UHGV virus genome: UHGV-1497260
Source of the DNA: a virus
Strand: one strand, 5' to 3'
Length of the DNA: 48,617 nucleotides
Part shown: positions 1 through 48,617 of the stretch, one piece after another
How positions within the stretch are numbered: the first letter of the stretch is position 1
Layout: each line of letters begins with the position of its first letter
The notes under the pieces: model-generated
The model's input: only the letters and a program-made list of their open reading frames with translations
The model's database searches: none
What the model was told of the DNA's origin: nothing
Made by a program: the position numbers and the translations under genes

Positions 1-58
1 GATGACCTTTGACCCTTAAAATGATGACCTTTGACCCTTAAAATGATGACCTTTCATC
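1..58. repeat. iteron array: 22-bp unit GATGACCTTTGACCCTTAAAAT, two full copies plus a diverged third copy; continues the array at the window end
   Basis: identical 22-mers at 1-22 and 23-44, and a partial diverged copy at 45-58; the same unit occurs at 48529-48617. Confidence 0.9.
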
Positions 59-59
59 T

Positions 60-266
60 CTGAAACCTAGATATACCAATTATTATAGCTTGTCTAAAAA
101 CTATTAAAGACTTTAAAAACTGTTTTAAAAACTATTAAAGACTAGAAAAGATGTTCTGAACTATTCTTTTTTTATATTAAAAAACTTTAGTATTTATTTT
201 TCTAGTATACTTTAAACACTTACTAAAAATAATTTCTTATAAAAGATTGGAGATGAAGAATTTTTT
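60..266. promoter_or_regulatory. AT-rich region beside the iterons (candidate DNA unwinding element) with 17-bp direct repeats AAAAACTATTAAAGACT at 96-112 and 127-143
   Basis: sequence reading; iteron + AT-rich stretch + initiator is the usual theta-origin layout. Confidence 0.5.
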
Positions 267-956
267 ATGCTTGAAAACAGAAAACAAATTCAGAAAGAAA
301 TTTACTTACCAATAGCAACATATTGTTTAAAAGATAAGCAATATTATATAAAAGAATATGGAGCACTATTAATAAAGAGTGCTGAAAATAGTGACATTTT
401 TAATACCCATAAAAATAGAATTTTGTATAAGAATAAACTTGATATTCAAGAAATAGCAAATGAACTGAATGTAAATAAAGCAACAATCCAAAGAAATATA
501 AAAAAACTAGAGAAGTTAGATTTTAAAATTCTAAAAATAGAAAATACCCTAAATGGAATTGTATATTGTTTGCCGTCAGAAAATAATATTGATTTAAACA
601 AATTTGCATTGATAAATTATGAAATGCTTAAAAAAATAGTCAATAAATTTAAATCAAATACAATAAAAGTATATTTTTTACTTAAAACAATCACTACAGA
701 AACTAATTTTAAACCTGCAACTAATAGTTTTATAGCAGAAAATATAGGACTAAGTTCTAAAAGTAAAAATAATTTAGATATCATAACTTCTTCTGTTAAA
801 ACTTTAGAAGAAAATAAATACATTGAAACAAAAAAAGTAAATGTATATGAATATGACAAAGAAAAACTTAGAGAAGTTCCAAAAATAAGAAAAGTTTATC
901 GGATTTGTAATTTTGATGAGTGGAAAAAGGAAATTGATAAAAATAAAGTTTATTAA
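267..956 (+). CDS. DNA-binding protein with two tandem winged-helix/HTH-like segments; possible replication or regulatory protein next to the origin
   Basis: HTH-like segment IQEIANELNVNKATIQRNIKKLEKL and a second similar segment in the C-terminal half; sits between the iterons and the BlaI-like gene. Confidence 0.4.
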   Translation: MLENRKQIQKEIYLPIATYCLKDKQYYIKEYGALLIKSAENSDIFNTHKNRILYKNKLDIQEIANELNVNKATIQRNIKKLEKLDFKILKIENTLNGIVYCLPSENNIDLNKFALINYEMLKKIVNKFKSNTIKVYFLLKTITTETNFKPATNSFIAENIGLSSKSKNNLDIITSSVKTLEENKYIETKKVNVYEYDKEKLREVPKIRKVYRICNFDEWKKEIDKNKVY

Positions 957-1104
957 ATATAGCTTAAAAGCATTTAAAGGCTTGTCTGACACGTTTTAAT
1001 TGCAAACTTGATATTATTTACCTAAAAAGATACAAATTTGCTTAAAAATGGAAATAGAAGGTCAAATATAAAAATAGAGAACCAAATAAAATTATATTGG
1101 CTCT

Positions 1105-1488
1105 CTATTTATCTTCTTCCCAATCCTCAATAAACTTTTCTAAACTTTTTAATTTATTTGCAGATATTTCTTCATCATCATGTAATGCACTTATAAAACT
1201 TTCAAAGGAATTTCTGTGAAAGAAACTAAAGAAACTTTTAGTTTCAACTTTTAAATATTCTTCTTTTTCTATTAATGCTTTATAATATGTAAATCTATCT
1301 TTCTTAACAACTTCTAAAAATCCTCTACCAACTAACCTTCTTAAAAAAGTTAACATAGTTGATTTTTTCCATTCATATTTTTCACCTAATGTTTTTAAAA
1401 TTTCAGTAGATGCAACTTCTTCATCTTCACTATCCCAAATGTACATCATTACCAAAAGTTCTGATTCTGGAATCTTTTTTATCTTCAT
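1105..1488 (-). CDS. BlaI/MecI/CopY-family winged-helix transcriptional repressor
   Basis: segments ELLVMMYIWDSEDEEVASTEILKTL...EWKKSTMLTFLRRLVGRGFLEVVKKDRFTYYKALIEKEEYL match the penicillinase-repressor fold; the second in-frame Met has an AAAGGTGG ribosome-binding site, so start is placed at 1488. Confidence 0.7.
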   Translation of the reverse strand: MKIKKIPESELLVMMYIWDSEDEEVASTEILKTLGEKYEWKKSTMLTFLRRLVGRGFLEVVKKDRFTYYKALIEKEEYLKVETKSFFSFFHRNSFESFISALHDDEEISANKLKSLEKFIEDWEEDK

Positions 1489-1698
1489 AAAGCACACCAC
1501 CTTTTCAAAAGTATAACTAAAATACTATAACAATAGAGTTAACTATACAATACTAAATGTCTAAAAATGTTATTCCAATTTTTACCAATTAATTTTTCTT
1601 TAAAAAAAATTTAAGCAGGAGTAAAAAAAAATAAAAAATTATCAAAATTTATCAATATAAAAAGAAATATAAGTATAAATTTTTCTCTTTGTATATTG

Positions 1699-1801
1699 AT
1701 TGTATACAATTCTATTTTTGTAAAATTAAATTTTACAAAATAATCAAAAATGGTAAATTTTGACATTTGCCTAATGTCAAATTAGGTGTTACAATTGTAA
1801 C
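1699..1801. promoter_or_regulatory. cluster of four distinct perfect palindromes: ATTGTATACAAT (1699-1710), TTTTGTAAAATT-A-AATTTTACAAAA (1716-1740), TTTGACATT-5-AATGTCAAA (1759-1781), GTTACAATTGTAAC (1788-1801)
   Basis: sequence reading; lies in a 750-bp non-coding gap between the BlaI-like gene and the first XRE module; the TGTA/TACA cores recall BlaI/CopY half-sites. Confidence 0.6.
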
Positions 1802-2074
1802 ATAAAGAAGATATATATCGAAATAATACATATAAAATACATATAAAACTACGTACGTAAAATATTTTTAAAAATAATCAAAAATCTTAATTTTCAATAT
1901 TGAATACAATTAAATTTTCAAACTCATCTAGGGCATGACATACAAAAGCAAAAAACATTAATTTAGTATCTGATAAAAATTTAAAAATTATAAAAGGGGG
2001 AAGTCTGTTATTTTTCAGAAGCAATGTAACTGTAAAAATATAAATCAGAATATTTTGAAAATATGGGGGATTCT

Positions 2075-2230
2075 ATGGGAGAATTAAAACTTGAATCAAA
2101 AATGAATTGCACTAAAAATAAGAAAAAAGTTGCTATATCTATACATCAAATGAAAAAAATTTCTAAAAAAGATTATGTTTTTTTAACAGATTGCATAGAA
2201 ACATTTTATATGAAAATAAAAGAGGTTTGA
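2075..2230 (+). CDS. small hypothetical protein (51 aa)
   Basis: GGGGGA ribosome-binding site 5 nt upstream of the ATG; ends 2230 and is followed by a hairpin terminator. Confidence 0.3.
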   Translation: MGELKLESKMNCTKNKKKVAISIHQMKKISKKDYVFLTDCIETFYMKIKEV

Positions 2231-2252
2231 TAAATTTTCAAACCTCTTTTTA
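2219..2252. terminator. bidirectional intrinsic terminator: AAGAGGTTTGA-taaatt-TCAAACCTCTT with A-run before and T-run after
   Basis: hairpin plus flanking A/T runs, placed between the plus-strand small ORF and the minus-strand XRE gene. Confidence 0.7.
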
Positions 2253-2255
2253 TTG

Positions 2256-2624
2256 CTATTTGTTTTTCTTTTGCAATAATTCTATCATTTTCAAGATAGC
2301 ATCTCTATCTTCTTGTTCTAATTCATAAAGTTTGTTAGTTATTTCTTTTACATCATCATCAATTTCTAAGTCAGCTAAACAATCTTTATAAATTTCACCT
2401 TTTCCACTTCTTAGCCATTCCTCATTTACTTCAAATTCTCTGCATATGTCGTTAATACTTCTTTCTGTCAAAACTCTTTTTCCTTTTTCCAATAAAGAAA
2501 TTTGATCTTGTGATAAGAAAATTCTTTCCCCAAACGCTCTCTGCGAAAGTCTTTCAAGAGTTCTTAACTCATTTAATCTTTTTCCAATTTCTTTAGCTTT
2601 TAATTCTTTTGAAACTTCTGCCAT
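2256..2624 (-). CDS. XRE-family HTH repressor (CI-like), copy 1
   Basis: HTH segment LSQRAFGERIFLSQDQISLLEKGKR; paralogue of 3258-3632 (ICREFEVNEEWL vs ICREFNVNEQWL); divergent from a small plus-strand gene. Confidence 0.85.
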   Translation of the reverse strand: MAEVSKELKAKEIGKRLNELRTLERLSQRAFGERIFLSQDQISLLEKGKRVLTERSINDICREFEVNEEWLRSGKGEIYKDCLADLEIDDDVKEITNKLYELEQEDRDAILKMIELLQKKNK

Positions 2625-2640
2625 TTTTACAATCCTCCTC

Positions 2641-2785
2641 TGTCATTACTATACTATAAAAACACGACTTTGTCATTAAAAAAATAATTATGACGACAAA
2701 ATCATGACAAAAATAAAAAAGATATTGATTTTTAACGACAAAGTAGTTATACTTAAAATAAGTTGAACGACAAAGTAAGTGTAGG
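2641..2785. promoter_or_regulatory. operator/promoter region of switch 1 with repeated ACGACAAAGT words
   Basis: direct copies at 2736-2745 and 2768-2777, an inverted copy ACGACTTTGTCATT near 2665-2678 and ATGACGACAAAATCATGACAAAA at 2691-2713. Confidence 0.6.
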
Positions 2786-2795
2786 AGGATAAAAA

Positions 2796-2957
2796 ATGAT
2801 TTGTTCAAACAAAGAGAAAGTAGAAACAGCTTTGATGATAGATTATTTAAAAAAAAATGAACCAACTGAATGGAGAACTATAGAAACCATAATCTCCAGT
2901 ACATACGCATTAAGTAATTTCAAAAAAGAAAATAAAGACATTATGAATCAGAAATAA
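2796..2957 (+). CDS. small Cro-position protein (53 aa) divergent from XRE repressor 1
   Basis: strong ribosome-binding site GTAGGAGGAT 6 nt before the ATG; divergent arrangement with the repressor. Confidence 0.5.
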   Translation: MICSNKEKVETALMIDYLKKNEPTEWRTIETIISSTYALSNFKKENKDIMNQK

Positions 2958-2988
2958 CAACAGTAAATACTTAAGGGGAGTGATAAGC

Positions 2989-3696
2989 TTGAAAATTTCA
3001 GATTTTAATAAAGATCATATAGGTAAAGCGATTCAACTACAAGAGACAAGATTTAATGTCATAACGGATTGCATCATCACAGAAGTAGAAGTAGGCGAAA
3101 TTGTTGTAATGTTTTACATGCAAGAAAATGATGACACAGGATACAAGGCTATAACATGGGAAGATTTAAAAAATTATATCATAAATGGCAAAGGGAAGAG
3201 GCATTATAGGATTTTTGTGGCTTGGGGGATTGTTATAAAAAGAGGTATAACCTCTTTTTATAACTCTTCATTTTTGATTTTTAGATATGCATTGTCAATT
3301 ATTTTTTCTATCGCTTCTCTATCTTCATCTTCCAATGCAAATATCTTTTTTATCATAGTTTTTATTTCTTCACTAGTTTCTAAATCTTCTGTAATGTCAA
3401 CGAACATTTCACCTTCTCCATGCAATAACCATTGTTCATTTACATTAAATTCTCTACAAATATCATTTATGGTTCTTTGTGGTATCTTTCTATGCCCTGT
3501 TTCATATGAAGAGATTTGCGAAAGAGACAAACCTAATTTTTTGCCAAAATCTTTTTGTTTTAATTTCTTTGAAAGCCTTATATCTTTAAGTCGTTGTCTT
3601 CTTTCATTATCTTCTAAGTTTTGTTTTTCCATAACGTCACCCCTTATGAGTATAATTATAACATTTAAAAATACGCTTTGCAATTACAAATTTTAA
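2989..3696 (+). CDS. small conserved phage protein P1 (paralogue of 3966-4172); N-terminal ~85 aa supported, 3-prime end uncertain because the frame stays open across the antisense of XRE2
   Basis: IGKAIQLQETRFNVITDCIITEVEVGEIVVMFYMQE aligns with IGTAVQLQDIRFDTKVDCIITKVEKNEILVMYYEKE of the 3966 ORF; TTG start with AAGGGGAG ribosome-binding site as in the paralogue; segment KNYIINGKGKRHYRIFVAWG resembles the C-terminus of the 4201 initiator. Confidence 0.4.
   Translation: MKISDFNKDHIGKAIQLQETRFNVITDCIITEVEVGEIVVMFYMQENDDTGYKAITWEDLKNYIINGKGKRHYRIFVAWGIVIKRGITSFYNSSFLIFRYALSIIFSIASLSSSSNANIFFIIVFISSLVSKSSVMSTNISPSPCNNHCSFTLNSLQISFMVLCGIFLCPVSYEEICERDKPNFLPKSFCFNFFESLISLSRCLLSLSSKFCFSITSPLMSIIITFKNTLCNYKF
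3258..3632 (-). CDS. XRE-family HTH repressor (CI-like), copy 2
   Basis: HTH segment LKQKDFGKKLGLSLSQISSYETGHRKIP; start MEKQ with AAGGGGTGA ribosome-binding site; paralogue of 2256-2624. Confidence 0.85.
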   Translation of the reverse strand: MEKQNLEDNERRQRLKDIRLSKKLKQKDFGKKLGLSLSQISSYETGHRKIPQRTINDICREFNVNEQWLLHGEGEMFVDITEDLETSEEIKTMIKKIFALEDEDREAIEKIIDNAYLKIKNEEL

Positions 3697-3770
3697 AAAA
3701 ATACGCAAAATAAAATAAAAACTCAAAGCGTATTGACATAGTATGCAAAGCGTAATATAATTGAATCACA
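3690..3770. promoter_or_regulatory. operator/promoter region of switch 2: CAAAGCGTA words at three sites overlapping a consensus TTGACA-17-TATAAT promoter
   Basis: ATACGCTTTGCAA, CAAAGCGTATTGACA and GCAAAGCGTAATATAAT read directly; one operator word lies in the promoter spacer. Confidence 0.65.
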
Positions 3771-3785
3771 GGAAGGAGTGTTAGA

Positions 3786-3962
3786 ATGAATCAAGAAAAA
3801 GAAAAAGCGAATGATTTGTTATTAAAACTTGAACTTCTTAAAAAGATAAACCCACAAGAGTTTGGATACATAAGCGGAAGAATAGACGTAAATATTGAGA
3901 AGTTAAAACAAGAAACCGAAAGAAATAAAAGCAAAAAAATAAGATATAGGAAGGGGGCTTAA
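3786..3962 (+). CDS. small Cro-position protein (58 aa) divergent from XRE repressor 2
   Basis: ribosome-binding site AGGAAGGAG; sits downstream of the consensus promoter. Confidence 0.45.
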   Translation: MNQEKEKANDLLLKLELLKKINPQEFGYISGRIDVNIEKLKQETERNKSKKIRYRKGA

Positions 3963-3965
3963 AAA

Positions 3966-4172
3966 TTGACTTTTAATAAAAATCAAATAGGAACAGCAGT
4001 TCAATTACAAGATATAAGGTTTGATACAAAAGTTGATTGCATCATTACAAAAGTAGAAAAGAATGAAATACTAGTCATGTATTATGAAAAAGAAACAGAG
4101 GAAATAGCATATAAAACTTTGACTAAAGAGGATCTAATACTTGATGATTACAAACTTAAGTTATTATATTAA
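3966..4172 (+). CDS. small conserved phage protein P2 (68 aa), paralogue of the 2989 ORF N-terminus
   Basis: TTG start with GGAAGGGGG ribosome-binding site; paralogy read directly. Confidence 0.5.
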   Translation: MTFNKNQIGTAVQLQDIRFDTKVDCIITKVEKNEILVMYYEKETEEIAYKTLTKEDLILDDYKLKLLY

Positions 4173-4200
4173 AAAGTAATTTCGGAAGGGAGGTGATTAA

Positions 4201-4920
4201 ATGGATCTTTTGAAAGATGCAAGAAAAAAAGAATGGTTTTGGCTGGAAAATGATTTGGTGGATAGAGAGGATCTAAGTGTTTACGAAAAAATGGCTTATA
4301 TGGTAATGGCAAGATATTCAGATGATGAAAGTTCTTGTTTCCCAAGTTTATCATTAATATCCAAGAAAATGGGATGCGGAATAACGACTGTCAAAAAAAC
4401 AATAAATAGTTTAGAAGAAAAAAATTTAATAATAAAAGTACATCGCAAGGTTAAAAACAAAAAGGAAAATGATACAAATGTTTATTACATTATGAGTTTG
4501 AAAGGTAAGTCGTCTGGCGACATAGGTCATGAGGCGACAGACGGTAGGTCGCCATACGACCAACAGGTAGGTCGCGAGGCGACTAGTAAAAAGACTTATA
4601 ATAAAAAGACTTATATAAAAAGTAATACCACTACACAAAAAGAATCTAAAACTTATTTAGACCTATCATTTTTAGATTTAGATATAGAAAAAGTAAAACT
4701 AACTAAAGATGAATATGACAAACTTATAAGCAAGTTTGGAAAGAAATACATACATGATAAAATTGTTAGTTTAGAAAACTATATCGTAAATGGTAAAGGG
4801 AGTAGATATAAGAGTCATTACAGAGCTTTGTTGACTTGGGGGAATGGAGATGCTAGTAAAGGTATAGTACCAGAAGTTACAAAGACTAAGAATCCTCTTA
4901 GTGGATTTAAAGAACTTTAA
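4201..4920 (+). CDS. phage replication initiator / replisome organizer (DnaD-like, N-terminal winged-helix)
   Basis: segment WFWLENDLVDREDLSVYEKMAYMVMARYSDDESSCFPSLSLISKKMGCGITTVKKTINSLEEKNLI is typical of firmicute phage initiator N-termini; C-terminal NYIVNGKG..ALLTWG motif; immediately upstream of the helicase. Confidence 0.65.
   Translation: MDLLKDARKKEWFWLENDLVDREDLSVYEKMAYMVMARYSDDESSCFPSLSLISKKMGCGITTVKKTINSLEEKNLIIKVHRKVKNKKENDTNVYYIMSLKGKSSGDIGHEATDGRSPYDQQVGREATSKKTYNKKTYIKSNTTTQKESKTYLDLSFLDLDIEKVKLTKDEYDKLISKFGKKYIHDKIVSLENYIVNGKGSRYKSHYRALLTWGNGDASKGIVPEVTKTKNPLSGFKEL
4505..4586. repeat. GC-rich island of direct and inverted repeats inside the initiator gene (GGTAGGTCGC x2, GAGGCGAC x2, GGCGAC/GTCGCC inverted); candidate phage origin
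   Basis: roughly 60% GC in a ~28% GC genome; repeats read directly; analogous to the lambda origin lying inside its O gene. Confidence 0.55.
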
Positions 4921-4947
4921 AAACTAAATAGTAAGGAGGTAGATAGG

Positions 4948-5133
4948 ATGAATGAAAAAGAAGAGACTGTTTATTTGAATAGTTCTAATGTGAAGTTATT
5001 CTTAGGTGTTAGGGATATTAAGGAATTTGAGGAATTGATAGAAAATGTCAATGAGCGAATTTGTCAACTCCAAGAATCGATTAATAAACTTGCCCAATTT
5101 AATATTGAGTTCGAGATTAAGTCAGATATTTAG
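4948..5133 (+). CDS. hypothetical protein
   Basis: ORF with AAGGAGG ribosome-binding site. Confidence 0.4.
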   Translation: MNEKEETVYLNSSNVKLFLGVRDIKEFEELIENVNERICQLQESINKLAQFNIEFEIKSDI

Positions 5134-5159
5134 TTAAGTATAAATTAGGAGGATTGTTT

Positions 5160-5378
5160 ATGGCAGATAAAACTGTAGAACTTACTGAAAAGGATTTGCA
5201 CTGCATTGCAAGGCATTTGCAAAATGAAGTGTTAGAGATAGCATTTAGAGGAAACAGAGAAGCCCCTACATCTTGTGAAGTTTGCGATTACTTCGAAGAA
5301 TGCAAGGACTATTTCACCCATATAGACACTTTTATAAAATTAAGTGAAATGACAGGTGTAGATATTTTTACTAAATAA
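5160..5378 (+). CDS. small conserved protein A1 of the duplicated cassette (unknown function)
   Basis: about 80% identical over the first 50 aa to A2 at 5772-6032 (ELTEKDLHCIARHLQNEVLEIAFRGNREAPTSCEVCDY); AGGAGG ribosome-binding site. Confidence 0.55.
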   Translation: MADKTVELTEKDLHCIARHLQNEVLEIAFRGNREAPTSCEVCDYFEECKDYFTHIDTFIKLSEMTGVDIFTK

Positions 5379-5396
5379 ATTTAGTAAATTAAAATT

Positions 5397-5603
5397 TTAG
5401 TATTGTAATTGACGTGCTTTTTTAAAAAGAGGACAGTTGCTATTAGCAGTCATTATTTGAATTTTGCAAATGTAATTTTTATTACATTCGCACTCTAAAA
5501 GTTTTGATCCAGCGAATCCAGGAAAAGTTTTATATTCACCAGAAAATTCAACTTTATCGTCAATAAGAGAGCATTTTTCTCTTAAGGTTTTAATTTTGCA
5601 CAT
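5397..5603 (-). CDS. small Cys-rich protein B1 of the duplicated cassette (unknown function)
   Basis: paralogue of B2 (PGFAGSKLLECEC vs PGTFGSKLMSTRC, shared CP[LI]xKK); GGGTGGTG ribosome-binding site; convergent with A1. Confidence 0.5.
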   Translation of the reverse strand: MCKIKTLREKCSLIDDKVEFSGEYKTFPGFAGSKLLECECNKNYICKIQIMTANSNCPLFKKARQLQY

Positions 5604-5617
5604 ATTCATCACCACCC

Positions 5618-5662
5618 TATAATTAATTTGAACATACTGCCAATATGCTCAAATTAATTATA
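5618..5662. promoter_or_regulatory. 19-bp-arm inverted repeat TATAATTAATTTGAACATA-7-TATGCTCAAATTAATTATA between the B1 promoter and start codon
   Basis: 18 of 19 positions symmetric; a second copy at 6229-6271 with symmetric variation. Confidence 0.7.
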
Positions 5663-5771
5663 ACATGCAAATTATCATGGTGTAGAATTAAAGCATAGGT
5701 CAATTAAATTTAGTTATAAAATCAATGAAACAGATAAATAATTAAATGTTAAATAAATTAGGGGGTTGTTC

Positions 5772-6032
5772 ATGAAAGAGGAAAAGTTAGAACTTACTGA
5801 AAAAGAATTGCATTGTATTGCAAGACATTTGCAAAATGAAGTTATGGAGATGGTATTTAGAGGGAATAGAGAAGCCCCCACATCATGTGAAGTTTGCGAT
5901 TACCTGCAAGAATGTGAGGGAGATTTTACCTGTATGTATCATTCTTTTACTAAATTAAGCAAAATAACAGGTGTAAAAGTGACTGCATTTAAGTATTGTT
6001 TTCCAGATGAAAATCCCAAAGCTACTATCTAA
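5772..6032 (+). CDS. small conserved protein A2 (paralogue of A1)
   Basis: paralogy read directly; GGGGG ribosome-binding site. Confidence 0.55.
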   Translation: MKEEKLELTEKELHCIARHLQNEVMEMVFRGNREAPTSCEVCDYLQECEGDFTCMYHSFTKLSKITGVKVTAFKYCFPDENPKATI

Positions 6033-6213
6033 GAAGTTTTTTTAGAATAGGACATTCTTCATTAGAAGAAGAGTCGCAAATATGACTTCCATCACATCTA
6101 GTTGACATTAACTTAGATCCAAAAGTACCTGGAGGAGCTGAATATTCGCAAGTAAGAGAAATGGTTTCGTTTATTACAGGACATTCTTTGCTTATAACTC
6201 GATATTGGCTCAT
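6025..6213 (-). CDS. small Cys-rich protein B2 (paralogue of B1)
   Basis: AAGTGGTGAGAG ribosome-binding site; 3-prime end overlaps A2 by 8 bp (convergent). Confidence 0.5.
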   Translation of the reverse strand: MSQYRVISKECPVINETISLTCEYSAPPGTFGSKLMSTRCDGSHICDSSSNEECPILKKLLR

Positions 6214-6228
6214 ACTCTCACCACTTTT

Positions 6229-6271
6229 CTAATTAATTTAAACATATTGGAAGTATGTTTAAATTAATTAT
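6229..6271. promoter_or_regulatory. perfect 17-bp-arm inverted repeat TAATTAATTTAAACATA-7-TATGTTTAAATTAATTA upstream of B2
   Basis: perfect dyad; differs from the module 1 dyad by a G-to-A change present in both arms. Confidence 0.7.
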
Positions 6272-6350
6272 AGCATGTAAATTATCATGGTGTAGAATAG
6301 TTTCAAATCAAAAGAAGCAACTAAATAGTTAAAGACAGGAGGTATGCTAA

Positions 6351-6668
6351 GTGGAAAGAAAAAAACATGAACTTACAGATCAAGATATACAAAGACTTAT
6401 TGAAGGATTAAGAACTGATCCAAAAATAAGAGAAATGATATTTGAAAGTAAAGGTTGTGAAACTAGAACAAGTACAAGAAGTAAATGCGAACAATTTGTT
6501 GAAGAAAAACTTGCTTATAGAAGTTATGGATTTGAAACTCCAAAATACTATGCAAAACTTATTGCCGACATAATTGATATTTTAGTTTACAAAAATGTTC
6601 CAAGAGATCGTATTTGTGGGGTATTGTATGACGTCGAAAGGGTGATTCCTTTAGTTGTGACATTTTAA
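6351..6668 (+). CDS. hypothetical protein upstream of the helicase
   Basis: ORF with GGAGG ribosome-binding site; no recognizable motif. Confidence 0.4.
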   Translation: MERKKHELTDQDIQRLIEGLRTDPKIREMIFESKGCETRTSTRSKCEQFVEEKLAYRSYGFETPKYYAKLIADIIDILVYKNVPRDRICGVLYDVERVIPLVVTF

Positions 6669-6689
6669 TAATAAGCTGGGGGTGATTAA

Positions 6690-8018
6690 ATGAATTACTC
6701 TTTAGAAGCAGAGCAAAACATTCTAGGAAGTTTTCTTATAAATGACTCTATAGGTTACAAAATAAGGGAATTAAAAGAAAATGATTTCTACTTTGAGTCA
6801 CATAAAATTATTTTATCTTGTATGAAGAGAATAATTGACTCAAATAAACCTTTAGATCTTTTGCTTTTAAAAAATGAACTAGAAAAAATAGATAGATTAG
6901 TAGACGTTGGAGGAGTTAGTTACATTACCAGTTTAACAACTATAGTCATAACTACTTCAAACATAGATCACTATATAAAAATCATAAAAGAGAAGTTACT
7001 TAAAAGACAAATTTCAGAGTTAGCAAATGAATTAATTAATAATTCAAATTCAGATAAAAGTATAGACGAATTGATTGTAGATATAAACGATTTAAAAGCA
7101 CTTGTGACGACGAGCAGTAGTGTAAATGATAATTACATTGATGCGTCAAAAATAAAGCGTGAAAAAGGCGTACACAAGTCCATAGACACAGGTTTTAATA
7201 AACTAAACAATATGCTAGATGGATTTAGATATGGAACTCTTACAATTTTGACTGGTAAACCTGCGTCTGGTAAATCAACTATAGTTAACCAGTTTATAGC
7301 ACAAGCAATTACGAATGGAGAAAAAGCATTTTTGTATTCTGGAGAATTACCCTCTTTCATGGCTATGGATTGGTTTAGAAAAACTGTAGCTAATGATTAT
7401 CACATAAAAGAATATAAAAGTGTCTATGGAGGAACATACACAGATATTCCAGATTATGCCTCTGAACTTATTTCAGACTGGATAAAAGATAAATTTTTTC
7501 TCTATGACGAAGATGCAATAAGTGATGAAGTAAATCTACTAAATACCATAGAGCATTTATATTTAAAAAAAGGGGTTAGGTTCTTTGTTCTTGACAATCT
7601 AATGACAATAAAAACTGGCAAGGCAGATAAATATGAGAGACAAGAGCAGATAGTAAGCAACTTAAAAAACCTTGCTAAAAAATATAACTTAGTAATAGTT
7701 TTAGTTGCACATCCTCGTAAAAATATGGGTGACATGAAGCCAACTATGTATGATGTGTCTGGAGCAAGTGAGATTGTTAATTATGCAGATTATATTTTAT
7801 CAACATACAGGGTTATTGACGAAGAAGAAGAAACAGACGACACTTATCTATTAATTTTAAAAAATAGAATAACAGGAAAACAGAATATAAGTTTTAAAAT
7901 GAATTTTTCAGAAAGAAGAAAAAGACTTTACACGACTAGTGAGGAGTTAAACAGAGATTACAAATATGATGTAAATAAACAATATGTTCAAGTAGAAATT
8001 CCAGAAGATGTATTTTAA
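6690..8018 (+). CDS. replicative DNA helicase, DnaB-like
   Basis: N-terminal DnaB-type segment EAEQNILGSFLIND; Walker A GKPASGKST; hexameric-helicase-like C-terminal region. Confidence 0.8.
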   Translation: MNYSLEAEQNILGSFLINDSIGYKIRELKENDFYFESHKIILSCMKRIIDSNKPLDLLLLKNELEKIDRLVDVGGVSYITSLTTIVITTSNIDHYIKIIKEKLLKRQISELANELINNSNSDKSIDELIVDINDLKALVTTSSSVNDNYIDASKIKREKGVHKSIDTGFNKLNNMLDGFRYGTLTILTGKPASGKSTIVNQFIAQAITNGEKAFLYSGELPSFMAMDWFRKTVANDYHIKEYKSVYGGTYTDIPDYASELISDWIKDKFFLYDEDAISDEVNLLNTIEHLYLKKGVRFFVLDNLMTIKTGKADKYERQEQIVSNLKNLAKKYNLVIVLVAHPRKNMGDMKPTMYDVSGASEIVNYADYILSTYRVIDEEEETDDTYLLILKNRITGKQNISFKMNFSERRKRLYTTSEELNRDYKYDVNKQYVQVEIPEDVF

Positions 8019-8070
8019 AAAAAGGATAAAAAATAGGAAATTTTATTAAATAATGATTTTATAAGAAAAA

Positions 8071-8159
8071 CCAATATTGAATAATTTAAAAATTCAATAT
8101 TGAAAAAATCATTTTTCAATATTGAAAATCGGATTTTGAAAAAGTATTGAATTTCAATA
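8071..8159. promoter_or_regulatory. array of palindromes TTCAATATTGAA (8093-8104 and 8115-8126, 22 bp centre to centre), CCAATATTGAA (8071-8081) and GTATTGAATTTCAATAC (8143-8159)
   Basis: sequence reading; lies in the 360-bp gap after the helicase gene. Confidence 0.55.
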
Positions 8160-8388
8160 CTAAAAAAAGTTTGAAAATATAGCATTTGCAACGATTATAT
8201 AAATTAATTTCCTGACATAATACGTACAGGTTTAGATATGCTAGCAAAAAACTTAAAAGTAGTGTAAGGATAAAAAGGCTATATAAATTTATAAAAGTTT
8301 TAAAAGTGTTATTAAATTAGAGCTAAAGTTTATTAATTAATTTCCTCGTAGAAAAATATTATTTTAAATAAATAAAGGAGTGATTTTT

Positions 8389-8775
8389 ATGATAGCATTA
8401 GAAAAATTTGCAGGTGGAGTTCTAAAAGAAAAGTTTAATACAGAGTTACAAAAAGTTTTAGATAACATTGCAGATCCAAATACAGATTTTAAAAAAACAA
8501 GAAAAATTAGTTTAGAAATAGTGTTTAAAGCAAATGAAGATAGAGATCTTGCTGAAGTAGATATAAAATCCAAATCAACTATAGTAGAAGCAAAGGCTAC
8601 AACAACTAAAGTTCTGATAGGAAAAGATTTAGAGACAGGAAGAGTTGAAGCGTCTGAATTTAAAAATCAAGTAGCAGGGCAGTTGGTCATGGATATTCCA
8701 GATAGTGAAGAAACTAATGAAACAGAAGAAAATAGTGCTAGTGTAATTGATTTCAGAAATGCAAGTTCAAAGTAG
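8389..8775 (+). CDS. hypothetical protein
   Basis: AAAGGAG ribosome-binding site; ATG at 8389. Confidence 0.45.
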   Translation: MIALEKFAGGVLKEKFNTELQKVLDNIADPNTDFKKTRKISLEIVFKANEDRDLAEVDIKSKSTIVEAKATTTKVLIGKDLETGRVEASEFKNQVAGQLVMDIPDSEETNETEENSASVIDFRNASSK

Positions 8776-8826
8776 TTTAAGAAAGTAAGTAAAATATAAA
8801 TTTAAATAAAAAAGGAGAATAAAAAA

Positions 8827-9531
8827 ATGATAAGAAATGCAATGGAATATTTAGTTAAGTTAGGAAAAAGAGAAACAGTATGTGTAGATGGGTTTAAGTA
8901 CACAACAGATGCATTAGAAATAATAAAAGAACCAAAAGCTAATGAATTAGAAATAACTACATTGAGTGGTTTAGTAGATTATATAAAAAGTGGCATAGAT
9001 CATAAGGCAGATGAGTTGTTATTAATACAAGTTCTAACTCCAAGAAAAGTGCTTTTAAAATCTCCTTTGAGAAAAAATAGAGATAGAGAGATATATATTG
9101 AATGTGTTGCACTACTACCAGAGAAAAGATTTGACAGACCTTTAGACTTAGATAGTTTTAACATAATGCTACAATCAGCATTTATAAAAAATAATGATAG
9201 AGATACACTTTTAAAAATTGCAGGAAATATCCAAGAATCTACAGTAAAAAATGTTGGAGATGATGGGGTTTCTCAATCTGTAACAATAAAAACAGGTGTC
9301 GCTAGTGTATCAGAAGCAATAGTTCCAAACAGAGTAAAGTTAATTCCTTATCGTACTTTCCAAGAAGTAGAGCAACCAGAAAGTGAATTTATTTTCAGAA
9401 TGAGTACTGGACCAGCAGCAGGATTATATGAAGCAGATGGTGGAGCATGGAAAAATCAAGCAATGTTAAATATTAAAGCGTACTTGCAAGAAGAATTAAA
9501 AGATTTTAAAAATGTAAATATAATTGCTTAA
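8827..9531 (+). CDS. hypothetical protein in the replication/recombination module
   Basis: ORF and ribosome-binding site only; an ssDNA-annealing role is suggested solely by its position upstream of SSB. Confidence 0.35.
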   Translation: MIRNAMEYLVKLGKRETVCVDGFKYTTDALEIIKEPKANELEITTLSGLVDYIKSGIDHKADELLLIQVLTPRKVLLKSPLRKNRDREIYIECVALLPEKRFDRPLDLDSFNIMLQSAFIKNNDRDTLLKIAGNIQESTVKNVGDDGVSQSVTIKTGVASVSEAIVPNRVKLIPYRTFQEVEQPESEFIFRMSTGPAAGLYEADGGAWKNQAMLNIKAYLQEELKDFKNVNIIA

Positions 9532-9587
9532 TTGAAAATCTAAGAGGACTTACAATAAGTCCTCTTAGTAAAAAAGGAGGGGATTAG

Positions 9588-9770
9588 ATGAAAATGATTT
9601 CTCATATGAACATTTTAGAAAGAGCAGAATTTACAGATAAAATAGCTAATGCAATCATGTCTGCAAATAAAGAAATTGAAAGAGGCTGTGCCTTTAATGA
9701 AGCAGTTGAGATTGTAAAACAAATGGAATATAGAGAAAATAAATACAATGAAGGAGATATTGCAATATGA
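9588..9770 (+). CDS. small hypothetical protein
   Basis: GGAGGGG ribosome-binding site. Confidence 0.35.
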   Translation: MKMISHMNILERAEFTDKIANAIMSANKEIERGCAFNEAVEIVKQMEYRENKYNEGDIAI

Positions 9771-10144
9771 ATAATGTAGTTTTAGTTGGAAGATTAGCAA
9801 GAGATCCAGAATTAAGATATATACCAGAGTATGGTACTCCAGTTGCTACTTTTGCATTGGCAGTTGATAGGGGTTATACAAAAAAGGATGGAACTAGAGA
9901 AGTCGATTTTATACCAATTGAAGTTATGGGAGGATCCGCAGAATTTTGTGCTAATTATCTCGCAAAAGGAAGAATGGTTTCAATTCAAGGCCAAATAAGG
10001 ATAGAAAAATATGAAAAAGATGGAGAGAAAAAAACTTTCACAAAAGTAAGAACAAAAATTGTTAATGCGCTTGATCACAAGCCAAAGGATGAAGAAAAAG
10101 AAATTAGTTTTCAAGTTTTAGATGATGAAGATATTCCATTTTAA
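9767..10144 (+). CDS. ssb: single-stranded DNA-binding protein
   Basis: N-terminal NNVVLVGRLARDPELRY OB-fold signature and acidic C-terminal tail DDEDIPF. Confidence 0.9.
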   Translation: MNNVVLVGRLARDPELRYIPEYGTPVATFALAVDRGYTKKDGTREVDFIPIEVMGGSAEFCANYLAKGRMVSIQGQIRIEKYEKDGEKKTFTKVRTKIVNALDHKPKDEEKEISFQVLDDEDIPF

Positions 10145-10706
10145 ATTGGATGGTGATTATGTGAGAAGTTTAGAGGAGAGAAATAAATTATTTGAAGATA
10201 ATATAAATCTTGTACATTTTATTATAAATAGATATTTCAAATCCTTTTTAAGAAGGTATCCATATTTAAAAGAAGATTTATTTCAAGAAGGATATATAGG
10301 ATTATATAAAACAACATGTTGCTTTGATGAAAGTAAAGGAAAATTTTCTACAATAGCATTTTCGTATATATCAGGACATTTGAAAAGATTTACGACTGGA
10401 TATGTTAAGAAACATTATAGAAATGATATAGATAGTTTTGAAAAGTGTATTTATAGAGATAATTATGGAGAAGAGATAAGAATAGAAGATAGATTGGCTG
10501 GCAATGAAAATGTAGATATAGAAAATGTTCGTGTTATTAGATCTTGTATAAAAAGAAGTGAGATAAAAGATATACAGAAAATAGTTTGTCTAAGAGAAAA
10601 AGGTTATACTCAACAAGAAATAAGTAAAGTGCTTGGAACTAGCCAAACGTCAATATATAGGAGACTTAAAAAATTAAAAACTGAAATTAATATACTAGGT
10701 AAATAA
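10122..10706 (+). CDS. sigma-70 family RNA polymerase sigma factor (ECF/TcdR-like, regions 2 and 4)
   Basis: region 2-like segment DLFQEGYIGLYKTTCCFDESKGKFSTIAFSYISGHLKRF; region 4 HTH GYTQQEISKVLGTSQTSIYRRLKKLK; true start may be the internal GTG near 10161. Confidence 0.7.
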   Translation: MMKIFHFKLDGDYVRSLEERNKLFEDNINLVHFIINRYFKSFLRRYPYLKEDLFQEGYIGLYKTTCCFDESKGKFSTIAFSYISGHLKRFTTGYVKKHYRNDIDSFEKCIYRDNYGEEIRIEDRLAGNENVDIENVRVIRSCIKRSEIKDIQKIVCLREKGYTQQEISKVLGTSQTSIYRRLKKLKTEINILGK

Positions 10707-10734
10707 TAAATGATTTAAGTTTATTGGAGGTAAA

Positions 10735-10893
10735 ATGAAAACTAAAATAATTGGTGGTAGGGAAAATGAGTGTCCAATTTGTAATGGTAATATATTTAAG
10801 ATTGAAACATTAATTGGAATAGTGTGGCAATGTAAGGATTGTGGATGTATGTATCAAGATATGAGTTCTAAAGAAAGTAAAAGGGGGTATTAA
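10735..10893 (+). CDS. small zinc-ribbon protein (52 aa; CPICNG...CKDCGC)
   Basis: two CxxC pairs; GGAGG ribosome-binding site. Confidence 0.45.
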   Translation: MKTKIIGGRENECPICNGNIFKIETLIGIVWQCKDCGCMYQDMSSKESKRGY

Positions 10894-10895
10894 AG

Positions 10896-11222
10896 ATGAG
10901 TTGTGTTATAAAGTGTGATTTTTGTGGTGAAACAATAGCAGAAATTCTAAACATAAAGGTATTCAGAATTGATGATGAAGGTAATATAATGAGTATCGGA
11001 AAAGATGTATGTGGCAAATGTTATGACAGATTATTTGGAAGTAACTTGAATAAGAAGATGACTAATTATGAAAAGATAAAAAATATGAGCAAAATAGAAA
11101 TGGCTGAATTTCTTGCAAATGGCGGAAGTGGATGTACTAGTTGTGCTTATGATTTTCAAGAATGCTTAGGCGGATGTTTAGAAGGTAGAAAAAAATGGCT
11201 TGAAAGTGAGGCGATGAAATAA
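10896..11222 (+). CDS. Cys-rich hypothetical protein (N-terminal CxxC...CxxC zinc ribbon, C-terminal CTSC...C...GGC)
   Basis: sequence reading. Confidence 0.45.
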   Translation: MSCVIKCDFCGETIAEILNIKVFRIDDEGNIMSIGKDVCGKCYDRLFGSNLNKKMTNYEKIKNMSKIEMAEFLANGGSGCTSCAYDFQECLGGCLEGRKKWLESEAMK

Positions 11223-11758
11223 TGAAAAAGACGTTAATAATCGTAGGAGTAGTTATTTCAATATTAATTATGTTTGCTTGCTTGTTCTTAGTAACTAAAA
11301 ATAAAGCAATTGATTTAGAAGAGCAGGTCCAATCAGCAACTGCATCTGTAGAGGTGCAAGAAAAAAGGAGAATTGATTTAATTAAGAACATAGTAGACTG
11401 CGTAAAAGACTATGCTAAATATGAAAATAGGACATTAAAAGAAGTAACTGACATGAGAGTAAGTGCAAATGATGAATCTATCAAGGAAGCAAAATTAAAT
11501 ATACAAGCAGTAGCAGAGAAGTACCCAGATTTAAAAGCTAATGAAAATTATAAGCAACTAATGAGTGAGTTGAGTATAACAGAAAATATGATTGCACAAC
11601 ATAGAGAAAATTATAATATGCAAGTTCGCAATTACAATAAATATATAAGAAAATTTCCAGCAAATTTAATTCTAAATAGTATGGGATATGAAAAAATAGA
11701 ATCTAAATATACTGAATATAAAGCAAAAGAGGATGCACCTCAAAATTTATTTGATTAA
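11222..11758 (+). CDS. LemA-family membrane protein
   Basis: N-terminal transmembrane segment followed by the LemA-type segment EVQEKRRIDLIKNIVDCVKDYAKYENRTLKEVTDMR. Confidence 0.6.
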   Translation: MKKTLIIVGVVISILIMFACLFLVTKNKAIDLEEQVQSATASVEVQEKRRIDLIKNIVDCVKDYAKYENRTLKEVTDMRVSANDESIKEAKLNIQAVAEKYPDLKANENYKQLMSELSITENMIAQHRENYNMQVRNYNKYIRKFPANLILNSMGYEKIESKYTEYKAKEDAPQNLFD

Positions 11759-11769
11759 GAGGTGCACAT

Positions 11770-12576
11770 ATGAAATTTAAAACTTTTGAAATAACTAAGA
11801 GAGAATTTTTAGTGAGCATAATAATTGCTTGCATGATGATTGTGCTTGGATTTTTCATTGATGATAAAGTTCAATCAAAATTTTTAGAAGATAATGAAAG
11901 ATATTACAAAGCAACTAAAATAAATAATGACAAAGATCTCTTTGATTATGCTATGGAAACAAGTGCGGGAGATTCTTTGATAAGTGGAAGATTTAAAAGT
12001 GTAGATTCTGTATCTATAGAAGAATTAAAAGGGGACTATTGGTTTATAGAAAGAACGGAAGAAAAATACACTATGCATACTAGAGTGGTTACCACTAAAG
12101 ACAGTAAAGGCCATTCACATAAATATACTGAAACATATTGGACTTGGGATTACCATGATTCAATAGAGAAAAAATGTAATAAATTTAATTTCATGGGTAA
12201 AGAGTTTGATGCGAAAGTAATTACTAATTTATCTAAAGAGAGATTGGCATTAAAGAAAGATATATTTAAAAATAATAATCTTAAAATAAAAGGTAATTAT
12301 GCTTACATTAATAATAAGAGAAGGTACTATTATGAAGTTATACCGAAAGAATTTAATGGTACCATGTATGCTAATTTAAAAAATAATACTATAGCGAATC
12401 CAGCTGATAAAAACATAAAAGTTTTTAAGGGTGAGTCTATACAGAATGTTTTAGAAAATAATAATTTTAATACAGGGTTTTTTAAAGTAGTGTTTTGGAT
12501 CATCTGGATATTAATAACTACAATCATTATATATGTATTTTATTATTTAAAAAATGATTGGCTTGAAGATAAATAA
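11770..12576 (+). CDS. membrane protein with N- and C-terminal transmembrane helices (LemA partner)
   Basis: hydrophobic segments near residues 14-30 and 238-260; adjacent to LemA. Confidence 0.45.
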   Translation: MKFKTFEITKREFLVSIIIACMMIVLGFFIDDKVQSKFLEDNERYYKATKINNDKDLFDYAMETSAGDSLISGRFKSVDSVSIEELKGDYWFIERTEEKYTMHTRVVTTKDSKGHSHKYTETYWTWDYHDSIEKKCNKFNFMGKEFDAKVITNLSKERLALKKDIFKNNNLKIKGNYAYINNKRRYYYEVIPKEFNGTMYANLKNNTIANPADKNIKVFKGESIQNVLENNNFNTGFFKVVFWIIWILITTIIIYVFYYLKNDWLEDK

Positions 12577-12600
12577 AGATGTAAGAGGAGAAGATCAGGT

Positions 12601-12861
12601 ATGAAATGTAAGGTGTACCATGCTATTAAAAATATAAAAGATGCAAATGAGTTAATTGATAGATTTGAAACAGAAAATATATTCTTTGAATTAAATGACA
12701 TAGATAATGAAAATGTCTTAAATGGAGAAATGGATTTAACTGATATAGAAGATATTGCATCATTGCAATTTATATTAGATGGAGATTTATTTATATTTAG
12801 TAGTTGTGATGAAATGATATTTATGAATAAATACACTCAAAAAGAGTTGGGACTTCAATAA
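12601..12861 (+). CDS. acidic hypothetical protein
   Basis: ORF only. Confidence 0.35.
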   Translation: MKCKVYHAIKNIKDANELIDRFETENIFFELNDIDNENVLNGEMDLTDIEDIASLQFILDGDLFIFSSCDEMIFMNKYTQKELGLQ

Positions 12862-12884
12862 ATGAATGAGGGGAGATACTAAAG

Positions 12885-13370
12885 ATGGATTTAAAGTTAA
12901 TTAGCAGTATACCTAATTGGAAGGTAGAAGATCAGTTGGCAAAAATTGATGAAGAGGTAACTGAGTTTAAAAATGCTATAGATACAGGAATAACTAAAGA
13001 TATAATTGCAGAAGGATTAGATGTTTGTCAAACTATTTTAACAATGTTTCAAGTTTTAGAAATAGAAAACTATATTACTGAAGGAGTAGAGACACATAAT
13101 AAGAAACTAAATGGAAGAGGATGGGATCTCAAAGAAATAGGAGACGATATACTTAATTTAATTAAAAATTCAATGATTAATGAATTGATTAATATGAACA
13201 AGAAATTAAAATGCCTTGATGAAAAAGAATTTAATGCAAAAATACAATTTTTAGATGTAGATAAACTATGGAATTTGTGCATGCCTTTAGTTAACTTAAG
13301 TACTATAAAAGGAGTTAATGAAAGCATTGATGAAATGAAAATGGGAGAGTTTCTAAAAAATATTAATTAA
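12885..13370 (+). CDS. MazG-like nucleotide pyrophosphohydrolase (putative)
   Basis: segment KIDEEVTEFKNAIDTG...IAEGLDVCQTIL resembles the MazG EExxE...ElgD motifs. Confidence 0.45.
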   Translation: MDLKLISSIPNWKVEDQLAKIDEEVTEFKNAIDTGITKDIIAEGLDVCQTILTMFQVLEIENYITEGVETHNKKLNGRGWDLKEIGDDILNLIKNSMINELINMNKKLKCLDEKEFNAKIQFLDVDKLWNLCMPLVNLSTIKGVNESIDEMKMGEFLKNIN

Positions 13371-13389
13371 AGTAAGGAGATAATATAAT

Positions 13390-13647
13390 ATGTTGATAGA
13401 AGTAACTGAAAATAATAGAGAATTAAAAGTAGGAGATATTGTTGAAATTAATGGTGGTAATAAGTTATATATGATTCTTTCTTTAAAGGAAACAATAGGT
13501 GGGTATGTTATTATAAATATGCAGAATGGATATGGTTCATTTGGTGCTTATAAAAGTTTAAGTCAACTAGAATTAGACTTGAAGGTAAGAGGTTATAAAT
13601 TATATAGTTCTGATGATTACAAGTTGCAATTAGTGCCTAGAGAATAA
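13390..13647 (+). CDS. hypothetical protein
   Basis: AAGGAG ribosome-binding site. Confidence 0.4.
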   Translation: MLIEVTENNRELKVGDIVEINGGNKLYMILSLKETIGGYVIINMQNGYGSFGAYKSLSQLELDLKVRGYKLYSSDDYKLQLVPRE

Positions 13648-13756
13648 GATATATTTCAAAAAAGAAAAAAAAGGAGCATTACTTCACGCTCCTGCTTGTC
13701 AAAATTCTAAAACCGTCATCACAACATCATTATAACATAATTAGGAGTGTGAGGTA

Positions 13757-14200
13757 ATGCAATCTAGCAAAAAAGACAATTTGTTTAGTAGTGCAGAAGG
13801 TAAGTTATATAATTATAAAAAAATAAAAGCGGAAATAGAAAAAATAGACATTGATATGCAGATGATAAAAAACGACTACAGAGGATGTAGTGGAGTTGAA
13901 ATTAAAGAAAAGACAAGCAAGACATATGATATTAAAAGTGTAATTGAAATAGAGACTGAAGAAAAAGAAAAGAAAATTGCCTTAAAAGAAAAAGAGAAGA
14001 GACATAAAGAGTTGATAATAGAAAAAATAGATAATGCAATGAAAATATTAAGTGAAGAAGAAAAAAAGATAGTACAGTATAAATACTTTTCAAGTAGCAG
14101 GACATCTTGGGAATATGTTGGCAGAATGATTGGTTTTTCAGCGAGTAAGTGTAAGCAAATGAGGTTTGATATTATAGATAAGATAAAAGGATTGCTATAA
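13757..14200 (+). CDS. phage late-gene transcriptional activator, ArpU/RinA-like
   Basis: C-terminal sigma-region-4-like segment EEEKKIVQYKYF...SWEYVGRMIGFSASKCKQMRFDIIDKI; located just before the packaging module. Confidence 0.6.
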   Translation: MQSSKKDNLFSSAEGKLYNYKKIKAEIEKIDIDMQMIKNDYRGCSGVEIKEKTSKTYDIKSVIEIETEEKEKKIALKEKEKRHKELIIEKIDNAMKILSEEEKKIVQYKYFSSSRTSWEYVGRMIGFSASKCKQMRFDIIDKIKGLL

Positions 14201-14296
14201 AAATGTCCGATTTGTGACGATTTTAAACCGATTTATGTCTGTTTTGTGTCTAAAAAATGTCCGATTTGTGACCAATTTATGTCTGTTTTGTGTCTT
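14201..14296. repeat. two tandem ~45-bp direct repeats AAATGTCCGATTTGTGAC..ATTTATGTCTGTTTTGTGTCT (copy 1 has a 9-nt insertion)
   Basis: sequence reading; sits between the ArpU-like gene and the late operon. Confidence 0.8.
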
Positions 14297-14342
14297 TTAA
14301 TCATGATAAGATTGTATTGTGAGAAAAATATATTTAATAAAA

Positions 14343-14888
14343 ATGGCTTGGAATTTACGTTCTAAGTCTTTTTTATTGTCTAGAGAGGTGTTGAAGATTA
14401 AACGTGATATAACAGAAGAAATTTCAAGTGCTGCATATGTACCAGACAATCTAAAGTATTACGACAATGTAATGAAAGAAACTCCTGGTATGTATGGAAG
14501 AGAATGTTCTTTAGATTTTATAAAGAAAAAGCAAGAAAAACTCTTGAAACTAAAAAAGAAGGTTAAGAAAAATTATGATTCTAATATTAATAAGATAGAC
14601 TCATATCTAAAAATTTTAGAGGAAAGTATAATTGATGAGTCTGATCACGTTGAGTTGGTTGTCTTTAAATTATATTTGCAGTTAGAAAATGTTGTAAAAG
14701 TAACTGAAACTGTAAATGACTTAGGATTTAGAATAAAGACCAATACTTATGCAAGAGAAAGAAAATATAGTACAAATGATATAACCTCTATAATCACAGA
14801 TCCTTTTGCTAATGTAGTTGAAGACTTAAAAATATTGGTGCAAGATAGGCAAAGAAAAAATTATCATGGTAATAAGGAGTGTTTTTAA
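14343..14888 (+). CDS. hypothetical protein
   Basis: ORF; alternative start at 14319. Confidence 0.4.
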   Translation: MAWNLRSKSFLLSREVLKIKRDITEEISSAAYVPDNLKYYDNVMKETPGMYGRECSLDFIKKKQEKLLKLKKKVKKNYDSNINKIDSYLKILEESIIDESDHVELVVFKLYLQLENVVKVTETVNDLGFRIKTNTYARERKYSTNDITSIITDPFANVVEDLKILVQDRQRKNYHGNKECF

Positions 14889-14891
14889 TGA

Positions 14892-15536
14892 ATGGAAGCA
14901 CATAGTGGACAAAAAGTTAATCCAATAAAAGATATAGAGGATGTATTTAGACTCTTGAATTTTCTAGAGGAATGGAACGAAAGAAATTACTTATTAGCTC
15001 TATTTGGAATGTGTACTGGGCTTAGGATAGGGGATATATTAGCACTTAAAGTTGCAGATGTAACAGATGTAAAGTTAGATAAAAAAGGGAAGAAGATAAG
15101 AGTATCTAAGGATTGGATTAGAGTTATAGAAGAAAAAAGAGACTATGATAGAGAAGTTTTCTTATCTGATGTAATAAAGAGTGCTATAGAAAACTATACT
15201 CAAGATAAACCAGGAGAAGAGTTTTTATTTAAAAGTGGCAAGAGGAAGAAATTTAATAGGCCTATCCAAACAAGGCAAGCAGGAAGAATAATAAAAGGAG
15301 CAGCAGAAAAGGTAGGAATAAAAGAAAATGTTGCAACACACTCTTTAAGAAAGACATTTGCAAGACATATTTATGATGAAGAAGAAAATAAGACTTATGC
15401 ATTAGAACTTATAAGGAAGATTCTAGGACATAAGACAATAGAAATGACTAGAAGATATATAGGAATAGATAAGGATGAAGAAGTAAAAGCAATAACTAAA
15501 TTTACTAATAAGTTAAAGAAAAGAAAAAGAAATTAA
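14892..15536 (+). CDS. tyrosine site-specific recombinase, catalytic domain only (214 aa)
   Basis: segments LFGMCTGLRIGDILALKVADV, HSLRKTFARHIY and LGHKTIEMTRRYI carry the R..H-x-x-R..Y catalytic signature; no N-terminal core-binding domain. Confidence 0.75.
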   Translation: MEAHSGQKVNPIKDIEDVFRLLNFLEEWNERNYLLALFGMCTGLRIGDILALKVADVTDVKLDKKGKKIRVSKDWIRVIEEKRDYDREVFLSDVIKSAIENYTQDKPGEEFLFKSGKRKKFNRPIQTRQAGRIIKGAAEKVGIKENVATHSLRKTFARHIYDEEENKTYALELIRKILGHKTIEMTRRYIGIDKDEEVKAITKFTNKLKKRKRN

Positions 15537-15750
15537 AATATCTTGTATTTTATCTAAAATTTAATATGTTACGTTTTTCAACAACAGGACATTATTAGAA
15601 TGTAAAGAGCCTCAATAATAGAATTTCCAAAGAATAGGATAGATTTATTAAAATGTCTGAAAATATATATTAAAGGTCATTTATTCAAGGGATTTATAGG
15701 GATGTAAATATTTAAATGTTTATTTAGAAGCTGAGTAAAGAGGTGATTAA

Positions 15751-16209
15751 TTGGATGTGAATGAAGTTGAAATAATCGACAGTAGCTATGAAAAAGGTAA
15801 AGAGTTGACAGAAGATCAGTGCAATATGGTAACTCTATTGATTACAGGTACTACAGTAACAGAAACTGCCAGAATTATTGGAGTAAATAGAAAAACAATC
15901 TATAATTGGATGAATAAAGAGCATGTTAGGAAAGAAATGGACAGACGGAAACAAGAGCTAACAAACCAAGGGAATTTAATGATATTAAAGGATTTAGATA
16001 GTTATATCAACAATATCAAGGAATTAGCTAGTGACAAGAGCGATAAGAGGGTTATGTTGGCAGCCAATCAGTATCTTATAAATCGTATATATGGAACTCC
16101 TACAAGTACAGTTGTACAAGCAGAGGATAATAGTGTTGGTATGGGTATGGATGCAACAGAGATAGAAGCAGCTATAGCTAAGATAAGAATAAGAACAAGC
16201 AAGAAGTAA
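15751..16209 (+). CDS. terS: terminase small subunit
   Basis: N-terminal HTH LTEDQCNMVTLLITGTTVTETARIIGVNRKTIYNWM of the Terminase_2 type; upstream of terL. Confidence 0.65.
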   Translation: MDVNEVEIIDSSYEKGKELTEDQCNMVTLLITGTTVTETARIIGVNRKTIYNWMNKEHVRKEMDRRKQELTNQGNLMILKDLDSYINNIKELASDKSDKRVMLAANQYLINRIYGTPTSTVVQAEDNSVGMGMDATEIEAAIAKIRIRTSKK

Positions 16210-16763
16210 TTAGATATGAAATAAATCCTGCAAGAATATGTTTTAATTATGTTTGAAATCAATTAAAGCAAAACATATATTATATATATATTTACTTTAA
16301 TAATTAAATCATATATTGTATTTAACTTTAGTTATAGCTAATTTAATAAAATTTAGTGAGGCTTAATAATTAAAGTTTCATACAGTGAAGTGATGTAGAT
16401 TATTATAGGATATGCGAACCTATTGGAAATGCTAGGTTCTTTTTAACTATGCCGAAAATACATATTTAAGGAATAGTTGAAAGATAATTAATAATTCTAA
16501 TCAAAAAAATATTTCTTGCAAGAAAATAATTCAAAATACTTTAATATATTTATTTTTTTTATTAATAGGGGGTGTCCTTCTATTTTGAAAAAATTATTTT
16601 TTATGGAAAATGAGTTCTAGAAATTTTCTAGCAAAATTTAAAAACCAGAGATGTATTTCAAAGAGGGTGATTTTATTAGAGAAAAATTTACATTGTTTAT
16701 TTTATTAATTGCATTACTCACTGAGCCTAAAAAAATAGAAGAAGTAAGAGGAAGTAAATACGA

Positions 16764-18503
16764 GTGGATAATCTAGAAAGAAATATACAATTAATATTTA
16801 GTTATCTAGCAAAGACTTTTATAAGAAATGGAGCATCTATAAAAGATGCTGAAAAAGAAGCAAATGAGATTATAAAAGCCAATTCAAACAATCTTTGGGG
16901 AGTTAATGGTCTCGCTTATCAACTTGGAAAAATAAACCTAGAATTTTTCTGTATGTATTTTATGCAAGACACATATTTACCAAAAGAAGATAATGCTGCT
17001 GCTCCTATAGCTAAAGTTCATCATGAGCTATGGGAAGATATACAAGAATCTATAATTGGAGATGGTTCACAGCAATTAGGAAGAATTTATCCAAGAGGGA
17101 CAGGTAAAAGTGCATTTGGAGATTTAGCGACAACTGTATGGTCGCATTGCTATAAACATAAGACATATACTTTGATTTGCTCTGACATAGGATCTACAGC
17201 AGAGAAATTTGTAAAAGATATAAAAAATGCATTACTTGAAAATGAGTATATTAAAAAAGCATTTGGTGTCCTTTTAAATGATAATGATAGAAAATACATT
17301 TGTAATAGTACTCAACTAGAGCTAACAAATAAAACTTTTATTGAAGCTATATCATCTTCATCACCCATGAGAGGAAGAAAATACAATAATAACCGTCCAG
17401 ATCTTATCATACTTGATGATTATCAGTCAGAAGAAAATGTTAGAACAGAAGATGCTAGAGAGAAAAAATTTAAAAGATTTTCTGATGATGTAAAATATGC
17501 TGCTCAAAAACCAGTCATAAGAAATGGTAAAACTATAAAAAGAGGAACAACTTTTATAGCATTAGGAACCTTACAACACAAAGAATGTTTTTATAGTAGA
17601 CTAAAAAATTTACCAACTTGGAAGTTTAAATGCGAAAAAGGAGTTTTAGTTGATAATGTAGATGAATTATTTAATTCTGGTTTATGGCTTAAGTTCAAAG
17701 AGATCTTATTTGATTTTAAAAATACAAATCATCTTGAAGATGCTAAAGAATTTTACTGGGAAAATGAAAAAGAAATGAAATTCCCTATATTATGGCCAAG
17801 TTTTTGGGATTGTTTAGATATGGCTCTAAGTTATTATGAAAATCCAACATCTTTTAAGCAGGAAGTGCAAAATGATGTCAATTCTATAGGAGAAAAATGG
17901 TTTAAAACTGTTAGAACAGAAACTAGAGAAGAAATTGAATCGCATACTTTTAAAAAGACAATGCTGTTATGTGATCCAGCATCTGCGGGTGGGTCGAAAC
18001 ATGACTATAGCGCTTTTCTTGTTGGAAGTGAATCAGAAAATGGTTTACTATATGGAAGATTGGCAGAACTAGCTAAAATAAATGCTAGAACTGATTTTGA
18101 TAAATATATAGACCATATGATTTATTTATTAAAAGTGTATTCAGATATAACACATATTTATATAGAAAAAAATACATTTAATGGCGCAGATGCCAACCAA
18201 TTAGAGTTTAAAATAAAAAATGATAATGTTCTTAGTTATAGAGATATAGAAATCATTAATGAGCAACAAAAGAAAAATAAAGATGATAAAATCTCTACTT
18301 TAATACCTATTTTAAATAAAGGCCAAATGATTTTTGCAGAAGAAGATAAGGAATTTATACAGCAAATACTTGATTTTACAGGACAAAAATACTCTCTACA
18401 TGATGATGCTCCGGATATATCATCGGAATTTATTAATCGAATTAACAACATAAAAGTTTCTGAGACAGTAAATATCTTTGATAGAAAATTATTAGGTTTT
18501 TAG
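16764..18503 (+). CDS. terL: terminase large subunit
   Basis: Walker A PRGTGKSA; C-terminal nuclease-type segment DPASAGGSKHDYSAFLVG. Confidence 0.9.
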   Translation: MDNLERNIQLIFSYLAKTFIRNGASIKDAEKEANEIIKANSNNLWGVNGLAYQLGKINLEFFCMYFMQDTYLPKEDNAAAPIAKVHHELWEDIQESIIGDGSQQLGRIYPRGTGKSAFGDLATTVWSHCYKHKTYTLICSDIGSTAEKFVKDIKNALLENEYIKKAFGVLLNDNDRKYICNSTQLELTNKTFIEAISSSSPMRGRKYNNNRPDLIILDDYQSEENVRTEDAREKKFKRFSDDVKYAAQKPVIRNGKTIKRGTTFIALGTLQHKECFYSRLKNLPTWKFKCEKGVLVDNVDELFNSGLWLKFKEILFDFKNTNHLEDAKEFYWENEKEMKFPILWPSFWDCLDMALSYYENPTSFKQEVQNDVNSIGEKWFKTVRTETREEIESHTFKKTMLLCDPASAGGSKHDYSAFLVGSESENGLLYGRLAELAKINARTDFDKYIDHMIYLLKVYSDITHIYIEKNTFNGADANQLEFKIKNDNVLSYRDIEIINEQQKKNKDDKISTLIPILNKGQMIFAEEDKEFIQQILDFTGQKYSLHDDAPDISSEFINRINNIKVSETVNIFDRKLLGF

Positions 18504-18707
18504 TTGGGAGGTAATTTATTGGATAATAGATCAAAGTTTGAAGAAGTTCAAAAAACTTTAACTAAAAAAGGAAAGAAGTTCAATGTTGGAATAGGAAAAG
18601 ATGAAAAAGGATATTTTGCATATACTCATAGAGCAAGGAGTAAAAGTTATATTTCAAAGCAAGATATTCCAATAAAAGTTTTAAAATTTATAGAGTCTAC
18701 AGGATAG
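18504..18707 (+). CDS. small hypothetical protein
   Basis: ORF between terL and the portal gene. Confidence 0.4.
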   Translation: MGGNLLDNRSKFEEVQKTLTKKGKKFNVGIGKDEKGYFAYTHRARSKSYISKQDIPIKVLKFIESTG

Positions 18708-18710
18708 GAT

Positions 18711-19997
18711 GTGTTGTTAATGGAATTAGATTTAGACTTAATAAAAGACATATATGACGATTGGAACTCTAATAAATCCGAATATGATACTATGTATAAG
18801 TATTATAAAGGTGAAACGGATGCTATTAGCAACTATAAAATGGTTACCAAGAGATCTAATAATAAGATAAACACTAATTTCTTAAAAAAGTTTATTAATG
18901 AAGAAGTCGCTTATTCTCTTGCAAATAAGATTACCTATACAAGTAGATCTGGTGATGAGAAGATTATAAATGATTTAGAATACTATACTTGCCATTGGAG
19001 TAAAAAACATGACTCAGATTTATTGAGGTATGCACTATTATTTGGGCTTTGCTATGAACTTTACTATGTAAAAGATGATGAAATACAAGTAAAGATAATC
19101 AAGCCAACAGATGGCTGTCATTATGAAAATGAAAATGGAGAAATAGTATGCTTTATTAGAGAGTTTACCAAAGGTTTCGAAGATGACACGTATATAGATG
19201 TATATGACAAAGAATATATATATCATTTTGATTCAAATTTCAAAGAAGTTGAAAGTCCTACAGTAAACAATATATTTGATGGAAATGTTCCAATATCAAT
19301 TTGCAAAAGAAGTGAAGAACTAGGAAAAAATACAATATTTAATGATATAAAAGGGTTACAAGATGCTTATGAAACTAATTTAAGTGATATAAGTAATGAA
19401 ATTAGTGATTTTAGAAATGCTTATTTAACCTTTTCTGGATGTAATATTAAAGAAGATGATTTGCCAAGGATGAAAGAACTTGGAATACTTCAAGTTAATG
19501 GAGATGGAAAAATAGAGTGGCTTATTAAAGATATGAATGATACATTTGTTCAAAATACACTATCTTCAATAAAAGAAAATATGTATGAAATTACATCTCA
19601 TATAAATCACAATGAAAAAATGCAAAGTAATACATCAAGTCTAGCAGTTATAGCAAGATTAATCAGTACAGAATGGATTTGTAGCCAAAATAATGATAGT
19701 ATTGCAGATACTTTATTTAATAGGTACAAATTATTGTGCATTTGGCTTAATAAAAAATATGGTTTTGACTATGATTATAAAGATATTAAGGCTAAATTTA
19801 CCCCTAAGATACCACGTGATGATTTAGTTGTAGCAAATATATTAAGCCAACTTGGAGATAAATTATCTACTGAAACTGGCTTATCTCAACTAAGTTTCAT
19901 TGATAATCCTCATGCTGAAATAGAAAAAGCTAAAAAAGAACAGGAAATAGTTTCAGAGGGAGAGATTTTATTAGATGAATCAAAAGATTATAACTAA
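18711..19997 (+). CDS. portal protein
   Basis: size and position directly after terL and before the head-morphogenesis gene. Confidence 0.7.
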   Translation: MLLMELDLDLIKDIYDDWNSNKSEYDTMYKYYKGETDAISNYKMVTKRSNNKINTNFLKKFINEEVAYSLANKITYTSRSGDEKIINDLEYYTCHWSKKHDSDLLRYALLFGLCYELYYVKDDEIQVKIIKPTDGCHYENENGEIVCFIREFTKGFEDDTYIDVYDKEYIYHFDSNFKEVESPTVNNIFDGNVPISICKRSEELGKNTIFNDIKGLQDAYETNLSDISNEISDFRNAYLTFSGCNIKEDDLPRMKELGILQVNGDGKIEWLIKDMNDTFVQNTLSSIKENMYEITSHINHNEKMQSNTSSLAVIARLISTEWICSQNNDSIADTLFNRYKLLCIWLNKKYGFDYDYKDIKAKFTPKIPRDDLVVANILSQLGDKLSTETGLSQLSFIDNPHAEIEKAKKEQEIVSEGEILLDESKDYN

Positions 19998-20736
19998 ATT
20001 GACTGAAGATATATATAAATCTGCTGAAAATAGGACAAAACCATTTTATAAGTATCAAAGAGAAAATAGGGATAAACTTTTATTAGAAATAGCAAAGATA
20101 TTGCTAACACACGATATTATTAATGAATACTTAAATATTAATAATAAAGATAAGAAAAATCTAAGGTCAAAACTTAATAAAATTATAAATGAGTATTCTA
20201 ATAGTTATGATGAAGAAGTCAAGGATATAGAAACTATTTTATCTGATTCATCTAAGAATAAATATTCAAATTTGATAATTTTATTAGGAGTAATACTGAA
20301 GATAAAAGATGTTAGTAATATAAACAATAAAGTTATAAATAAGATAGTGAATAATAAGGTTGATGGAAAACATTGGAGCGATAGACTCTGGAAGAATAAA
20401 AAAGGTATAGAAGAGTCCTTAAAAAAAGAAATAAAGAGTTTTCTAAATGGAAAAACTTCTGTAAATAAGATAGAAAAAGCAATAAGAGATAAATATTCAA
20501 CAGGTGCAGGACAAACCAGCAGACTAATAGAAAATGAAGTTGCCAGATGTCAAAGTGAAGTAAATGAGTATTTTTTCAAGGTTCAAGGGATTATAAAAGT
20601 AATGTATTGTGCAGATTTAGATTCTCGCACATGTAGTGACTGTAGTATTTATAATGGAGTGATATTTTATGTCAATGAAGATAGGCCTTCTTTGCCTAGA
20701 CATTGTCACTGTAGATGCCAATATATACCTATTTAA
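19975..20736 (+). CDS. head morphogenesis protein (SPP1 gp7 / Mu F-like)
   Basis: C-terminal CSDCSIYNGVIFYVNEDRPSLPRHCHCRCQYIP motif. Confidence 0.75.
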   Translation: MNQKIITKLTEDIYKSAENRTKPFYKYQRENRDKLLLEIAKILLTHDIINEYLNINNKDKKNLRSKLNKIINEYSNSYDEEVKDIETILSDSSKNKYSNLIILLGVILKIKDVSNINNKVINKIVNNKVDGKHWSDRLWKNKKGIEESLKKEIKSFLNGKTSVNKIEKAIRDKYSTGAGQTSRLIENEVARCQSEVNEYFFKVQGIIKVMYCADLDSRTCSDCSIYNGVIFYVNEDRPSLPRHCHCRCQYIPI

Positions 20737-20795
20737 CATGTATTAATTAATTTAATAGGTGTTTTTATTATGTCTAAAAAAATATGAGGTGAAAT

Positions 20796-21122
20796 ATGAA
20801 AGTTGAAATATTAGGAACAGAATATCTAGTGATAGAGAAACTTGAAAGCGAAGATGTACTATTAAAAGAAAGAGCTGGATATTGCGATCACTCTGTTAAA
20901 GAAATTGTTGTAGAGAAAATAAATTCTGAAGAAGGTTCATTAAAAGATTTGAGTGTATATAAAAATGAAGTTGCTAGACATGAAATAATTCATGCATTTC
21001 TTAGTGAAAGTGGATTGAAGAGTTGTAGTTCTTGGGCTACAAACGAAGAAATGATTGACTTCTTTGCAATTCAATTTCCTAAAATAGTAAAGGTTATGGA
21101 TAAAATAGAATGTTTGAATTAA
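20796..21122 (+). CDS. small hypothetical protein with HExxH motif (HEIIH)
   Basis: motif read directly; head module position. Confidence 0.4.
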   Translation: MKVEILGTEYLVIEKLESEDVLLKERAGYCDHSVKEIVVEKINSEEGSLKDLSVYKNEVARHEIIHAFLSESGLKSCSSWATNEEMIDFFAIQFPKIVKVMDKIECLN

Positions 21123-21147
21123 ATTTTCAAAAAGGAGAACTTTATAC

Positions 21148-21750
21148 ATGTTAAAAAAAGAAGTGTTGGAATTACTAAAAGAAATAGAAGATGATGCAGA
21201 AATAGATTCATTGTTGCAATCAACAGATTTATTCAAATCTGCATCTGATAAAAAACTTACAATAGAAGAGTTTAGAGAATTAATTAATAATGATGCAAAC
21301 TTTAAAGCTATTATAGATAGCGAAAAAAATAAATATCACAGCGAAGCACTTGAAAACTTTAAGAAAAAAGATATGCAGACACTTATAAGTGCTGAAGTTC
21401 TAAAAAGAACTGGAGCGAATGAAACAGAAGAGCAAAAAGCGATAAGAGAATTAAGAGAAAGTTTAAATAAATTAGAGAAAGAAAAGCAACATGCAGAAAA
21501 AATTTCTAAATATAAAGATATTTTAGTTGAAAAGAAAATACCTACAAACTTAATTGAATATCTATTATCTGATGATGATGATAAAACAAATGCAAATATA
21601 GAGATATTTGAAAATTCAATGAAGCAATATGTACAGTCAAAAGTAGATGAAAGAATTAAAGATGGTTCATACGTTCCACCTGGCAAAGATAGTGCAGGTT
21701 CGCTATCAGAAATTAGAAAACAAATAAAGCAAGGGCTAAATAGTCTTTAG
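21148..21750 (+). CDS. scaffolding protein (coiled-coil, E/K-rich)
   Basis: composition and position before the major capsid gene. Confidence 0.6.
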   Translation: MLKKEVLELLKEIEDDAEIDSLLQSTDLFKSASDKKLTIEEFRELINNDANFKAIIDSEKNKYHSEALENFKKKDMQTLISAEVLKRTGANETEEQKAIRELRESLNKLEKEKQHAEKISKYKDILVEKKIPTNLIEYLLSDDDDKTNANIEIFENSMKQYVQSKVDERIKDGSYVPPGKDSAGSLSEIRKQIKQGLNSL

Positions 21751-21778
21751 TATAAAAAAAGAAAGGATGATTTTATAA

Positions 21779-22702
21779 ATGGCTAATGTATTACAATATG
21801 TAACACTTTTTCAACAAGAACTAGATATGCAGGTAACAGTTGGCTCAACTACTGGATGGATGGAGAAAAATGCTGGTCAAGTTATATATAATGGAGGAAG
21901 AGAGGTAAAAGTACCAAAAGTAACAATGGATGGCTTAGGTGATTATGACAGATCTAAAGGATATACGCAAGGCGCAGTTACACTTGAGTACGAAACAATG
22001 AAAATGGAGATGGATAGAGGTAGGACTTTTATGTTAGATTCAATGGATGTAAATGAAAGTAACTTCGTTATAAATGCATCTTCTGTAATGGGATTATTTC
22101 AAAAGCAACATGTTATACCAGAAATAGATGCATATAGATACTCAAAGATATTTTCTGAAACAGCTAAAGTAGATGAGCGTGTAAAATATTCATACGAAGC
22201 TACAGTAACTACAATATTAAGTGAATTGAAAAATCAACTTGCATCAATACAAGATTTATCTGGAGATATACCTCTTATTATTAGTATGTCTAGCATAATT
22301 GCAAGCATATTAGAACAATCATCTCAACTTGATGATATTGAATTTGGCGATGGAGATATAAAAAGAATTGTAAAGTCTATAGACAATGTACCTATAATAA
22401 AAGTTCCATCAAAAAGAATGAAAACAGAATACGTATTTAGAGATGGTAAAACATCTGGACAAACAGAGGGTGGGTTTACTGAAGGAGCAAAGGCTTTAGA
22501 TATAAACTGGTTAATAACTCCAGCATCTGCTCCAATTGCAGTATCTAAGACTGATAAGCCAAGAATATTTACTCCAGATCAAAACCAAACAGCAGATGCT
22601 TATCAAATAGACTATAGAAAATATCACGATTTGTGGATATTGGATGAATATTTAAAACTTTGTAGAGCATCTGTGAGACAAGCTAAAGCTGCACAAGAAT
22701 AA
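21779..22702 (+). CDS. major capsid protein
   Basis: size and position after the scaffold; strong ribosome-binding site. Confidence 0.7.
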   Translation: MANVLQYVTLFQQELDMQVTVGSTTGWMEKNAGQVIYNGGREVKVPKVTMDGLGDYDRSKGYTQGAVTLEYETMKMEMDRGRTFMLDSMDVNESNFVINASSVMGLFQKQHVIPEIDAYRYSKIFSETAKVDERVKYSYEATVTTILSELKNQLASIQDLSGDIPLIISMSSIIASILEQSSQLDDIEFGDGDIKRIVKSIDNVPIIKVPSKRMKTEYVFRDGKTSGQTEGGFTEGAKALDINWLITPASAPIAVSKTDKPRIFTPDQNQTADAYQIDYRKYHDLWILDEYLKLCRASVRQAKAAQE

Positions 22703-22715
22703 GGAGTTGTTTTAA

Positions 22716-22988
22716 ATGTTTGCATTGATAAAAAATAACATAATTAAAGTTGTTGAAGATGAAAATTCGAGAGATAAATTGATTTCAAAAGGATTTAAAA
22801 TATATTCAGAAGAAGCAACTAAAGAGAATATTGAGAAAAAAGAAGAAAAAGTTAAATCAACCTCTAATGATTTATTTAATCTATCTAAACCAGAGCTTAT
22901 GGAAATTGCTAAAGGCAAGAATATAAAGGGATATTCAACTAAAACTAAAGAGGAATTAATTCAACTACTAGATGAGTACAATGCTTGA
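22716..22988 (+). CDS. small head-associated protein with Rho-N/SAP-like C-terminal motif
   Basis: segment LSKPELMEIAKGKNIKGYSTKTKEELIQLL. Confidence 0.45.
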   Translation: MFALIKNNIIKVVEDENSRDKLISKGFKIYSEEATKENIEKKEEKVKSTSNDLFNLSKPELMEIAKGKNIKGYSTKTKEELIQLLDEYNA

Positions 22989-23352
22989 TAATGTTAAATT
23001 AGTTTTAGGAATAGAAAATGATAGATATGACAAATTAATAATCCTTTATATAAATAAAATAAGTGAGATGGTTTTAGAATATTGTTCTAGGCAGGAACTA
23101 AGTATAGCACTAGAAGGGTTTGTAGAAGAAAAAGTAATATCAATATTATCTTCAAGATTTGAAGAACTTAAGAAAAATAGTGGACTTGATAATCTAGAAA
23201 AAAGCTTAAAAGCTATAACTAGAGGTGACACTAAGATAGAATATAATGCTTTAACATTACAAACTGCTGAAAATAGCATCAGTTCATCATCTTTTTTAAC
23301 TGATACTGATAAAAAATTTCTAAGCCCATTTTGTATTGTTAGTATGTACTAA
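22972..23352 (+). CDS. head-tail connector protein (gp6-like)
   Basis: N-terminal LDNVKLVLGIENDRYDKLIILYINKISEMVLEYC resembles Phage_connect_1-type proteins. Confidence 0.55.
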   Translation: MSTMLDNVKLVLGIENDRYDKLIILYINKISEMVLEYCSRQELSIALEGFVEEKVISILSSRFEELKKNSGLDNLEKSLKAITRGDTKIEYNALTLQTAENSISSSSFLTDTDKKFLSPFCIVSMY

Positions 23353-23363
23353 GGGGTGATAAA

Positions 23364-23711
23364 ATGACTGAAGCAGATATATTAGAAATGACATACCTTG
23401 ATAAAATGACTATAATTAGAAAATTAAAAGGCTGGAATGAAGAAACATGTTCTAATGATTTTAGTAATGTTGTTATAGCTGAAAATATCCCATGTGCAAT
23501 TTCTAGAAAAGAAGAAGCCATTGTAAATGGTGATATTGGATCTATAGTTGTAAATAGAAAGTTATTTTGTAGACCAGAAGTAGATATAAAAATAGGTGAT
23601 ACTATAAATACAACCTATAATCATGGAGAAGAAGCTGTATTTAAGGTTTCTAAGGCAAATATATATCCAAGCCATATGGAAATACCTATTACAGAAGCGG
23701 AGAGAATATAA
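23364..23711 (+). CDS. head closure / head-tail adaptor protein
   Basis: position and size. Confidence 0.45.
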   Translation: MTEADILEMTYLDKMTIIRKLKGWNEETCSNDFSNVVIAENIPCAISRKEEAIVNGDIGSIVVNRKLFCRPEVDIKIGDTINTTYNHGEEAVFKVSKANIYPSHMEIPITEAERI

Positions 23712-24067
23712 TGGGAATAGATAATTTAGGAGTTTTTGAAGCATTAGCCTTAGATTTAAAGTTAAATGCATCAAACTTTAATAGAAAAATCAAGAAGTTT
23801 ACAAAAGAAACTGGGCAAGAACTAGCAGAAAATATAAGAGATGAAACTCCTGTAAAAACTGAAAAGTTAAAAAAGGGATGGGAAGAAAAGCAACCAGAAT
23901 ATGATACTTATATTGTTAAAAATGAAGTTGATTATGCTACTTTAGTAAATAATGGCCATTCAACTAAAAATGGTGGCATTGTCCCTGGTTCTTTTATGGT
24001 TGAAAAGGGAATTGAAAGAACAAAAGAAAATATGACAAGTGCAAAAGCAAATTTATTTGATTGGTAG
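23711..24067 (+). CDS. HK97 gp10-like tail component
   Basis: segment LAENIRDETPVKTEKL...YATLVNNGHSTKNGG fits the family pattern. Confidence 0.5.
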   Translation: MGIDNLGVFEALALDLKLNASNFNRKIKKFTKETGQELAENIRDETPVKTEKLKKGWEEKQPEYDTYIVKNEVDYATLVNNGHSTKNGGIVPGSFMVEKGIERTKENMTSAKANLFDW

Positions 24068-24075
24068 GTGATTAG

Positions 24076-24525
24076 TTGCTTACAAACAGAGACATTATAA
24101 TAGCAGTTAATAAAAGAATCGAAAATGAGTTTAGATATATAGATATTTTTATTAATGAGGATAATATACAAGGCTTTGAGGAGGCTTGTTTTTTTGTGCA
24201 ACTTTTACCTGTTTCTAATAATATTGCAAATAAAGTTTTAGATACTAAAAAGATATTCATAGATATTGAATATTACCAAAAGGCTAGAAAAAATAAATTA
24301 AATCTATACGACATACAAAGTAGATTAGAAAAAATATTTAACAGAAACATTAGAGTTAAAGATAGAAGTTTAATCATTGAGAATATATCTCCATCAATCG
24401 CAAAAGATCCTGTAGGATATAAACTAACTTTTCTAATGACTGTATCTTATTTTGAAGAAGTCTATTTTGAAAATGAAACATTTGAAATTATGGAAAGTGT
24501 AGATTTAGAGATAGGAAGTGATTAA
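24076..24525 (+). CDS. tail completion / tail-associated protein
   Basis: position before the sheath gene. Confidence 0.4.
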   Translation: MLTNRDIIIAVNKRIENEFRYIDIFINEDNIQGFEEACFFVQLLPVSNNIANKVLDTKKIFIDIEYYQKARKNKLNLYDIQSRLEKIFNRNIRVKDRSLIIENISPSIAKDPVGYKLTFLMTVSYFEEVYFENETFEIMESVDLEIGSD

Positions 24526-25581
24526 ATGGGTTTACCAGAAATTAATATTTCTTTTATCCAAGCAGGAAAAACTTTTGTTAAACGCTCTGGTGGTATTGTA
24601 GCGCTTATTTTAAAAGATACAAAAAATATAGGGTTAGTTGAGATAAAAGAAATAGAGGATATTCCAGAAAATTATTCTCCCACTAATTTAGATTATATAA
24701 AAATGGCTATGAAGGGAAATGTATATCCTCCAAATAAAGTATTAGTTTATACATTAGATACAGATGAATCAATAGATGATGCACTAGATTTTCTTGAAAC
24801 TTGTGAGTTTAATTATCTTTGTATGCCAGATGAGACAGAACAAGATTTGCCTAAAATCAAAACGTGGATTAAGAAAATGAGAGAAGATAATAAAATAAAG
24901 GTTAAAGCTATTACTGCAAGTAATTCAGCGGATTATGAAGGTATAATAAACTTTACAGCAACTGATATTGAAGTTGAAGGTAAAAAATACACTTCAAATG
25001 AATTTCTGCCAAGAATAGCAGGTTTTATTGCAGGAACTCCATCAACTCAATCTGTAACATATGCAGAAATACCAGAAGTTACTAATATACCTAAGCTAAC
25101 AAGAGCTGAAGCAAATACAAGGATAAATAATGGAGAGCTAATTTTAATAAAAGAAAGTGGAGCTATAGTAATCGCTAGAGGAGTTACATCCTTTACAACA
25201 ATTACTGATTCAAAAGGTGATATATTCAAAAAGATTAAGTTGGTTGATACACTAGATCAAATTCATAACGATATTAAAAAAATAATTGTAAAAAATTATA
25301 TAGGAAAAACTCAAAACACTTATGATAATAAGTGTTTACTTATTGTTGCAATACAATTATATCTTCAAGAATTAGAAAAAGATGGTTTAATTGATGAAGG
25401 TTCAACTGTAGAAATTAATTTAGATGCTCAAAGAGCATGGCTAAAAAAACAAAATATAGATATATCTAATATGGAAGAACAACAGATAAAAGAATACAAT
25501 ACTGACACTCTTGTATTTTTAAAAGCAAGAATTAAATTAATAGATGCAATGGAAGATGTATACTTAGACATCTCTATGTAG
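24526..25581 (+). CDS. tail sheath protein
   Basis: position immediately upstream of the tube gene; size. Confidence 0.65.
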   Translation: MGLPEINISFIQAGKTFVKRSGGIVALILKDTKNIGLVEIKEIEDIPENYSPTNLDYIKMAMKGNVYPPNKVLVYTLDTDESIDDALDFLETCEFNYLCMPDETEQDLPKIKTWIKKMREDNKIKVKAITASNSADYEGIINFTATDIEVEGKKYTSNEFLPRIAGFIAGTPSTQSVTYAEIPEVTNIPKLTRAEANTRINNGELILIKESGAIVIARGVTSFTTITDSKGDIFKKIKLVDTLDQIHNDIKKIIVKNYIGKTQNTYDNKCLLIVAIQLYLQELEKDGLIDEGSTVEINLDAQRAWLKKQNIDISNMEEQQIKEYNTDTLVFLKARIKLIDAMEDVYLDISM

Positions 25582-25596
25582 TTTGGAGGTTAAAAT

Positions 25597-26037
25597 TTGA
25601 AAGCTAAAATAGATGCAAAAAGAATAATATCTGGTACTTTTGGAGAGTGTTGGCTAGATAATAAGCAACTTACATCAACAAAAGGGATGGAAGCCAAGGT
25701 TGATATAGATAAAGAAGAAATAAAATTATGTGGTCAAATAATGACCACATATAAAATGATTGGTGCAACTGGAAAAGGATCTATAACTCTTTATAAGATA
25801 AGTACCTTATTTGGCGAGTATGTCGAAAAAATGTTAAATGAAGGTAAAGAATTTAAAGTAACTATAATAAGTAAATTGCAAGACCCAGATTCATATGGTT
25901 CTGAGAGAATTGCACTTTATGGATGTATGTTTGACGACTTAACTTTGGCTGATTGGGAAGCTGCGAAAGTTGGAGAAATAGAAGTACCATTCACATTTGA
26001 AGGATTTGAATACTTAGATAAAATAAAAGAAAAATAG
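25597..26037 (+). CDS. tail tube protein (XkdM-like)
   Basis: about 146 aa between the sheath and the chaperone genes. Confidence 0.65.
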   Translation: MKAKIDAKRIISGTFGECWLDNKQLTSTKGMEAKVDIDKEEIKLCGQIMTTYKMIGATGKGSITLYKISTLFGEYVEKMLNEGKEFKVTIISKLQDPDSYGSERIALYGCMFDDLTLADWEAAKVGEIEVPFTFEGFEYLDKIKEK

Positions 26038-26052
26038 GAGGATTTTTATTAT

Positions 26053-26469
26053 ATGAACACAGTAGAAAAATTATTAAATATGGATGCAGGTAAATTAAAA
26101 ATGCCATCTAGCACATTTGAATTATATTGTAAAAAACTAGATGATACTTTAGAGATAGAGTGTAAGGCTATTGATCCAGAACGTTTTGACGAAATAAGAA
26201 TGAACTCGATGGATGTTAATAGCGGAGATGTAGAAAACATTAACATATATGAACTTAAAGTAAATACAATATTAGAATCATGCCCAATATTTAGTAATAT
26301 GGAATTAGTTAAAAAATTTAGCGCAATTACACCTAAAGAATTGGTTAAAAAGCTACTACTTAGTGGGGAAATAGATAAATTATATGAGGAAGTTAATAAA
26401 GTAAATGGCATAGATGCTGAGGGCGATAAAAAAAGACAAAAAGAAAGAGCTAAAGATATAAAAAACTAA
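26053..26469 (+). CDS. tail assembly chaperone (XkdN-like)
   Basis: position between the tube and tape-measure genes. Confidence 0.55.
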   Translation: MNTVEKLLNMDAGKLKMPSSTFELYCKKLDDTLEIECKAIDPERFDEIRMNSMDVNSGDVENINIYELKVNTILESCPIFSNMELVKKFSAITPKELVKKLLLSGEIDKLYEEVNKVNGIDAEGDKKRQKERAKDIKN

Positions 26470-26496
26470 TTAAAACGGATGGAGAAGTTAACTTAA

Positions 26497-26646
26497 TGTA
26501 CTTATTATTTAAGTATAAAGGTATAATGCCATCCGTTTCTTATCGCATGTTAAAAGGCGAAAAAGAAATTACTAGTATCTTCATGGATCAAGAATTGGAT
26601 GAGAGAAAAGAAGAAATGAAGGCTGGCGCTGGAAGGTGGTTTTAAT
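26497..26646 (+). CDS. small ORF (49 aa) in the position of the second tail chaperone
   Basis: GGAGAAG ribosome-binding site; same frame as 26053 ORF but separated by stop codons, so no frameshift fusion is apparent. Confidence 0.3.
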
Positions 26647-26648
26647 AC

Positions 26649-29600
26649 ATGAGTGATGGTACAAGAGTTTTACAAGCAATTATAAGAATGAGAGATGAAG
26701 CTAGTGCAACTTTAAGAAGAGTTGCGGCAAATACAAGATCTCTGCATGACTCAACTTCTAACGCCTCTAAGGCTTTAAATAATGTCCAAAACAATTTAAA
26801 AAATGTTGGTTCTACCGCTTTAAAAACAGGTAGTGCTATAGCTGCTGTGTCTGGTGGGATACTCGCTTTAAGTGCAAAATCTGCAATAGAATTCGAAAGT
26901 GCTTTTGCAGGAGTTAAAAAGACTGTAAATGCAAGTGATGCAGATATTAATACGTTTAAGAAAAATATCATGGATTTATCTAAAAATATGCCACAAACGG
27001 CAGTTGAGATTAGTGCTGTCGGAGAAGCAGCAGGACAATTAGGTATTAAAGTCGGCAAAAATGCATCTAATATTACAAATTTTACAAAAACAATGGTTAT
27101 GCTTGGAGATGCAACAAACATGTCGTCTGATGAAGCAGCTACAGCATTAGCTAGATTTGCAAACATTGTTCAAATGCCACAAAAAAACTTTGATAGACTT
27201 GGAGCAACGATAGTTCAACTTGGAAATAACCTAGCAACTACAGAAAGCGAAATTGTTGAAATGGCTCTTAGACTTGCTGGTTCTGGAAAACAAGTTGGGA
27301 TGTCTGAGGCGCAAATAATGTCTTTCGCTGGTGCATTAAGTTCAGTTGGTATAAAAGCAGAGGCAGGAGGTTCTGCTTTTTCTAAGGTTATGCAACAAAT
27401 GCAATTATCATGCGAAATGGGAGGAAGTAAATTAAATAACTTTGCAAAAGTTGCTGGCATGAGTGCATCAAAATTTAAAGAGTCGTTTCAAAAAGATGCT
27501 GCTGGAGCAATTATATCATTTGTCAAAGGACTTGGAGATGCAAAAAAACATGGAAATAGTGCTATAAAAATGTTAAATAAGATGGGAATAACTGAAATAG
27601 GCATGACTGATGCATTGCTTAGAGCAAGTGGAGCAGGTGATCTATTTAACAACGCTATTCAACTTGGAAATGACGCTTGGAAAGAGAATGTAGCACTAAC
27701 AAATGAAGCAAATCAAAGATATTCAACGACAGAATCGCAGCTTAAGATGATGAAAAATCAGATTACTCAAGTAGCAATAATTATAGGGAATAATTTATTA
27801 CCTTTTATAAGAAGTGCAGTCCAAGTTGTATCTAATATGGCTAATGCTTTCTCTAACTTGCCTCCAGCCTTCCAATCAACTGTAACAGGTATATTGTTAG
27901 CTGTTACAACATTTGGCTTGTTGTTGGCTACTGTAGGGATTGTAAGTCTTGTTATTTCTAAAGCAGCAGGCTTATTCGCTTTCTTTATACCTATAATATT
28001 AAGAACAAAAGTTGCATTTAGAGCCTTTGTAATTGGAATGAAACCATTAAGTGCAGTATTTTTAGCTGTAATGGGTCCTATGGGTTGGACTATAGCAGCT
28101 GTAATAGCATTATCAGTAGCCTTTACTGTTGCTTATGCTAAATCTGAAGTATTTAGAAATAAAGTTAATTCATTAGTAAAATCATTTACAGAATTCGCAA
28201 AGCCTATAGTAAATTTTTGTATGCCTGCACTTAAACAATTAGGAGAGAAATTTAAAGAGTTGTTATCAGCATTTGGTCCACTATTTGCATCTATCTTAAA
28301 CTTAGGAAGTGTAATAATGAAGGTACTAGGACCTGTTTTAATTGGTGTAATAGGTTTTCATATAGCAAAATTAGTTGTAGTTTTATCTACTCTAGCAACT
28401 GCATTCAAAGCTGTAGTTGATACTATAACTAATGTATTAAATGGCCTTGCATCTATTTTAAATGGAATATTTGATTTAATTATAGGCATTGTCACAGGCG
28501 ATAGTAAAAAGATGATGGATGGAGTTAAACAAATATTTGATGGTGGAACTAAAATTATAAAATCAATTTGGAAAGGTTTCATAGATTTTGTAACTGCTCC
28601 TATACAAGCTATAGCCGATATAGCTGACAGCTTATTTAAAGATAAAGCTAAATGGCTTACAGATAAGTGGAGAGATTTAAGAACATTCTTAGAAAATCCA
28701 ATTGAAGCAACTGCCAAAATATCTACTAAAACAAATGCAAATATCCCAGGAAGTAAAGCAGCAGATGCAGCTGGTAAATCTACACCAAATACAGGTGGAT
28801 TAAAACAAACAGTAGCAAATCTAAAAGGTTCATTTAGTGATTTTAAAACTTTTATTAAGCCTATGACAGACTCTATAAGTCAAGGAGTTGAATCTGGAAA
28901 AACTAAATTTACAGAACTGCAAAACAAAATATTAAATGATGTTAAACCTGCATTAAAGGTCTTAGAGGATTCTGGAGTAAATTTTAAAGATAAGTTTAAG
29001 GAGTCAATAACTTCAATAAAGGATAAATTTAATGAATTAAAGAACATATTAGCTGGAAATATTAAAACAAATATAGATAATTTAGTAAAAGCATTTGAAC
29101 CTTTAAAACCTCATTTAGATAATTTGAAAGATTGCTTTGATAAGGTTAAAAAAGCAATTACTGACTTTTTTACTCCAGCCAAACAGGTTGGAGATACAGT
29201 AAATAAAGTAAGTCAGCCAATGGATAGTGTTAAAAAGTCTACTGATGGAATTAAACTTTCTTTCCAAAGTTTAATTCAAGCACTTGCTCCTGTTAAAGCT
29301 TGGTTTCAAGGATTTATGCCTTTCCTATCACAAATAGGACAACAACTTTTACCATCTATAGGAATTGCAATAGCTGGTGTTGTTGGCGGAATAATTTTAG
29401 CATTTACATGGGTTTTAAATACATTAACCGCAATAATAACAACTGTTTCTGGAATCATAAATGGAATTATGTCTTTTATATCTGGAATTATTAATGTTAT
29501 TATGGGGCTTATAACAGGAAATGCTGATCAAACTATGGATGGACTTAAACAAATATTTGATAGTGGAGTAGGTGTAATAAAATCAATTTGGAATGGCCTT

Positions 29601-30041
29601 GTTGATCTAGTTAGTGGCGTACTAGAACCTGTAATAGATCTTGCTGATTCTCTTTTCAAAGATAAAGTTAAAGGGGTAAAAGAAGCTTGGAATAAACTTA
29701 AAGAATTTTTTCATAATCCAATCAAAGGAATGATCGAGATAGTAAAAAGTGGTCCTAGTTTACAAATAGGAAAAGGTGCGGATGCTGCTGGCAAAAGTCC
29801 AAGAAAAGCATTTGGTATAAATAGAGTTCCTAGAAATGATTATTTAATAAGAGCACACGAAGGCGAGAAACTTTTAACCAAACAAGAAGCTAATCAATAC
29901 AAAAGGAATAGTTCAAATGGAAGTTTATTTCTTGATAAATTGGCTGATACAATAATTGTAAGAGAAGAGGCTGACATAGATAAAATTGTAAGAAAAATAA
30001 ACAAAAAAATATCTCTTGCAAAAGTTGGAGGCGTTTTGTAA
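26649..30041 (+). CDS. tail tape measure protein with an internal ~170-aa duplication
   Basis: 1130 aa; predicted helical and transmembrane segments; repeated modules DSKKMMDGVKQIFDGGTKIIKSIWKG...ADSLFKDKAKW and NADQTMDGLKQIFDSGVGVIKSIWNG...ADSLFKDKVKG. Confidence 0.85.
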   Translation: MSDGTRVLQAIIRMRDEASATLRRVAANTRSLHDSTSNASKALNNVQNNLKNVGSTALKTGSAIAAVSGGILALSAKSAIEFESAFAGVKKTVNASDADINTFKKNIMDLSKNMPQTAVEISAVGEAAGQLGIKVGKNASNITNFTKTMVMLGDATNMSSDEAATALARFANIVQMPQKNFDRLGATIVQLGNNLATTESEIVEMALRLAGSGKQVGMSEAQIMSFAGALSSVGIKAEAGGSAFSKVMQQMQLSCEMGGSKLNNFAKVAGMSASKFKESFQKDAAGAIISFVKGLGDAKKHGNSAIKMLNKMGITEIGMTDALLRASGAGDLFNNAIQLGNDAWKENVALTNEANQRYSTTESQLKMMKNQITQVAIIIGNNLLPFIRSAVQVVSNMANAFSNLPPAFQSTVTGILLAVTTFGLLLATVGIVSLVISKAAGLFAFFIPIILRTKVAFRAFVIGMKPLSAVFLAVMGPMGWTIAAVIALSVAFTVAYAKSEVFRNKVNSLVKSFTEFAKPIVNFCMPALKQLGEKFKELLSAFGPLFASILNLGSVIMKVLGPVLIGVIGFHIAKLVVVLSTLATAFKAVVDTITNVLNGLASILNGIFDLIIGIVTGDSKKMMDGVKQIFDGGTKIIKSIWKGFIDFVTAPIQAIADIADSLFKDKAKWLTDKWRDLRTFLENPIEATAKISTKTNANIPGSKAADAAGKSTPNTGGLKQTVANLKGSFSDFKTFIKPMTDSISQGVESGKTKFTELQNKILNDVKPALKVLEDSGVNFKDKFKESITSIKDKFNELKNILAGNIKTNIDNLVKAFEPLKPHLDNLKDCFDKVKKAITDFFTPAKQVGDTVNKVSQPMDSVKKSTDGIKLSFQSLIQALAPVKAWFQGFMPFLSQIGQQLLPSIGIAIAGVVGGIILAFTWVLNTLTAIITTVSGIINGIMSFISGIINVIMGLITGNADQTMDGLKQIFDSGVGVIKSIWNGLVDLVSGVLEPVIDLADSLFKDKVKGVKEAWNKLKEFFHNPIKGMIEIVKSGPSLQIGKGADAAGKSPRKAFGINRVPRNDYLIRAHEGEKLLTKQEANQYKRNSSNGSLFLDKLADTIIVREEADIDKIVRKINKKISLAKVGGVL

Positions 30042-30087
30042 ATTATCGTGCTATAATTGTAGTATATAATTTACAGGGGGTTATGTT

Positions 30088-30564
30088 ATGAATAAAAAAA
30101 TACCAGCATTAGCAATATTAATTGTATTATCTTTAAGTTTAGTTGGATGCAGCACAAATGATTCAAAAAATGGAGATAGTAAACCTAAGCAAAATACAGA
30201 GGAAATTAAAAATCATAAAATAGGCGAAGTTGTTGATTTGGACGGAGCAAAGGTATCTGTTAAAAATGTTAGAAAACTAGAATCAGATAGTAATGTATAT
30301 GCAGTTGAGATTGAAATCACCAATACAGGAGATACAGATCTTGAAAGTGATTTCCTTCAAAACTACATACTAAAAACGGATGATAATACAGTTGGAAATG
30401 CAATAAATAATCAAGAATTAAATGGAGAATTACTATTTGACACAATACATCCAGGAGATACATTAAAAGGTGAGATAGCATTTGAACTTACAAAAGATAC
30501 AAAGCCAAAAACAATTGAAATTGCTTATGAAAATGTAGGAAAATATACAGTATTTGATTTATAA
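30088..30564 (+). CDS. lipoprotein (signal peptide + LVGC lipobox), DUF4352-like beta-sandwich; moron inside the tail operon
   Basis: MNKKIPALAILIVLSLSLVGCS; own extended -10 (TGCTATAAT at 30049-30057) and its own terminator. Confidence 0.7.
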   Translation: MNKKIPALAILIVLSLSLVGCSTNDSKNGDSKPKQNTEEIKNHKIGEVVDLDGAKVSVKNVRKLESDSNVYAVEIEITNTGDTDLESDFLQNYILKTDDNTVGNAINNQELNGELLFDTIHPGDTLKGEIAFELTKDTKPKTIEIAYENVGKYTVFDL

Positions 30565-30576
30565 TAATTATCTTAA

Positions 30577-30609
30577 AAGACACTTATTGAAATAAGTGTC
30601 TTTTATTTT
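30577..30609 (+). terminator. intrinsic terminator AAGACACTTATT-ga-AATAAGTGTCTT followed by TTTTATTTT
   Basis: perfect 12-bp stem and T-run. Confidence 0.8.
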
Positions 30610-30621
30610 AGGAGGAGTTTA

Positions 30622-31257
30622 ATGGAAATATGGTTAAGACAAGCAAATAATACATTTAGGTTTCCTGTTATTCCACCCTCTTTTGAGATAAATGGAAGTG
30701 CAACAATAAATACATCTAATATTTTAAGTGTTGGAGATATTGCAGTATTTGGAGGGTTAGGGCTTAAAACTATAGAACTATCCTCTTTTTTCCCTAATCA
30801 AGAATATAGTTTCTGTAATTATAATGGATTTCCAAAACCATATGATTGTGTAAATTTAATAGAAAGTTGGATGAAAGAAGGATATATATTAAGATTTATC
30901 ATTACAGAAACTAATATAAACTTTGAATGTATAATTGCAGATTTTAATTATAGAGAACAAGATTATTCAAGAGATGTTTATTTTACCTTAAGTCTAAAAG
31001 AATATAGGAGGATACAAATATCCAAAGTAAACATTAACAATGATGAAAAATTATCTTCTGAAAAGGATGTTCAACTAACAAAAGGATTTGATACTAAGCA
31101 AAAAACGCATAAGGTTGTTGAAGGAGATACTCTTTTTAAGATAGCTAAAAAATATTATGGCAATGGAGATTTATGGGAGAAGATTTATAAAGCAAATGAA
31201 GATGAAATTAAAGATCCATCTGTAATAAAAAATGGTTGGGTATTAATAATTCCTTAA
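30622..31257 (+). CDS. LysM-domain tail protein (XkdP-like)
   Basis: C-terminal LysM segment HKVVEGDTLFKIAKKYYGNGDLWEKIYKAN. Confidence 0.7.
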   Translation: MEIWLRQANNTFRFPVIPPSFEINGSATINTSNILSVGDIAVFGGLGLKTIELSSFFPNQEYSFCNYNGFPKPYDCVNLIESWMKEGYILRFIITETNINFECIIADFNYREQDYSRDVYFTLSLKEYRRIQISKVNINNDEKLSSEKDVQLTKGFDTKQKTHKVVEGDTLFKIAKKYYGNGDLWEKIYKANEDEIKDPSVIKNGWVLIIP

Positions 31258-31337
31258 AATGGTGGTGATTTATAATTAATAAAATCAAAATACAAGTTCA
31301 TATAAAAAACGGAAATATATATAATGTAACTGATTTA

Positions 31338-33014
31338 GTGGATAAATGCACTTGGTCTGGTGATTATAGATCACCATCAAGAACTTTAGAATTTTCTATA
31401 ATTCAATCTGCAAGTGATATTAATTTTAGGCAGATAGATATTCCAGTAGCAAGCACAGTTTGTTTTTATGTAGATGATAAAGAACTTTTTAGAGGAATGA
31501 TAATAGATAGATCTAAAGACTCTAACAATAATAATATAGATTTTACAGCTAAAGATATGGGTTTTTTACTTTTACAAAGCGAAGTGTCATACAATTTTAA
31601 AGATAAATTGGTTGAAGATATTGCAAAACAAGTATTTTTAGAAAATAAACTCCCACTAGGTAATTTACCTAAGACTGGAGTTAAATATACAAAAATGTTT
31701 ATTGGCGTAACTGGTTATGATACTATAATGAGTGTTTATACAGAAGCAAGCAAAACAACTAAAAAAAAGTATATGATAGAGTCTAATCTTGATAAATTTA
31801 ATGTTATTGAGAAGGGTGTAGTTACTTTAAATATAACATTTGAAGAAGGCTTTAATCTTATCAATACAAATTTTTCTGAAAGCATGGAGAATGTAAAAAA
31901 TAAAGTACTGGTTGTTGATCAGTATGGTAATAAGATTAGTGAGAAAATAAATGACTCTATATTTAAAGACGTTGGAGTAATTATGCAAAAGGTAATACAA
32001 CAACAAGAAAACAGTACTATAGACATAGATGGAGAGTTTAAAGGAATCGAAAAAACTTGCTCTCTAAAAGGATATGGTGATATAACTTGTGTAACTGGTA
32101 GAGGTGTAAAAGTAAAAGACTCATATACAAAATTAATTGGTCTTTTTTATATAGATACAGATAAGCATACATGGCAAAATGGAGATTATCAAATTGAACT
32201 AGAGCTTAATTTTGAGAATATAATGGATGAAAAATCTGCTGGTCAAGATGAACAAAAAGAAGATGGTTCAGAGTATACTGGAGGAACAGAATACTCTGCT
32301 GAATTTACTGCTTATTGTCCTAGAAAATCTGAAGGTGGAGATAAAGATTGTAGAGGTAAAAAACTAGATCCTTCTAAAAAAACATGTGCTGCTCCCATGG
32401 TTGGATCATATGAGAAATCTTACTATACAAAAGATTTCTTAAACAAACATCCTCTTATGAGATATGGAGATGAAATACAATTAGTTACAGGTGTTTCAAG
32501 TCGAGATGGAACGTATAAAGTAAATGATAATGGACCTGCAATAATTATAGAAAAGGATGGAACATATCATATAGATATTTTATTTGGAAATGTTGAAGAA
32601 GCTAACAACTTTGGAAGAAGAAAAGGAAAGATTATAATTGGTGGTTATTCTGGAAACATGACAGAAAAAGCAAAAACAGTAATTTCAGAAGCAAGAAAAC
32701 ATCTTGGAAAGCCATACAAATGGGGCGGGAATGGACCAAGTAGCTTTGATTGTTCTGGACTAATGGTATATTGCTTTAAGAAGGTTAATGTTAATTTACC
32801 AAGAACCTCAAGTCAGCAATCTAAGGTAGGTAAGAAAGTAGAGAAAAATAATTTACAGGCAGGAGATTTGGTATTTTTCCATAATCCAGTCAGCCATGTT
32901 GGACTATACGTAGGTAATGGAGAATTTTTACATGCGCCACAAACAGGAGATGTAGTTAAAATAAGTAAATTAAGTAATAGAAAAGATTTTAATACAGCTA
33001 GAAGAGTTTTGTAA
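31338..33014 (+). CDS. tail-associated cell-wall hydrolase (XkdQ-like N-terminus, C-terminal NlpC/P60 endopeptidase)
   Basis: C-terminal GKPYKWGGNGPSSFDCSGLMVY...HVGLYVG carries the Cys/His catalytic signature; a central Cys-containing region FTAYCP...C...C is of unclear type. Confidence 0.7.
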   Translation: MDKCTWSGDYRSPSRTLEFSIIQSASDINFRQIDIPVASTVCFYVDDKELFRGMIIDRSKDSNNNNIDFTAKDMGFLLLQSEVSYNFKDKLVEDIAKQVFLENKLPLGNLPKTGVKYTKMFIGVTGYDTIMSVYTEASKTTKKKYMIESNLDKFNVIEKGVVTLNITFEEGFNLINTNFSESMENVKNKVLVVDQYGNKISEKINDSIFKDVGVIMQKVIQQQENSTIDIDGEFKGIEKTCSLKGYGDITCVTGRGVKVKDSYTKLIGLFYIDTDKHTWQNGDYQIELELNFENIMDEKSAGQDEQKEDGSEYTGGTEYSAEFTAYCPRKSEGGDKDCRGKKLDPSKKTCAAPMVGSYEKSYYTKDFLNKHPLMRYGDEIQLVTGVSSRDGTYKVNDNGPAIIIEKDGTYHIDILFGNVEEANNFGRRKGKIIIGGYSGNMTEKAKTVISEARKHLGKPYKWGGNGPSSFDCSGLMVYCFKKVNVNLPRTSSQQSKVGKKVEKNNLQAGDLVFFHNPVSHVGLYVGNGEFLHAPQTGDVVKISKLSNRKDFNTARRVL

Positions 33015-33027
33015 AAGAGGTGATATC

Positions 33028-33360
33028 GTGGCAGATCCAATCAATGAATTTATAGGAATAATTAGGCAAGAAGGTAAATTTCATAATGAACCTTCTTTTT
33101 TTATTGGAAAAATTAAAAGTAAATTACCAGATTTAAAAATAGAGATAAATAACATCATATTAGAAAAAGAAGATATCTTGATAGATAGTTGGATGCTTGA
33201 TAGACAGATAGAGTTATTTGATACAGAAACAAGTCAAGAACATAAACATGAAATAAAAAATCCCTTTATAGATACTTTTGAATCTGGAAACACAGTAATA
33301 ATGTTTAAAATAGGTGAAAAATTTGCTGTTGTAAGTAAATTGGTGAGTCTAGATGAATAA
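33028..33360 (+). CDS. baseplate-region protein (XkdR-like)
   Basis: size and order in a PBSX-like baseplate block. Confidence 0.4.
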   Translation: MADPINEFIGIIRQEGKFHNEPSFFIGKIKSKLPDLKIEINNIILEKEDILIDSWMLDRQIELFDTETSQEHKHEIKNPFIDTFESGNTVIMFKIGEKFAVVSKLVSLDE

Positions 33361-33787
33361 TACTATATTCCCTTTCATGGGTGTTCCAGAAGATTATATT
33401 TCTCCAGACAATGAAGAATTACCTATTTTTAAAGAATTTGCTTGGGATTTTGATAAAGATGAAAAGGTAATTGAAAATGGAGACTTTAAAATAGTTGAAA
33501 GAAATGAAGCAATTAAAGTATGGATTTACAAAACAATAAAAACAGATAAGTATGTTTATTTAATATATGATTGGGATTATGGAACAGATATAAAAAATCT
33601 AATAGGGCAAAAGTATACTAAAGGTCTTACTGAAAGTGAGGCAAAAAGGTATATACAAGAAGCTCTATTAACTAATCCATATATATTAGAAGTCAATGTA
33701 ACAAATGCAGAATTTAAAGATGATAATTTATCTATAAGTTTAAATGTAAAAACAATTTATGGAGAGGAGGAGATTACTTTTGTATAG
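33353..33787 (+). CDS. baseplate protein (XkdS-like)
   Basis: size and order. Confidence 0.4.
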   Translation: MNNTIFPFMGVPEDYISPDNEELPIFKEFAWDFDKDEKVIENGDFKIVERNEAIKVWIYKTIKTDKYVYLIYDWDYGTDIKNLIGQKYTKGLTESEAKRYIQEALLTNPYILEVNVTNAEFKDDNLSISLNVKTIYGEEEITFV

Positions 33788-34832
33788 TGGCCAATCATTT
33801 AGTACCTTAAATAATAGAACTTTAAATAACATAAATCTCCCTCTTTATAAAGGCCAAGGATCTTCTCTTTATAATATAGTTTCTCCAATAAATTCAGAAC
33901 TTGCACAATTATATATAGAACTTTCTTATATACATAAGAGAGTTTTTATTCAAGATAACTTTGACGATTTTCTTGATAGAAGAGTCAATGAATTTGGTGT
34001 ATATAGAAAGTTAGGCACAGAGGCAATAGGTGAGGTAATATTTGAGGGCAAAATAGGAACTAAAATACCAAATGGAACAATAGTATCTCATAGTGATTTA
34101 CTATTTGTAGTTATTAAAGATGTTACAATAGATGAAGATAGTAAGTTAAATGTAAGCCCTATACAGGCTTTAGAGGTTGGCATTAAGTATAATTTATCAG
34201 CTAACACAGAATTTAAACTTATAGAAGAAATAACTGGAGTAACTAAAATTTATAATGAACTTGACCTAAAGGGTGGAACAGAAATAGAAACTGATGAAGA
34301 ATTAAAAGAAAGGTTCTATAAAATACAAAAAAATCAAGCGACAAGTGGAAATAAAGCGCATTACCAGTCTTGGGCTTTAGAGGTTGAAGGTGTTTATAAT
34401 GCAAAAGTAATTCCTCGTTGGGATGGTCCAGGCACAATTAAAATTCTAATTTATGGTCAAAACAATCAATCAGTTGACAATGAAGTATTGCAAAGATGTA
34501 CTGAACATATAGAAGAAGAAAAACCTATTGGACCTACTGTTACAATTGTTACACCAAGTACTTTTGATATTAATATTAGTGCAACTTTAACACTTGAAAA
34601 TGGATATGATATTGAATCTATAAAAGTTGTGTTTTTAGATATTATAAATTCTTATTTAATAGAAAATTCAAGAGAGATTATTTATATAAAAATAATGAGT
34701 TTGTTAGCAAGCATAGAAGGTGTTCATGATATAAAAAATCTCCTTGTAAATGATGATGTTAAAAACATAATAGTTGATGAAGAAAAAGTTCCTGCTGTTT
34801 CAAGTGCTATATTTGATATCGAGGTGAGTTAA
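33759..34832 (+). CDS. baseplate J-like protein (XkdT-like)
   Basis: size and order. Confidence 0.55.
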   Translation: MERRRLLLYSGQSFSTLNNRTLNNINLPLYKGQGSSLYNIVSPINSELAQLYIELSYIHKRVFIQDNFDDFLDRRVNEFGVYRKLGTEAIGEVIFEGKIGTKIPNGTIVSHSDLLFVVIKDVTIDEDSKLNVSPIQALEVGIKYNLSANTEFKLIEEITGVTKIYNELDLKGGTEIETDEELKERFYKIQKNQATSGNKAHYQSWALEVEGVYNAKVIPRWDGPGTIKILIYGQNNQSVDNEVLQRCTEHIEEEKPIGPTVTIVTPSTFDINISATLTLENGYDIESIKVVFLDIINSYLIENSREIIYIKIMSLLASIEGVHDIKNLLVNDDVKNIIVDEEKVPAVSSAIFDIEVS

Positions 34833-34833
34833 A

Positions 34834-35451
34834 TTGAAGTTAATTGATTACTTGCCAAGTTTTGCAAACAATGAAATTGACATACAGATCCAAGAAGCAC
34901 TTGAAAATGAACTTCTAACATTAATTGATGAAAAAGATGATTTACTAGATCAGTTTTTTATAGATACAGCAACTTGGGGGCTTGACGATTGGGAAAGTCT
35001 CTTAGGTGTAAAAATAAATTACAAGTTAGACTTTGATACTAGAAGAAGTAATATAAAGGCAAAGATTAGAGGTAGAGGAATAACTACAATAAAAGTTATA
35101 AAGGCTATATCAGAGGTATACACAAAGACCAATGTTGATGTAGAAGTATTTAGTAATCTATTTAGTTTTACACTTAGTTTTATAACAAATAATTGTAGTT
35201 ATAACACTATTTTAGAGTTAGATAAGAAAATAGAAGAAATAAAACCTGCACACCTTGAACATAAATTTGAAATGATTTTATTTAATGAAAATGGACTTTA
35301 TGCAGGAGCAATGACCAGTACAGGTGAGACAGTTACTATATACCCTTATACACCTAAAAATATAGAATGTTTTGGAGAAATAATACTAGCTAGTGGAAAC
35401 AATAAAAGTGCTGAAAGGGTAACATTATACCCTAAACAGGAGGTGATATAA
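34834..35451 (+). CDS. tail protein (XkdU-like)
   Basis: size and order. Confidence 0.45.
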   Translation: MKLIDYLPSFANNEIDIQIQEALENELLTLIDEKDDLLDQFFIDTATWGLDDWESLLGVKINYKLDFDTRRSNIKAKIRGRGITTIKVIKAISEVYTKTNVDVEVFSNLFSFTLSFITNNCSYNTILELDKKIEEIKPAHLEHKFEMILFNENGLYAGAMTSTGETVTIYPYTPKNIECFGEIILASGNNKSAERVTLYPKQEVI

Positions 35452-36453
35452 TTGGCACAAGCACAATATTATACATTACTTACGGAAATAGGCAAAGCGG
35501 CTATAGCAAACGCTACAGCACTTGGAACTAGAGTGGATTTTGCAAAAATAAAAGTTGGGGATGGTGGTGGAAGTGCATATATTCCAACAGAAACTCAAAC
35601 AGAACTCAAAAATGTAGTGTGGGAAAGCACATTAGAGCATGTTCAAGCAGATGAAAAAAATCCTAATTGGGTAGTTATCCAAAAGACTATAACTGGAGAT
35701 ACTGGAAGCTTTACAATCAGAGAGGTTGGAGTATTTGACTCTAAAGACCAACTTCTCGCAATATCTAGCTATCCAGAAACTTATAAACCTGCTCCAGATT
35801 CGGGAACAGTAAAAGAAATATTAATTAAAATTATATTAGCTGTGTCTAATACAGCAAGTATAAATTTAAAAATAGACCCAACAGTTGTATTAGCAACTTT
35901 AAAAGACATACAGGACCTAGACTCTAAAATTGATACAACTAAAACAGAATTAACAAGCAACATAGAAACTGCTAAAACAGAGTTAAATACTAGAATTGAC
36001 ACAGAAAATGAGAAACAAAATATTAAAATTGACCAATTAATCGCAGGTGGTTCTAATGTGGCATCTACTCAAACAATAACAATTGACGATTGGGTTGAGG
36101 ATGCAGAAAATGGATTCAAAGCAACTGTAACACATAGTTTGTTAACACAGAGAATAGTTGTAAATATTATAGATGCTACTACAAAAGAAAATGTAGTTAC
36201 AAACTTTAAAATTATAGATGATAATTCTATAGAAATTAGAAGTGAAACAAGGTCAGAATTAAATGTTTATGTGATAAATGGAAATGCAGAAACTCGTTTT
36301 ATTAATGCAACTGTGGATGATAACAGAGTATCTGAAATGACTACTTATTCGTCTAAGAAAATCGAAGATAGATTGGTTAATATAGAAGAAAAATTGAGTG
36401 GAAATTTATCTGATATTGCAACAAGTGTAAATGAGTTGATAACTTATTGTTAG
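35452..36453 (+). CDS. tail fibre protein
   Basis: position after the baseplate genes; repetitive T/N-rich central region. Confidence 0.5.
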   Translation: MAQAQYYTLLTEIGKAAIANATALGTRVDFAKIKVGDGGGSAYIPTETQTELKNVVWESTLEHVQADEKNPNWVVIQKTITGDTGSFTIREVGVFDSKDQLLAISSYPETYKPAPDSGTVKEILIKIILAVSNTASINLKIDPTVVLATLKDIQDLDSKIDTTKTELTSNIETAKTELNTRIDTENEKQNIKIDQLIAGGSNVASTQTITIDDWVEDAENGFKATVTHSLLTQRIVVNIIDATTKENVVTNFKIIDDNSIEIRSETRSELNVYVINGNAETRFINATVDDNRVSEMTTYSSKKIEDRLVNIEEKLSGNLSDIATSVNELITYC

Positions 36454-36469
36454 AGAGGAGAGTGAGAAA

Positions 36470-38095
36470 GTGGCTACAGAATGGAATTTTGATTTTAAGG
36501 CAGAAGCACAACCAATTACTCTAAAAGCAGGTAAATATAAATTAGAGTGTTGGGGAGCTCATGGAAGGGTTTGGACTGGAGATTCTCCATCCAATGGAGG
36601 ATACTCTTATGGGGAACTTACATTAAAAAAAGAAACTACATTATATGTATACACAGGTGCTGCTGGTTCTAGTAATAAATATGAAGAATTTACATTTAAT
36701 GGAGGAGGACTTGGTGTTAATAGTGGAGGAGGTGGAGCAACTGATATAAGACTTGTCAATGGAGATTGGAATAATGAACAAGGTCTTTTGTCTAGGATAA
36801 TTGTTGCTGGTGGTGGTGGAGGCGCATTTAGTAAAACTCCTGCTGGCAAAGGTGGTGGTTTTAAAGGCGGAAATAGTACTAATGATGATAACAGTTCGAT
36901 GCTTATTGTACCTGGTGGTACACAATATGATGGAGGTAGAGGTTATTATGATGAATGGGATGGTGTTTTTGGTTGTGGTGGAGGTTCTATTCTTGGTTTA
37001 GAACGAGGTAAATACCCTTATAATTCAGGTGGAGGTGGATGGTTTGGTGGTGCAGGTGCTAGAAATACTTCAAGTGGTGGAGGTGGAAGTGGCTATGTAT
37101 TAACTAAAGATAGCTATAAACCTGTTGGATATATACCTACATCTGAATATTGGTTAGAAAATGTTGGTAGTATTACTGGGGGTAATACTGCTAAAGTAAA
37201 TGGTTATGCTAAGATAACATTACTGCAAGCATTACCAATTTTAACTATATCTTCTTATAATTCCACACAAGCAACATTTAAAGCAGACCACACAGACCCT
37301 ACACTATTAACTAAAATAGAATATTTTATAGATGATGTACTAAAAGAAACTATAACAACAGATTTAACTCTTGAAAAAACAATTAACTATACATTAGAAG
37401 ATAATGCTCTACACACACTTAAAATAGTCGTTACAGACAGTAATAATGCTACAGCTGAAAAAGTGTTAAGTATAAGTAAGAATATAATGCCACTGCCCGA
37501 AAATGTAAATTTGCAAGACATATCTTCTAAACTAATTGAAATTAATACAGGATTTAAAACTGGTAAAACAAGTATTATAAACACTTTAGCATTAAAGAAT
37601 ATAGAAGCAAGTTTAAATAATACACTTGTTGAGTTATCAGAGAAAATAAAAACAAGTTTTGATAGTTCAGACGCTAGTGTGCAGGAGTTGCAAAATAGGA
37701 TAACAGAATTGACTAATCAGTTAAGTCAAAGGATTAAATATGCAACGGGTACTTATACTATACCAGATGGCACTAGTAGTTTAGTTGTTCCAACTAATTT
37801 AACTTTTGTGCCAAAGACTATTATAGTTAAAATATTTTCTGTAAAAGATGGTTCTAATCCTTCTAAAACTCTTAGTGCTTATCCTTGTATGACTGGTGTA
37901 AATCAAAATCTTAGATATGACAATGGTTCATATACTCGCGTTATTGGTAATGCGAGTATTAGAGATGTTACTGCTGACAGTTTTAAGATTGAACTTGGTA
38001 AAAGTGATTTTAACGCTGGGGTTGAGTTTCCTTTTACGTTTTATAGTAAAACTTTTAGATGGTATGCGTTAGATATAGAATTTTTAAATAATTAA
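36470..38095 (+). CDS. glycine-rich tail fibre / receptor-binding protein
   Basis: multiple GGGG runs (GGGGATDIRL, AGGGGGAF, SGGGGWFGGAGA, SGGGGSGY). Confidence 0.55.
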   Translation: MATEWNFDFKAEAQPITLKAGKYKLECWGAHGRVWTGDSPSNGGYSYGELTLKKETTLYVYTGAAGSSNKYEEFTFNGGGLGVNSGGGGATDIRLVNGDWNNEQGLLSRIIVAGGGGGAFSKTPAGKGGGFKGGNSTNDDNSSMLIVPGGTQYDGGRGYYDEWDGVFGCGGGSILGLERGKYPYNSGGGGWFGGAGARNTSSGGGGSGYVLTKDSYKPVGYIPTSEYWLENVGSITGGNTAKVNGYAKITLLQALPILTISSYNSTQATFKADHTDPTLLTKIEYFIDDVLKETITTDLTLEKTINYTLEDNALHTLKIVVTDSNNATAEKVLSISKNIMPLPENVNLQDISSKLIEINTGFKTGKTSIINTLALKNIEASLNNTLVELSEKIKTSFDSSDASVQELQNRITELTNQLSQRIKYATGTYTIPDGTSSLVVPTNLTFVPKTIIVKIFSVKDGSNPSKTLSAYPCMTGVNQNLRYDNGSYTRVIGNASIRDVTADSFKIELGKSDFNAGVEFPFTFYSKTFRWYALDIEFLNN

Positions 38096-38112
38096 TAATA
38101 TGAGGTGATGAT

Positions 38113-38406
38113 ATGAATAGAGGAAATAGAGTAATTTATAATCAAGACGGAAAGATATTACTCCAAACAGGAGAAGCAACAGGGGATATATTAGAGCATG
38201 ATACAATAACAGAATTACATTATATTGATGTTGGATACGGAAATATAGACTATAGTAAACAGTATATAGAATCTATAAATCCAATAACAAAAGAACCTAT
38301 TTTAAAAGATATTCCAATCTATTTAAGCGAAGAAGAAAAGAGAATACAAGAGTTAGAAAATCAATTACTAATTGCAGAAAATGAAAAAGTGGGAGGATTA
38401 TTATAA
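38113..38406 (+). CDS. hypothetical tail-associated protein
   Basis: ORF. Confidence 0.4.
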   Translation: MNRGNRVIYNQDGKILLQTGEATGDILEHDTITELHYIDVGYGNIDYSKQYIESINPITKEPILKDIPIYLSEEEKRIQELENQLLIAENEKVGGLL

Positions 38407-38588
38407 TGAATATAAATAATGTTGTAGTAAGAATATTAGCAGAGAGAATATTAAACAAAGGATTAAACCCTCTAAAAAATCGAGAATTTGAATTAGATGA
38501 CGTAACTAACACAGAGTATAGAAAAGCAGTAGAGGATTATATAATTAAACAGAGTGGAGTAGTAGAAGGAATAGAACCAACAGCGTAG
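38406..38588 (+). CDS. small XkdX-like protein
   Basis: size and position. Confidence 0.35.
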   Translation: MNINNVVVRILAERILNKGLNPLKNREFELDDVTNTEYRKAVEDYIIKQSGVVEGIEPTA

Positions 38589-38620
38589 TAGGTTCTTTTT
38601 TTATTGAAAGAGGTGATTAA

Positions 38621-39187
38621 ATGACTTTTAAGGAGTTAGTTAATAAAGTTAGAAATCTTGTATTAGAAGCAAAGAATGTAACTATAGAAGATACAGAAAG
38701 TAAATTTACAAGTGAAAATGTAGAAGGAGCATTGAAAGAATGTATAGATAGAGCAGATGAGGCTTTTCAAGAAGCCGATAGTGGAAAAACACTTTTATCA
38801 ACTGCTATCGGCTCTCCTGCTACACCAGAACAAACATTTCAAGATTATGCGAACTATATTACAGGATTTAAGAGCAATATAAGCAATTTAGAAACTCAAT
38901 TGAAAAGCAAATATTCTATTAGACATGGTCCCATTGATGGAGATGATAGGAATCCTTTTTCTGCTAATTTTGGCAAGAGTGCAAGTTACCTTATTGTCTA
39001 TGTTTACTTTAGAAGAAATGTATATTATTATAATCCCAGTGGTAGTTCTTTAGGAAGTAGTACAGGAGGCTCTGAACGTGCCTGGATTACTATAGATAGC
39101 AATAAAACTGGTTTTTCAGTTCATTCATATGATACTAATTATGAGTCATATACTTTTACAGGTTATTATATTGCTTGTTTCGCATAA
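38621..39187 (+). CDS. hypothetical protein
   Basis: ORF with GAGGTGA ribosome-binding site. Confidence 0.4.
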   Translation: MTFKELVNKVRNLVLEAKNVTIEDTESKFTSENVEGALKECIDRADEAFQEADSGKTLLSTAIGSPATPEQTFQDYANYITGFKSNISNLETQLKSKYSIRHGPIDGDDRNPFSANFGKSASYLIVYVYFRRNVYYYNPSGSSLGSSTGGSERAWITIDSNKTGFSVHSYDTNYESYTFTGYYIACFA

Positions 39188-39217
39188 TAAATTATATTAT
39201 TAAAACTAGGAGGATGT

Positions 39218-39508
39218 ATGGAAGAAATTAGCATAAATCTATTATGTGCAGTTGCAGGAGTTGTAATATCCTACTTAGCATTTAGAAATAGTTCAAACAG
39301 AAAGATACAAGATGATACAGAAACAACTACAAAATTAGAACAACAAATAACTTTTCTGTGTGAGAATGTAAGAGATATAAAGCATGATGTAGCAAAGTTT
39401 AATACAAGTTTCTTAGATATCAGTGAACGAGTTGCAAAAGTAGAAGCAAGTACAAAACAAGCACATCTTAGAATTGATGAAATTATAAATAGAATTGGAG
39501 GAAAATAA
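39218..39508 (+). CDS. membrane-anchored coiled-coil protein (XhlA/hemolysin-like lysis accessory)
   Basis: N-terminal transmembrane segment INLLCAVAGVVISYLAF, then a coiled coil; position before the holin. Confidence 0.4.
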   Translation: MEEISINLLCAVAGVVISYLAFRNSSNRKIQDDTETTTKLEQQITFLCENVRDIKHDVAKFNTSFLDISERVAKVEASTKQAHLRIDEIINRIGGK

Positions 39509-39511
39509 AAG

Positions 39512-39769
39512 ATGGATAATTTAATAAGTTTTATACCAGAGCAGTTACTAATTTTAGTAGCTGCTCTTTATGTTATAGGAGCAGGTTGCAAGAAATATAA
39601 GCAATTAGATAATAAATATATTCCAGTAGTGTTATTGATACTTGGTATAGGTTTCTCAATATGGATGCTAGGATTAAATCCTAACGCAGTCTTACAGGGA
39701 ATAATTTGTTGGGGAATATCAATAGGTATAAATCAAACTTACAAACAATTAAAGGAGGAAAACAAATAA
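39512..39769 (+). CDS. holin
   Basis: 85 aa with two transmembrane segments and a charged C-terminus; immediately upstream of the endolysin. Confidence 0.6.
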   Translation: MDNLISFIPEQLLILVAALYVIGAGCKKYKQLDNKYIPVVLLILGIGFSIWMLGLNPNAVLQGIICWGISIGINQTYKQLKEENK

Positions 39770-40584
39770 TGAAAATAGGTATAAATTGTGGACATACAAA
39801 AACAGGACCAGGAAGTGGAGCTATAGGTAAAATAAATGAGTCAATAGAAACTAGGAATGTAGGATATAAAGTAATTGATAAATTAAAAAAACTAGGCAAT
39901 AATGTAGTCGATTGTACTATAGATAAAGCATCTACTCAATCAGAATGTTTATCTAAGATAACAGCACAAGCTAATAGACAAGATTTAGATTGGTTCATAT
40001 CAATACATTTCAACGCTGGAGGTGGCAAAGGATGTGAAGTTTACACATATAAAGGTAAGCAGTATCAAGATGCTATAGATGTTTGTAAAAAAATCTCTGA
40101 TTTAGGATTTACAAATCGAGGTGTAAAAGATGGAAGTGGATTATATGTAGTAAAGAAAACAAAAGCTAAAAGTATGCTAATAGAAGTATGCTTTGTAGAC
40201 ACCGAAGATGCAAATAAGTATTTGAGTTTAGGAGCTGATAAATTAGCTACTGCAATAGTAGAAGCTATAACTAAACATATAAGTTCAGCAGAAGAAAACA
40301 ATTATAACAGATATAAACATACTATAGTATATTCTGGAGATGATAAAGTATCAGCAGACATTTTAGGATTATATTATAAGAGAGAAAAAGAAAGTTACTT
40401 AGTAACAGATATAAAAGACTATAAGCCACATAGAACACAAAATTTGTATGTAATTGGTGGAGTAACTTGTAATAAAATGAAAGAAATGAGTAAGACTACA
40501 GGAGAAAAATTTACTCAACTATATAGTAATGATGTATGGTCAACAATGGATAAAGCTATAGAATTTGTAAAAGAAAAATTATAA
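39770..40584 (+). CDS. endolysin: N-acetylmuramoyl-L-alanine amidase (Amidase_3) with a CD27L-type C-terminal domain
   Basis: N-terminal MKIGINCGHT...HFNAGGGKG amidase_3 segments; C-terminal YKHTIVYSGDDKVSADILG...DIKDYKPHRTQNLYVIGG resembles the CD27L endolysin C-terminal domain (from memory, not a search). Confidence 0.8.
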
Positions 40585-40655
40585 ATTAAAAGACAACCTT
40601 TAAAAATTAATTGTTAATAAAACTAATAAAATTTTCAACTCAGAAGGAACATTAT

Positions 40656-41762
40656 ATGTTAACATTTTTAGATTTGTTTGCTGGCATTGGAGGTTTTAGG
40701 CTGGGAATGGAAAGAGCAGGACACAAATGCGTAGGCCATTGCGAATACGATAAATTTGCAAACTTAAGTTACAAAGCAATGCATAACCCAAAGGAGGATG
40801 AATGGTTTGAAAAAGACATTAGAGAAATTAGAGCAGAAAATATTCCCAAAGCAGATGTGTGGTGTTTTGGATTCCCATGTCAAGACATTAGCATTGCAGG
40901 GAACAAACTTGGATTCAAAGGAAGTCGTTCAAGTTTATTTTTCTCAGTTACAAAAATTATTAGAGAACTCAAAGAGGAAGATAGACCCAAGTACTTACTT
41001 ATTGAAAACGTTAAAAATTTACTTAGTGTTAATAGAGGATTTGACTTTGCCAAACTTCTCATTGAGTTGGACGAAATCGGCTATGATGCAGAATGGCAAA
41101 ATCTCAATTCTAAAAACTTCAGAGTTCCCCAAAATAGAGACAGAGTGTACATTATTGGACATCTTAGAGGCAGAAGTACAAGAAAAGTATTTCCTATCAC
41201 AGGAACGAGTAGAAAAACTACTCTTAAGCAAATAAATAGTCCTAGCCATAGTTCAAATAGAATTTATGATTCAAGCGGATTATCAAAGTGTTTATTAAGT
41301 AAAGGTGGAAATAACACAGGTCTTTATAAAGTTGGTAATGTCAATCCTAGCGGAAATGGTATAGGAGGACAAGTATATAATAGTAAAGGATTATCTCCAA
41401 CCCTTACAACTGAAAAAGGAGAAAGCCCAAAGATATTGATTAAAGAAAATACTAAAAAAGGACATATTGAGGCAGCTATAGGAGATGGCATAAGACTAGA
41501 TCATATAGGAGGCAAAACGGGGCGTGGAAGAGTTCAACACAAAAGAAGTTGTACTTTGACTACTGCAAGTAATGCTGGCGTAATTGGTAAAAAATTTAGA
41601 GTAAGGAGGTTGACTCCAAAAGAATGTTTTAGGTTACAAGGATTTCCAGACGATTATTACGATAGAGCGGCAAGTGTCTGTTCAGAAACTCAACTATACA
41701 AGCAAGCAGGCAATAGTGTTACTGTAGATGTTGTTGAAGAAATAGCAAAGAAATTAAAATAG
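40656..41762 (+). CDS. DNA (cytosine-5)-methyltransferase, orphan
   Basis: motif I FAGIGGF, motif IV GFPCQDIS, motif VI ENVKNL; no adjacent restriction endonuclease. Confidence 0.85.
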   Translation: MLTFLDLFAGIGGFRLGMERAGHKCVGHCEYDKFANLSYKAMHNPKEDEWFEKDIREIRAENIPKADVWCFGFPCQDISIAGNKLGFKGSRSSLFFSVTKIIRELKEEDRPKYLLIENVKNLLSVNRGFDFAKLLIELDEIGYDAEWQNLNSKNFRVPQNRDRVYIIGHLRGRSTRKVFPITGTSRKTTLKQINSPSHSSNRIYDSSGLSKCLLSKGGNNTGLYKVGNVNPSGNGIGGQVYNSKGLSPTLTTEKGESPKILIKENTKKGHIEAAIGDGIRLDHIGGKTGRGRVQHKRSCTLTTASNAGVIGKKFRVRRLTPKECFRLQGFPDDYYDRAASVCSETQLYKQAGNSVTVDVVEEIAKKLK

Positions 41763-41781
41763 AATATTAATACAATGCAAA

Positions 41782-41828
41782 ATGTGGTAGGTTTTTCCTT
41801 CCACCCTTTGCATTGTATTAGCTTTTTT
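41782..41828 (+). terminator. hairpin AATACAATGCAAA-loop-TTTGCATTGTATT followed by GCTTTTTTGG
   Basis: 13-bp stem with ~24-nt loop and T-run; lies after the methyltransferase gene and before the BlaI-like gene. Confidence 0.55.
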
Positions 41829-41899
41829 GGAATAACTTACCTGTACTATCTTAAATAAAAAAATGCTACTATATTATAAACATTTACAAGGAGTGCATC

Positions 41900-42235
41900 A
41901 TGTTAACACAAAGCTTAAAACGTGGCGAATTAAGTATAATGAAAATCTTTTGGAAAAGAAGTTCAAGCATATCAAAGAAAGAAATTATTCGCCTTTGCAA
42001 TGAAAAATACAAGTGGCGGAAATCTACAACAAAAATTCTACTTAAAAGACTTGTTAAAAAAAGAGTCTTGCTTAAAAGAATTAAATTTTTCCACATATAT
42101 TACATACCTATAGTTACAGAAAAGGAATACATTAAATGTAAAATGAATAATTTAGAGCCAAATTATCTGGATGGATACTTTGTACGATTAATGTCTACTG
42201 CACATAAATTCAAAAATATAGATGAAGAAGATTAA
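41900..42235 (+). CDS. BlaI/MecI/CopY-family repressor, second copy (diverged)
   Basis: ELSIMKIFWKRSSSISKKEIIRLCNEKYKWRKSTTKILLKRLVKKRVL aligns with the 1105-1488 protein (ELLVMMYIWDS...KYEWKKSTMLTFLRRLVGRGFL). Confidence 0.55.
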   Translation: MLTQSLKRGELSIMKIFWKRSSSISKKEIIRLCNEKYKWRKSTTKILLKRLVKKRVLLKRIKFFHIYYIPIVTEKEYIKCKMNNLEPNYLDGYFVRLMSTAHKFKNIDEED

Positions 42236-42245
42236 ATATCTCCCT

Positions 42246-42761
42246 TCATCTGCTCTTCACATATTTTAATAGACTTTCAAGCAATAATTGACTTAACAAA
42301 TCATGTTTATCATAATGTTTATTCTCATCTGCAAATTTATTAAACATTCCCCACACTGTATTATTTACCCTAATTGTAGTTCTTTTTATAGACTGATCTG
42401 GAAGATCTATAGATATATCATTTTCTTTAATGCCATCTATATGACATTTATCATCTTTAGTTTTAAACCATTCTAGCACACTTTTTATATTATCAATTTC
42501 ACTAGATAAATATTTAATATCGTCATCAATCTTACTGCTAATGCTATCTATATGATATTTATCATCATAACTTTTATTATCTTCTACAAACTTGTTTCCA
42601 GTTCTTTTATATCCTTTCTTATTAAGCCACTTCCTTATAGTACTTTCATTTGCCCCTAATTCATCTCCAACTTTTTTAAGACTTTCAAATTTACTTAATT
42701 TATTATTAATACAATCAACAACTTCATTAATATTTTTTTCTTTCAAATCACTCCAAGTCAT
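42246..42761 (-). CDS. HTH-domain protein with internal repeat DDKYHIDSI / DDKCHIDGI
   Basis: HTH-like segment LKKVGDELGANESTIRKWL; GAGGAGG ribosome-binding site before MTWSDL. Confidence 0.5.
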   Translation of the reverse strand: MTWSDLKEKNINEVVDCINNKLSKFESLKKVGDELGANESTIRKWLNKKGYKRTGNKFVEDNKSYDDKYHIDSISSKIDDDIKYLSSEIDNIKSVLEWFKTKDDKCHIDGIKENDISIDLPDQSIKRTTIRVNNTVWGMFNKFADENKHYDKHDLLSQLLLESLLKYVKSR

Positions 42762-42773
42762 ATAAATCCTCCT

Positions 42774-42817
42774 CAAAAAAATAATAGATTACAAATATCA
42801 TATATTTGTAATCTATT
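42774..42817 (-). terminator. intrinsic terminator for parM: 16-bp-arm inverted repeat AATAGATTACAAATAT-cat-ATATTTGTAATCTATT with U-run on the minus strand
   Basis: perfect dyad; the A7 run on the plus strand is a T-run for the minus-strand transcript. Confidence 0.65.
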
Positions 42818-42843
42818 ATACATACTATAAACTAAATCCTTTT

Positions 42844-43749
42844 TTATTTCATCATTTTTTTGTATCCTTTTGCATTTGCAAAAACATGTTTATCTACATC
42901 ACTCATAACTATTATGCCAGGTATATTCTTTTTAAATGCTTCACCTAACAATTTAGCACCTCCACCCATAACAACAACCGCAGCTGTACTAACTGGATAA
43001 TTTAATTTCAATTCATTGTATATTTCTTTAAATAGAGAAATAGATGCATCTATATTTTTCTTTATATCTTGTTTTTCACCATTTAGGTAAAATCCTTTAT
43101 TTATGTAGTCTTGTATTTTTTCTCTTTTTATCTCAACTTTACCTAAAAATCTTTCGTCCATCTCAAGAGATTTCTTTATTGCATCATATATATTTATTGT
43201 TCCCACATTTATAGAATATGGATTAGTTGCTTTATTTCCTTGTACAAGTGCAATATCTGTTGTCTTTCCACCAATATCAACTAAAACAACATCTCTTCCT
43301 GCAACTTGGTCAACTATATCTTTTGCATAATATAAATAGCCTGTAACGCCCTCTGGGAACACTTGAACAGATCTTATTACTATATCTCTTTTAGTAGTTT
43401 CATTTCCTTTTGCAAATTCAACATGATATTCTTTTCCTTGTAATTTTTCAATCAAATCTTTTCTTAATCCTCCAAATTGCTTCACTGGTAGACCTAATGC
43501 TAGATCAATAACTTCATCATCTGTATTTCTGCATATAGCCCCAAGTAAAAGCGGTAAGAAGTTTTCTTTCTCATATTTAACTATATTTATTTCTTCGTCA
43601 CCTTCGCCTAAATAATATGTTTTATTACCTATTTTAATGCTATCTGAATCTGAACCAAAGTTTTTTACCTCTGTAACTTTACTTTCAAAAATATCATCTG
43701 TACTTGTTTTAACTGCATAATTTCCAATATCTATACCTAATTTACTCAT
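42844..43749 (-). CDS. parM: ParM/Alp-family actin-like segregation ATPase
   Basis: N-terminal MSKLGIDIGNYAVK phosphate-1 motif; actin-fold motifs DIGGKTTD and VVMGGGA; paired with a small upstream gene. Confidence 0.75.
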   Translation of the reverse strand: MSKLGIDIGNYAVKTSTDDIFESKVTEVKNFGSDSDSIKIGNKTYYLGEGDEEINIVKYEKENFLPLLLGAICRNTDDEVIDLALGLPVKQFGGLRKDLIEKLQGKEYHVEFAKGNETTKRDIVIRSVQVFPEGVTGYLYYAKDIVDQVAGRDVVLVDIGGKTTDIALVQGNKATNPYSINVGTINIYDAIKKSLEMDERFLGKVEIKREKIQDYINKGFYLNGEKQDIKKNIDASISLFKEIYNELKLNYPVSTAAVVVMGGGAKLLGEAFKKNIPGIIVMSDVDKHVFANAKGYKKMMK

Positions 43750-43768
43750 TTATGTTATTTCCCCCTTA

Positions 43769-43972
43769 TTATTCTAAACTTCCAAAATCAAAATTGTTAG
43801 CTGGATCTTCTATTTCTTTTTTCTGTTCAACTACAGCATTATCCTTTTTTTCATTCATTTTTTCCCAAACAAGCTCTTTTAAATAAGCCGTAGCTGATAA
43901 TTTCTCATCTAAAAACTTTTCAATTGCTTTTTCTTTATCATTGTTTTTAAATGTTAGAACTATCCTACTCAT
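43769..43972 (-). CDS. parR: ParR-like centromere-binding adaptor (ribbon-helix-helix-like N-terminus)
   Basis: 67 aa, directly upstream of parM and directly downstream of an AT-rich repeat region. Confidence 0.5.
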   Translation of the reverse strand: MSRIVLTFKNNDKEKAIEKFLDEKLSATAYLKELVWEKMNEKKDNAVVEQKKEIEDPANNFDFGSLE

Positions 43973-44059
43973 TCAACCACTTCCTTTTTTGTAAAATATT
44001 ATAAAATTTATTAATATTTACATATATTTTACCAAATTTTATACAGTAATTCAATAGAT

Positions 44060-44150
44060 TTATAAGATATTATTTATAAAATTTTATAATTTTTTACGTA
44101 ATTTTATAATATTTTATAAATTTTATCATTTTGTATATAATTAAAAACAC
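44060..44150. repeat. parC-like centromere: multiple ATTTTATAA repeats including the palindrome TTATAAAATTTTATAA
   Basis: sequence reading; upstream of parR. Confidence 0.55.
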
Positions 44151-44167
44151 ACTTTTTATAATTTTGC

Positions 44168-44207
44168 ATAAAAAAAGAGTGTTTCATATATTTCTAAACA
44201 CTCTTTT
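44168..44207. terminator. bidirectional terminator AGAGTGTTT-loop-AAACACTCT flanked by A-run and T-run
   Basis: sequence reading; lies after the 44221-44679 minus-strand gene. Confidence 0.6.
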
Positions 44208-44220
44208 CTACTTTTTATAA

Positions 44221-44679
44221 TTATCTAATTGTAAAAGAAGCTTCAGCTGGACTAGAGAATAATATAATACCTCCTGTACAAACACCTTTTCCTTTAAATT
44301 TAGCAATATATGAACCCTTTTTTAGCCCTTTGAAACTTACTACACCAGTTTTAGTAGTTCCAGCTAATCTAAAACTTACAAATTGAGATGATACAATTTT
44401 GCCAGCCTTATATACATCTATATTTCCTTCAAATCCTAAAATATTTCCAAGCGTAGATGTTACTCTCCAAGATAACTGCCCACCACTCATTGCAGTTAAA
44501 TTAGCAGTACCACCTGGAACAACAACAGATTTAGTCGAAGGCGAATCTGAGTTTGGTTGGCCAATTAATTCAACTGTTTGTGAATTTCCAGTACCTTCAT
44601 AATCATTTCCATCAGCAAAAGCTGTAAATGGAATCATTACTGCACAAAGCGTTAGTAATAAAGCAATTGTTTTTTTCAT
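44221..44679 (-). CDS. secreted protein (signal peptide MKKTIALLLTLCAVMIPFTAFA), unknown function; cargo
   Basis: canonical Sec signal peptide; Gly/Ser/Thr-rich beta-type mature region. Confidence 0.6.
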   Translation of the reverse strand: MKKTIALLLTLCAVMIPFTAFADGNDYEGTGNSQTVELIGQPNSDSPSTKSVVVPGGTANLTAMSGGQLSWRVTSTLGNILGFEGNIDVYKAGKIVSSQFVSFRLAGTTKTGVVSFKGLKKGSYIAKFKGKGVCTGGIILFSSPAEASFTIR

Positions 44680-44713
44680 TTGTTTTCCCCCTATTTTTTT
44701 ATATTATTCTCAA

Positions 44714-45052
44714 TTACAGTTTCCTTTCTTTACGTGCCTTAATAATCATATTGTAATTATACTCAGCAGTTTCAAATGCTCCTACCAAAGGAGTTATAAT
44801 TACACTTTCTATTAAGCACAATTCATCATAGTTTAAACTAGCTTCTCCAGCATAGAAATTATTTAACTTATCTAAATCTATTCTAGTTAAAACGGAAACT
44901 GATTCCATTGAGAATTTGTAAACATCAATAAGTTTATATAATCCACCTATATAGTTTTTTGCTACTTCATGGCTCTTAAAAAATTCATCTTTTCCTGTAT
45001 GTAAATTTACTTCCATAATTCCCTCCATTGTTCTTATATTTTCAACCTTCAA
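44714..45052 (-). CDS. hypothetical cytoplasmic protein upstream of the secreted protein gene
   Basis: ORF; start may be the internal MEGIMEV/MEV. Confidence 0.4.
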   Translation of the reverse strand: MKVENIRTMEGIMEVNLHTGKDEFFKSHEVAKNYIGGLYKLIDVYKFSMESVSVLTRIDLDKLNNFYAGEASLNYDELCLIESVIITPLVGAFETAEYNYNMIIKARKERKL

Positions 45053-45072
45053 ATAATATTTACTTCTTCTTC

Positions 45073-45131
45073 AAAACAGAATATTCTATCACGGTAGAAT
45101 ATTCTGTTTTTTTCATTCTATCATGATAGAA
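45073..45131. promoter_or_regulatory. two palindromes in the promoter region: AAAACAGAATATTCTA-6-TAGAATATTCTGTTTT and TTCTATCATGATAGAA
   Basis: sequence reading. Confidence 0.55.
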
Positions 45132-45381
45132 TAATATTTTCAATCATTTTTTAAATTATATTCTATTTAAATAAAATATAATATAAAAAAGAACACTTAA
45201 TATTTTTCAAGCTAATATATTAAGTGTTCTTTTTTATATTTTTACAAAATTATATAAAATTATTCTTTAATCAATTAAAGTGTTTTTCTATTTCTTAATA
45301 ATAAGAAATGATATAAAATTGTATCATTTTAAAGATTTTGTGATATAATAAAAGCAAGAAGAACTACAATCTATTTAGGCG

Positions 45382-45396
45382 TAGAGTGGAGTTCAT
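45382..45396. repeat. left copy of a 15-bp inverted repeat TAGAGTGGAGTTCAT flanking the toxin locus (partner at 45607-45621)
   Basis: perfect 15-mer reverse complement. Confidence 0.8.
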
Positions 45397-45408
45397 AATA
45401 AACATAGT

Positions 45409-45561
45409 TTATTTTTTGAATTTAAATATAAATTTAAATTCAACCTGTAAGTCACTCTTTGCACGAGAGTGGCTTTTTGCTTTTTTGAATAGTTTACTGA
45501 TTAAGTAAACTACCACGCTAGCTGTTAAACTAGCTAAAACATTAAACAAAAAGTTATCCAT
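45409..45561 (-). CDS. type I toxin-like membrane peptide (50 aa: MDNFLFNVLASLTASVVVYLISKLFKKAKSHSRAKSDLQVEFKFIFKFKK)
   Basis: translated by hand from the reverse complement; N-terminal transmembrane helix plus Lys-rich tail; GAGGGGAGGTGA ribosome-binding site sequestered by an upstream CCTCCC hairpin. Confidence 0.6.
   Translation of the reverse strand: MDNFLFNVLASLTASVVVYLISKLFKKAKSHSRAKSDLQVEFKFIFKFKK
45451..45487 (+). terminator. intrinsic terminator on the plus strand inside and antisense to the toxin ORF; candidate 3-prime end of an antitoxin sRNA
   Basis: GTCACTCT-ttgcacg-AGAGTGGC followed by TTTTTGCTTTTTTG. Confidence 0.55.
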
Positions 45562-45606
45562 GTAACTCACCTCCCCTCGAATCGTTGGGAGGATAATCTT
45601 TTGTAC

Positions 45607-45621
45607 ATGAACTCCACTCTA
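45607..45621. repeat. right copy ATGAACTCCACTCTA of the toxin-flanking inverted repeat
   Basis: perfect 15-mer reverse complement. Confidence 0.8.
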
Positions 45622-45680
45622 TAGATTGTATATTACGCTCTTCTTGCTAGATTTAATTATACCATATTTTGCAATATCAG

Positions 45681-46415
45681 TTAAGAATTTGCATTACAAT
45701 AATCAGAAAGCTTGTCCCACTCACAATCAACCCCTATTATTTTAAGAATATCATTGACTTGGCTATTTAAATCTTTAATATCTGATTTAGACATTAAAGG
45801 ATCTTTCATTATTTCATTTAGAAAAATACTATCAATGATTAAACATACATTTTCTGATATATATTCACGTTTTACTGAGATTGCTGTTCCAACTACACTT
45901 TCTTTTAATGTCTTGTATGCTACACTCATTATACATGGTTCTAACTCAATTCCTTCTAGTGTTATTTCAAAAGAATATCTTATTTTTATATTTTCATTTC
46001 CAATAAATATTTCTTCATTGCTGCTTATCTTCTTTAATTTTCTCATTATGCCTAACATCTTAGCATTCACTTCATAATTTATTCCATATCTCTTTGATGC
46101 CAAACTCGACATTAAGTCTCTTTCTAAATAAATTACCCACTGACCATTATAGGAAAATGATGTTTTAGCGATATCCATTTCTCCTTTTCCAGTAATATTA
46201 AATTTAGGCTCTAGTTTATTTATTAAGTAAATCTCATAAAAATCCATAGTATATTTATTATCTAATTCCATATACTCAAGTCTTAAATTCTTATTACACC
46301 AATTTTCTTTTTTATTACTTAAATGACTAGCGTGTCTATCACAGATATTCTCTGTTTTCCCAACGTATAAACATTCTTCCGTATCTTGATTAATATATTT
46401 ATAAACATAATACAT
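45681..46415 (-). CDS. GIY-YIG nuclease-domain protein, copy 2
   Basis: N-terminal YVYKYI...LYVGKTEN...RH..H...FYEIYLINKLEPKFN carries the GIY, YIG, Arg and Glu motifs; divergent C-terminus. Confidence 0.75.
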   Translation of the reverse strand: MYYVYKYINQDTEECLYVGKTENICDRHASHLSNKKENWCNKNLRLEYMELDNKYTMDFYEIYLINKLEPKFNITGKGEMDIAKTSFSYNGQWVIYLERDLMSSLASKRYGINYEVNAKMLGIMRKLKKISSNEEIFIGNENIKIRYSFEITLEGIELEPCIMSVAYKTLKESVVGTAISVKREYISENVCLIIDSIFLNEIMKDPLMSKSDIKDLNSQVNDILKIIGVDCEWDKLSDYCNANS

Positions 46416-46434
46416 TTTTTATTTTCTCCAATTC

Positions 46435-47235
46435 TTAATTGTCATATTTACAGCCCTTATATATTTCAAATAATTCTTGCCATGTATATCCAACTTCTAG
46501 TATGTGAAAAATATCCTCTATTTGTTGGAAAATCTCAGTAATTTTATATTCAAATGTTGGCATTAATTCCATTAAATTAGCCAAAGATCCAATCCTAATC
46601 TCTAATGTTATATTTATAAGTATTTTTTTATTTGTTGCTGTATATTCTTTCCATCTGGGATAAACTGAAATCAAAGAACAACTTCCAAATCTTTCTAATG
46701 TTTCAAAATCATATGATATCAAATTAATATCTAATTCATTCTCACAAAATTCTATATCCATATTTTCAAAGTTATATAGCACACTTAAAACATTATTTTC
46801 ATATAACATTTCAACCTTGGCATCTAACTTTTCAATTCTCTTTAAAAAATTAATAGATTTTTTACTTACTTCATATTTCATATCTATCTTTCTTTCTCTG
46901 AATCTTCTTTTTCCCTTTGTCTTTTCCTTAAAATCTTCTTCTGAATATGTACTCCAATCTTCTTCCTTGTAATCAAAAAAGATGTGTTCAGTATCCATAT
47001 CACCTTTACTTAGTTTATTAAATATTGGATTTAGTTCATTTATTAAATAAACTTCAAAAAAATCCATATTATATCTACGTGGAAGTTCAATATATTTTAA
47101 TATTAATTCTTTAGTACACCAATCTTCTTCTTTATTACTCAAATGAGATGAATGCCTTGCATATATATCTTCTGTTTTTCCAACGTATAAACATTCTTCT
47201 GTAGCTGGATCAATATATTTATAAACATAATACAT
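46435..47235 (-). CDS. GIY-YIG nuclease-domain protein, copy 1
   Basis: same motifs (YVYKYI, LYVGKTED, FEVYLINELNPIFN); first ~100 nt and the ribosome-binding-site region nearly identical to copy 2. Confidence 0.75.
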   Translation of the reverse strand: MYYVYKYIDPATEECLYVGKTEDIYARHSSHLSNKEEDWCTKELILKYIELPRRYNMDFFEVYLINELNPIFNKLSKGDMDTEHIFFDYKEEDWSTYSEEDFKEKTKGKRRFRERKIDMKYEVSKKSINFLKRIEKLDAKVEMLYENNVLSVLYNFENMDIEFCENELDINLISYDFETLERFGSCSLISVYPRWKEYTATNKKILINITLEIRIGSLANLMELMPTFEYKITEIFQQIEDIFHILEVGYTWQELFEIYKGCKYDN

Positions 47236-47254
47236 TTTTTATTTTCTCCAATTT

Positions 47255-48442
47255 TTATTTATAGTAATATCCTTCTTCATTTACTATACCTTGATCAAAT
47301 AAATTTCTCCTAACAGTTTCAAGTCTGACAGGATCTTTGCTATAATCAACTTCTCTTTCTTCTTTTTTAACATCTTCATCATCCCAATATTTATCTAATT
47401 CTTCTTTAAACTTTAAATCATCTTTTTGATGAATTATAACTTCACTTATTTTATTTGAAAGTGTTGATTTAAAAAAATCATAATTCTTTGTATTTATAAT
47501 ATCAGTATTATCTCTTTCAAATGCTATAGCAATAGACTTATTAAAAGCATTCAGATAAACATCTTTCTTAAAATCAAACTCTTTAAAATCTTCTTTAAAT
47601 AGTTTAATCGTCCCTGTTGTAAAAATATTTTCATTTGGTATATAAAAACTAAAAGACACTTCATTGTCCTGCTTCTTTTTAGGTATATAATCTTCAACCA
47701 ATATATCTTTATCAAAATATTTTCTAGGTTCATAATCTATCACAGAAAAAATTATTTCATCTATTTTTCTATTTTTTCTTTTTTCTTCTTTTATTGAAAC
47801 AACCATGTTGCCTTTTTTATTTATTTCATTCATTGCTCTTTTTAGAACATTTTGTTTAAAATATTTATACTCTGGATATACATTATCTTTTAATTTCAAA
47901 TAAAATCTTAATTCATCTAACTTATATTTTATCTCCACTTCCTTATTTTCTCTGCTCCATAGTCTAAATAAAGTGTATAACCTCTGAGTATATGCACCTC
48001 TAAAATTAAATAACACTGATAAATTAATAGCTGTATATCCATTTTTCTTTTTCTGCATTTTTACAAAATCAGTTATATGATTGTATAGAACTTCATGCAT
48101 CATAATTGTATAAATTTGGTCTGTATGATCCAATTCATATGTATTAATTAAACCACTTCCAAAAGTTTTTAACTTGCCAGTTGTCTCTTCTATATAGTCA
48201 AATTCCAAAACACTTTGTTGAAACATGTTCAAAATTTCTTTTATATTTTTATGCTCATAATCATTATTGTTTTTCATAAATACTTTTAGTTCTTCTTTTG
48301 ATATAGTTGTAACATAAGATGAATTTTGCTGTTTCTGAGCATTAAAAAGTATTTTGTAAAATAATTTATTTTCCACATTTGTAAAATCATATTTACTTTT
48401 TATTAAATTATTTGGTTGCATTAAAATTTCTTTTTTTTCCAA
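47255..48442 (-). CDS. plasmid replication initiator, Rep_3-like (iteron-binding)
   Basis: N-terminal segment NNLIKSKYDFTNVENKLFYKILFNAQ resembles the Rep_3 family signature; gene abuts the iteron array. Confidence 0.65.
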   Translation of the reverse strand: MEKKEILMQPNNLIKSKYDFTNVENKLFYKILFNAQKQQNSSYVTTISKEELKVFMKNNNDYEHKNIKEILNMFQQSVLEFDYIEETTGKLKTFGSGLINTYELDHTDQIYTIMMHEVLYNHITDFVKMQKKKNGYTAINLSVLFNFRGAYTQRLYTLFRLWSRENKEVEIKYKLDELRFYLKLKDNVYPEYKYFKQNVLKRAMNEINKKGNMVVSIKEEKRKNRKIDEIIFSVIDYEPRKYFDKDILVEDYIPKKKQDNEVSFSFYIPNENIFTTGTIKLFKEDFKEFDFKKDVYLNAFNKSIAIAFERDNTDIINTKNYDFFKSTLSNKISEVIIHQKDDLKFKEELDKYWDDEDVKKEEREVDYSKDPVRLETVRRNLFDQGIVNEEGYYYK

Positions 48443-48506
48443 AATCTATCACCTCATATAAATTATAATACCTAATTTATAAAAAGGTCAACTATTTTTG
48501 AAAGAC

Positions 48507-48617
48507 GCTCACCTTTGACCCTTAAAATGATGACCTTTGACCCTTAAAATGATGACCTTTGACCCTTAAAATGATGACCTTTCGACCCTTAAAATGATGA
48601 CCTTTGACCCTTAAAAT
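48507..48617. repeat. iteron array: one degenerate plus four 22/23-bp copies of GATGACCTTTGACCCTTAAAAT
   Basis: copies at 48529-48550, 48551-48572, 48573-48595 (one inserted C) and 48596-48617; degenerate copy at 48507-48528. Confidence 0.9.

Follow-up and report, generated by a model that had tools for sequence, protein, structure and literature searches.

The window, by which we mean the whole stretch of 48,617 nucleotides analysed here (UHGV-1497260), is almost certainly one full turn of a circular phage-plasmid, in the sense of Pfeifer et al. 2021, of Clostridioides difficile. The element is about 48.6 kb in size, belongs to the pCDBI1/pDLL3026/pDSM1296 family, and is linearised in the window within its own plasmid origin. 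It is not new: the family is published, very common in C. difficile and already labelled phage-plasmid. The earlier note had proposed a circular phage-plasmid with an iteron origin, a Rep_3 initiator and a myovirus gene set; gene content and the internal position of the window's junction in closed plasmids both support that proposal. On one replicon, Rep_3 and ParM genes are found together with genes for terminase, portal, capsid, sheath, tube, baseplate and lysis.

Family membership and prevalence

Thirteen C. difficile plasmid records match the window, five of them covering at least 80% of its first half at 91–98% identity; against NZ_CP132147.1, NZ_CP011969.1 and NC_017176.1 the window has 95–98% identity with 80–95% coverage. 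Gene order is common to the window and the pCDBI1/pDLL3026/pDSM1296/p840101_1 family (42–48 kb C. difficile "megaplasmids"), as are the iteron sequence, ParM, the recombinase and the virion genes, and Rep is 99.5% identical. The window differs from two closed circular family plasmids in its fibre-lysis-methylase cassette (35997–41822) and its switch segment (3091–3956), and from the pCDBI1/pDLL3026 family in having one extra iteron unit at the join. The family (pDLL3026, pCDBI1, pDSM1296, pAK2, pCDT4) and its prevalence have been described (PMC6127314, PMC11316560, PMC12291638), and its presence is reported for 87.7% of ST8/RT002 genomes (PMC11316560). The relatives J2_1_phi2 and SC084-01-01_phi2 are reported to be extrachromosomal and to occur in particle-protected DNA, and were named phage-plasmids (PMC10993401); two chromosome hits are mentioned in the same paper. 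In C. difficile, the family element is a low-copy plasmid with a full tailed-phage gene set.

Circular closure and carrier contigs

Circular closure, for which read mapping had been suggested, was observed without reads. The window's junction is crossed by closed circular p840101_1, the DSM 1296T plasmid and pCDBI1 (95–98% identical), and by a 100%-identical contig with a 22-nt alignment overlap; two closed circular records that were read through have the Rep-iteron-HTH junction at an internal position and are colinear there with the joined window ends. In 366 of 453 collection blocks, the contig with the exact Rep protein is 20–50 kb long.

Longer carrier contigs also occur (101 kb, 395 kb, 464 kb, 675 kb and >1 Mb), few in number; together with the presence of a tyrosine recombinase they are what would favour an integrated prophage that the window had cut out of a chromosome, its terminal repeats being unrelated to circularity. 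We give this reading next to no weight, since the window ends are contiguous in the closed plasmids and in the 100%-identical contig. Of four long contigs looked at, two were resolved, neither with integration, and the 675-kb and 464-kb contigs were read in part. The >1 Mb record proves to be a pseudo-molecule scaffolded across a 100-N gap, and the 395-kb contig is a tandem concatemer, joined head to tail, in which the Rep copies are spaced by 48,593 bp. Coordinate arithmetic places the start of the 675-kb contig at the fibre gene; because chromosomal prophages also encode a fibre protein identical to that of the window, with lysis genes in the same order downstream, a repeat-driven mis-join is favoured. 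Rare integrated or chimeric forms of the element may exist. The recombinase itself, described below, speaks against integration in having no N-terminal DNA-binding domain and in having homologues that coexist with a true integrase. No tRNA gene, no full-length integrase and no candidate attP were found in the window, and the precomputed Pfam lists of the 100%-identical copy hold no other recombinase.

The iteron array

A 22-bp direct repeat, GATGACCTTTGACCCTTAAAAT, stands at both window ends in register. The left part of the array (48507–48617) has five copies, the first degenerate and the fourth with a 1-nt insertion, and continues at 1–54 as the right part, with two full copies and a half copy. 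Exact 22-mers lie at 1–22, 23–44, 48529–48550, 48551–48572 and 48596–48617, a copy with two mismatches at 48507–48528, the copy with the 1-nt insertion at 48573–48595 and the half copy at 45–54; the exact 22-mer had no match in 100 shuffles.

The same iteron had been reported at both ends, with about 7–8 tandem copies expected on a circle. The register is right and the joined window has seven full copies, but each of seven independent relatives has six, as do the closed plasmids and the 100%-identical contig. As the relatives have six units and the 100%-identical contig overlaps by 22 nt, one of the units at the ends of the window is probably redundant; with a joined array one unit above that of every relative, the window is not the exact circle, and the true circle is probably about 48,595 bp.

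That redundant-looking unit lends some colour to the view that the end repeats come purely from overlap in the assembly of a linear contig, no true iteron array standing behind them. This is extremely improbable, given that six full units stay in every independent assembly, closed long-read plasmids included, where the array is internal, and that divergent relatives hold equivalent arrays of other sequence. In two family members whose Rep proteins are 48.5% and 40.9% identical, the same position is taken by 6–6.6 tandem 21-bp repeats that are unrelated in sequence, which fits the expectation for cognate iterons. Six to seven tandem units adjoin rep, and the array sequence is seen to change as Rep diverges. 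This co-variation points to replicon swapping, probably with distinct incompatibility types on one phage backbone.

The iterons are flanked at 95–144 by about five A/T-rich 10-bp repeats, GTCTTTAATA, on the minus strand, a candidate DNA-unwinding region that is kept beside the unrelated iterons of the two diverged members.

The Rep initiator and neighbours of the origin

The gene abutting the array had been called a Rep_3-like initiator, and Pfam agrees: Rep3_N (55.2 bits) and Rep3_C (55.1 bits) both exceed their cutoffs at 47255–48442 (minus strand). The 395-aa product has WH1 and WH2 domains and a C-terminal extension of about 150 aa, and is weakly similar in the PDB to RepE (1rep, 2z9o) and to allied replication-initiator chains. 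A candidate rep promoter, TTGACC-18-TATAAT (48462–48491, minus strand; 11 of 12 matches), lies between the iterons and the start of rep, and its −35 hexamer repeats the iteron core TTGACC in inverted orientation; by analogy with RepE/RepA, Rep probably represses its own promoter.

Like the Rep_3 iteron plasmids (F RepE, pPS10 RepA, R6K Pi), the window has a WH1+WH2 initiator, tandem repeats of about 22 bp adjoining rep, an A/T-rich flank and a promoter beside the array. The similarity of the proteins is distant (PDB E ~0.003), the 150-aa extension is a feature of the window's Rep, and, unlike in those plasmids, no DnaA-box enrichment was seen in the window. Directly downstream of rep are two paralogous genes of the GIY-YIG nuclease family by Pfam (45681–47235, minus strand; 46435–47235 and 45681–46415), which form an internal DNA repeat with 78% identity; on the other side of the origin is a gene for a 229-aa HTH protein (267–956, plus strand; Pfam HTH_11/HTH_36).

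Partition module

A ParM/ParR pair with parC-like repeats had been proposed. The ParM part holds: a ParM/Alp-type actin-like segregation ATPase is encoded at 42844–43749 (minus strand; ALP_N 65.8 bits, MreB-like_C and ParM_N over cutoff). A ParR was not recognised, however, neither ORF neighbouring parM giving a Pfam, NCBIfam or PDB match. Two candidates stand in its place. The first gene of the operon (43769–43972, minus strand; 67 aa, phrog_4223) may encode the centromere-binding adaptor, and its product has a ribbon-helix-helix-like N-terminus as judged by eye only. The second candidate, downstream of parM (42246–42776; minus strand; 176 aa, phrog_2727), has a confident N-terminal winged-HTH and a possible C-terminal beta-alpha-alpha fold in a single-sequence AlphaFold model.

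The parC-like region (43988–44132, minus strand) consists of two clusters of degenerate 9–10-bp TTATAAAAT repeats around a promoter-like TTGAAT-17-TAAAAT (44054–44026). These A/T-rich repeats, set within A/T-rich DNA, are the densest cluster of the motif in the window, a density test that is partly circular since the motif was derived from the same region; the cluster is a candidate centromere. The arrangement resembles type II ParMRC systems (R1, pSK41, Alp7A), in which an actin-like ATPase likewise follows a repeat cluster surrounding the operon promoter, and differs from them in having no recognisable ParR and, on each side of parM, a small DNA-binding candidate.

Phage replication genes and regulators

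A phage-type set, namely a DnaD-like initiator, a DnaB-like helicase and an SSB, had been placed beside the plasmid Rep. Both sets do coexist, but "DnaD-like" is loose, the best matches of the initiator (4201–4920, plus strand; HTH_36, phrog_270) being phage replication-initiation/O-like families, with weaker O-like and DnaD-like matches. The helicase (6690–8018, plus strand) matches Pfam DnaB and DnaB_C, and NCBIfam phage_DnaB below cutoff; the SSB (9767–10144, plus strand) matches Pfam SSB.

Within the initiator gene, at 4503–4622, four G+C-rich 19-bp repeats are followed by 15-bp A/T-rich repeats. The 19-bp repeats are spaced by 17, 22 and 23 bp, each is partly palindromic, and local G+C reaches 51% against about 28%. 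By analogy with lambda, whose ori lies in gene O, and P1, whose oriL lies in repL, we infer a candidate lytic origin.

A sigma-70/ECF-type sigma factor (10122–10706, plus strand) is a likely late-gene regulator. The regulatory region (1105–3683, minus strand) encodes a BlaI/MecI/CopY-type repressor (1105–1500) and two CI-like XRE HTH repressors (2256–2624 and 3258–3683).

The short tyrosine recombinase

As the earlier note had it, the only recombinase is a 214-aa tyrosine type reduced to its catalytic domain: domain searches return 14892–15536 (plus strand; Phage_integrase) alone, with residues 16–193 matching PF00589. The catalytic residues are intact, R, HxxR, H and Y aligning with XerA 4a8e. 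With the N-terminal core-binding domain lacking and no convincing inverted-repeat core site near the gene, these two features do not indicate Xer/Cre-type multimer resolution.

The gene had also been taken to bear on lifestyle, a use that does not hold up: homologues stand before terS in integrating phages as well, alongside a true integrase, and finding the gene is therefore uninformative on lifestyle. Four direct 16-bp repeats, ATGTCYGWTTTGTGWC (14203–14294, plus strand; 4 found against 0.21 expected), conserved in 12 related loci, lie upstream of the phrog_3548-recombinase-terS genes. The recombinase and the 16-bp repeats precede the packaging genes both in C. difficile phages of the plasmid type and in Streptococcus prophages that integrate; as the latter already have a normal integrase, the recombinase may have a shared, uncharacterised function. 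Tentatively, and with a good deal of doubt, we suggest a non-integration role, either the resolution of replicon multimers or concatemers ahead of packaging or the control of the late operon through DNA binding.

Virion and lysis genes

The complete myovirus virion, lysis and lysogeny-switch set that had been claimed is present, from TerS and TerL through to the amidase, with the CI-like HTH repressors. The terminase genes (15751–18503, plus strand; PHROG 3218 and 38) comprise a small subunit (15751–16209) and a large subunit (16764–18503) separated by a 555-bp non-coding gap. The head module (18711–24525, plus strand) encodes an SPP1-type portal, a MuF-like protein, a DUF4355 scaffold, the major head protein (21779–22702), connectors and a tail terminator. 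The contractile-tail module (24526–38095, plus strand) encodes sheath, tube, chaperone, tape measure (26649–30041), a LysM protein, NlpC/P60, baseplate J, a Mu gp48-like protein and two fibre proteins. Holin and an N-acetylmuramoyl-L-alanine amidase endolysin follow (39512–40584, plus strand), and then a C5-cytosine DNA methyltransferase and a second BlaI/CopY-type repressor (40611–42235, plus strand); this last segment sits where the lysis module of integrating relatives ends.

A cryptic plasmid with captured phage genes, that is, a defective phage-plasmid without infectious virions and propagated vertically only, is an improbable account of these genes. According to PMC6127314, pDLL3026-type elements were treated as plasmids by Amy et al. 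2018; the particle signal of SC084-01-01_phi2, the closest relative, was low or uncertain (PMC10993401), and the phage collection yielded no plaque-forming phage of the exact family, only phiSemix9P1 and HGP05 sharing the structural module (87–91% identity). Yet all structural, packaging and lysis genes are intact and of the same lengths as in relatives, and J2_1_phi2, which is 97.7% identical over 91% of the window's first half, showed a distinct signal in particle-protected DNA, both spontaneously and after DCA induction (PMC10993401). On propagation both as plasmid and as virion, the literature speaks for relatives only, through the particle-protected DNA of J2_1_phi2 and others (PMC10993401).

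Proposed life cycle

For a functional phage-plasmid, we propose the following cycle. As a prophage the element would be extrachromosomal, with no integration. The Rep_3 winged-helix initiator would bind six 22-bp iterons beside the A/T-rich repeat block for theta replication, and would probably repress its own promoter, which abuts the array; copies would be separated by type II partition, through the ParM ATPase, a DNA-binding adaptor and a centromere formed by the A/T-rich repeats on both sides of the operon promoter. The lytic genes would be held off by CI-like repressors. Upon induction the phage replication set, namely the HTH_36 initiator with its candidate in-gene origin, the DnaB-like helicase and the SSB, would take over; the phage sigma factor would probably switch on the late genes, the DNA would be packaged into contractile-tailed virions, and these would be released by holin and amidase.

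Significance and comparison with other phage-plasmids

As a discovery the element is of little weight, its family being published and very common, and packaging of relatives into particles having been documented (PMC10993401). What is added is modest and anatomical: a definition of the plasmid origin (six 22-bp iterons, the conserved block of A/T-rich repeats and the abutting rep promoter), the co-variation of Rep and iterons, and the candidate lytic origin inside the phage initiator gene. Such features could be of use in designing mini-replicon vectors for C. difficile or strategies to cure it of the element.

Coliphage P1 is the archetypal phage-plasmid, with an iteron-controlled lysogeny origin, active partition by type I ParAB, a separate replication function for lytic growth, with an origin located within the gene that encodes it, a myovirus virion and a tyrosine recombinase, Cre, which is full-length and resolves dimers at loxP, as has been proven. 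The window follows the same logic, with ParM instead of type I ParAB and a short recombinase instead of full-length Cre; the likeness is in design only, with no sequence relationship expected. The extrachromosomal Clostridioides phages phiSemix9P1 and HGP05 share the head-tail module with the window (87–91% identity), and their short recombinase is 98% identical to that of the window. Their plasmid module differs, with a ParA-like partition protein and a RepB-family initiator of only 27–28% identity; they are also larger (56–64 kb), with cargo such as cdtAB, phiSemix9P1 carrying the binary toxin locus.

Relatives of the element and published family

The reading of the whole window as a circular phage-plasmid is supported by closed plasmid relatives and by a 100% identical contig that crosses the junction of the window ends; three points of the earlier note are corrected, in that one iteron at the join is most likely redundant, ParR is unproven, and the recombinase is uninformative about lifestyle. 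Megablast against plasmids gave 13 matching Clostridioides records. Five of these cover at least 80% of the window's first half at 91–98% identity, among them p840101_1 (NZ_CP132147.1), the plasmid of type strain DSM 1296T (NZ_CP011969.1), and pCDBI1 (NC_017176.1); the matching records read in detail are closed circular plasmids of 45–47 kb.

The element is already known as a member of a published C. difficile family. The Fortier review (PMC6127314) summarizes the description by Amy et al. (2018) of pDLL3026, a plasmid of 46 kb, and of others like it, with recombinases, parM/parR, and genes for phage structural proteins, and treats their status as plasmid or phage as debated. Hornung et al. 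placed pCDBI1 within a "phage/megaplasmid" cluster (PMC6807378), and Dost et al. reported pCDBI1, pAK2, pCDT4 (48.6 kb), and pCD161-S (48.6 kb) in 87.7% of ST8/RT002 genomes (PMC11316560). Sequencing of particle-protected DNA by Schüler et al. revealed J2_1_phi2, SC083-01-01_phi2, and SC084-01-01_phi2, extrachromosomal elements of a kind that they termed phage-plasmids (PMC10993401). These three are the same records as hits H25, H32, and H23 of this analysis. Phage phiSemix9P1 has its virion module in common with the window but differs in its plasmid module, which is of ParA/RepB type. As a rule, the phage genes are the conserved part of a phage-plasmid and the plasmid genes the variable part, and this contrast fits that rule.

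Plasmid replication origin

The 22-bp iteron GATGACCTTTGACCCTTAAAAT is indeed present at both window ends, with two copies and a half copy at the start (1–54) and five copies at the end (48507–48617), the first of these degenerate and the fourth with a one-base insertion. At up to three mismatches, six matches to the 22-mer were found, confined to the two ends, and 100 shuffles gave none. The ends are in register: the final base closes one iteron unit and the first base opens another. The initiator said to abut the array was recovered with both Rep_3 winged-helix domains (47255–48442, minus strand) and has distant similarity to RepE-type initiators of solved structure. Between the array and the start of rep is a strong promoter-like site, TTGACC-18-TATAAT, which matches the consensus at 11 of 12 positions. 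DnaA boxes were not enriched in the window (12 found, 16 expected), and the origin has none. Two paralogous GIY-YIG genes are located downstream of rep, and between them a DNA stretch is duplicated at approximately 78–80% identity (46154–46440 and 46976–47260).

Two relatives with the same phage backbone carry diverged Rep proteins, 48.5% identical to that of the window in p830101_1 and 40.9% in pESS17301c. Upstream of rep, where the window has its iterons, the former has 6.6 tandem 21-bp repeats (TTAAATGCGACACTTTGATAA) and the latter 6.0 (TAAATATTACTTTTGTAACGA), both unrelated in sequence to the window iterons; the GTCTTTAATA repeats beside the iterons (window 95–144) are kept in all three elements. 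Repeats that vary with the initiator next to a constant flank are the pattern expected of iterons that are cognate to their initiator and lie next to an unwinding region used by the host, and this co-variation is the best comparative evidence on mechanism. Diverged Rep proteins and unrelated iterons on one backbone suggest replicon swapping, and a remnant of the window-type iteron retained near the p830101_1 origin (915–935 of that locus) points to replicon replacement. Such members probably belong to different incompatibility types.

Circularity and number of iterons

In closed plasmid records, the order rep, iterons, A/T-rich block, and HTH gene is internal, and this internal stretch corresponds to the two window ends when these are joined. 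Joining was predicted to give about 7–8 tandem copies; seven full iterons result, versus six in all seven independent relatives. Contig JBJNXN010000003.1 (395 kb) has loci that match the window at 100% identity and extend across the junction, where their two alignments share exactly 22 nt. Because the relatives and this contig have one unit fewer and the alignments overlap by 22 nt, one window unit is most likely redundant, giving a circle of approximately 48,595 bp; the extra unit (1–22 versus 48596–48617) is most likely an untrimmed circularization overlap. Assembly-duplicated ends, raised beforehand as a possible refutation, would account for this single unit; the array itself is real, as found in the relatives.

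Search for integrated copies

Chromosomal junctions were sought on contigs that encode exact copies of the Rep, recombinase, LysM, and fiber proteins. The exact Rep lies on contigs of 20–50 kb in 366 of 453 collection blocks, and the recombinase and one tail protein have the same contig pattern. FN668375.1 was rejected as an integrated copy, being a pseudo-molecule built by scaffolding, in which a gap of 100 Ns adjoins the element. JBJNXN010000003.1 was likewise rejected as a chromosomal insertion, as it holds head-to-tail copies in which the Rep gene recurs after 48,593 bp; these copies could be an over-run of the long-read assembler or real concatemers or multimers. Its 395 kb would hold about eight units; the loci read were L003, L009, L018, L019, and L025, and one unit (L019) has a different fiber/lysis end.

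The long carriers FUNO01000003.1 (675 kb) and FJUG01000303.1 (464 kb) were read within 10-kb flanks. By coordinate arithmetic, the 675-kb contig starts at the fiber gene. An exact copy of the 541-aa fiber protein, with lysis genes in the same order behind it (window 36470–40584), is also present in ordinary chromosomal prophages of closed genomes (CP045173.1, CP081023.1), which are integrated myovirus prophages with other tail genes. As the contig begins at a gene also present in chromosomal prophages, a repeat-driven mis-join is its simplest reading. The shared module is a likely cause of chimeric contigs, and points to exchange of fiber and lysis genes between episomal and integrated phages. 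No tRNA genes or Rfam families were found in the window by tRNA and Rfam scans.

The recombinase, described earlier as the only one and as unaccompanied by an integration module, does consist of a catalytic domain without the N-terminal domain (14892–15536). Alignment with XerA places its R, HxxR, H, and Y residues in register, so the enzyme is probably active. No core site was found; inverted-repeat searches around 14150–16800 gave A/T-rich palindromes only. Recombinases of phiSemix9P1 and HGP05 are 98% identical to it, and many integrated prophages of Streptococcus have a homologue of 37–39% identity directly ahead of their terminase genes; in the one checked, Streptococcus phage IPP18, the short recombinase (12990–13532 of locus L032) occurs together with a normal full integrase. 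The gene is therefore a conserved phage gene and evidence neither for nor against integration. Short catalytic-domain tyrosine recombinases just ahead of packaging genes occur in many Firmicutes prophages. Four direct 16-bp repeats, ATGTCYGWTTTGTGWC (14203–14294, intergenic), precede the phrog_3548, recombinase, and terS genes; they occur nowhere else in the window, and 12 related loci conserve them.

Partition region

Of the proposed ParM/ParR pair with parC-like repeats, the ParM/Alp actin-like ATPase (42844–43749, minus strand) and the repeats were retrieved. The promoter-like site of the par operon, TTGAAT-17-TAAAAT (44054–44026), has a cluster of degenerate TTATAAAAT repeats on either side, and the density of this motif peaks here at 12 per 160 bp against a window mean of 0.54. 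The layout is similar to that of R1 parC, but these are degenerate repeats in A/T-rich DNA, and the motif came from this very region. Neither small open reading frame flanking parM (67 aa, 43769–43972; 176 aa, 42246–42776; both minus strand) could be assigned as ParR: Pfam, PHROG, NCBIfam, and PDB searches gave no ParR match, and Foldseek of the single-sequence AlphaFold2 models against PDB gave no hit at all below E = 1. The 67-aa protein was modeled as one long helix (pLDDT 70), and the 176-aa protein confidently only in its N-terminal winged-HTH. BlaI/MecI/CopY-type repressor genes lacking a sensor-protease partner are present both by the par operon (41900–42235, plus strand) and by the origin region (1105–1500, minus strand).

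Phage genes and inserted cargo

A second, phage-type replication set was identified largely as proposed, with an initiator (4201–4920), a DnaB-like helicase (6690–8018), and an SSB (9767–10144); the initiator matches HTH_36 and phrog_270, and its O-like and DnaD-like matches are weaker. A sigma factor gene follows (10122–10706). The interdomain linker of the initiator gene holds four G+C-rich, partly palindromic 19-bp repeats (51% G+C versus a background of approximately 28%) and then A/T-rich 15-mers. The lambda ori lies within gene O and P1 oriL within repL; by this likeness the repeats are a plausible candidate for a lytic origin. Elsewhere in the early region, 5133–5360 and 5748–5975 are approximately 78–80% identical.

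The complete myovirus virion, lysis, and switch gene set was confirmed. Virion genes (15751–38095) encode TerS, TerL, SPP1-type portal, MuF-like protein, scaffold, major head protein, connectors, sheath, tube, tape measure, baseplate J, and fibers; holin and amidase (39512–40584) are followed by a Dcm methyltransferase and a BlaI/CopY-type repressor; the lysogeny switch (1105–3683) comprises two CI-like XRE repressors and a BlaI-type repressor. A non-coding gap of 555 bp between terS and terL (16210–16763), with A/T-rich repeats at 16279–16325 and 16490–16532, is a possible packaging site.

Two relatives carry insertions. The one in MOTF01000007.1 (locus L005, 13444–19855) lies downstream of the rep-side genes and brings a MobT-like relaxase, a Tn916-type integrase/Xis, and a radical-SAM methyltransferase of RlmN/Cfr-like type whose scores stay under every NCBIfam cutoff; this insertion may be a resistance transposon carried by the phage-plasmid. 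In PRNF01000004.1 (locus L020, 11058–19039), a mobilizable element with a MobA/MobL relaxase, MatE efflux, MarR, and a 431-aa integrase separates the tail gene for the LysM protein from that for NlpC/P60.

Follow-up and report, generated by a model that had tools for sequence, protein, structure and literature searches.

BlaI/BlaR1 and MecI/MecR1 of S. aureus and B. licheniformis combine a repressor that carries PF03965 at full length with an adjacent M56 sensor and a beta-lactamase or PBP2a target, and the repressor has an Asn-Phe pair at its scissile position (N101-F102 in MecI). BlaI and MecI act together as co-repressors in S. aureus, but the staphylococcal sensors are known to inactivate only their own cognate repressor, even at about 60% repressor identity. 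The operators of BlaI and MecI, reported as dyads centred on TACANNTGTA, lie on promoters (PMC1935004). C. difficile has several blaI/blaR pairs, among them a complete chromosomal repressor-sensor pair of the same family, BlaIR (CD0471/CD0470), which responds to beta-lactams and controls blaXD, with a canonical BlaI site reported in the blaX promoter (bioRxiv 10.1101/630020). Complete BlaI and BlaR1 pairs, again of this family, are also found on pCD6-like C. difficile plasmids and are potential cross-talk partners of phage-borne copies (PMC6807378). The CopY/CopR repressors belong to the same Pfam family, have a 'cop box' core as operator and are characterized by a C-terminal CxCxxxxCxC metal site and copper-export genes. 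BlaI-M56 operons of the Clostridia type, present in genomes and metagenomes, have an M56 gene immediately downstream of the repressor gene and dyads in the proximal promoter.

Phages of C. difficile already provide a precedent for BlaI-type genes without a sensor. The lysogeny module of CDKM9/15 was noted to contain two PF03965 genes, which are labelled 'repR' there (PMC5127024), and PF03965 pairs, belonging to PHROG 1077, are likewise carried by phiCD119 (ORF41/42), phiC2, phiMMP01-03, phiCD505, phiCD418 and CDMH1. RepR of phiCD119, considered as a BlaI-type precedent, was set aside, being an XRE/HTH_3 protein distinct from the ORF41 and ORF42 products. Annotations of C. difficile phages thus already include this sensor-less BlaI-type pair, to which the locus described here adds another member. 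A search for literature on the function, expression or binding of phage-encoded BlaI homologues found nothing relevant, the text matches to 'BlaI' in one paper (PMC10993401) being to the surname Blair.

Two BlaI-type genes without a sensor on a phage-plasmid

The window, by which we mean the whole 48,617-nucleotide stretch of DNA that was analysed (UHGV virus genome UHGV-1497260), is a C. difficile phage-plasmid of the myovirus type, complete and circular. It belongs to the pCDBI1/pCd10_2 family, is 98.8% identical to pCd10_2, and carries phage structural genes, ParM, Rep and iterons. The element is common, since the 90%-identity cluster of its gene A includes members that are each found on roughly 900-1000 C. 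difficile contigs. A sequence-only reading of the window had described two BlaI-type repressors on either side of the plasmid-maintenance block and no BlaR1/MecR1-like sensor, and both observations are confirmed: genes A and B match PF03965 (E=1.8e-24 and E=2.3e-15, respectively) and flank ParM, Rep and the iterons (Table 1).

Table 1. Features of the two BlaI-type loci, the palindrome block and the plasmid-maintenance block (window coordinates)
Feature	Position	Strand	Description
Gene A	1105-1488	-	orphan repressor gene of type A, winged-helix BlaI/MecI family; 127 aa; PF03965
A upstream region	1489-1614	-	accompanies gene A in every relative
Candidate A promoter	-35 TTGGAA 1578-1573; -10 TAGTAT 1555-1550	-	hexamers read from the sequence
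Cargo insertion slot	1615-1686	.	separates gene A from the conserved non-coding block
P1	1699-1710	.	ATTGTATACAAT; at slot boundary; missing from pCDBI1 and pESS17301c
P2	1716-1740	.	arms 12-1-12, TTTTGTAAAATT-A-AATTTTACAAAA; symmetry broken by a C-to-A change in most close relatives
P3	1759-1781	.	arms 9-5-9, TTTGACATT-TGCCT-AATGTCAAA; covers -35 region of rightward promoter
Rightward (P4) promoter	-35 TTGCCT 1767-1772; -10 TACAAT 1790-1795	+	-10 overlapped by P4
P4	1787-1802	.	TGTTACAATTGTAACA, core TACAATTGTA; candidate BlaI-type operator over -10
Conserved leader	1803-2074	+	about 270 nt, from P4 promoter to small ORF
51-aa ORF	2075-2230	+	PHROG 7633, E=1.6e-34; annotated in pCd10_2
Bidirectional intrinsic terminator	2218-2250	.	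between 51-aa ORF and XRE gene
XRE repressor gene	2256-2624	-	convergent with 51-aa ORF
Gene B	41900-42235	+	type-B orphan BlaI-family gene; 111 aa; PF03965
ParM	42844-43749		plasmid-maintenance block between genes B and A
Rep	47255-48442		plasmid-maintenance block between genes B and A
Rep iterons	upstream of rep, spanning window junction		22 bp, about 7 copies

Structurally, A covers positions 3-114 of the 115 in the PF03965 profile (Pfam profile search), matches PHROG 1077 (E=8e-51), and gives an AlphaFold2 model (pLDDT 90.8) of topology H-E-H-H-E-E-H-H-H, whose best Foldseek matches in the PDB are MecI and BlaI (1okr, 1sd4, 1xsd; TM 0.76-0.84). A is a full-length protein of the MecI/BlaI fold, with an N-terminal winged helix and a C-terminal helical dimerisation domain. 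Its identity to BlaI and MecI is about 21-22%, and its scores fall far below the NCBIfam BlaI/MecI cut-offs. We also rejected a CopY identity for A and B, both of which lack the CxCxxxxCxC site (A has no cysteine at all), with a TIGR02698 score of 65.7 bits against a cut-off of 121.95; the window has no copper-export genes either. Evolutionarily, A is under strong purifying selection (dN/dS 0.05-0.08 among relatives) and is kept in every relative apart from BlaI-less phage-plasmids such as phiSemix9P1 and HGP05. The upstream DNA is co-conserved with the gene to about position 1614 in pCDBI1 and pESS17301c, and the hexamers found there would constitute a candidate promoter of A's own; the same region (1489-1614) contains no KACAnnTGTM site. 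An operator shared by the A and B promoters was discarded, as the only sequence that their upstream regions have in common is a 10-mer in the same orientation, TTGGAATAAC, probably a -35 region. The GGTAA-N3-TTACC and TTTTCTTCTAAGAAAA dyads upstream of B in three integrating phages are uninformative as operators, because the DNA is homologous among the three.

Gene B aligns to profile positions 5-104 of PF03965 and to PHROG 1077 (E=3e-37), is 27% identical to A, and by C-terminal comparison lacks the last helix that is present in its phage orthologues. Reciprocal best similarities link each gene of the window to one gene of the myophage pair. The partner of A is the integrase-proximal copy (compared in phiCD505 and phiCD418) and that of B the upstream copy (compared in phiCD505, phiCD119 and phiCD418), in both cases with 44-46% identity, against 27-32% for cross-type comparisons. 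A and B are orthologues of the conserved B-to-A pair of integrating C. difficile myophages, and most of the C. difficile myophages sequenced so far carry orthologous pairs of this kind. In the integrating myophages, the pair is a co-oriented tandem at the prophage end, between the lysis genes and attP/integrase and next to attR, whereas in the window the two genes lie about 8 kb apart on opposite strands, with the par/rep block in the place of the integrase and B still in its position after the lysis module. Among related plasmids, B is present in nine of 11, having been deleted in pCd10_2 and pCd7_2.

As for sensor partners, no stop-to-stop ORF of at least 120 aa with an HExxH motif was found in the six frames of the whole circular element, and M56 peptidases, beta-lactamases and PBPs were absent both from the PGAP annotation of pCd10_2 and from the window-specific ORFs scanned against Pfam. 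An ordinary resistance operon, with an adjacent BlaR1 and a beta-lactamase target, was looked for in the complete circular element and is absent from it. All of the myophage pairs are likewise without a sensor, and in a set of 50,697 phage records none of the named C. difficile phages gave an M56 match. In contrast, the closest cellular relatives of A belong to Clostridia-type BlaI-M56 operons, with six of the seven homologues examined directly followed by a Peptidase_M56 gene. These six (P0010, P0013, P0014, P0015, P0017, P0018) are 37-47% identical to A and share its length and its C-terminal motif, S/T/A-L-H/N followed by acidic residues; in four of them, one or two KACAnnTGTM dyads precede the start codon of the repressor gene by 28-76 bp, and a fifth has TACATATGTA 460 bp upstream, whereas A has neither the downstream M56 gene nor dyads in its proximal promoter. 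At the position of the MecI scissile pair, the sensor-paired homologues have Ser-Leu or Thr-Leu, A has Ala-Leu and B has Thr-Ala. Asn-Phe occurs there in just three of 150 close family representatives, and since the M56-paired homologues lack it as well, its absence is not diagnostic and was dropped as an argument against cleavage.

The palindromes and the promoter beside gene A

Four perfect palindromes near A, as recognised in the sequence-only reading, are indeed present within 1699-1802, in a non-coding stretch that had been put at 750 bp and measures about 586 bp (1489-2074), the remainder being taken up by the annotated 51-aa ORF and the terminator. Two of the palindromes had been described as built on TGTA/TACA cores; only P4 has TACAnnTGTA, P1 having the reverse order, TGTATACA. 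Three palindromes with arms of at least 8 nt fall inside 110 bp, compared with 0.46 expected per whole 574-bp spacer in Markov simulations of the local sequence (P about 0.008), and one comparable cluster occurs elsewhere in the window (8051-8200). The symmetry of P3 decays in distant relatives.

Between the genes of the 48.6-kb window, no sequence other than P4 matches TACAnnTGTA or KACAnnTGTM, and P4 overlaps the -10 of a rightward promoter that is conserved in nine of nine aligned relatives. It has the central TACANNTGTA in common with the BlaI/MecI operators, which are also placed on promoters, and it fits 14 of the 16 positions of the refined cop box consensus RNYKACANNTGTMRNY (PMC7253601). 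By these features, P4 is a credible candidate operator of the BlaI family, situated in the lysogeny-control region. Some points count against this reading: P4 can alternatively be read as two back-to-back extended -10 boxes, the opposite strand reading as the same extended -10, and the recognition helices of MecI and A differ at two residues. P4 also lies 299 bp from the start of A, outside its proximal promoter.

P1-P4 were rejected as operators of the two neighbouring XRE repressors, whose divergent regions carry repeats of clearly other types (ACGACAAAGT and GCAAAGCGTA), so that P4 does not belong to them. A replication origin in the palindrome block was rejected as well, the Rep iterons lying upstream of rep across the window junction. 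The proposal that the BlaI-type repressors control replication was not borne out, with the iterons and the rep promoter located elsewhere and no KACAnnTGTM site there.

Functionally, the 51-aa ORF appears from the sequence to be the only gene driven by the predicted P4 promoter; it has no Pfam match, and in relatives its position is taken by unrelated small ORFs. The leader that precedes it ends in a palindrome, ATATTTTGAAAATAT, and a ribosome-binding site, GGGGGA. No conserved RNA fold was found in this 270-nt leader (RNAalifold -1.3 kcal/mol, one covarying pair), and a non-coding RNA or riboswitch in 1489-2255 was rejected, there being no fold and no Rfam match (gathering or E<=1) beyond weak terminator-like matches.

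The block that contains the palindromes is mosaic in its surroundings. In pCDBI1 and pESS17301c, the insertion slot holds an 834-bp FxLYD gene cassette that parts A from the palindromes, and the equivalent of the slot holds CRISPR arrays in phiSemix9P1, HGP05, CP103805 and a CD160 contig. Across relatives, the block (1687-2074) remains 67-98% identical while both flanks are swapped: its left neighbour can be A, an FxLYD gene, a CRISPR array or Hpt/response-regulator genes, and to its right lie unrelated small ORFs and XRE genes. Judged from these alignments, the block moves with the small-ORF/XRE module and not with A. It is retained in phiSemix9P1 and HGP05, both without a PF03965 gene, where P4 reads TACTATACTTGTAGTA, its outer arms kept by two compensatory changes and its core lost. 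The P4 core is kept in all A-carrying relatives and lost at the homologous position in all those without a PF03965 gene, an association that amounts to one evolutionary event because only two clades underlie it. Further lineages were sought to break this confound in IMG/VR, GTDB genomes and JGI metagenomes, and only the same two were recovered. No KACAnnTGTM site occurs within 5 kb of the orthologous A/B pairs in phiCD505 and phiCD418. The earlier suggestion that the repressors control lysogeny genes through these palindromes is supported in part, for P4, a candidate site in the lysogeny-control region that overlaps the -10 of a conserved promoter, and finds no support for the palindrome block as a whole, which is parted from A by the FxLYD cassette and occurs in BlaI-less phage-plasmids.

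How A and B might act

To the phage gene pair known before, the present analysis adds P4 as a candidate operator, the 51-aa ORF as a gene that may be regulated through it, and the M56 coupling of the nearest cellular relatives (six of seven). The interpretation that we favour, tentatively and with somewhat less than even confidence, is that the sensor-less A represses a small gene via P4, with B as an accessory. While the element is carried as a plasmid-prophage, A would be expressed from its own candidate promoter and would repress as a dimer, without a signal input dedicated to it. P4, a 16-bp perfect dyad with TACAnnTGTA that covers the -10 of the conserved rightward promoter, would be the most likely target of A, and repression there would keep the 51-aa gene, convergent with the XRE repressor gene, silent; through P4, A may also limit leftward transcription toward its own gene. 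B would be a dispensable accessory paralogue, and P1, P2 and P3 would be sites for other proteins, perhaps partly chance products of AT-rich promoter DNA.

Somewhat less likely, in our estimate, is an account in which the palindrome block is unrelated to BlaI-type proteins, forming an autonomous promoter/operator module and mosaic recombination joint of the small-ORF/XRE unit that other regulators bind, with A acting at an unrecognised site. The constancy of the block between exchanging flanks and the imperfection of P2 and P3 in relatives agree with this account, as does the persistence of the block and of P4 dyad symmetry in the PF03965-less phiSemix9P1 and HGP05, where the two compensatory changes imply another dimeric binder. 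However, the exact family core is retained only where A is present, the neighbouring XRE proteins have different operators, and the specificity of the A subfamily points to P4.

We consider it improbable that A and B serve in lysogenic conversion, as uninducible look-alikes of host BlaI that would occupy host KACAnnTGTM operators, such as those of bla or of other operons under M56 control, and so fix or shift the expression of these regulons, with P4 incidental or minor. A perfect canonical dyad does occupy a conserved phage promoter here, and B has been lost from two of 11 plasmids with no apparent consequence. Such a role would nonetheless fit the position of the B-to-A pair next to attR in integrating phages, a usual place for prophage-expressed genes, and the core of the A subfamily, which is the canonical core of host BlaI systems (blaX promoter, 10.1101/630020); moreover, integrating phages have no such site near A/B, and a target outside the phage is therefore plausible.

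The sequence-only reading had also raised the idea that a host BlaR1/M56 sensor, under beta-lactam or cell-wall stress, inactivates A and/or B by cleavage in trans, which would derepress the phage-plasmid and couple its induction to antibiotics. C. difficile does possess blaI/blaR pairs, with CD0470/CD0471 responsive to beta-lactams (bioRxiv 10.1101/630020), and a phage of the same plasmid family, on pJ21_1, is spontaneously active, the more so with deoxycholate (PMC10993401). The C-terminal domain of A is complete, its Ala-Leu resembles the Ser/Thr-Leu of sensor-paired homologues, and most of its nearest cellular homologues adjoin a Peptidase_M56 gene. Other points stand against the idea: the sensor is absent from the element and from all named C. 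difficile phages, no closely related cognate repressor of a host sensor was found (the best sensor-paired homologue of A is 47% identical), and the literature yields no report tying beta-lactams to induction of these elements. S. aureus sensors are also known for a cognate specificity that holds even at about 60% repressor identity, and A is only 37-47% identical to sensor-paired proteins. Host BlaR1 cleavage of A or B is unlikely, and we place the whole scheme well below the roles set out above.

We regard as more improbable still its broader form, in which this widespread phage-plasmid, and with it the majority of C. difficile myophages, would use captured BlaI-type repressors as a receiver for host BlaR1-type sensors, beta-lactams leading to cleavage of A, opening of the P4 promoter and SOS-independent switching of gene expression or induction. 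C. difficile disease is triggered by beta-lactams, hence the relevance of such a link if true: signalling between the repressors and the beta-lactam sensing of the host, whichever way it ran, would tie prophage or plasmid carriage to the antibiotic response, whereas A and B would otherwise be ordinary accessory phage repressors.

An old phage gene pair on a C. difficile phage-plasmid

Over its first 6 kb the window shares 98.8% identity with pCd10_2, and 95-97% with pCDBI1, the 45-kb DSM 1296 plasmid, and others, all of them C. difficile plasmids in the 42-48 kb range and non-mobilizable. As annotated, pCd10_2 encodes a complete myovirus set (portal, sheath, tube, tape measure, baseplate, holin, and amidase), as well as ParM, a replication initiator, two GIY-YIG nucleases, a DnaB-like helicase, and several HTH regulators. 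Since iterons span both the end and the start of the window, it represents one whole circular phage-plasmid, and the iteron region is the plasmid origin. A second repeat set (TAAAAACTAT-type, 95-144) precedes an HTH_11 gene (267-956), and 10/20-bp AT-rich tandem repeats (TTTATAAAAT, 44073-44132) upstream of a 67-aa ORF and the ParM operon are likely a parC-type centromere. Spontaneous release, raised by deoxycholate, has been reported for a phage of the same family on pJ21_1 (PMC10993401).

The sequence-only reading had the maintenance block flanked by two paralogous BlaI-type repressors, and this held: genes A and B both match PF03965 (E = 1.8e-24 and 2.3e-15, respectively), share 27% identity, belong to PHROG 1077, and enclose the par/rep genes. 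Both score below the NCBIfam cut-offs for CopY, BlaI, and MecI, and A is not a CopY because it contains no cysteines. Structurally, A is predicted to have the full MecI/BlaI architecture (pLDDT 90.8; TM 0.76-0.84 to 1okr, 1sd4, and 1xsd). It is kept in every relative (dN/dS 0.05-0.08), and single members of its 90%-identity cluster occur on up to ~1000 contigs each. Gene B lacks the last helix present in its phage orthologues and is deleted in pCd10_2 and pCd7_2, and is therefore dispensable; most of it (41882-42133) is missing from pCd10_2, which is otherwise 96-99% identical. The stretch from the lysis genes to the par module is variable, and a C-5 cytosine methyltransferase gene (40611-41762) is found in the window and not in pCd10_2.

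By tblastn and blastn, PF03965 genes occur in most C. difficile myophages (phiC2, phiCD119, phiMMP01-03, CDKM9/15, phiCD505, phiCD508, phiCD418, CDMH1, and CDHM19), and in the 130-kb phiCD211 group too. In integrating phages, a tandem of two copies separates the lysis module from the integrase, at the right prophage end adjoining host DNA. All-against-all comparison gave two orthologous types (cross-type identity 27-32%), type A uniting gene A with the integrase-proximal copy and type B uniting gene B with the upstream copy, each at 44-46% identity. The split paralogues are thus an old phage gene pair, and in the window lineage the par/rep block takes the integrase's place between them. The family is already annotated and published in phages: the CDKM9/15 paper describes a lysogeny module with two copies "containing a penicillinase repressor family domain" and names them repR (PMC5127024). 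We rejected that name, as phiCD119 RepR is of the XRE type and the PF03965 genes in that phage are ORF41 and ORF42.

Two dyads, TTTTCTTCTAAGAAAA and GGTAA-AAC-TTACC, are conserved upstream of B in phiCD505, phiCD418, and phiCD119; upstream of its own B gene the window has a degenerate form of the latter (GGAATAACTTACC). The 15-mer TGGTAAAAATTGGAA, probably a shared upstream/-35 promoter element, lies ~95 nt upstream of gene A (1569-1583, - strand), upstream of the phiCD418 A orthologue (L011 5341-5444), and in the phiSemix9P1-type non-coding block (L004, about 4024-4038), where the window has TGGTAAATTTTGACA.

Palindromes and the spacer beside gene A

Four perfect palindromes (P1-P4) occur where first read. 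The 750-bp region holding them had been called non-coding, and it also contains an annotated 51-aa ORF and a bidirectional terminator. Palindrome clustering exceeds chance, with three having arms of at least 8 nt inside 110 bp versus 0.46 expected across the whole spacer (P about 0.008). The element has only one other such cluster (8051-8200), directly after the DnaB-like helicase gene, with TTCAATATTGAA at 8093 and 8115 and related dyads at 8077 and 8143-8161. The 12-mer TTCAATATTGAA recurs at 1893-1904, within the conserved block. This second cluster may mark either a site for a shared regulator or an origin of phage replication.

Coordinates of features in the window and in related loci
Feature	Position	Remark
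Gene A	1105-1488 (-)	127 aa
Gene B	41900-42235 (+)	111 aa
Spacer part 1	1489-1614	moves together with gene A
Spacer part 2, cargo slot	~1615-1686	between gene A and conserved block; empty in window
Slot equivalents in relatives	L002 3115-3948; L003; L004 3284-3978; L005; L006; L119	
Spacer part 3	1687-2074	conserved non-coding block with P1-P4
P1, P2, P3, P4	1699-1710, 1716-1740, 1759-1781, 1787-1802	
51-aa ORF	2075-2230	within the supposed non-coding region
Bidirectional terminator	2218-2250	
Region upstream of B with dyads	L010 5867-6180; L011 5772-6080; L013 3370-3670	
rep	47255-48442 (-)	
22-bp iteron GATGACCTTTGACCCTTAAAAT, ~7 copies	48511-48617 and 1-54	across window junction; directly upstream of rep

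Comparison among relatives divided the spacer into three parts. The slot holds an 834-bp FxLYD gene cassette in pCDBI1 and pESS17301c, and CRISPR arrays, terminator-ended at an identical joint, in phiSemix9P1, HGP05, CP103805, and a CD160 contig. The arrays of phiSemix9P1-type phage-plasmids are C. difficile-type (about 66-bp period), and CP103805 carries Hpt/response-regulator/diguanylate-cyclase genes further left. The conserved block retains 67-98% identity even though unrelated versions take the place of the small ORF and XRE gene on its right. We rejected it as an RNA element, and also as an origin because the iterons lie elsewhere. Within the block is a sigma-70-type promoter, preserved across all nine aligned relatives (-35 TTGCCT or TTGATT, 17-nt spacer, -10 TACAAT, TATACT, or TATATT), with P3 overlying the -35 and P4 the -10. 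P1, on the edge of the slot, is absent wherever the slot carries inserted cargo, and relatives have imperfect versions of P2 and P3.

P4 as a candidate operator

BlaI and MecI bind dyads centred on TACANNTGTA (PMC1935004), and one or two KACAnnTGTM dyads lie 28-76 bp upstream of the start codon in four of six M56-paired homologues of A, with one such dyad further upstream in a fifth. Resemblance to BlaI/CopY half-sites had been noted for two palindromes with TGTA/TACA cores; it stands for P4 (TGTTACAATTGTAACA), the only intergenic match to TACAnnTGTA or KACAnnTGTM in the 48.6-kb element. Across two clades only, the P4 core is kept in every gene-A-bearing relative and lost in those without any PF03965 gene (including phiSemix9P1 and HGP05, searched as whole genomes, L034, L119, and L120), which have TACTATA(C/T)TTGTAGTA at the homologous place and keep the outer arms via two compensatory changes. 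Scans of three public collections gave no further lineage. Counting against P4 as operator, it lies 299 bp from A, with a gene between them in two relatives. Additionally, no KACAnnTGTM-type site occurs within 5 kb of the orthologous pairs in phiCD505 and phiCD418, the 10-bp core alone is insufficient for binding (PMC7253601), and P4 is also readable as two back-to-back extended -10 boxes. Binding of A (or B) to P4 is a serious possibility that falls just short of probable. The earlier observation was correct and somewhat richer than first read, and P4 offers one specific, cheaply testable operator prediction.

Repressors without a sensor

That the window lacks a BlaR1/MecR1-like sensor was borne out: no ORF of at least 120 aa in any frame contains HExxH, and Pfam scans of ORFs differing from pCd10_2 returned tail fibre, methylase, and similar functions, so the window encodes no M56 sensor, beta-lactamase, or PBP. 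Neither did any named C. difficile phage have an M56 gene. Evolutionarily, a profile-free search of 1.84 billion representatives recovered 1490 relatives of A, none closer than 47%. Among nine of the closest inspected for genomic context, the next gene is, or starts as, Peptidase_M56 in six (P0010, P0013, P0014, P0015, P0017, and P0018) and an S66 peptidase gene in P0020, and P0011 and P0012 are prophage B->A pairs. Gene A is therefore derived from classical repressor-sensor operons, or has its closest kin there, and is itself sensor-less. The scissile pair of MecI is Asn101-Phe102, whereas A has Ala-Leu at the aligned position; since Asn-Phe occurs in only 3 of 150 close family members and sensor-paired members have Thr/Ser-Leu, its absence is uninformative either way.

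As the most likely mechanism, we posit that A would be a dimeric repressor, produced in the carried state and presumably free of signal input, that sits on P4 and keeps down the promoter of the 51-aa ORF (PHROG 7633), which runs convergently with the XRE-1 repressor gene (2256-2624, -) to a common terminator; B would be an optional paralogue. Of this scheme, the analysis established what A and B are, how they fold, that they are conserved and sensor-less, and where P4 and its promoter lie and how well both are conserved; occupancy of P4 by A, the sense of the regulation, and the lack of a signal input are inferred. The reverse, with uninducible phage copies acting on host BlaI-type regulons, seems unlikely, and is at least as plausible as cleavage of the phage-plasmid repressors by a host BlaR1-type sensor. 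In staphylococci each sensor acts on its own repressor, which counts against the latter. The proposed coupling to beta-lactams is very unlikely: C. difficile has several blaI/blaR pairs (10.1101/630020) and A appears cleavable in principle, but no cognate-like host sensor was identified, no published observation ties such elements to beta-lactams, and direct support is nil.

Beside the proposed A-P4 switch, two XRE-repressor/small-ORF switch modules lie in tandem; neither XRE protein has a peptidase domain, so another factor must mediate induction. Of their divergent regions, the first (2625-2795) carries three copies of ACGACAAA(G/A)T and an additional inverted one, and the second (3684-3785) a consensus TTGACA-17-TATAAT promoter surrounded by GCAAAGCGTA-type repeats. 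These repeated sites are clearly unlike P4, which speaks for P4 as a BlaI-type operator.

Follow-up and report, generated by a model that had tools for sequence, protein, structure and literature searches.

We propose that the phage-plasmid studied here carries two heteroimmune cassettes that were stacked head to tail by recombination, with the downstream cassette (module B) running the early operon and the upstream cassette (module A) insulated from it and conferring immunity in trans; taken as a whole, we regard this account as moderately probable. The window, by which we mean the whole stretch of 48,617 nucleotides analysed, is a complete 48.6-kb Clostridioides difficile phage-plasmid of the pDLL3026/pCDBI1 family, with a Rep3 initiator and iterons at the window ends and genes for a partition protein, terminase, portal, head and tape-measure proteins. 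Its segment 1800-6700 is 98.9% identical to pCd10_2 and gave no megablast match in the phage collection, the relatives being filed as plasmids. The region holding the two modules (Table 1) is best read as the lysis/lysogeny immunity region of this element. It adjoins a set of maintenance genes coding for BlaI-like, HTH/ScpB-like, Rep3 and ParM proteins.

Table 1. Features of the two immunity modules and of the replication genes downstream (positions are those of the window)
Feature	Position	Strand	Basis or remarks
Bidirectional intrinsic terminator behind XRE-A, near the left cassette edge	2218..2250	.	terminator scan, both strands
XRE-A, type-A CI-like HTH repressor, 122 aa	2256..2624	-	Pfam HTH_19/HTH_3/HTH_31, phrog_8
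Module A control region	2625..2795	.	holds PL1, PR1 and four predicted operators
PL1	-35 ATGACA 2676-2671, -10 TATAGT 2653-2648	-	promoter scan
PR1	TTGATT 2725-2730, 17 nt, TATACT 2748-2753	+	promoter scan
Predicted operators, module A	O-A1 2664-2676, O-A2 2693-2705, O-A3 2735-2747, O-A4 2767-2779		O-A3 in the PR1 spacer
Small-A, 53 aa, type-specific	2796..2957	+	first gene of the PR1 transcript; phrog_7500
P1*, 5' part (~58 codons) of a divergent P gene	2989..3164	+	phrog_1564; TTG start 2989
3' remnant of the upstream DnaD-like initiator gene	3165..3231	+	blastn; in frame with P1*, no stop codon
Bidirectional terminator between the modules	3232..3264	.	terminator scan; perfect 15-bp stem, overlaps the XRE-B stop codon
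XRE-B, type-B CI-like HTH repressor, 124 aa	3258..3632	-	Pfam HTH_19/HTH_3
Module B control region	3633..3785	.	holds PL2, PR2 and four predicted operators
PL2	TTGCAA 3683-3678, 17 nt, TG-TATAAT 3660-3655	-	promoter scan
PR2	TTGACA 3733-3738, 17 nt, TATAAT 3756-3761	+	promoter scan, 12/12
Predicted operators, module B	O-B1 3672-3684, O-B2 3702-3714, O-B3 3720-3732, O-B4 3742-3754		O-B2 a half-site; O-B4 in the PR2 spacer
Small-B, 58 aa, type-specific	3786..3962	+	first gene of the PR2 transcript; phrog_6272
P2, 68 aa, intact backbone P gene	3966..4172	+	first conserved gene of the early operon; phrog_1564
DnaD-like replication initiator	4201..4920	+	Pfam HTH_36, phrog_270
DnaB-like helicase	6690-8018	+	follows the DnaD-like initiator; the remaining plus-strand phage genes come after it

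Both repressor genes are intact, each with a ribosome-binding site and a promoter, and their products are paralogs as the earlier note had claimed, with 47% identity across 101 aa (E 2e-32). XRE-A matches the Pfam models HTH_19 with 40.4 bits (cut-off 30.2) and HTH_3 with 24.2 bits (cut-off 23), and XRE-B matches the same models with 51.4 and 49.1 bits, likewise above the gathering thresholds. Pfam recovered only HTH domains in the two proteins and no C-terminal Peptidase_S24 domain; their last 45 residues are acidic and helical. The sole repressor of four single-module relatives, the ATCC 9689/DSM 1296 plasmid and p830101_1 among them, matches XRE-A with 99-100% identity, which places XRE-A in an immunity group that also exists in independent elements. 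With phi54, the lone repressor of phiSemix9P1, XRE-B shares 77% identity, and type B and phiSemix9P1 have the same recognition helix and the same operator half-sites, in both of which type A differs. Relative to the copy in pCd11_3, XRE-B shows eight nucleotide differences in eight codons, seven of them synonymous and one non-synonymous. The XRE-A copies among tandem plasmids are near-clonal (0-1 nucleotide differences), so that their intactness tells little about selection. We also considered a type II toxin-antitoxin pair with an XRE antitoxin and rejected it, as the repressor and the small gene are divergent and have separate promoters rather than forming one operon; toxin-antitoxin and defense-system readings drew only generic, sub-threshold matches to the HTH in NCBIfam and PADLOC.

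The two modules are complete, each with its own repressor, operator word and pair of divergent promoters, as had been claimed from the sequence at the outset. The four predicted sites of each module lie within its own intergenic region, one overlapping the -35 element of PL and one in the spacer of PR, and the geometry is the same in both: each has three to four copies of its own 13-bp word, at equivalent positions relative to the promoters, with the outer sites 71 and 70 bp apart. The module A word, AYGACAAART, has four matches in the 48.6 kb, all inside 2667-2776, against a chance expectation of 0.8, and four or more matches were reached in none of 100 shuffles. The module B word, CAAAGCGTA, is present in three exact copies, all inside 3672-3754, and nowhere else in the window in exact form. 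Each word is absent from the module of the other, and a search for additional operators across the plasmid, including rep, par and the late genes, found none, a single degenerate match at 40776 being at chance level. The two words had been described as unrelated, which is true of their sequences but not of their form, since each is an imperfect 5-3-5 palindrome centred on A3/T3 (ACGAC-TTT-GTCAT in A, TATGC-AAA-GCGTA in B) and the two are equivalently placed. The consensus TTGACA-17-TATAAT promoter with an embedded module B word was likewise recovered (3733-3761). This design recurs in all six types compared, in which PR has a -35 element that is TTGACA or a 4-5/6 variant, a -10 element that is TATAAT or a near variant, and a 17-nt spacer that contains the word of that type. 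The sites are predicted to be bound by the repressor of their own module.

The first rightward genes, found at 2796 and 3786 as expected, had been taken for Cro-type regulators, a designation that we do not retain: small-A and small-B have neither an HTH nor any other recognizable family in Pfam, NCBIfam or PADLOC, and they fall into separate PHROG families of unknown function and are dissimilar to each other (E 9.4). The homologs of small-B, three near-identical clusters only among 5.8 billion proteins, are too few for a useful alignment, and AF2 was therefore run on single sequences; it models both proteins as two-helix hairpins (pLDDT 95 for small-A and 92 for small-B), for which a Foldseek search against the PDB gave nothing below E = 3. 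Small-B is 49% identical to phi55 of phiSemix9P1. Going by these models, the two could conceivably still act as non-canonical DNA binders or anti-repressors.

The genes that follow differ sharply in their state of preservation. Beyond about codon 5, P2 hardly differs from the P gene that single-module plasmids carry, and from PR2 the plus-strand genes lead through the replication genes, the helicase included, into those for terminase, portal, head and tape-measure proteins; the DnaD-like initiator contains internal GC-rich iterons at ~4505-4590 (TRF array 4523-4583). P1 and P2 are indeed paralogous, as had been noted (55% identity, E 8e-22, both phrog_1564), but P1 is not an intact gene: what is left is a P::DnaD-like fusion remnant, P1*, followed by a stretch (3165-3231) that matches the 3' part of DnaD-like genes by blastn. 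Its encoded tail, NGKGKR.YRIFVAWG|IVIKRGITSF, also ends a near-full-length DnaD1' gene in three other loci. The P1 frame has no stop ahead of the terminator at 3232-3264 and stays open until 3696. P1* was left unannotated by PGAP in pCd10_2 and pCd11_3, is frameshifted in the locus L025, and diverges more between A+B variants than any other segment of the region. A 238-aa ORF at 2980-3696, antisense to XRE-B, was considered as an overlapping gene and rejected as P1* running on without a stop; the frameshift in L025 and the several antisense ORFs of 116-174 aa in the window speak further against it. The two predicted terminators are of high stability: that at 2218-2250 folds with -16.4/-15.9 kcal/mol (z -5.6/-6.5) and that at 3232-3264 with -21.2/-18.1 kcal/mol (z -4.8/-7.8), none of 200 shuffles being as stable as the latter, which marks the stacking junction.

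We then compared this region across the pDLL3026/pCDBI1 family, whose immunity cassette emerges as a single hypervariable allelic unit in a conserved backbone. At least five types (A-E), each with its own repeated word, occupy the interval from ~2100 to the 5' end of P; plasmids that differ in immunity type lose their homology with the window at ~2089-2106, and the flanks are 93-100% identical while the repressors are 24-50% identical. The earlier note had suggested a comparison of relatives for one or two modules, and both kinds were found: types A and E occur as a single module in the same backbone as well as in tandem, and every readable type-B locus is a tandem with one common junction, at which the terminator behind XRE-B adjoins the 3' end of a DnaD-like gene, and with A, C or E in the upstream slot. 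Type B without an upstream module was not seen among ~25 loci, with 24 of the 1508 index blocks listed for XRE-B read (XRE-A has 1016). In the E+B plasmids the upstream unit keeps a near-full DnaD1', such that each module heads its own DnaD-like initiator. The tandem probably arose by an old, single non-allelic recombination, in which the 3' end of the DnaD-like gene of one unit was joined to the terminator behind the XRE-B of another; an internal deletion in the lineage of the window would then have cut the upstream unit down to XRE-A, small-A and the stopless P::DnaD remnant, and the upstream slot would later have been exchanged among the alleles A, C and E.

In functional terms, we propose that XRE-B represses PR2 via the operators in and beside that promoter and regulates its own PL2, PR2 in turn driving small-B, P2, the DnaD-like initiator, the helicase and the rest of the phage genes; as the output of PR2 is the early operon, module B would be the operative switch. 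XRE-A would act likewise at PR1 and PL1. However, the PR1 transcript would end at the strong predicted terminator at 3232-3264, leaving module A without downstream output in cis, and its remaining effect would be in trans, where XRE-A could shut off the PR of incoming or co-resident type-A relatives and so bring about heterotypic superinfection immunity. The plasmid itself, having no A operators in its early operon, would be blind to XRE-A made by rivals. Judging from the sequence and from analogy, module A thus probably serves in trans as immunity against type-A relatives, and the "dual immunity" of the earlier note stays the most plausible functional reading of two modules that each have their own word.

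A further, more tentative possibility, which we hold to be somewhat less than even, is that the upstream position is a selected and swappable "immunity expansion slot", into which rival cassettes (A, C and E) are captured and exchanged by recombination. Were this so, immunity of the host cell would keep out the rival type, and the repressor of the rival would have no hold on the early operon of the carrier, which has B operators only; the carrier could establish or grow in cells already holding that rival, which amounts to a repressor-based competition strategy between phage-plasmids. It would also account for type B never being found alone. Alternatively, and with a somewhat lower but still appreciable likelihood, two heteroimmune plasmids recombined, or a cointegrate of them was resolved, and left the tandem behind as a frozen by-product, in which module A is perhaps expressed but has no selected role, and may persist for want of convenient flanking repeats. 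The visible decay of P1*, a junction that truncates the initiator gene and leaves a stopless reading frame, the near-identity of the XRE-A sequences, too great to reveal purifying selection, and a slot 1 flanked only by ~30-nt terminator similarities of 71-78% are all in keeping with such a neutral relic. Against it, the tandem is widespread, going by the index blocks, and has outlasted at least two replacements of the slot-1 allele with the repressor, operators and small gene intact each time in A, C and E; moreover, XRE-A and small-A remain intact in the diverged L025 lineage although the neighboring P1* decays.

We consider it improbable that the two modules form a coupled two-step switch, jointly gating lytic development so that signal A and then signal B would be required for induction, for instance through PR1 read-through or antisense collision with XRE-B transcription, or through an action of small-A on XRE-B. 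Transcription from PR1 would converge with that of XRE-B, the P1* frame runs antisense through the whole of XRE-B, and the absence of lone type-B loci could mean that the upstream module is needed in cis; this absence could equally be a founder or sampling effect. Against such coupling, a very stable predicted bidirectional terminator separates the units, antisense ORFs of 116-174 aa arise several times by chance in the AT-rich window, and neither module has the operators of the other. The small proteins of the three slot-1 types are also unrelated in sequence, which renders a specific interaction between them and XRE-B unlikely.

The suggestion that the whole module was duplicated in place and then diverged in repressor and operator specificity is one that we view as very improbable, even though the modules are paralogous and identically laid out, and an unequal crossover between sister copies is formally conceivable as the first step. 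XRE-A and XRE-B are not each other's closest relatives, as XRE-A is near-identical to the repressors of single-module relatives and XRE-B is closer to that of phiSemix9P1, indicating that the two specificities predate the tandem. The shared junction, found with A, C or E upstream, points to stacking followed by allele replacement rather than to divergence in place, and, with backbones 93-100% identical across plasmids that differ in type, the cassette alleles must be far older than the divergence of the backbone. Finally, the adjoining maintenance genes and the paired initiators of the E+B plasmids might suggest that one of the modules serves to control replication in the plasmid state or copy number, and not immunity. 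This is very unlikely, given that single- and double-module plasmids carry the identical Rep3 (WP_009894410.1) on the same iteron replicon, that a 22-bp iteron array of the plasmid's own lies beside rep, that module A in the window no longer heads a replication gene, and that the operator words are absent near rep and par.

The stacked arrangement that we favor has partial counterparts in well-studied systems. In the lambdoid CI/Cro regions (lambda, 434, 21 and P22 immC) the repressor is divergent from the early operon, several operators overlap both promoters, and the repressor and its operators move together as one allelic cassette within an otherwise conserved backbone. The region described here resembles them in all three respects; it differs in that the repressors are short and lack an S24 autocleavage domain, that the first gene to the right encodes a protein predicted to be a two-helix hairpin and not an HTH Cro, and that one genome holds two cassettes. 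In the rstR-ig2 region of CTXphi/RS1 of Vibrio cholerae, small HTH repressors of ~110-125 aa form divergent alleles with matching operators at a fixed locus, and arrays can hold two alleles side by side, which belong to separate tandem elements of filamentous phages. Small HTH repressors, divergent alleles with their operators and two adjacent alleles are common to both systems, the difference being that here both alleles reside in one genome. The RstR model NF041951 is the best NCBIfam match of both XREs, with full-length alignments; its scores of 24.6 and 48.3 bits lie under the 80-bit cut-off, so that this is a resemblance rather than membership of the RstR family.

A functional precedent is the mycobacteriophage Mcgavigan, which has acquired a Bxb1-like repressor that it does not need for its own lysogeny but without which it lacks immunity to a heterotypic phage (PMC12700041). 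As in the case proposed for XRE-A, a second repressor from a different immunity group would provide heterotypic immunity; the function is experimentally established in Mcgavigan and predicted for XRE-A, and the Mcgavigan repressor belongs to an unrelated family (Bxb1-like, with stoperators) and does not stand in tandem with the resident switch. Among C. difficile phages, the repressors RepR of phiCD119, those of phiCD6356 and phiCD111, and phi54 of phiSemix9P1 are homologous XREs (34-77% identical) that carry a repressor annotation in the same genomic position, and phiSemix9P1 has the same gene order of XRE, 57-58-aa gene, P and initiator, but a single module.

Phage-plasmids of the pDLL3026/pCDBI1 family are present in many clinical and environmental isolates of C. 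difficile and are still termed "cryptic"; they have not been shown to be inducible or to form infectious particles (PMC6127314). In our literature search we found no paper analyzing their immunity region and no earlier description of two such regions in this family. The comparison presented here yields an allelic series of at least five repressor/operator types, together with a common stacked form that has one junction, and with it predictions of which plasmids coexist or exclude one another. The matched repressor/operator pairs, of the same architecture and predicted different specificity, would be useful as orthogonal parts for Clostridia. If XRE-A works in trans, such stacking would represent a simple and evolvable way for a mobile element to widen its range of exclusion while leaving its own induction logic unchanged, with consequences for the typing of plasmids and prophages, for the competition among such elements and for phage-based tools in C. 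difficile.

The same 22-bp iteron array (GATGACCTTTGACCCTTAAAAT) occupies both ends of the 48,617-base, 28.5% G+C window (1-90 and 48529-48617, position 1 recurring at 48529), so that the window spans an entire circular element cut open within its plasmid origin. In addition to a Rep3-type initiator the element encodes a partition protein and a full tailed-phage gene set (large terminase, portal, major head protein, tape measure and DnaB-like helicase). Over window positions 1800-6700 the Clostridioides difficile plasmid pCd10_2 is 98.9% identical, and ten further 42-48-kb Clostridioides plasmids, among them pCDBI1 and the plasmid of ATCC 9689/DSM 1296, match parts of this segment at 89-97%; a megablast search of the segment against the phage collection gave no matches. 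In the literature, plasmids of this kind are grouped as the pDLL3026/pCDBI1 family and described as phage-like and "cryptic" (PMC12291638); their inducibility had not yet been examined according to PMC6127314, and our literature search turned up no paper that analyses the immunity region. Some copies of the element lie on contigs far above 48 kb, namely one of 395 kb in GCA_045892755.1 (L011/L020, L011 being 100% identical to the window across 7.6 kb) and others of 342 kb (L025), 200 kb (L015) and 175 kb (L024); these may be integrated, concatemers or mis-joins.

Features of the immunity region and its surroundings in the window
Feature	Coordinates	Strand	Remarks
HTH/ScpB-like protein (phrog_3396)	267-956	plus	
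BlaI/MecI/CopY-family repressor	1105-1500	minus	without BlaR1 partner
55-aa ORF (phrog_7633)	2063-2230		convergent with XRE-A
Strong hairpin behind XRE-A	2218-2250		
XRE-A	2256-2624	minus	122 aa; HTH_19/HTH_3 above Pfam thresholds
O-A1	2664-2676		overlaps -35 of PL1 (XRE-A's own promoter)
O-A3	2735-2747		inside 17-nt spacer of PR1 (TTGATT-17-TATACT)
P1	from 2989	plus	
Strong hairpin behind XRE-B	3232-3264		perfect 15-bp stem, T-rich both sides
XRE-B	3258-3632	minus	124 aa; HTH_19/HTH_3 above Pfam thresholds
O-B1	3672-3684		overlaps -35 of PL2 (XRE-B's own promoter)
PR2	3733-3761	plus	TTGACA-17-TATAAT, perfect
O-B4	3742-3754		inside 17-nt spacer of PR2
P2	3966-4172	plus	
GC-rich iteron-like repeats	4505-4590		GGTAGGTCGC...GGCGAC, ~4 copies, inside DnaD-like initiator gene 4201-4920
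Cys-rich proteins, 74 and 88 aa	5154-5378, 5766-6032	plus	
Cys-rich proteins, 72 and 62 aa	5397-5615, 6025-6213	minus	
Rep3-type initiator	47255-48442	minus	adjoins 22-bp iteron array

The two tandem repressor modules proposed in the earlier note are indeed present at the coordinates it gave: both XRE-A (module A, upstream) and XRE-B (module B, downstream) contain significant Pfam HTH domains and are 47% identical to each other (E 2e-32), and the consensus promoter claimed for module B is recovered as PR2. The control regions of the two modules share one layout, in which one candidate operator overlaps the repressor's own promoter, a weaker candidate lies in the middle, another sits in the spacer of the rightward promoter and one more flanks this promoter, the spacing of the outer sites being 71 bp in A and 70 bp in B. 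A window-wide search found the module A word AYGACAAART four times, only within 2667-2776 (chance expectation 0.8; none of 100 shuffles reached four), while the module B word CAAAGCGTA has three exact copies, only within 3672-3754. Module A lacks the B word and module B the A word, so that the claim of separate operator words is borne out; that they are unrelated holds only in part, as both sets of candidate operators form imperfect 5-3-5 palindromes centred on A3/T3 (ACGAC-TTT-GTCAT in A, TATGC-AAA-GCGTA in B) and the words, though distinct, follow one shared plan. The best available support for these words being operators comes from the co-variation of recognition helix and half-sites: the repressor of phiSemix9P1, the sole one in that genome and 77% identical to XRE-B, shares with XRE-B an identical recognition helix (LSLSQISSYETGHRK) and identical half-sites (TAYGC/GCGTA), whereas type A departs from both in helix and half-sites. 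XRE-B differs from its counterpart in pCd11_3 by seven synonymous codon changes and one non-synonymous change and is under purifying selection; the XRE-A copies are too alike for selection to be read. The hairpin behind XRE-B has a folding energy of -21.2/-18.1 kcal/mol (z-scores -4.8/-7.8).

The small plus-strand genes, previously taken to be Cro-type, encode proteins of 53 aa (small-A) and 58 aa (small-B) that show no similarity to each other (E 9.4), belong to separate PHROG families of unknown function and match no family, HTH or otherwise, in Pfam, NCBIfam or PADLOC. Small-B has only three relatives, near-identical, among 5.8 billion proteins. Single-sequence AlphaFold models portray both as two-helix hairpins (pLDDT 95 for small-A and 92 for small-B) with a break around residue 22, where an N-P motif lies, and a structural search with the models gave no informative match; the Cro-type label is thus not upheld. 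Small-gene identity co-varies with repressor type across relatives, and we propose that these genes probably encode type-specific counter-players, either anti-repressors or unusual operator binders. Since neither a Cro-like HTH protein nor a self-cleavage domain was found, the Pfam search of XRE-A and XRE-B detecting no S24 peptidase domain, this is not a canonical CI/Cro switch. The best NCBIfam match of both XREs is the RstR model, with a score below the cut-off, and hence we do not claim RstR membership. The cassettes follow a logic similar to that of lambdoid immunity regions with their heteroimmune alleles and of the CTXphi rstR/ig-2 alleles.

Among otherwise near-identical plasmids the segment from ~2100 to the first P-gene codons is replaced wholesale, at a position with the BlaI-like gene on one side and the DnaD-like initiator on the other. 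We found five cassette types: A, alone in the ATCC 9689/DSM 1296 plasmid, p830101_1, L024 and L028; B, the window's downstream module; C, in pCd11_3; D, in pJ21_1; and E, in pCDBI1, pCd7_2 and pESS17301c. Their repressors are 24-50% identical, and the repeated word, different in every type, sits in the 17-nt spacer of a PR with TTGACA or a 4-5/6 variant as -35 and TATAAT or a near variant as -10. The left edge of the cassette (~2089-2106) falls inside the phrog_7633 ORF, the N-terminus of which is therefore backbone while its C-terminus varies with cassette type. The middle part of the DnaD-like gene forms another hypervariable cassette: DnaD2 (the downstream initiator) is 77-79% identical among plasmids with flanks 97-100% identical; the gene contains a TRF array (4523-4583, period 23), its GC-rich repeats are probably a lytic origin, and the upstream initiator of L013 has one additional repeat unit. 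The BlaI-like and HTH/ScpB-like genes, which separate the immunity region from the Rep3 gene, are kept in all immunity types and may be regulators of plasmid maintenance. An FxLYD-domain gene (~171 aa), absent from the window, separates the BlaI-like gene from the cassette in type-E and some type-A plasmids (L006 at 1299-1814, L008 at 1229-1735, and also L010, L013, L014, L024 and L028). The convergent Cys-rich gene pair is tandemly duplicated in the window (5133-5700 and 5742-6300, copies 79-85% identical in DNA) and varies in copy number among relatives.

In an index of public assemblies, 1508 blocks list the exact XRE-B sequence and 1016 list XRE-A. In the 24 of 1508 XRE-B blocks examined, in which many loci are near-clonal, every XRE-B locus (at least 98% identity, readable flank) has a second module upstream. 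As to whether relatives carry one module or two, type A occurs both alone and in tandem, the phiSemix9P1 repressor stands alone, and the B loci with a readable flank are tandem. The upstream position, slot 1, holds type A in the window, L001, L011, L012, L015-L018, L020, L023, L025, L029 and L030, type C in L004, L031, L032, L064 and L065, and type E in L010, L013 and L014, with one junction common to all A+B, C+B and E+B loci examined. P1 and P2 are paralogous as claimed (55% identical), but P1 is a stop-less fusion remnant, P1*: its first ~58 codons are a divergent P gene, and from 3165 blastn matches the 3' part of DnaD-like initiator genes (protein comparison at this tail, NYIINGKGKRHYRIFVAWG versus NYIVNGKGSRYKSHYRALLTWG). 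The frame is stop-free until 3696, crossing the terminator and then running antisense across the whole of XRE-B; a PR1 transcript released at the terminator would carry no stop codon in this frame, and any P1* product would be expected to be unstable. The extended frame (2980-3696, 238 aa), likewise open in pCd10_2, pCd11_3 and, within the near-full upstream initiator gene DnaD1', L010 and L013, is probably meaningless; gene callers list the L010/L013 version as a 360-375-aa protein, and PGAP leaves P1* unannotated in pCd10_2 and pCd11_3. In L025, a diverged A+B plasmid, P1* has lost one nucleotide, carries an insertion of 9 nt and is the region's least conserved part (89.8% identity in its 5' part and 83% in the remnant, against 100% for XRE-A, 97.9% for XRE-B and 99.4% for small-B). 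The E+B plasmids, 97.6% identical to window 3165-4938, have a nearly whole upstream unit (XRE-E, a gene for 58 aa, P-E and a DnaD-like gene of near-full length); this last gene ends in ...NGKGKRPYRIFVAWG|IVIKRGITSF, the exact tail of the window's P1*. This, together with the common junction, makes recombination, deletion and slot-1 replacement the simplest order, and the tandem is most simply read as having a single origin. Non-allelic recombination would have fused an initiator gene, cut ~25 codons short, to the terminator that follows XRE-B; a deletion starting inside P and reaching almost to the end of the shortened initiator would then have yielded the P1* common to A+B and C+B; and slot 1 would subsequently have been exchanged for other alleles. 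In a three-way alignment the P gene of plasmids with a lone type-A module tracks P1* up to TTTTAATAAA and then P2, so that type-A-only and A+B plasmids differ by exactly one recombination between the P1* and P2 5' ends, which could have run either way.

Module B directly precedes the early operon (small-B, P2, the DnaD-like initiator with its internal iterons, the helicase and the remaining plus-strand genes); a strong predicted terminator parts module A from this operon, and the rightward unit of module A comprises small-A and the remnant only. Word searches of both modules found no A words at PR2 and no B words at PR1. We propose that each XRE would bind its own sites only, repressing its own PR and regulating its own PL. 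Module B would be the operative lysis/lysogeny switch, and module A, with no output in cis, would act in trans on type-A relatives, conferring heterotypic superinfection immunity, while the element's own early operon would ignore a rival's XRE-A. Mycobacteriophage Mcgavigan offers an experimentally tested precedent for such a repressor role (PMC12700041). The main alternative, a neutral relic in which module A has no selected role, accords with a decaying P1* and with a junction that looks accidental; less in keeping with it are the wide spread of the tandem and the persistence of intact repressor, operator and small-gene sets through at least two slot-1 replacements. The convergent arrangement and the fact that B is never alone at loci with a readable flank suggest a coupled two-step switch in which both modules act jointly, but a terminator separates them and three unrelated small proteins are interchangeable in slot 1. 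In-place duplication followed by divergence in specificity, as the earlier note had it, is not supported, the allele relationships across relatives contradicting it. Two findings contradict the earlier note's suggestion of copy control by one module: plasmids with one and with two modules encode an identical Rep3 protein, and the Rep3 iteron origin is a separate one. Judged from sequence, dual immunity is a plausible role for the tandem, and what appears to be new is that a single phage-plasmid stably carries two complete heterotypic cassettes in a stack, of which the upstream one is insulated and exchangeable.

Follow-up and report, generated by a model that had tools for sequence, protein, structure and literature searches.

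Organization of the Element and Its Two Putative Replicons

The window, that is the whole stretch of DNA analysed (48.6 kb, 28.5% G+C), represents a Clostridioides difficile phage-plasmid that bears a GC-rich island inside its replication-initiator gene (Table 1). The initiator gene belongs to an early operon, which, judging from a complete match to the sigma-70 consensus, would be driven by a promoter placed divergently from a repressor gene. Within the same operon, the gene for a DnaB-family replicative helicase follows downstream of the initiator gene, and its product shares 21% identity with SPP1 gp40 (E 2e-15). No helicase loader, gp39-like proteins included, could be recognised in the element. 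At the end of the window, a plasmid initiator of the Rep_3 family is encoded, with about seven 22-nt repeats (48511-48617 and 1-54) located about 70 bp upstream of its gene start. These iterons and Rep_3 constitute a separate plasmid-maintenance origin and hence the element would have two replicons, like the phage-plasmid P1. The first-pass annotation had regarded the island as a candidate second origin besides the iterons, and the iterons indeed adjoin an initiator of their own. The element also carries a ParM-type partition system and, according to the annotations of its relatives, tyrosine recombinases.

Table 1. Positions of the features in the early operon, the initiator gene and the Rep_3 replicon of the window.
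Feature	Position	Strand	Basis and remarks
Repressor gene	3258..3683	-	divergent from the promoter
Sigma-70-type promoter TTGACA-17-TATAAT	3733..3761	+	12/12 match to consensus; putative function
Initiator gene, 239 aa	4201..4920	+	N-domain with HTH_36 winged helix, linker predicted to be disordered, small helical C-domain
DNA-binding N-domain, winged helix (aa 1-100)	4201..4500	+	Pfam, AF2 model
Iteron array, GC-rich island with four dyad sites	4503..4583		repeat search, pattern scan, composition
Dyad 1, GTCG-TCTGG-CGAC	4509..4521		pattern scan
Dyad 2, GTCA-TGAGG-CGAC	4526..4538		pattern scan; left arm imperfect
Dyad 3, GTCG-CCATA-CGAC	4548..4560		core reversed in orientation; flanks give GGTCG...CGACC
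Dyad 4, GTCG-CGAGG-CGAC	4571..4583		
AT-rich 15-nt tandem TAAAAAGACTTATAA x2.5	4584..4625		repeat searches; directly abuts dyad 4
C-terminal three-helix domain (aa 156-220)	4666..4860	+	block means of 69-84 in the AF2 model (aa 161-220)
DnaB-family replicative helicase, same early operon	6690..8018	+	Pfam DnaB 1e-24, DnaB_C 5e-21
Rep_3-family plasmid initiator	47255..48442	-	Pfam Rep3_N 1.3e-14, Rep3_C 9.3e-15
22-bp iterons ACCTTTGACCCTTAAAATGATG	48511..48617		run on over the circular junction into 1-54

The GC-Rich Island and the Adjoining AT-Rich Tandem

The segment 4505-4586 contains 58.5% G+C, which is the highest value of all 82-nt windows in the 48.6 kb and the only one to attain 50%, and its removal lowers the G+C content of the initiator gene from 31.4% to 27.9%. 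The first-pass annotation had described here a repeat island of about 80 bp in a low-GC gene, with two motifs occurring twice each and GGCGAC/GTCGCC pairs, and this description was borne out by the presence of GGTAGGTCGC at 4543 and 4566, GAGGCGAC at 4531 and 4576, GGCGAC at 4516, 4533 and 4578 and GTCGCC at 4548, all of which are confined to the island within the window. The linker peptide GHEATDGRSPYDQQVGREAT assigned to it had also been read correctly and corresponds to aa 109-128 of the gene product. As to the nature of the repeats, direct repeats do exist, with a repeat search yielding four imperfect 19-nt copies (4503-4583, spacing 17/22/23) and Tandem Repeats Finder a 23-nt period; however, the true unit is a 13-bp dyad, GTCR-N5-CGAC, starting at 4509, 4526, 4548 and 4571, and the AT-rich tandem that follows had been omitted.

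The dyads are composed of palindromic arms around an asymmetric 5-nt core, their centres are 17, 22 and 23 bp apart and together they cover aa 103-128 of the initiator. Four sites matching GTCR-N5-CGAC lie within 75 nt, as compared to 0.09 expected for the whole window on both strands. A lone match outside the island, at 17993, as well as matches to TAGGTCR and AAAAAGACTTAT in other parts of the window, do not exceed chance and were set aside, and no second repeat cluster of the dyad type is present elsewhere in the element. Repeated 8-mers span 70 of the densest 90 nt, which exceeds all 100 codon shuffles (mean 30, maximum 56).

Abutting the last dyad, the segment 4584-4640 has a G+C content of 19%, a value that is unexceptional in a genome of 28.5% G+C, where some intergenic stretches are lower. 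The 15-nt tandem within it (repeats at 4587-4622, feature taken as 4584-4625) is a candidate DNA-unwinding element and also the conserved junction of cassette exchange. Equivalent tandems are located 3' of the repeats in all relatives examined, in SPP1 gene 38 and in the rep gene of pUSA03. Two customary origin indicators were discarded. Cumulative GC skew has its extremes at 2703 and 41791, which track the switch in gene orientation, and it is therefore uninformative on the origin. Dependence on the host DnaA at the island was dropped, since the window contains 12 one-mismatch matches to the DnaA box as compared to 16 expected, none of them near the island.

Domain Structure and Family Assignment of the Initiator

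The protein matches PHROG 270 ('replication initiation protein') over aa 1-232 with an E value of 2.7e-32. The label 'DnaD-like' used in the first-pass annotation proved loose: a match to PHROG 186 ('DnaD-like helicase loader', 1.5e-12) covers the N-part only and DnaD_N (PF21984), at 15.5 bits, stays below its cut-off of 27, the significant Pfam match being HTH_36 (PF13730; aa 24-77, 1.1e-14, 54.4 bits with the cut-off at 25). In profile matches, the link to lambda-type initiators is confined to the PHROG 'O-like' families (phrog_391, 3e-11), with Phage_rep_O absent from the Pfam matches at E <= 0.1. RepA_N (PF06970), which pUSA03 Rep matches at 2.5e-32, gave no Pfam match in the window protein, and no significant similarity between the two proteins was found by BLASTP.

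In the AF2 model (mean pLDDT 57.9), aa 12-100 and 156-220 are moderately to well predicted, with 10-residue block means mostly of 59-89 that drop to about 51 near aa 81-90, and aa 101-155, with a pLDDT of about 25, are predicted to be disordered. The array thus codes for a predicted disordered linker between the HTH_36 domain and the C-domain. Foldseek matches were obtained for the N-domain only, and the best four in the PDB are the RepA_N N-domains 5kbj, 4pql, 4pt7 and 4pta, all weak (E 5e-3 to 1e-2, TM about 0.44) and nearly equalled in score by MarR-type winged helices. The putative recognition-helix segment of this domain is GCGITTVKKTINS. The C-domain is presumed to serve replisome or helicase recruitment; searches of its sequence against Pfam, NCBIfam and the PDB gave no informative match, and the protein matches PHROG 13246 ('replisome organizer') at 5e-9. 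DnaB_2/DDBH2 (PF07261) is present in the B. cereus-group homologue IEBH and gave no match in the window protein.

Conservation of the DNA Layout among Homologues

A near-identity search of the phage collection with the segment 3700-5400 gave no match, and relatives were reached via protein and plasmid searches, among which tblastn of the N-domain against plasmids gave no staphylococcal matches. An exact scan of viral contigs for the array of the window, designated type A, retrieved a known relative only, and a degenerate two-dyad pattern retrieved 98 metagenomic contigs, mostly high-GC and unrelated, and was rejected as uninformative on the element. The comparison set comprised 53 distinct homologous genes from phages and plasmids of Clostridioides, Clostridium and the Bacillus cereus group. 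In 52 of them, the 90-nt patch richest in repeated 8-mers begins 2-100 nt past the end of the winged-helix domain, and in the single exception it falls in a second cassette. The encoded linker peptides are unrelated between the types, for example GKSSGDIGHEAT.., KVQNEVPNVRHEVP.., GGEYDAQQVVNMMH.., SRDDIPIAPDDKGV.. and SVSQKLVVSEGNHG... The first-pass annotation had reasoned that a linker conserved among homologous initiators without its nucleotide repeats would speak against an origin. The opposite was observed, as the linker peptide is not conserved and the DNA repeat cluster is kept in position.

Dyad arms differ between the types, being GTTAGGCA-N5-TGCCTAAC in type B and GTGCA-N5-TGCAC in type C, and, as read from the sequences, these differences are paralleled by differences in the putative recognition-helix segment. 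Plasmids that share 97-98% identity with the window across 20 kb are only about 80% identical in the initiator gene, and at least five cassette types occur on such near-identical C. difficile phage-plasmid backbones. The homology of initiators breaks in the region of the island, and chimeric genes with two or three cassettes exist. Sharing of 7-mers in the origin region tracks the identity of N-domains (rho 0.64; Mantel 0/2000), and pairs with the same C-domain and different N-domains share 6.5% of 7-mers as compared to 46% in pairs with different C-domains and the same N-domain; part of this covariation could reflect linkage together with a preferred breakpoint at the AT-rich tandem, as N-domain and repeats are physically adjacent.

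Comparison of close relatives revealed inversions of single dyads. Dyad 1 of the window and the dyad at the same gene position in the relative L083 are exact reverse complements, which changes KSSGD to RSPDD. In the same manner, a dyad of L006 is the exact reverse complement of that of L009, changing HEV to HLM, and this flip explains five of the six differences within the first 480 nt of the two genes. As judged from these sequences, dyad inversions alter the peptide and preserve the DNA site. In a 65%-identical relative (L084), 28 of 32 arm positions are identical to the window as compared to 9 of 20 core positions (Fisher p = 0.0016) and 53 of 95 third codon positions of the N-domain. The number of dyads also varies, with six in L085/P0001, two in L083 and one to four copies of a 15-aa unit in type D, and the copy number changes by steps of 22 + 23 = 45 nt, or 15 codons, by which helical phase and reading frame are both kept. 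Some database proteins (P0039, P0064) have one unit only and may represent defective genes or collapsed assemblies. At the level of sequence, these findings provide evidence that the DNA rather than the linker peptide is constrained at the island.

A Putative Lytic Origin and Alternative Explanations

The initiator gene probably houses a theta origin of the phage (lytic) type, of which the island is the part bound by the initiator. Its grammar consists of four dyads about two helical turns apart followed by an AT-rich tandem, all within the inter-domain linker of the initiator. The earlier proposal of an origin within the initiator coding sequence is backed by comparative evidence only, from which we infer that the initiator would bind the island, the DNA would be unwound, a helicase would be recruited and replication would start there. 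Winged-helix dimers of the initiator N-domain would bind the four GTCR-N5-CGAC dyads, and given a spacing of about one helical turn between half-sites and about two between sites, the dimers would come to lie roughly on one face of the DNA. The bound dimers might then form a bent nucleoprotein complex that destabilises the adjoining AT-rich tandem, upon which the C-terminal domain could recruit the DnaB-type helicase and the host replisome. Transcription from the predicted promoter would run through the site, and the peptide sequence of the disordered inter-domain linker would be free to follow the DNA.

An unlikely, though the most serious, alternative is that the dyads are true N-domain sites and serve as a control element, such as an autoregulatory roadblock or a determinant of titration, handcuffing or incompatibility, with the lytic origin located elsewhere. 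All the binding evidence is just as compatible with this role, plasmid iterons are known to function in both initiation and control, and the diversity of cassettes on near-identical backbones resembles diversification driven by incompatibility. However, the element has no other such repeat cluster, and the adjacent conserved AT-rich tandem and the likeness to origins that experiments have located within lambda O, SPP1 gene 38 and pSK41 rep favour initiation. The two roles are in any case mutually compatible. A lower probability is given to a function at the protein level only, by which the island would encode a flexible repetitive linker and the DNA repeats would be a by-product of peptide repeats or of replication slippage. 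The region is in frame and translated in every homologue, the linker is predicted to be disordered and such repeats readily arise by tandem duplication; yet the peptides are unrelated between types that retain the DNA architecture, exact dyad inversions rewrite the peptide, arms are better conserved than cores or third codon positions, palindromic sites have no meaning for a peptide and the equivalent linker of pSK41 is dispensable for protein function. A reading confined to the protein is already largely refuted.

Two further explanations are slightly less probable still than a protein-level role, and equally so. A structure in the mRNA, acting for example in translational pausing between the domains or in transcript stability, would accord with the folding of 4495-4595 at -38.5 kcal/mol (z = -5.6) and the strong folding of types B and D and of IEBH (z -4.7 to -5.1), but in type C, whose backbone is near-identical, z is +0.14 and two B. 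cereus-group and two Clostridium members have values of -1.6 to -1.8. Moreover, all units of an element share one arm sequence, which an RNA stem does not require, the copy number ranges from one to six units, and arrays of repeated dyads necessarily fold as RNA. In these folding tests stable folding was not conserved, and the RNA structure was put down to the dyads themselves. A recombination junction or hotspot, or the site of a site-specific recombinase, serving module exchange without any role in replication, would accord with the break in initiator homology here, with the chimeric genes and with the tyrosine recombinases annotated in relatives. Against it, the initiators have their common breakpoint in the conserved AT-rich tandem and not in the type-specific GC-rich dyads, the dyads covary with the DNA-binding domain of the initiator itself and the same layout constitutes a mapped origin in the lytic phage SPP1. 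A lytic origin is the preferred reading of the island.

Implications of a Proposed Initiator-Embedded Origin

The segment from the dyads (4509-4583) through the AT-rich tandem to about 4625 is a precise candidate, open to testing, for the lytic origin of a widespread family of C. difficile prophages that are extrachromosomal. These prophages are known to be inducible, and no description of an origin was found for them in the literature. The comparative set amounts to a natural experiment on the co-evolution of winged-helix specificity and its sites inside a coding sequence. The type of cassette should make it predictable whether co-resident elements are compatible or interfere, and the origin fragment could serve in C. 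difficile vectors or for phage resistance by origin decoys as in lactococci. In annotation, 'helix-turn-helix domain-containing proteins' of the HTH_36 family whose genes show the same grammar of repeats can be named replication initiators with an internal origin.

A more speculative extension, which we hold to be possible but rather improbable, is that the cassettes, each an N-domain plus its iterons, constitute replication specificities that are orthogonal to each other, whose diversity is kept by conflict between co-resident elements, with orphan arrays acting as decoys. The initiator genes of some relatives contain two or three tandem iteron arrays, of which the extra ones lack a cognate N-domain. 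If the extension were true, such orphan arrays might permit replication by the initiator of a competitor or titrate it (origin decoy or hitch-hiking), short dyad inversions would be a cheap source of linker-peptide variation that leaves binding sites untouched, and the window, with its single type-A cassette, would represent one allele of the cassette system.

Comparison with Known Systems

An origin inside the initiator gene is a classical layout, exemplified by lambda O, SPP1 gp38 and pSK41 Rep, but it has not yet been annotated for this family of C. difficile phage-plasmids. In ori-lambda, four sites with internal dyad symmetry are present, and among lambdoid phages the N-terminal domain of O and the iterons diverge together. 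In lambda and Stx phages, the number of iterons in O varies among relatives and changes the length of the protein, with four versus six iterons amounting to 13 extra residues, and gene O lies in the early operon downstream of the repressor/promoter region (PMC7466680). The window shares with lambda O the in-gene array, the variation in copy number and the location in an early operon past the repressor and promoter, and differs by its Gram-positive host, another C-domain and mode of helicase delivery, and the extra plasmid-type replicon.

In SPP1, a Bacillus phage and thus one of Firmicutes, oriL lies within gene 38 and comprises direct repeats bound by gp38 and an AT-rich DNA-unwinding element, with a DnaB-family helicase encoded downstream (PMC6316719). 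In the sequence of gene 38, the repeats and an AT-rich tandem are located between the N-domain and a Phg_2220_C domain, which also occurs in relatives of the window protein, namely the close ones phiSemix9P1 and phiCD6356, and P0071/P0074. However, gp38 lacks a match to HTH_36, the window protein lacks Phg_2220_C in Pfam and the window has no second, oriR-like copy of the array. Similarity to gp38 and gp39 is not significant and their treatment as sequence homologues was abandoned, the link to SPP1 being limited to the architecture and to the presence of Phg_2220_C in relatives.

In the staphylococcal plasmid pSK41, the winged-helix N-domain of Rep, an initiator of the RepA_N family, binds four Rep boxes in the centre of rep, the central linker encoded by the ori is dispensable and the C-domain contacts the host DnaG (PMC5703833). 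An exchange is provided by pPR9 (GU237136), in which an N-domain of pfam13730, the same family as that of the window protein, was swapped together with the origin (about 500 bp) on an otherwise identical backbone, giving an autonomously replicating, compatible replicon (PMC5703833). A review names pUSA03 as carrier of the hybrid initiator; the record used here encodes a plain RepA_N Rep and was kept as a pSK41-type comparison, its rep gene containing four boxes of 23 bp and, after them, three AT-rich tandems of 15 nt. As compared to pSK41, dyad cores of the window contain G/C (TGAGG-like) instead of poly-A, the C-domain is unrelated and no Bac_RepA_C is present, and the gene sits not at a plasmid rep locus but in a phage early operon that supplies a DnaB helicase of its own.

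P1 combines a plasmid origin, oriR, with RepA iterons and a lytic origin, oriL, located inside repL. A Bacillus phage-plasmid with RepA and ParM, B83, has been likened to it (PMC6669507). The window differs from P1 in hosts, in the folds of the initiators and in the ParM-type partition, and no RepL homology was detected. At the same time, both carry on one element a maintenance origin of the iteron/Rep type and a separate, in the window predicted, lytic origin embedded in an initiator gene. Thus, if the assignment of the island is correct, the two-replicon logic of P1 would extend to a Firmicute phage-plasmid, with Rep_3 and its iterons for maintenance and the initiator-embedded origin for lytic growth.

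A GC-rich dyad array within the initiator gene

The segment 4505-4586 has a G+C content of 58.5%, is the richest 82-nt window of the element and the only one reaching at least 50%, and contains all four motif classes that the first-pass annotation had described there, none of which occurs in the rest of the 48.6 kb. A repeat search revealed four imperfect 19-nt direct repeats with spacings of 17, 22 and 23 and, directly downstream, a 15-nt tandem that was also found by Tandem Repeats Finder. When the copies are aligned in register, the repeat unit proper is a 13-bp dyad, GTCR-N5-CGAC, with four sites in the island and one stray match elsewhere, as compared to 0.09 expected across the whole window. 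The island repeats exceed chance by far, with 70 nt of the densest 90 nt covered by repeated 8-mers, whereas codon shuffles averaged 30 nt and never exceeded 56.

The encoded initiator contains an HTH_36 domain (Pfam, aa 24-77, 1.1e-14), while DnaD_N scores below the Pfam threshold; PHROGs assigned 'replication initiation protein' (2.7e-32), with weaker matches to 'DnaD-like helicase loader' and 'O-like' families. By profile and sequence comparison, the protein belongs to HTH_36/PHROG 270 only and not to the Phage_rep_O, RepA_N, Phg_2220_C or DnaD domain families. An AlphaFold2 model, built from an alignment of 19 sequences, shows a winged helix at aa 12-100, pLDDT of about 25 over aa 101-155 and three helices forming a C-domain at aa 156-220 (block means of 69-84 for aa 161-220). 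The dyads code for aa 103-128 and the AT-rich tandem for aa 129-141, both within what is predicted to be a disordered linker. The top PDB fold matches, with weak scores, are N-domains of staphylococcal RepA_N initiators (5kbj, 4pql, 4pt7, 4pta), nearly equalled by MarR-type winged helices. A DnaB-family helicase gene follows 1.8 kb downstream on the same strand.

Features of the element and their coordinates
Feature	Position	Strand	Details
22-nt iteron ACCTTTGACCCTTAAAATGATG	48511-48617 and 1-54		about seven copies; adjoins Rep_3 gene, wraps window ends
AT-rich 10-nt repeat TAAAAACTAT	95-144		4.9 copies; after 22-nt iterons
Repressor gene	3258..3683	-	divergent from promoter
Putative sigma-70 promoter	3733-3761		perfect sequence match
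Initiator ORF	4201..4920	+	239 aa
Dyad 1	4509		GTCG-TCTGG-CGAC
Dyad 2	4526		GTCA-TGAGG-CGAC
Dyad 3	4548		GTCG-CCATA-CGAC
Dyad 4	4571		GTCG-CGAGG-CGAC
ParM/Alp-type actin gene	42844..43749	-
Rep_3 initiator gene	47255..48442	-	Rep3_N 1.3e-14, Rep3_C 9.3e-15

Conservation of the layout and constraint on the DNA

Homologues were collected as 53 distinct gene sequences with DNA from Clostridioides, Clostridium and Bacillus cereus-group elements, using phage records, IMG/VR contigs, one GTDB genome, PLSDB plasmids and contigs encoding chosen protein variants. The densest 90-nt patch of 8-mer repeats, direct or inverted, starts 2-100 nt past the last strand of the winged helix in 52 of these genes, the exception being a chimeric gene with its repeat peak in the second cassette. 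The first-pass annotation had proposed that homologues conserving the linker peptide without the DNA repeats would speak against an embedded origin; the opposite was found, as linker peptides are unrelated from group to group while the repeat architecture is retained among the 53 genes. The DNA repeats are specific to the initiator type: GGTCR-N5-CGACC in the window and other type A members, GTTAGGCA-TGAGG-TGCCTAAC in type B, GTGCA-TGAGG-TGCAC in type C, GGTATATCA-CGAGA-TGATATACC in type D, TAGGTCA-TGATG-TGACCTA in phiSemix9P1, GTGACA-N4-TGTCAC in one Clostridium group and direct repeats of about 21 nt in B. cereus-group phages. Since dyad centres of types A, B and C fall at equal gene coordinates after a 9-nt offset, the three arrays are homologous in position, with arms that have diverged. 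An AT-rich tandem, either AAAAAGACTTATAAT-like or AACAATACTAAT-like, comes after each array.

Several relatives differ at the peptide level where the DNA is inverted. At the same position as dyad 1 of the window (GTCGTCTGGCGAC), the related locus L083 carries its exact reverse complement, changing KSSGD to RSPDD. Within the first 480 nt of the gene, loci L006 and L009 differ at six nt; the 5-nt core of a single dyad accounts for five of these, a change that replaces the 21-nt site by its exact reverse complement and HEV by HLM. In pCDBI1, four substitutions in the segment between dyads, CACAACAGGTAGTG, yield its reverse complement (AQQVV to ALPVV). In L084, a type A relative with 65% identity, 28/32 arm and 9/20 core positions are identical (Fisher p = 0.0016), with 53/95 at third codon positions of the N-domain. 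Copy number changes in steps of 45 nt, the exact length of 15 codons and of a pair of sites (22 + 23 bp). L085/P0001 has six dyads and L083/P0071 has two, and type D ranges from one to four units of 15 aa; some of the variants with a single unit may reflect collapsed assemblies.

Some relatives have chimeric initiator genes with a series of two or three cassettes of iterons and AT tandem (L016 3001-3915, L017 3001-3942, L081 691-1713; proteins P0056, P0066, P0068), in which the downstream arrays are orphans retaining only about 10 residues of the former winged-helix domain. P0068, P0070, P0076 and P0079 join an unrelated N-terminal domain (MRFNVHGF..., no Pfam match) to the same C-terminal domain and have their own peptide/DNA repeats and tandem (KDYSIKDYSI), representing the same grammar with another DNA-binding module. 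Arrays of AGGTCG-N5-CGAC with a 22-23-nt period also occur on unrelated metagenome contigs (L141 2394-2560, L118 986-1069, L092 275-355), where at least these three are interrupted by stop codons in each of the three forward frames; the core is inverted between successive copies in L141 (GCTGAGC/GCTCAGC), and the L118 unit GGTAGGTCGCCACACGAC, followed by an A-rich tandem, has one mismatch to dyad 3 of the window.

Covariation of the array with the N-domain

In plasmids otherwise near-identical to the window, the initiator gene is only about 80% identical, with N-domain and dyads swapped jointly and the C-domain and AT-rich tandem almost unaltered. Strand-symmetric 7-mers of the array were compared with N-domain identity in 26 single-cassette genes. 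Sharing is 0.88 at N-domain identity of at least 90% and 0.02 below 60% (rho 0.64; Mantel 0/2000), a signal to which linkage adds because N-domain and array are adjacent. Pairs with the same C-domain and different N-domains share 6.5% of 7-mers, and those with similar N-domains and different C-domains 46%. The segment following a conserved GC(G/S) motif is the putative recognition helix, and in the alignment and sequences it varies in step with the dyad arms: GITTVKKT with GTCG/CGAC, SIRQVSN with GGCA/TGCC, SERQAK with TGCA/TGCAC and SINT(A/V)RK with TATCA/TGATA. Two host genomes in IMG/VR, 2938525410 (L008, L032) and 2879510609 (L013, L034), each harbour two related elements, and in either genome the two initiators differ in N-domain and iteron type, consistent with selection against shared replication specificity (n = 2).

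Interpretation as an origin and alternative explanations

The conserved architecture, the covariation of the dyads with the N-domain and the inversions that keep the DNA support the proposal of the first-pass annotation that the island is a phage origin embedded in the initiator gene. We consider a phage-type replication origin likely, and are somewhat more confident that the N-domain recognises the dyads as its cognate sites. N-domain dimers would bind the four dyads, with half-sites about one turn and sites about two turns apart yielding a phased, bent complex; the AT-rich tandem (4584-4625) would open and the C-domain would deliver the DnaB-type helicase, with transcription from the promoter at 3733-3761 probably crossing the site. 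DnaA boxes showed no enrichment, and GC skew was uninformative as an origin locator.

A fair alternative is mRNA structure, since the window array folds with z = -5.6. However, RNA folding is inevitable for any array of identical dyads and is not conserved, given z = +0.14 for type C on a near-identical backbone and -1.6 to -1.8 in four other members. A linker functional at the peptide level only is contradicted by the layout kept without the peptide, by N-domain covariation and by the peptide-changing dyad inversions. A mere recombination junction would not account for type-specific palindromes covarying with the winged-helix domain, and the common breakpoint is the AT-rich tandem rather than the dyads. 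The dyads may also be genuine binding sites with a control role only; against this, the element has no other array of the island's type, and the neighbouring AT-rich tandem favours initiation.

The phage-plasmid context

The window (48,617 nt, 28.5% G+C) behaves in its sequence as a single complete circular element with a plasmid-type theta origin, because the 22-nt iteron, beside a Rep_3 initiator gene, leaves its right end and resumes at its start. Over nt 1-20 kb it shares 97-98% identity with circular plasmids of C. difficile, among them pCDBI1 and the 45-kb plasmid carried by strain ATCC 9689 = DSM 1296, and pCd10_2 matches at 98.5% in the initiator region and 99.4% at nt 10059-20000. Members of the group are reported to be active prophages maintained outside the chromosome, or phage-plasmids (PMC10993401). 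The majority of large ORFs at ~8-42 kb share the + strand, and in near-identical plasmids this stretch is annotated with a portal protein and further phage genes.

AT-rich 10- and 20-nt tandem repeats at 43988-44132, ~250-400 bp upstream of the ParM/Alp-type gene with a small ORF between, are a candidate partition centromere. Adjacent GIY-YIG-domain paralogues (45681..46415(-) and 46435..47235(-), 95/255 identical) lie between partition and Rep_3 genes. Beside the Rep_3 iterons, 267..956(+) encodes a 229-aa winged-helix protein (HTH_11 6e-7, weak HTH_36 8e-6) that may regulate the plasmid replicon. The early/immunity region appears partly duplicated, with cI-like repressors at 2256..2624(-) and 3258..3683(-) (52/119 identical) and two copies of a 68-aa early protein at 2980-3250 and 3966..4172 (30/55 identical), the second copy being fused into a long, probably spurious ORF. 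Between initiator and helicase, a convergent two-gene module is duplicated (5154..5378(+)/5397..5615(-) and 5766..6032(+)/6025..6213(-)), encoding a small Cys-containing protein (copies 48/72 identical) and, on the opposite strand, a small Cys-rich one (19/62). A 22-nt tandem repeat, ATGTCTGTTTTGTGTCTAAAAA x2.8, occupies the intergenic 14235-14295 ahead of the gene at 14319.

Comparison with known systems

A literature search found no published origin for these C. difficile elements. The sequence comparisons support reading the island as a new, so far unannotated origin of a classical type, of modest novelty; the interest lies in the natural experiments offered by dyad flips, 45-nt copy-number steps and cassette swaps on near-identical backbones, which together with the multi-cassette chimeras leave room, speculatively, for orthogonality or decoy biology. 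P1 pairs a plasmid origin with an initiator-embedded lytic origin, a parallel to the Rep_3/iteron origin and the putative lytic origin in the island of the window. A P1 analogy of similar kind has been made for the Bacillus phage-plasmid B83 (PMC6669507).

In lambda and Stx phages, gene O contains iterons and an AT-rich tract in its central part, and O length varies with iteron number (PMC7466680). SPP1 oriL, located within gene 38, combines direct repeats with an AT-rich unwinding element to which gp38 binds, and reconstitution of replication in vitro has been achieved (PMC6316719). In the sequence of SPP1, these repeats together with a 9-nt AT-rich tandem sit between the N-domain and a Phg_2220_C domain, which is also the C-domain of the relatives phiSemix9P1, P0071 and P0074. 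The RepA_N-type Rep of pSK41 has four Rep boxes central in rep, an ori-encoded linker that is dispensable and a C-domain that binds DnaG (PMC5703833). In pPR9, about 500 bp comprising N-domain and origin are exchanged for a phage-like pfam13730 (HTH_36) N-domain on an otherwise identical backbone, and the resulting mini-replicon is replication-competent and pSK41-compatible (PMC5703833). In pUSA03 (L088), the RepA_N rep gene contains four 23-bp semi-palindromic boxes (509-595) directly followed by three 15-nt AT-rich tandems (601-650), matching the array of the window in period and order.

Follow-up and report, generated by a model that had tools for sequence, protein, structure and literature searches.

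A tandem pair of convergent two-gene units, each with a palindrome, between the replication initiator and helicase genes of a Clostridioides difficile phage-plasmid

The window, i.e., the whole stretch of 48,617 nucleotides of virus genome UHGV-1497260 that was analysed, is a Clostridioides difficile phage-plasmid (extrachromosomal prophage). Positions 5140-6298 contain two units of about 550 bp, each composed of a plus-strand gene A, a convergent minus-strand gene B and a palindrome by the start of B. The tentatively preferred reading, given somewhat less than even odds, is that of an accessory ('moron'-type) clostridial phage cassette in which two old alleles are stacked in the slot between initiator and helicase, with B as a putative carrier-state effector and A as a putative lytic partner.

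Results

Genomic setting and layout of the units

Circular plasmids of 45-47 kb, among them that of the type strain ATCC 9689 / DSM 1296, match the cassette at 98-99% identity, and annotated A and B proteins occur in C. difficile only. The structural genes resemble those of phages HGP05 and phiSemix9P1. Prophages of this extrachromosomal kind are commonly active phages in C. difficile (PMC10993401). The gene order is a DnaD-like/HTH_36 initiator, a 61-aa ORF, the cassette, a 105-aa ORF and the DnaB helicase. Between the DnaD-like gene and the gene for DnaB, which is 94-98% identical, relatives carry 0, 1 or 2 modules, and the presence or absence of a module is seen between backbones that are otherwise 95-98% identical. 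The features of the region are as follows.

4201..4920, plus strand: DnaD-like / HTH_36 replication initiator, upstream of the cassette
5160..5378, plus strand: A1, 72 aa from the ATG (74 aa from 5154 if the start is TTG), an acidic Cys4 protein of phrog_1664, co-oriented with the replication operon
5397..5603, minus strand: B1, 68 aa, a Cys-rich protein of phrog_2560, convergent with A1 across an 18-nt gap
5609-5617, minus strand: ribosome-binding site of B1, GGGTGGTGA
5618..5662: palindrome 1 (5618-5639 / 5641-5662), 22-nt arms with 2 mismatches, 91% complementary
5657..5686, minus strand: predicted B1 promoter, TCTACA, 18 nt, TG-extended TATAAT, with a predicted start near the G at 5650
5689..5752: spacer of 64 nt between the units, with no counterpart in single-module relatives
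5772..6032, plus strand: A2, 86 aa (88 aa from the start at 5766), a paralogue or allele of A1
6025..6213, minus strand: B2, 62 aa, an allele of B
6230..6270: palindrome 2 (6230-6246 / 6254-6270), perfect 17-nt arms, 7-nt centre apparently flipped relative to palindrome 1
6267..6296, minus strand: predicted B2 promoter, TCTACA, 18 nt, TG-extended TATAAT, with a predicted start near the A at 6260
6690..8018, plus strand: DnaB-type replicative helicase, downstream of the cassette

The original prediction had described convergent A and B genes in each unit, an 8-bp overlap between B2 and A2, and inverted repeats, and all of these features are present. The overlap with B2 lies in the variable C-terminal tail of A2. 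The units are related by two direct repeats, one between 5151-5323 and 5763-5935 (80% match) and one between 5620-5688 and 6230-6298 (87% match). Amino acid identity is 65% between A1 and A2 and 32% between B1 and B2. Other upstream starts of B1 are at 5609 (70 aa) and 5615 (72 aa); the ATG at 5603 is aligned with the start of B2 and is located 5-6 nt past the ribosome-binding site. The palindromes are AT-rich, 41-45 bp long, adjoin the start of B and are far above chance, with that of module 2 reached in 0 of 1000 shuffles. The arms of unit 1 read TAATTAATTTGAACATA and, as the reverse complement, TAATTAATTTGAGCATA, and those of unit 2 are a perfect TAATTAATTTAAACATA. A source of the 64-nt spacer was looked for and none was identifiable.

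The A and B proteins

A1 and A2 match phrog_1664 over their full length (E 1.5e-35 and 5.9e-39), and B1 and B2 match phrog_2560 in the same way (E 2.9e-44 and 1.2e-34). Both families are without an assigned function. More distant proteins also match these families, with E about 1e-12 against phrog_1664 for A of loci L025 and L027, and E 1.4e-8 and 2e-3 against phrog_2560 for protein P0021 and B of L027. The PHROG matches of the window proteins (E 1e-35 to 1e-44), the dN/dS below 1 and the conserved cysteines show that the A and B ORFs are real genes.

Four cysteines are invariant in A (C15, C39, C42 and C48, with the spacing C-x23-C-x2-C-x5-C), and the N-terminal 44 residues are almost invariant. 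B1 has the invariant cysteines C11, C40, C46 and C57, and the pattern of the family is C-x28-C-x5-C-x10-CP. The A protein is acidic, with a pI of 4.6-5.6 in most alleles. The charge of B is not conserved (pI 4.9-9.0, with B1 at 9.0), and a hydrophobic helix is lacking (GRAVY -0.2 to -0.75).

Neither family had been recognizable from the sequence at first sight, and the same holds after profile, PDB and fold searches, since both are uncharacterised PHROG families that gave no match to characterised proteins. Searches of Pfam, NCBIfam, PADLOC, the PDB sequences and Foldseek (PDB and BFVD) returned no match for A or B, and no HTH, RHH or zinc-ribbon family was found for either in the profile searches. 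A structural check had been proposed for both proteins. The AF2 models that were obtained are of low confidence and too weak for use (three helices with a pLDDT of 61 for A; three strands and a C-terminal helix with a pLDDT of 51 for B), and Foldseek was without a match. The B family is very rare, with only five representatives among 1.84 billion proteins in an exhaustive HMMER scan. When sequenced phages were searched at the DNA and protein level, neither the cassette nor B gave a match, and A matched only weakly, in phiCD119-type phages. Literature searches with the locus tags, accessions and PHROG ids found no matches.

Recurrence of the pair

The pairing A→←B is found in four unrelated phage contexts, with B convergent and directly 3' of an A. 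The first is the phage-plasmid replication module, which has five B allele groups. The second is between the terminase large subunit and portal genes (L025/L026), and the third is between the tape-measure gene and a LysM tail gene (L027). The fourth is between xkdP and xkdQ of phiCD119-like phages (L080-L091), where the arrangements are A-A, A-A-←B or A-←B. The distant B homology is given by hhalign (E 7e-6 and 2.5e-5) and hmmsearch (1e-11 to 3.5e-5). Since the pairing recurs in these four contexts, A/B is a real two-gene module, as had been proposed from the window. An origin of B as the antisense shadow of an A pseudogene was ruled out, because tblastn with A finds nothing opposite B. The 3' overlap of the two genes is not conserved and ranges from an overlap of +89 nt to a gap of 38 nt.

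A is common without B, as in phiCD119 (ORF21 and ORF22), L021, L022, L024, L063 and L092-L102, so A has a function independent of B. The sole B found without an A is the distant homolog P0021 (L033), on a contig of 1.9 kb. This asymmetry, in which A can be an orphan and B almost never is, would be consistent with plasmid addiction of a toxin-antitoxin (TA) kind, with B as the toxin and A as a protein antidote (or the reverse) stabilising the phage-plasmid. The element is indeed an extrachromosomal phage-plasmid, the module is a conserved pair of genes for small proteins, and its alleles vary and can be stacked. However, the pair is also found in phage tail and packaging modules, where plasmid addiction has no bearing, the two genes converge and are not co-transcribed, and the TA and defence profiles of PADLOC gave nothing below E 0.01 for A or B. 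Addiction is therefore an improbable explanation of the module.

Age and recombination of the alleles

The units had been called tandem duplicated. If this is meant as a recent event it does not fit, because dS between the units is 0.58 for the N-terminus of A and 0.87 for B, which indicates old alleles side by side and not a recent duplicate. The tandem is best read as two anciently diverged alleles that were probably stacked by unequal recombination. The first 44 codons of A have a dN/dS of 0.04-0.19, and B is fast-evolving with a dN/dS of 0.28-0.91.

The variable core, which consists of the 3' end of A and of B, is flanked by conserved anchors at 80-99% identity. Across module instances the first 132 nt of A are 80-92% identical. 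The segment from the ribosome-binding site through the palindrome to the promoter is 84-99% identical; for single-module loci, part of this conservation may be due to common descent of the backbone and not to selection. The 3' end of A together with B is 48-70% identical in most pairs, with B up to 81% for win_M2 against L020. Mosaic alleles, namely A of L018 and the B proteins P0017 and P0018, show recombination at the conserved anchors.

Control of B

The B promoters are the best promoter matches in the region (10/12 match); they are on the minus strand and are conserved in both units. B is thus predicted to have its own sigma-A-type promoter with a TG-extended -10, and the start sites near 5650 and 6260 are inferred from promoter geometry. 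A has no promoter of its own and is always co-oriented with the surrounding phage operon. No intrinsic terminator was found in the window between A and B or after B, and only L027 has a GC-rich bidirectional hairpin. The common promoter ATTCTACA-N13-CATGYTATAAT also precedes unrelated minus-strand cargo in the same slot, a gene for 66 aa in L022 and one for 229 aa in L063, a soil Clostridioides plasmid. A scan of species-representative genomes with the promoter anchor found nothing.

The palindrome spans from the -10 hexamer of the B promoter to the ribosome-binding site, i.e., from -10 to about +33. Its placement on the promoter and leader of B was correctly described at the outset, and the element is under purifying selection. 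Units 1 and 2 differ at 9 positions (13%) of the 69-nt promoter-palindrome, while the neighbouring coding sequence has a pS of 0.40-0.52 at synonymous sites, a rate that predicts 28-36 differences (P < 1e-6). The expectation that the dyad would be conserved in homologous modules held in part. It is conserved in the C. difficile phage-plasmid lineage, to which the large palindrome is confined, but it is not obvious upstream of distant B genes.

An AT-rich palindrome of 41-45 bp inside a replication module, between the initiator and helicase genes, could be taken for a replication element of the phage-plasmid (an origin or cruciform site) to which B is incidental. In close relatives, however, every B has the palindrome and no locus without B has it, including relatives that keep the same initiator and helicase (L021, L022, L024 and L063). 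The palindrome is always exactly at the B promoter and is duplicated along with B. An origin of replication was rejected since the palindrome is missing from the B-less relatives, and the replication element as a whole is extremely improbable.

The palindrome might instead act in RNA only, without a DNA-binding factor, either as a 5'-terminal stem-loop that stabilises the B mRNA against 5' exonuclease or as a long hairpin (an RNase III-type site) in read-through RNA of either strand. Protection of mRNAs by 5'-terminal stem-loops is established in Gram-positive bacteria. In palindrome 1 the inner 7 bp on the B-sense strand are all G-C, A-U or G·U, and none of the variation in this part breaks such pairing there, whereas it introduces A·C mismatches on the opposite strand. 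Pairing is 100% in the B-sense, via G·U, vs 85.7% in the other. Type-1 dyads fold at -15 to -19 kcal/mol in the B-sense and at -7 to -13 kcal/mol on the other strand. A start 7 nt past the -10 would put the stem at the first transcribed base (a 9-bp stem of -8 kcal/mol), and arm positions 9 and 10, which show changes, would lie immediately before that base. On the other hand, the outer 10-12 bp of complementarity, between the -10/discriminator and the spacer before the ribosome-binding site, are outside the RNA made from the promoter, yet they are conserved, far beyond chance. For module 2 the opposite strand gives the slightly more stable fold (-15.5 vs -13.5), the covariation is not significant, and the B promoters of tail-module phages have leaders too short for the hairpin. 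An Rfam scan of the element gave only sub-threshold chance matches (E 0.15-0.63). A purely RNA-level role is a credible but unlikely account of the palindrome.

In the preferred reading the palindrome would be a cis control element for B. Its most likely level of action is the DNA, where it would be the operator of a conserved repressor acting in trans or a promoter prone to cruciform formation. The B mRNA may in addition begin with a stem-loop made of the inner 7-9 bp. Inverted repeats that start inside the -10 are also seen after the promoter copies of L022 (10/1000 shuffles) and L063 (76/1000) and at the tail-module B promoter, and these repeats lean, if thinly, to control at the DNA level. 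The tail-module B promoter also has a Fur-like resemblance, which was seen by eye and is a lead only. None of the LexA (GAAC-N4-GTTC), CodY, Rex, PerR or Fur boxes fits the dyad of the window in a by-eye comparison. The dyad half-site does not recur beyond chance elsewhere in the window, including the immunity region; thus, the CI-like repressor of the phage is not implicated.

Symmetric change in the palindrome arms

The arms differ between the modules as had been noted, with TTTGAACATA / TTTGAGCATA in module 1 and TTTAAACATA in both arms of module 2. Both arms thus carry a single G:C to A:T change, which had been taken as a sign of diverged operator specificity for a dimeric binder, or of a conserved RNA hairpin. 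The first of these explanations is that B (or A) is a dimeric autoregulator of its own palindrome and that the two modules have diverged in operator specificity. The overlap of the palindrome with the B promoter and the basic pI of B1 (9.0) would also agree with it.

The comparison of eight distinct dyad haplotypes, one of them a new haplotype contributed by the metagenome and viral scans, argues against this explanation. The dyad type G,G|C,T precedes B1, P0015 and P0020, which are only 35-44% identical to each other. The type A,A|T,T precedes B2, the hybrid G,G|T,T precedes P0019, and L028 has mixed half-sites. Since one type goes with three different B proteins and a hybrid with a fourth, the dyad type does not track the type of B or A. 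It had been suggested that co-variation of the operator arms be looked for across homologous modules, and no significant co-variation was seen: a single pair is changed on both sides among the eight haplotypes, which was equalled by 133 of 500 shuffles. In the outer arms, L016, L018 and L062 have uncompensated changes.

The module 2 dyad has 4 differences to the reverse complement of the module 1 dyad and 7 in the same orientation, so the centre of the palindrome appears to be flipped between the modules. Both a flipped centre and the copying of a change between the arms can result from template switching within a palindrome. Therefore, the symmetric change needs no selection for symmetry. In addition, neither A, which is acidic, nor B, whose charge is not conserved, has the look of a conserved DNA-binding protein. 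Diverged operator specificity of a module-encoded binder is consequently very improbable, and a symmetric change in palindrome arms alone is no evidence of operator co-evolution.

Discussion

The preferred reading of an accessory cassette with two stacked alleles leads to a possible mode of action. Transcription of B would run antisense into A. Given this and the predicted promoter of B, B would be expressed independently, probably while the element is a plasmid-prophage, and A upon activation of the phage operon. B may then be a prophage-expressed effector (exclusion, defence or host modification) and A a lytic-cycle partner or antidote, a pair of roles that is conjecture. Stacking two alleles would double the specificity. 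An immunity/exclusion or toxin-antidote role had been raised for the duplicated module, and such a role is possible.

A broader proposal is that the pair represents a new phage-borne two-protein specificity module. A hypervariable Cys4 protein B would act autonomously from the prophage or plasmid, and a conserved Cys4 protein A, made with the lytic operon, would neutralise or redirect B. The module would be portable across packaging, tail and replication operons, stackable, and used in inter-phage exclusion or counter-defence in clostridia. This proposal is speculative and rather unlikely.

The phage-plasmids and prophages of C. difficile influence toxin expression, gene transfer and the prospects of phage therapy, and most of their small accessory genes are without a known function. 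The A/B pair is a well-defined candidate for exclusion, defence or counter-defence, given the constrained A, the fast-evolving B, the conserved promoter-palindrome and the stacking of alleles. It is a clean experimental target, and nothing here shows an unusual mechanism.

Comparison with known systems

AcrIB2 of phiCD38-2 has many negatively charged and aromatic residues, with no richness in Cys described, and its gene follows the lysis genes in the same direction (PMC10732046). A relation of A or B to AcrIB2 was rejected, and no similarity was detected. The likeness is that of small accessory proteins of C. difficile phages and episomal prophages, and A is also acidic.

Small Cys4 regulators are known from phages, such as Ogr of P2, Delta of P4 and Com of Mu. 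A and B resemble them in being proteins of 60-90 aa with four conserved cysteines. In contrast to these regulators, B has no CxxC...CxxC knuckles, there is no match in sequence or fold, and the charge is not conserved.

Convergent type I TA loci occur in Firmicute prophages, e.g., txpA/ratA and bsrG/SR4 of B. subtilis and the type I TAs of C. difficile prophages. Small prophage genes, convergent transcription, a 3' overlap and a likely antisense interplay are shared with the cassette. It differs from type I systems in that A and B are both conserved soluble proteins, the hydrophobic helix is lacking in B, and the 3' overlap varies between loci.

A further related concept is that of morons, which are autonomous accessory transcription units between phage genes, a concept from lambdoid phages. 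Classic morons are single genes with a terminator, whereas B is paired with a convergent A across contexts with no terminator between them, and its promoter is embedded in a large palindrome. Like a moron, B has its own predicted promoter, is directed against the surrounding operon and is present or absent between near-identical backbones; unrelated cargo genes use the same slot and type of promoter. The general category of a phage accessory cassette is already known; the pairing of A with B is previously undescribed.

Palindromes of the two units

The left outer arm of the unit 1 palindrome reads as TATAAT on the plus strand, with TTTGCA located 17 nt upstream (10/12 match; window 5595-5623). 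This gives the palindrome two -10 boxes that face each other. The counterpart in unit 2 is TCTAAT, so the plus-strand -10 box of unit 1 is not conserved. The two units carry the central 7 nt of the palindrome in opposite orientations (window 5631-5649 vs 6241-6259): unit 1 has TTGGCAG on its minus strand, and unit 2 has TTGGAAG on its plus strand. A small inversion of a hairpin loop such as this one is expected from template switching in palindromes.

Recombination inside the cassette

Two alleles of the Cys-rich protein B, P0017 and P0018, are mosaics in which halves of the B2 type and the P0015 type are joined. The A gene of the related locus L018 (4001-4219) is also a mosaic; the first 132 nt are A2-like (92%) and the remainder is A1-like (97%). 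These three mosaics show that recombination within the cassette is frequent.

Neighboring genes and the cargo slot

The initiator-helicase interval is a hotspot of cargo genes in reverse orientation, as seen in four related phage-plasmids:
L022 4652-4922, minus strand, 66 aa
L063 1735-2494, minus strand, 229 aa, weak DUF4145 match
L021 4955-5692, minus strand, 245 aa
L032 1481-2173, 230 aa
At least two of the four cargo genes (L022 and L063) appear to use the same promoter as B.

A minus-strand promoter-like site, AAATGTTATAAT, occurs at window 3600-3680 within a plus-strand ORF of 238 aa (2980-3696). A ribosome-binding site and ATGGAAAAACAAAAC come after it on the minus strand. The PHROG match of the plus-strand ORF covers only the first 65 residues. 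The minus-strand ORF at 3258-3683 may be the real gene here, instead of the 238-aa ORF.

Two further genes of the window are consistent with a plasmid lifestyle of the prophage:
267-956, plus strand, ScpB-like segregation protein (phrog_3396)
47255-48442, minus strand, second replication-initiator-like gene (phrog_2172 / phrog_4402)

Tail-module slot and phiCD119-like phages

The window also has a second predicted TGn-extended -10 promoter, CGTGCTATAAT, at 30030-30075 on the plus strand. It is flanked on both sides by 10-bp inverted arms (TGTAAATTAT / ATAATTTACA), with the tape-measure gene (26649-30041) to one side and a 158-aa ORF (30088-30564) to the other. The site corresponds to the accessory slot which holds A and B in phiCD119-like phages. 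ORF21 and ORF22 of phage phiCD119 (L065, NC_007917, 1396-1967), both annotated as hypothetical, are tandem A paralogues (phrog_1664) located between xkdP and xkdQ. In some close relatives of phiCD119 a B gene replaces the second A copy or comes after it. The B promoter of phiCD119-like tail modules (L080 / L082) is AAAATGATAAAATATATCATGAAAGGAGG, located some 60 nt upstream of where B starts, and its -10 is overlapped by ATGATA-N5-TATCAT. This motif bears a possible resemblance to the consensus of a Fur-type box.
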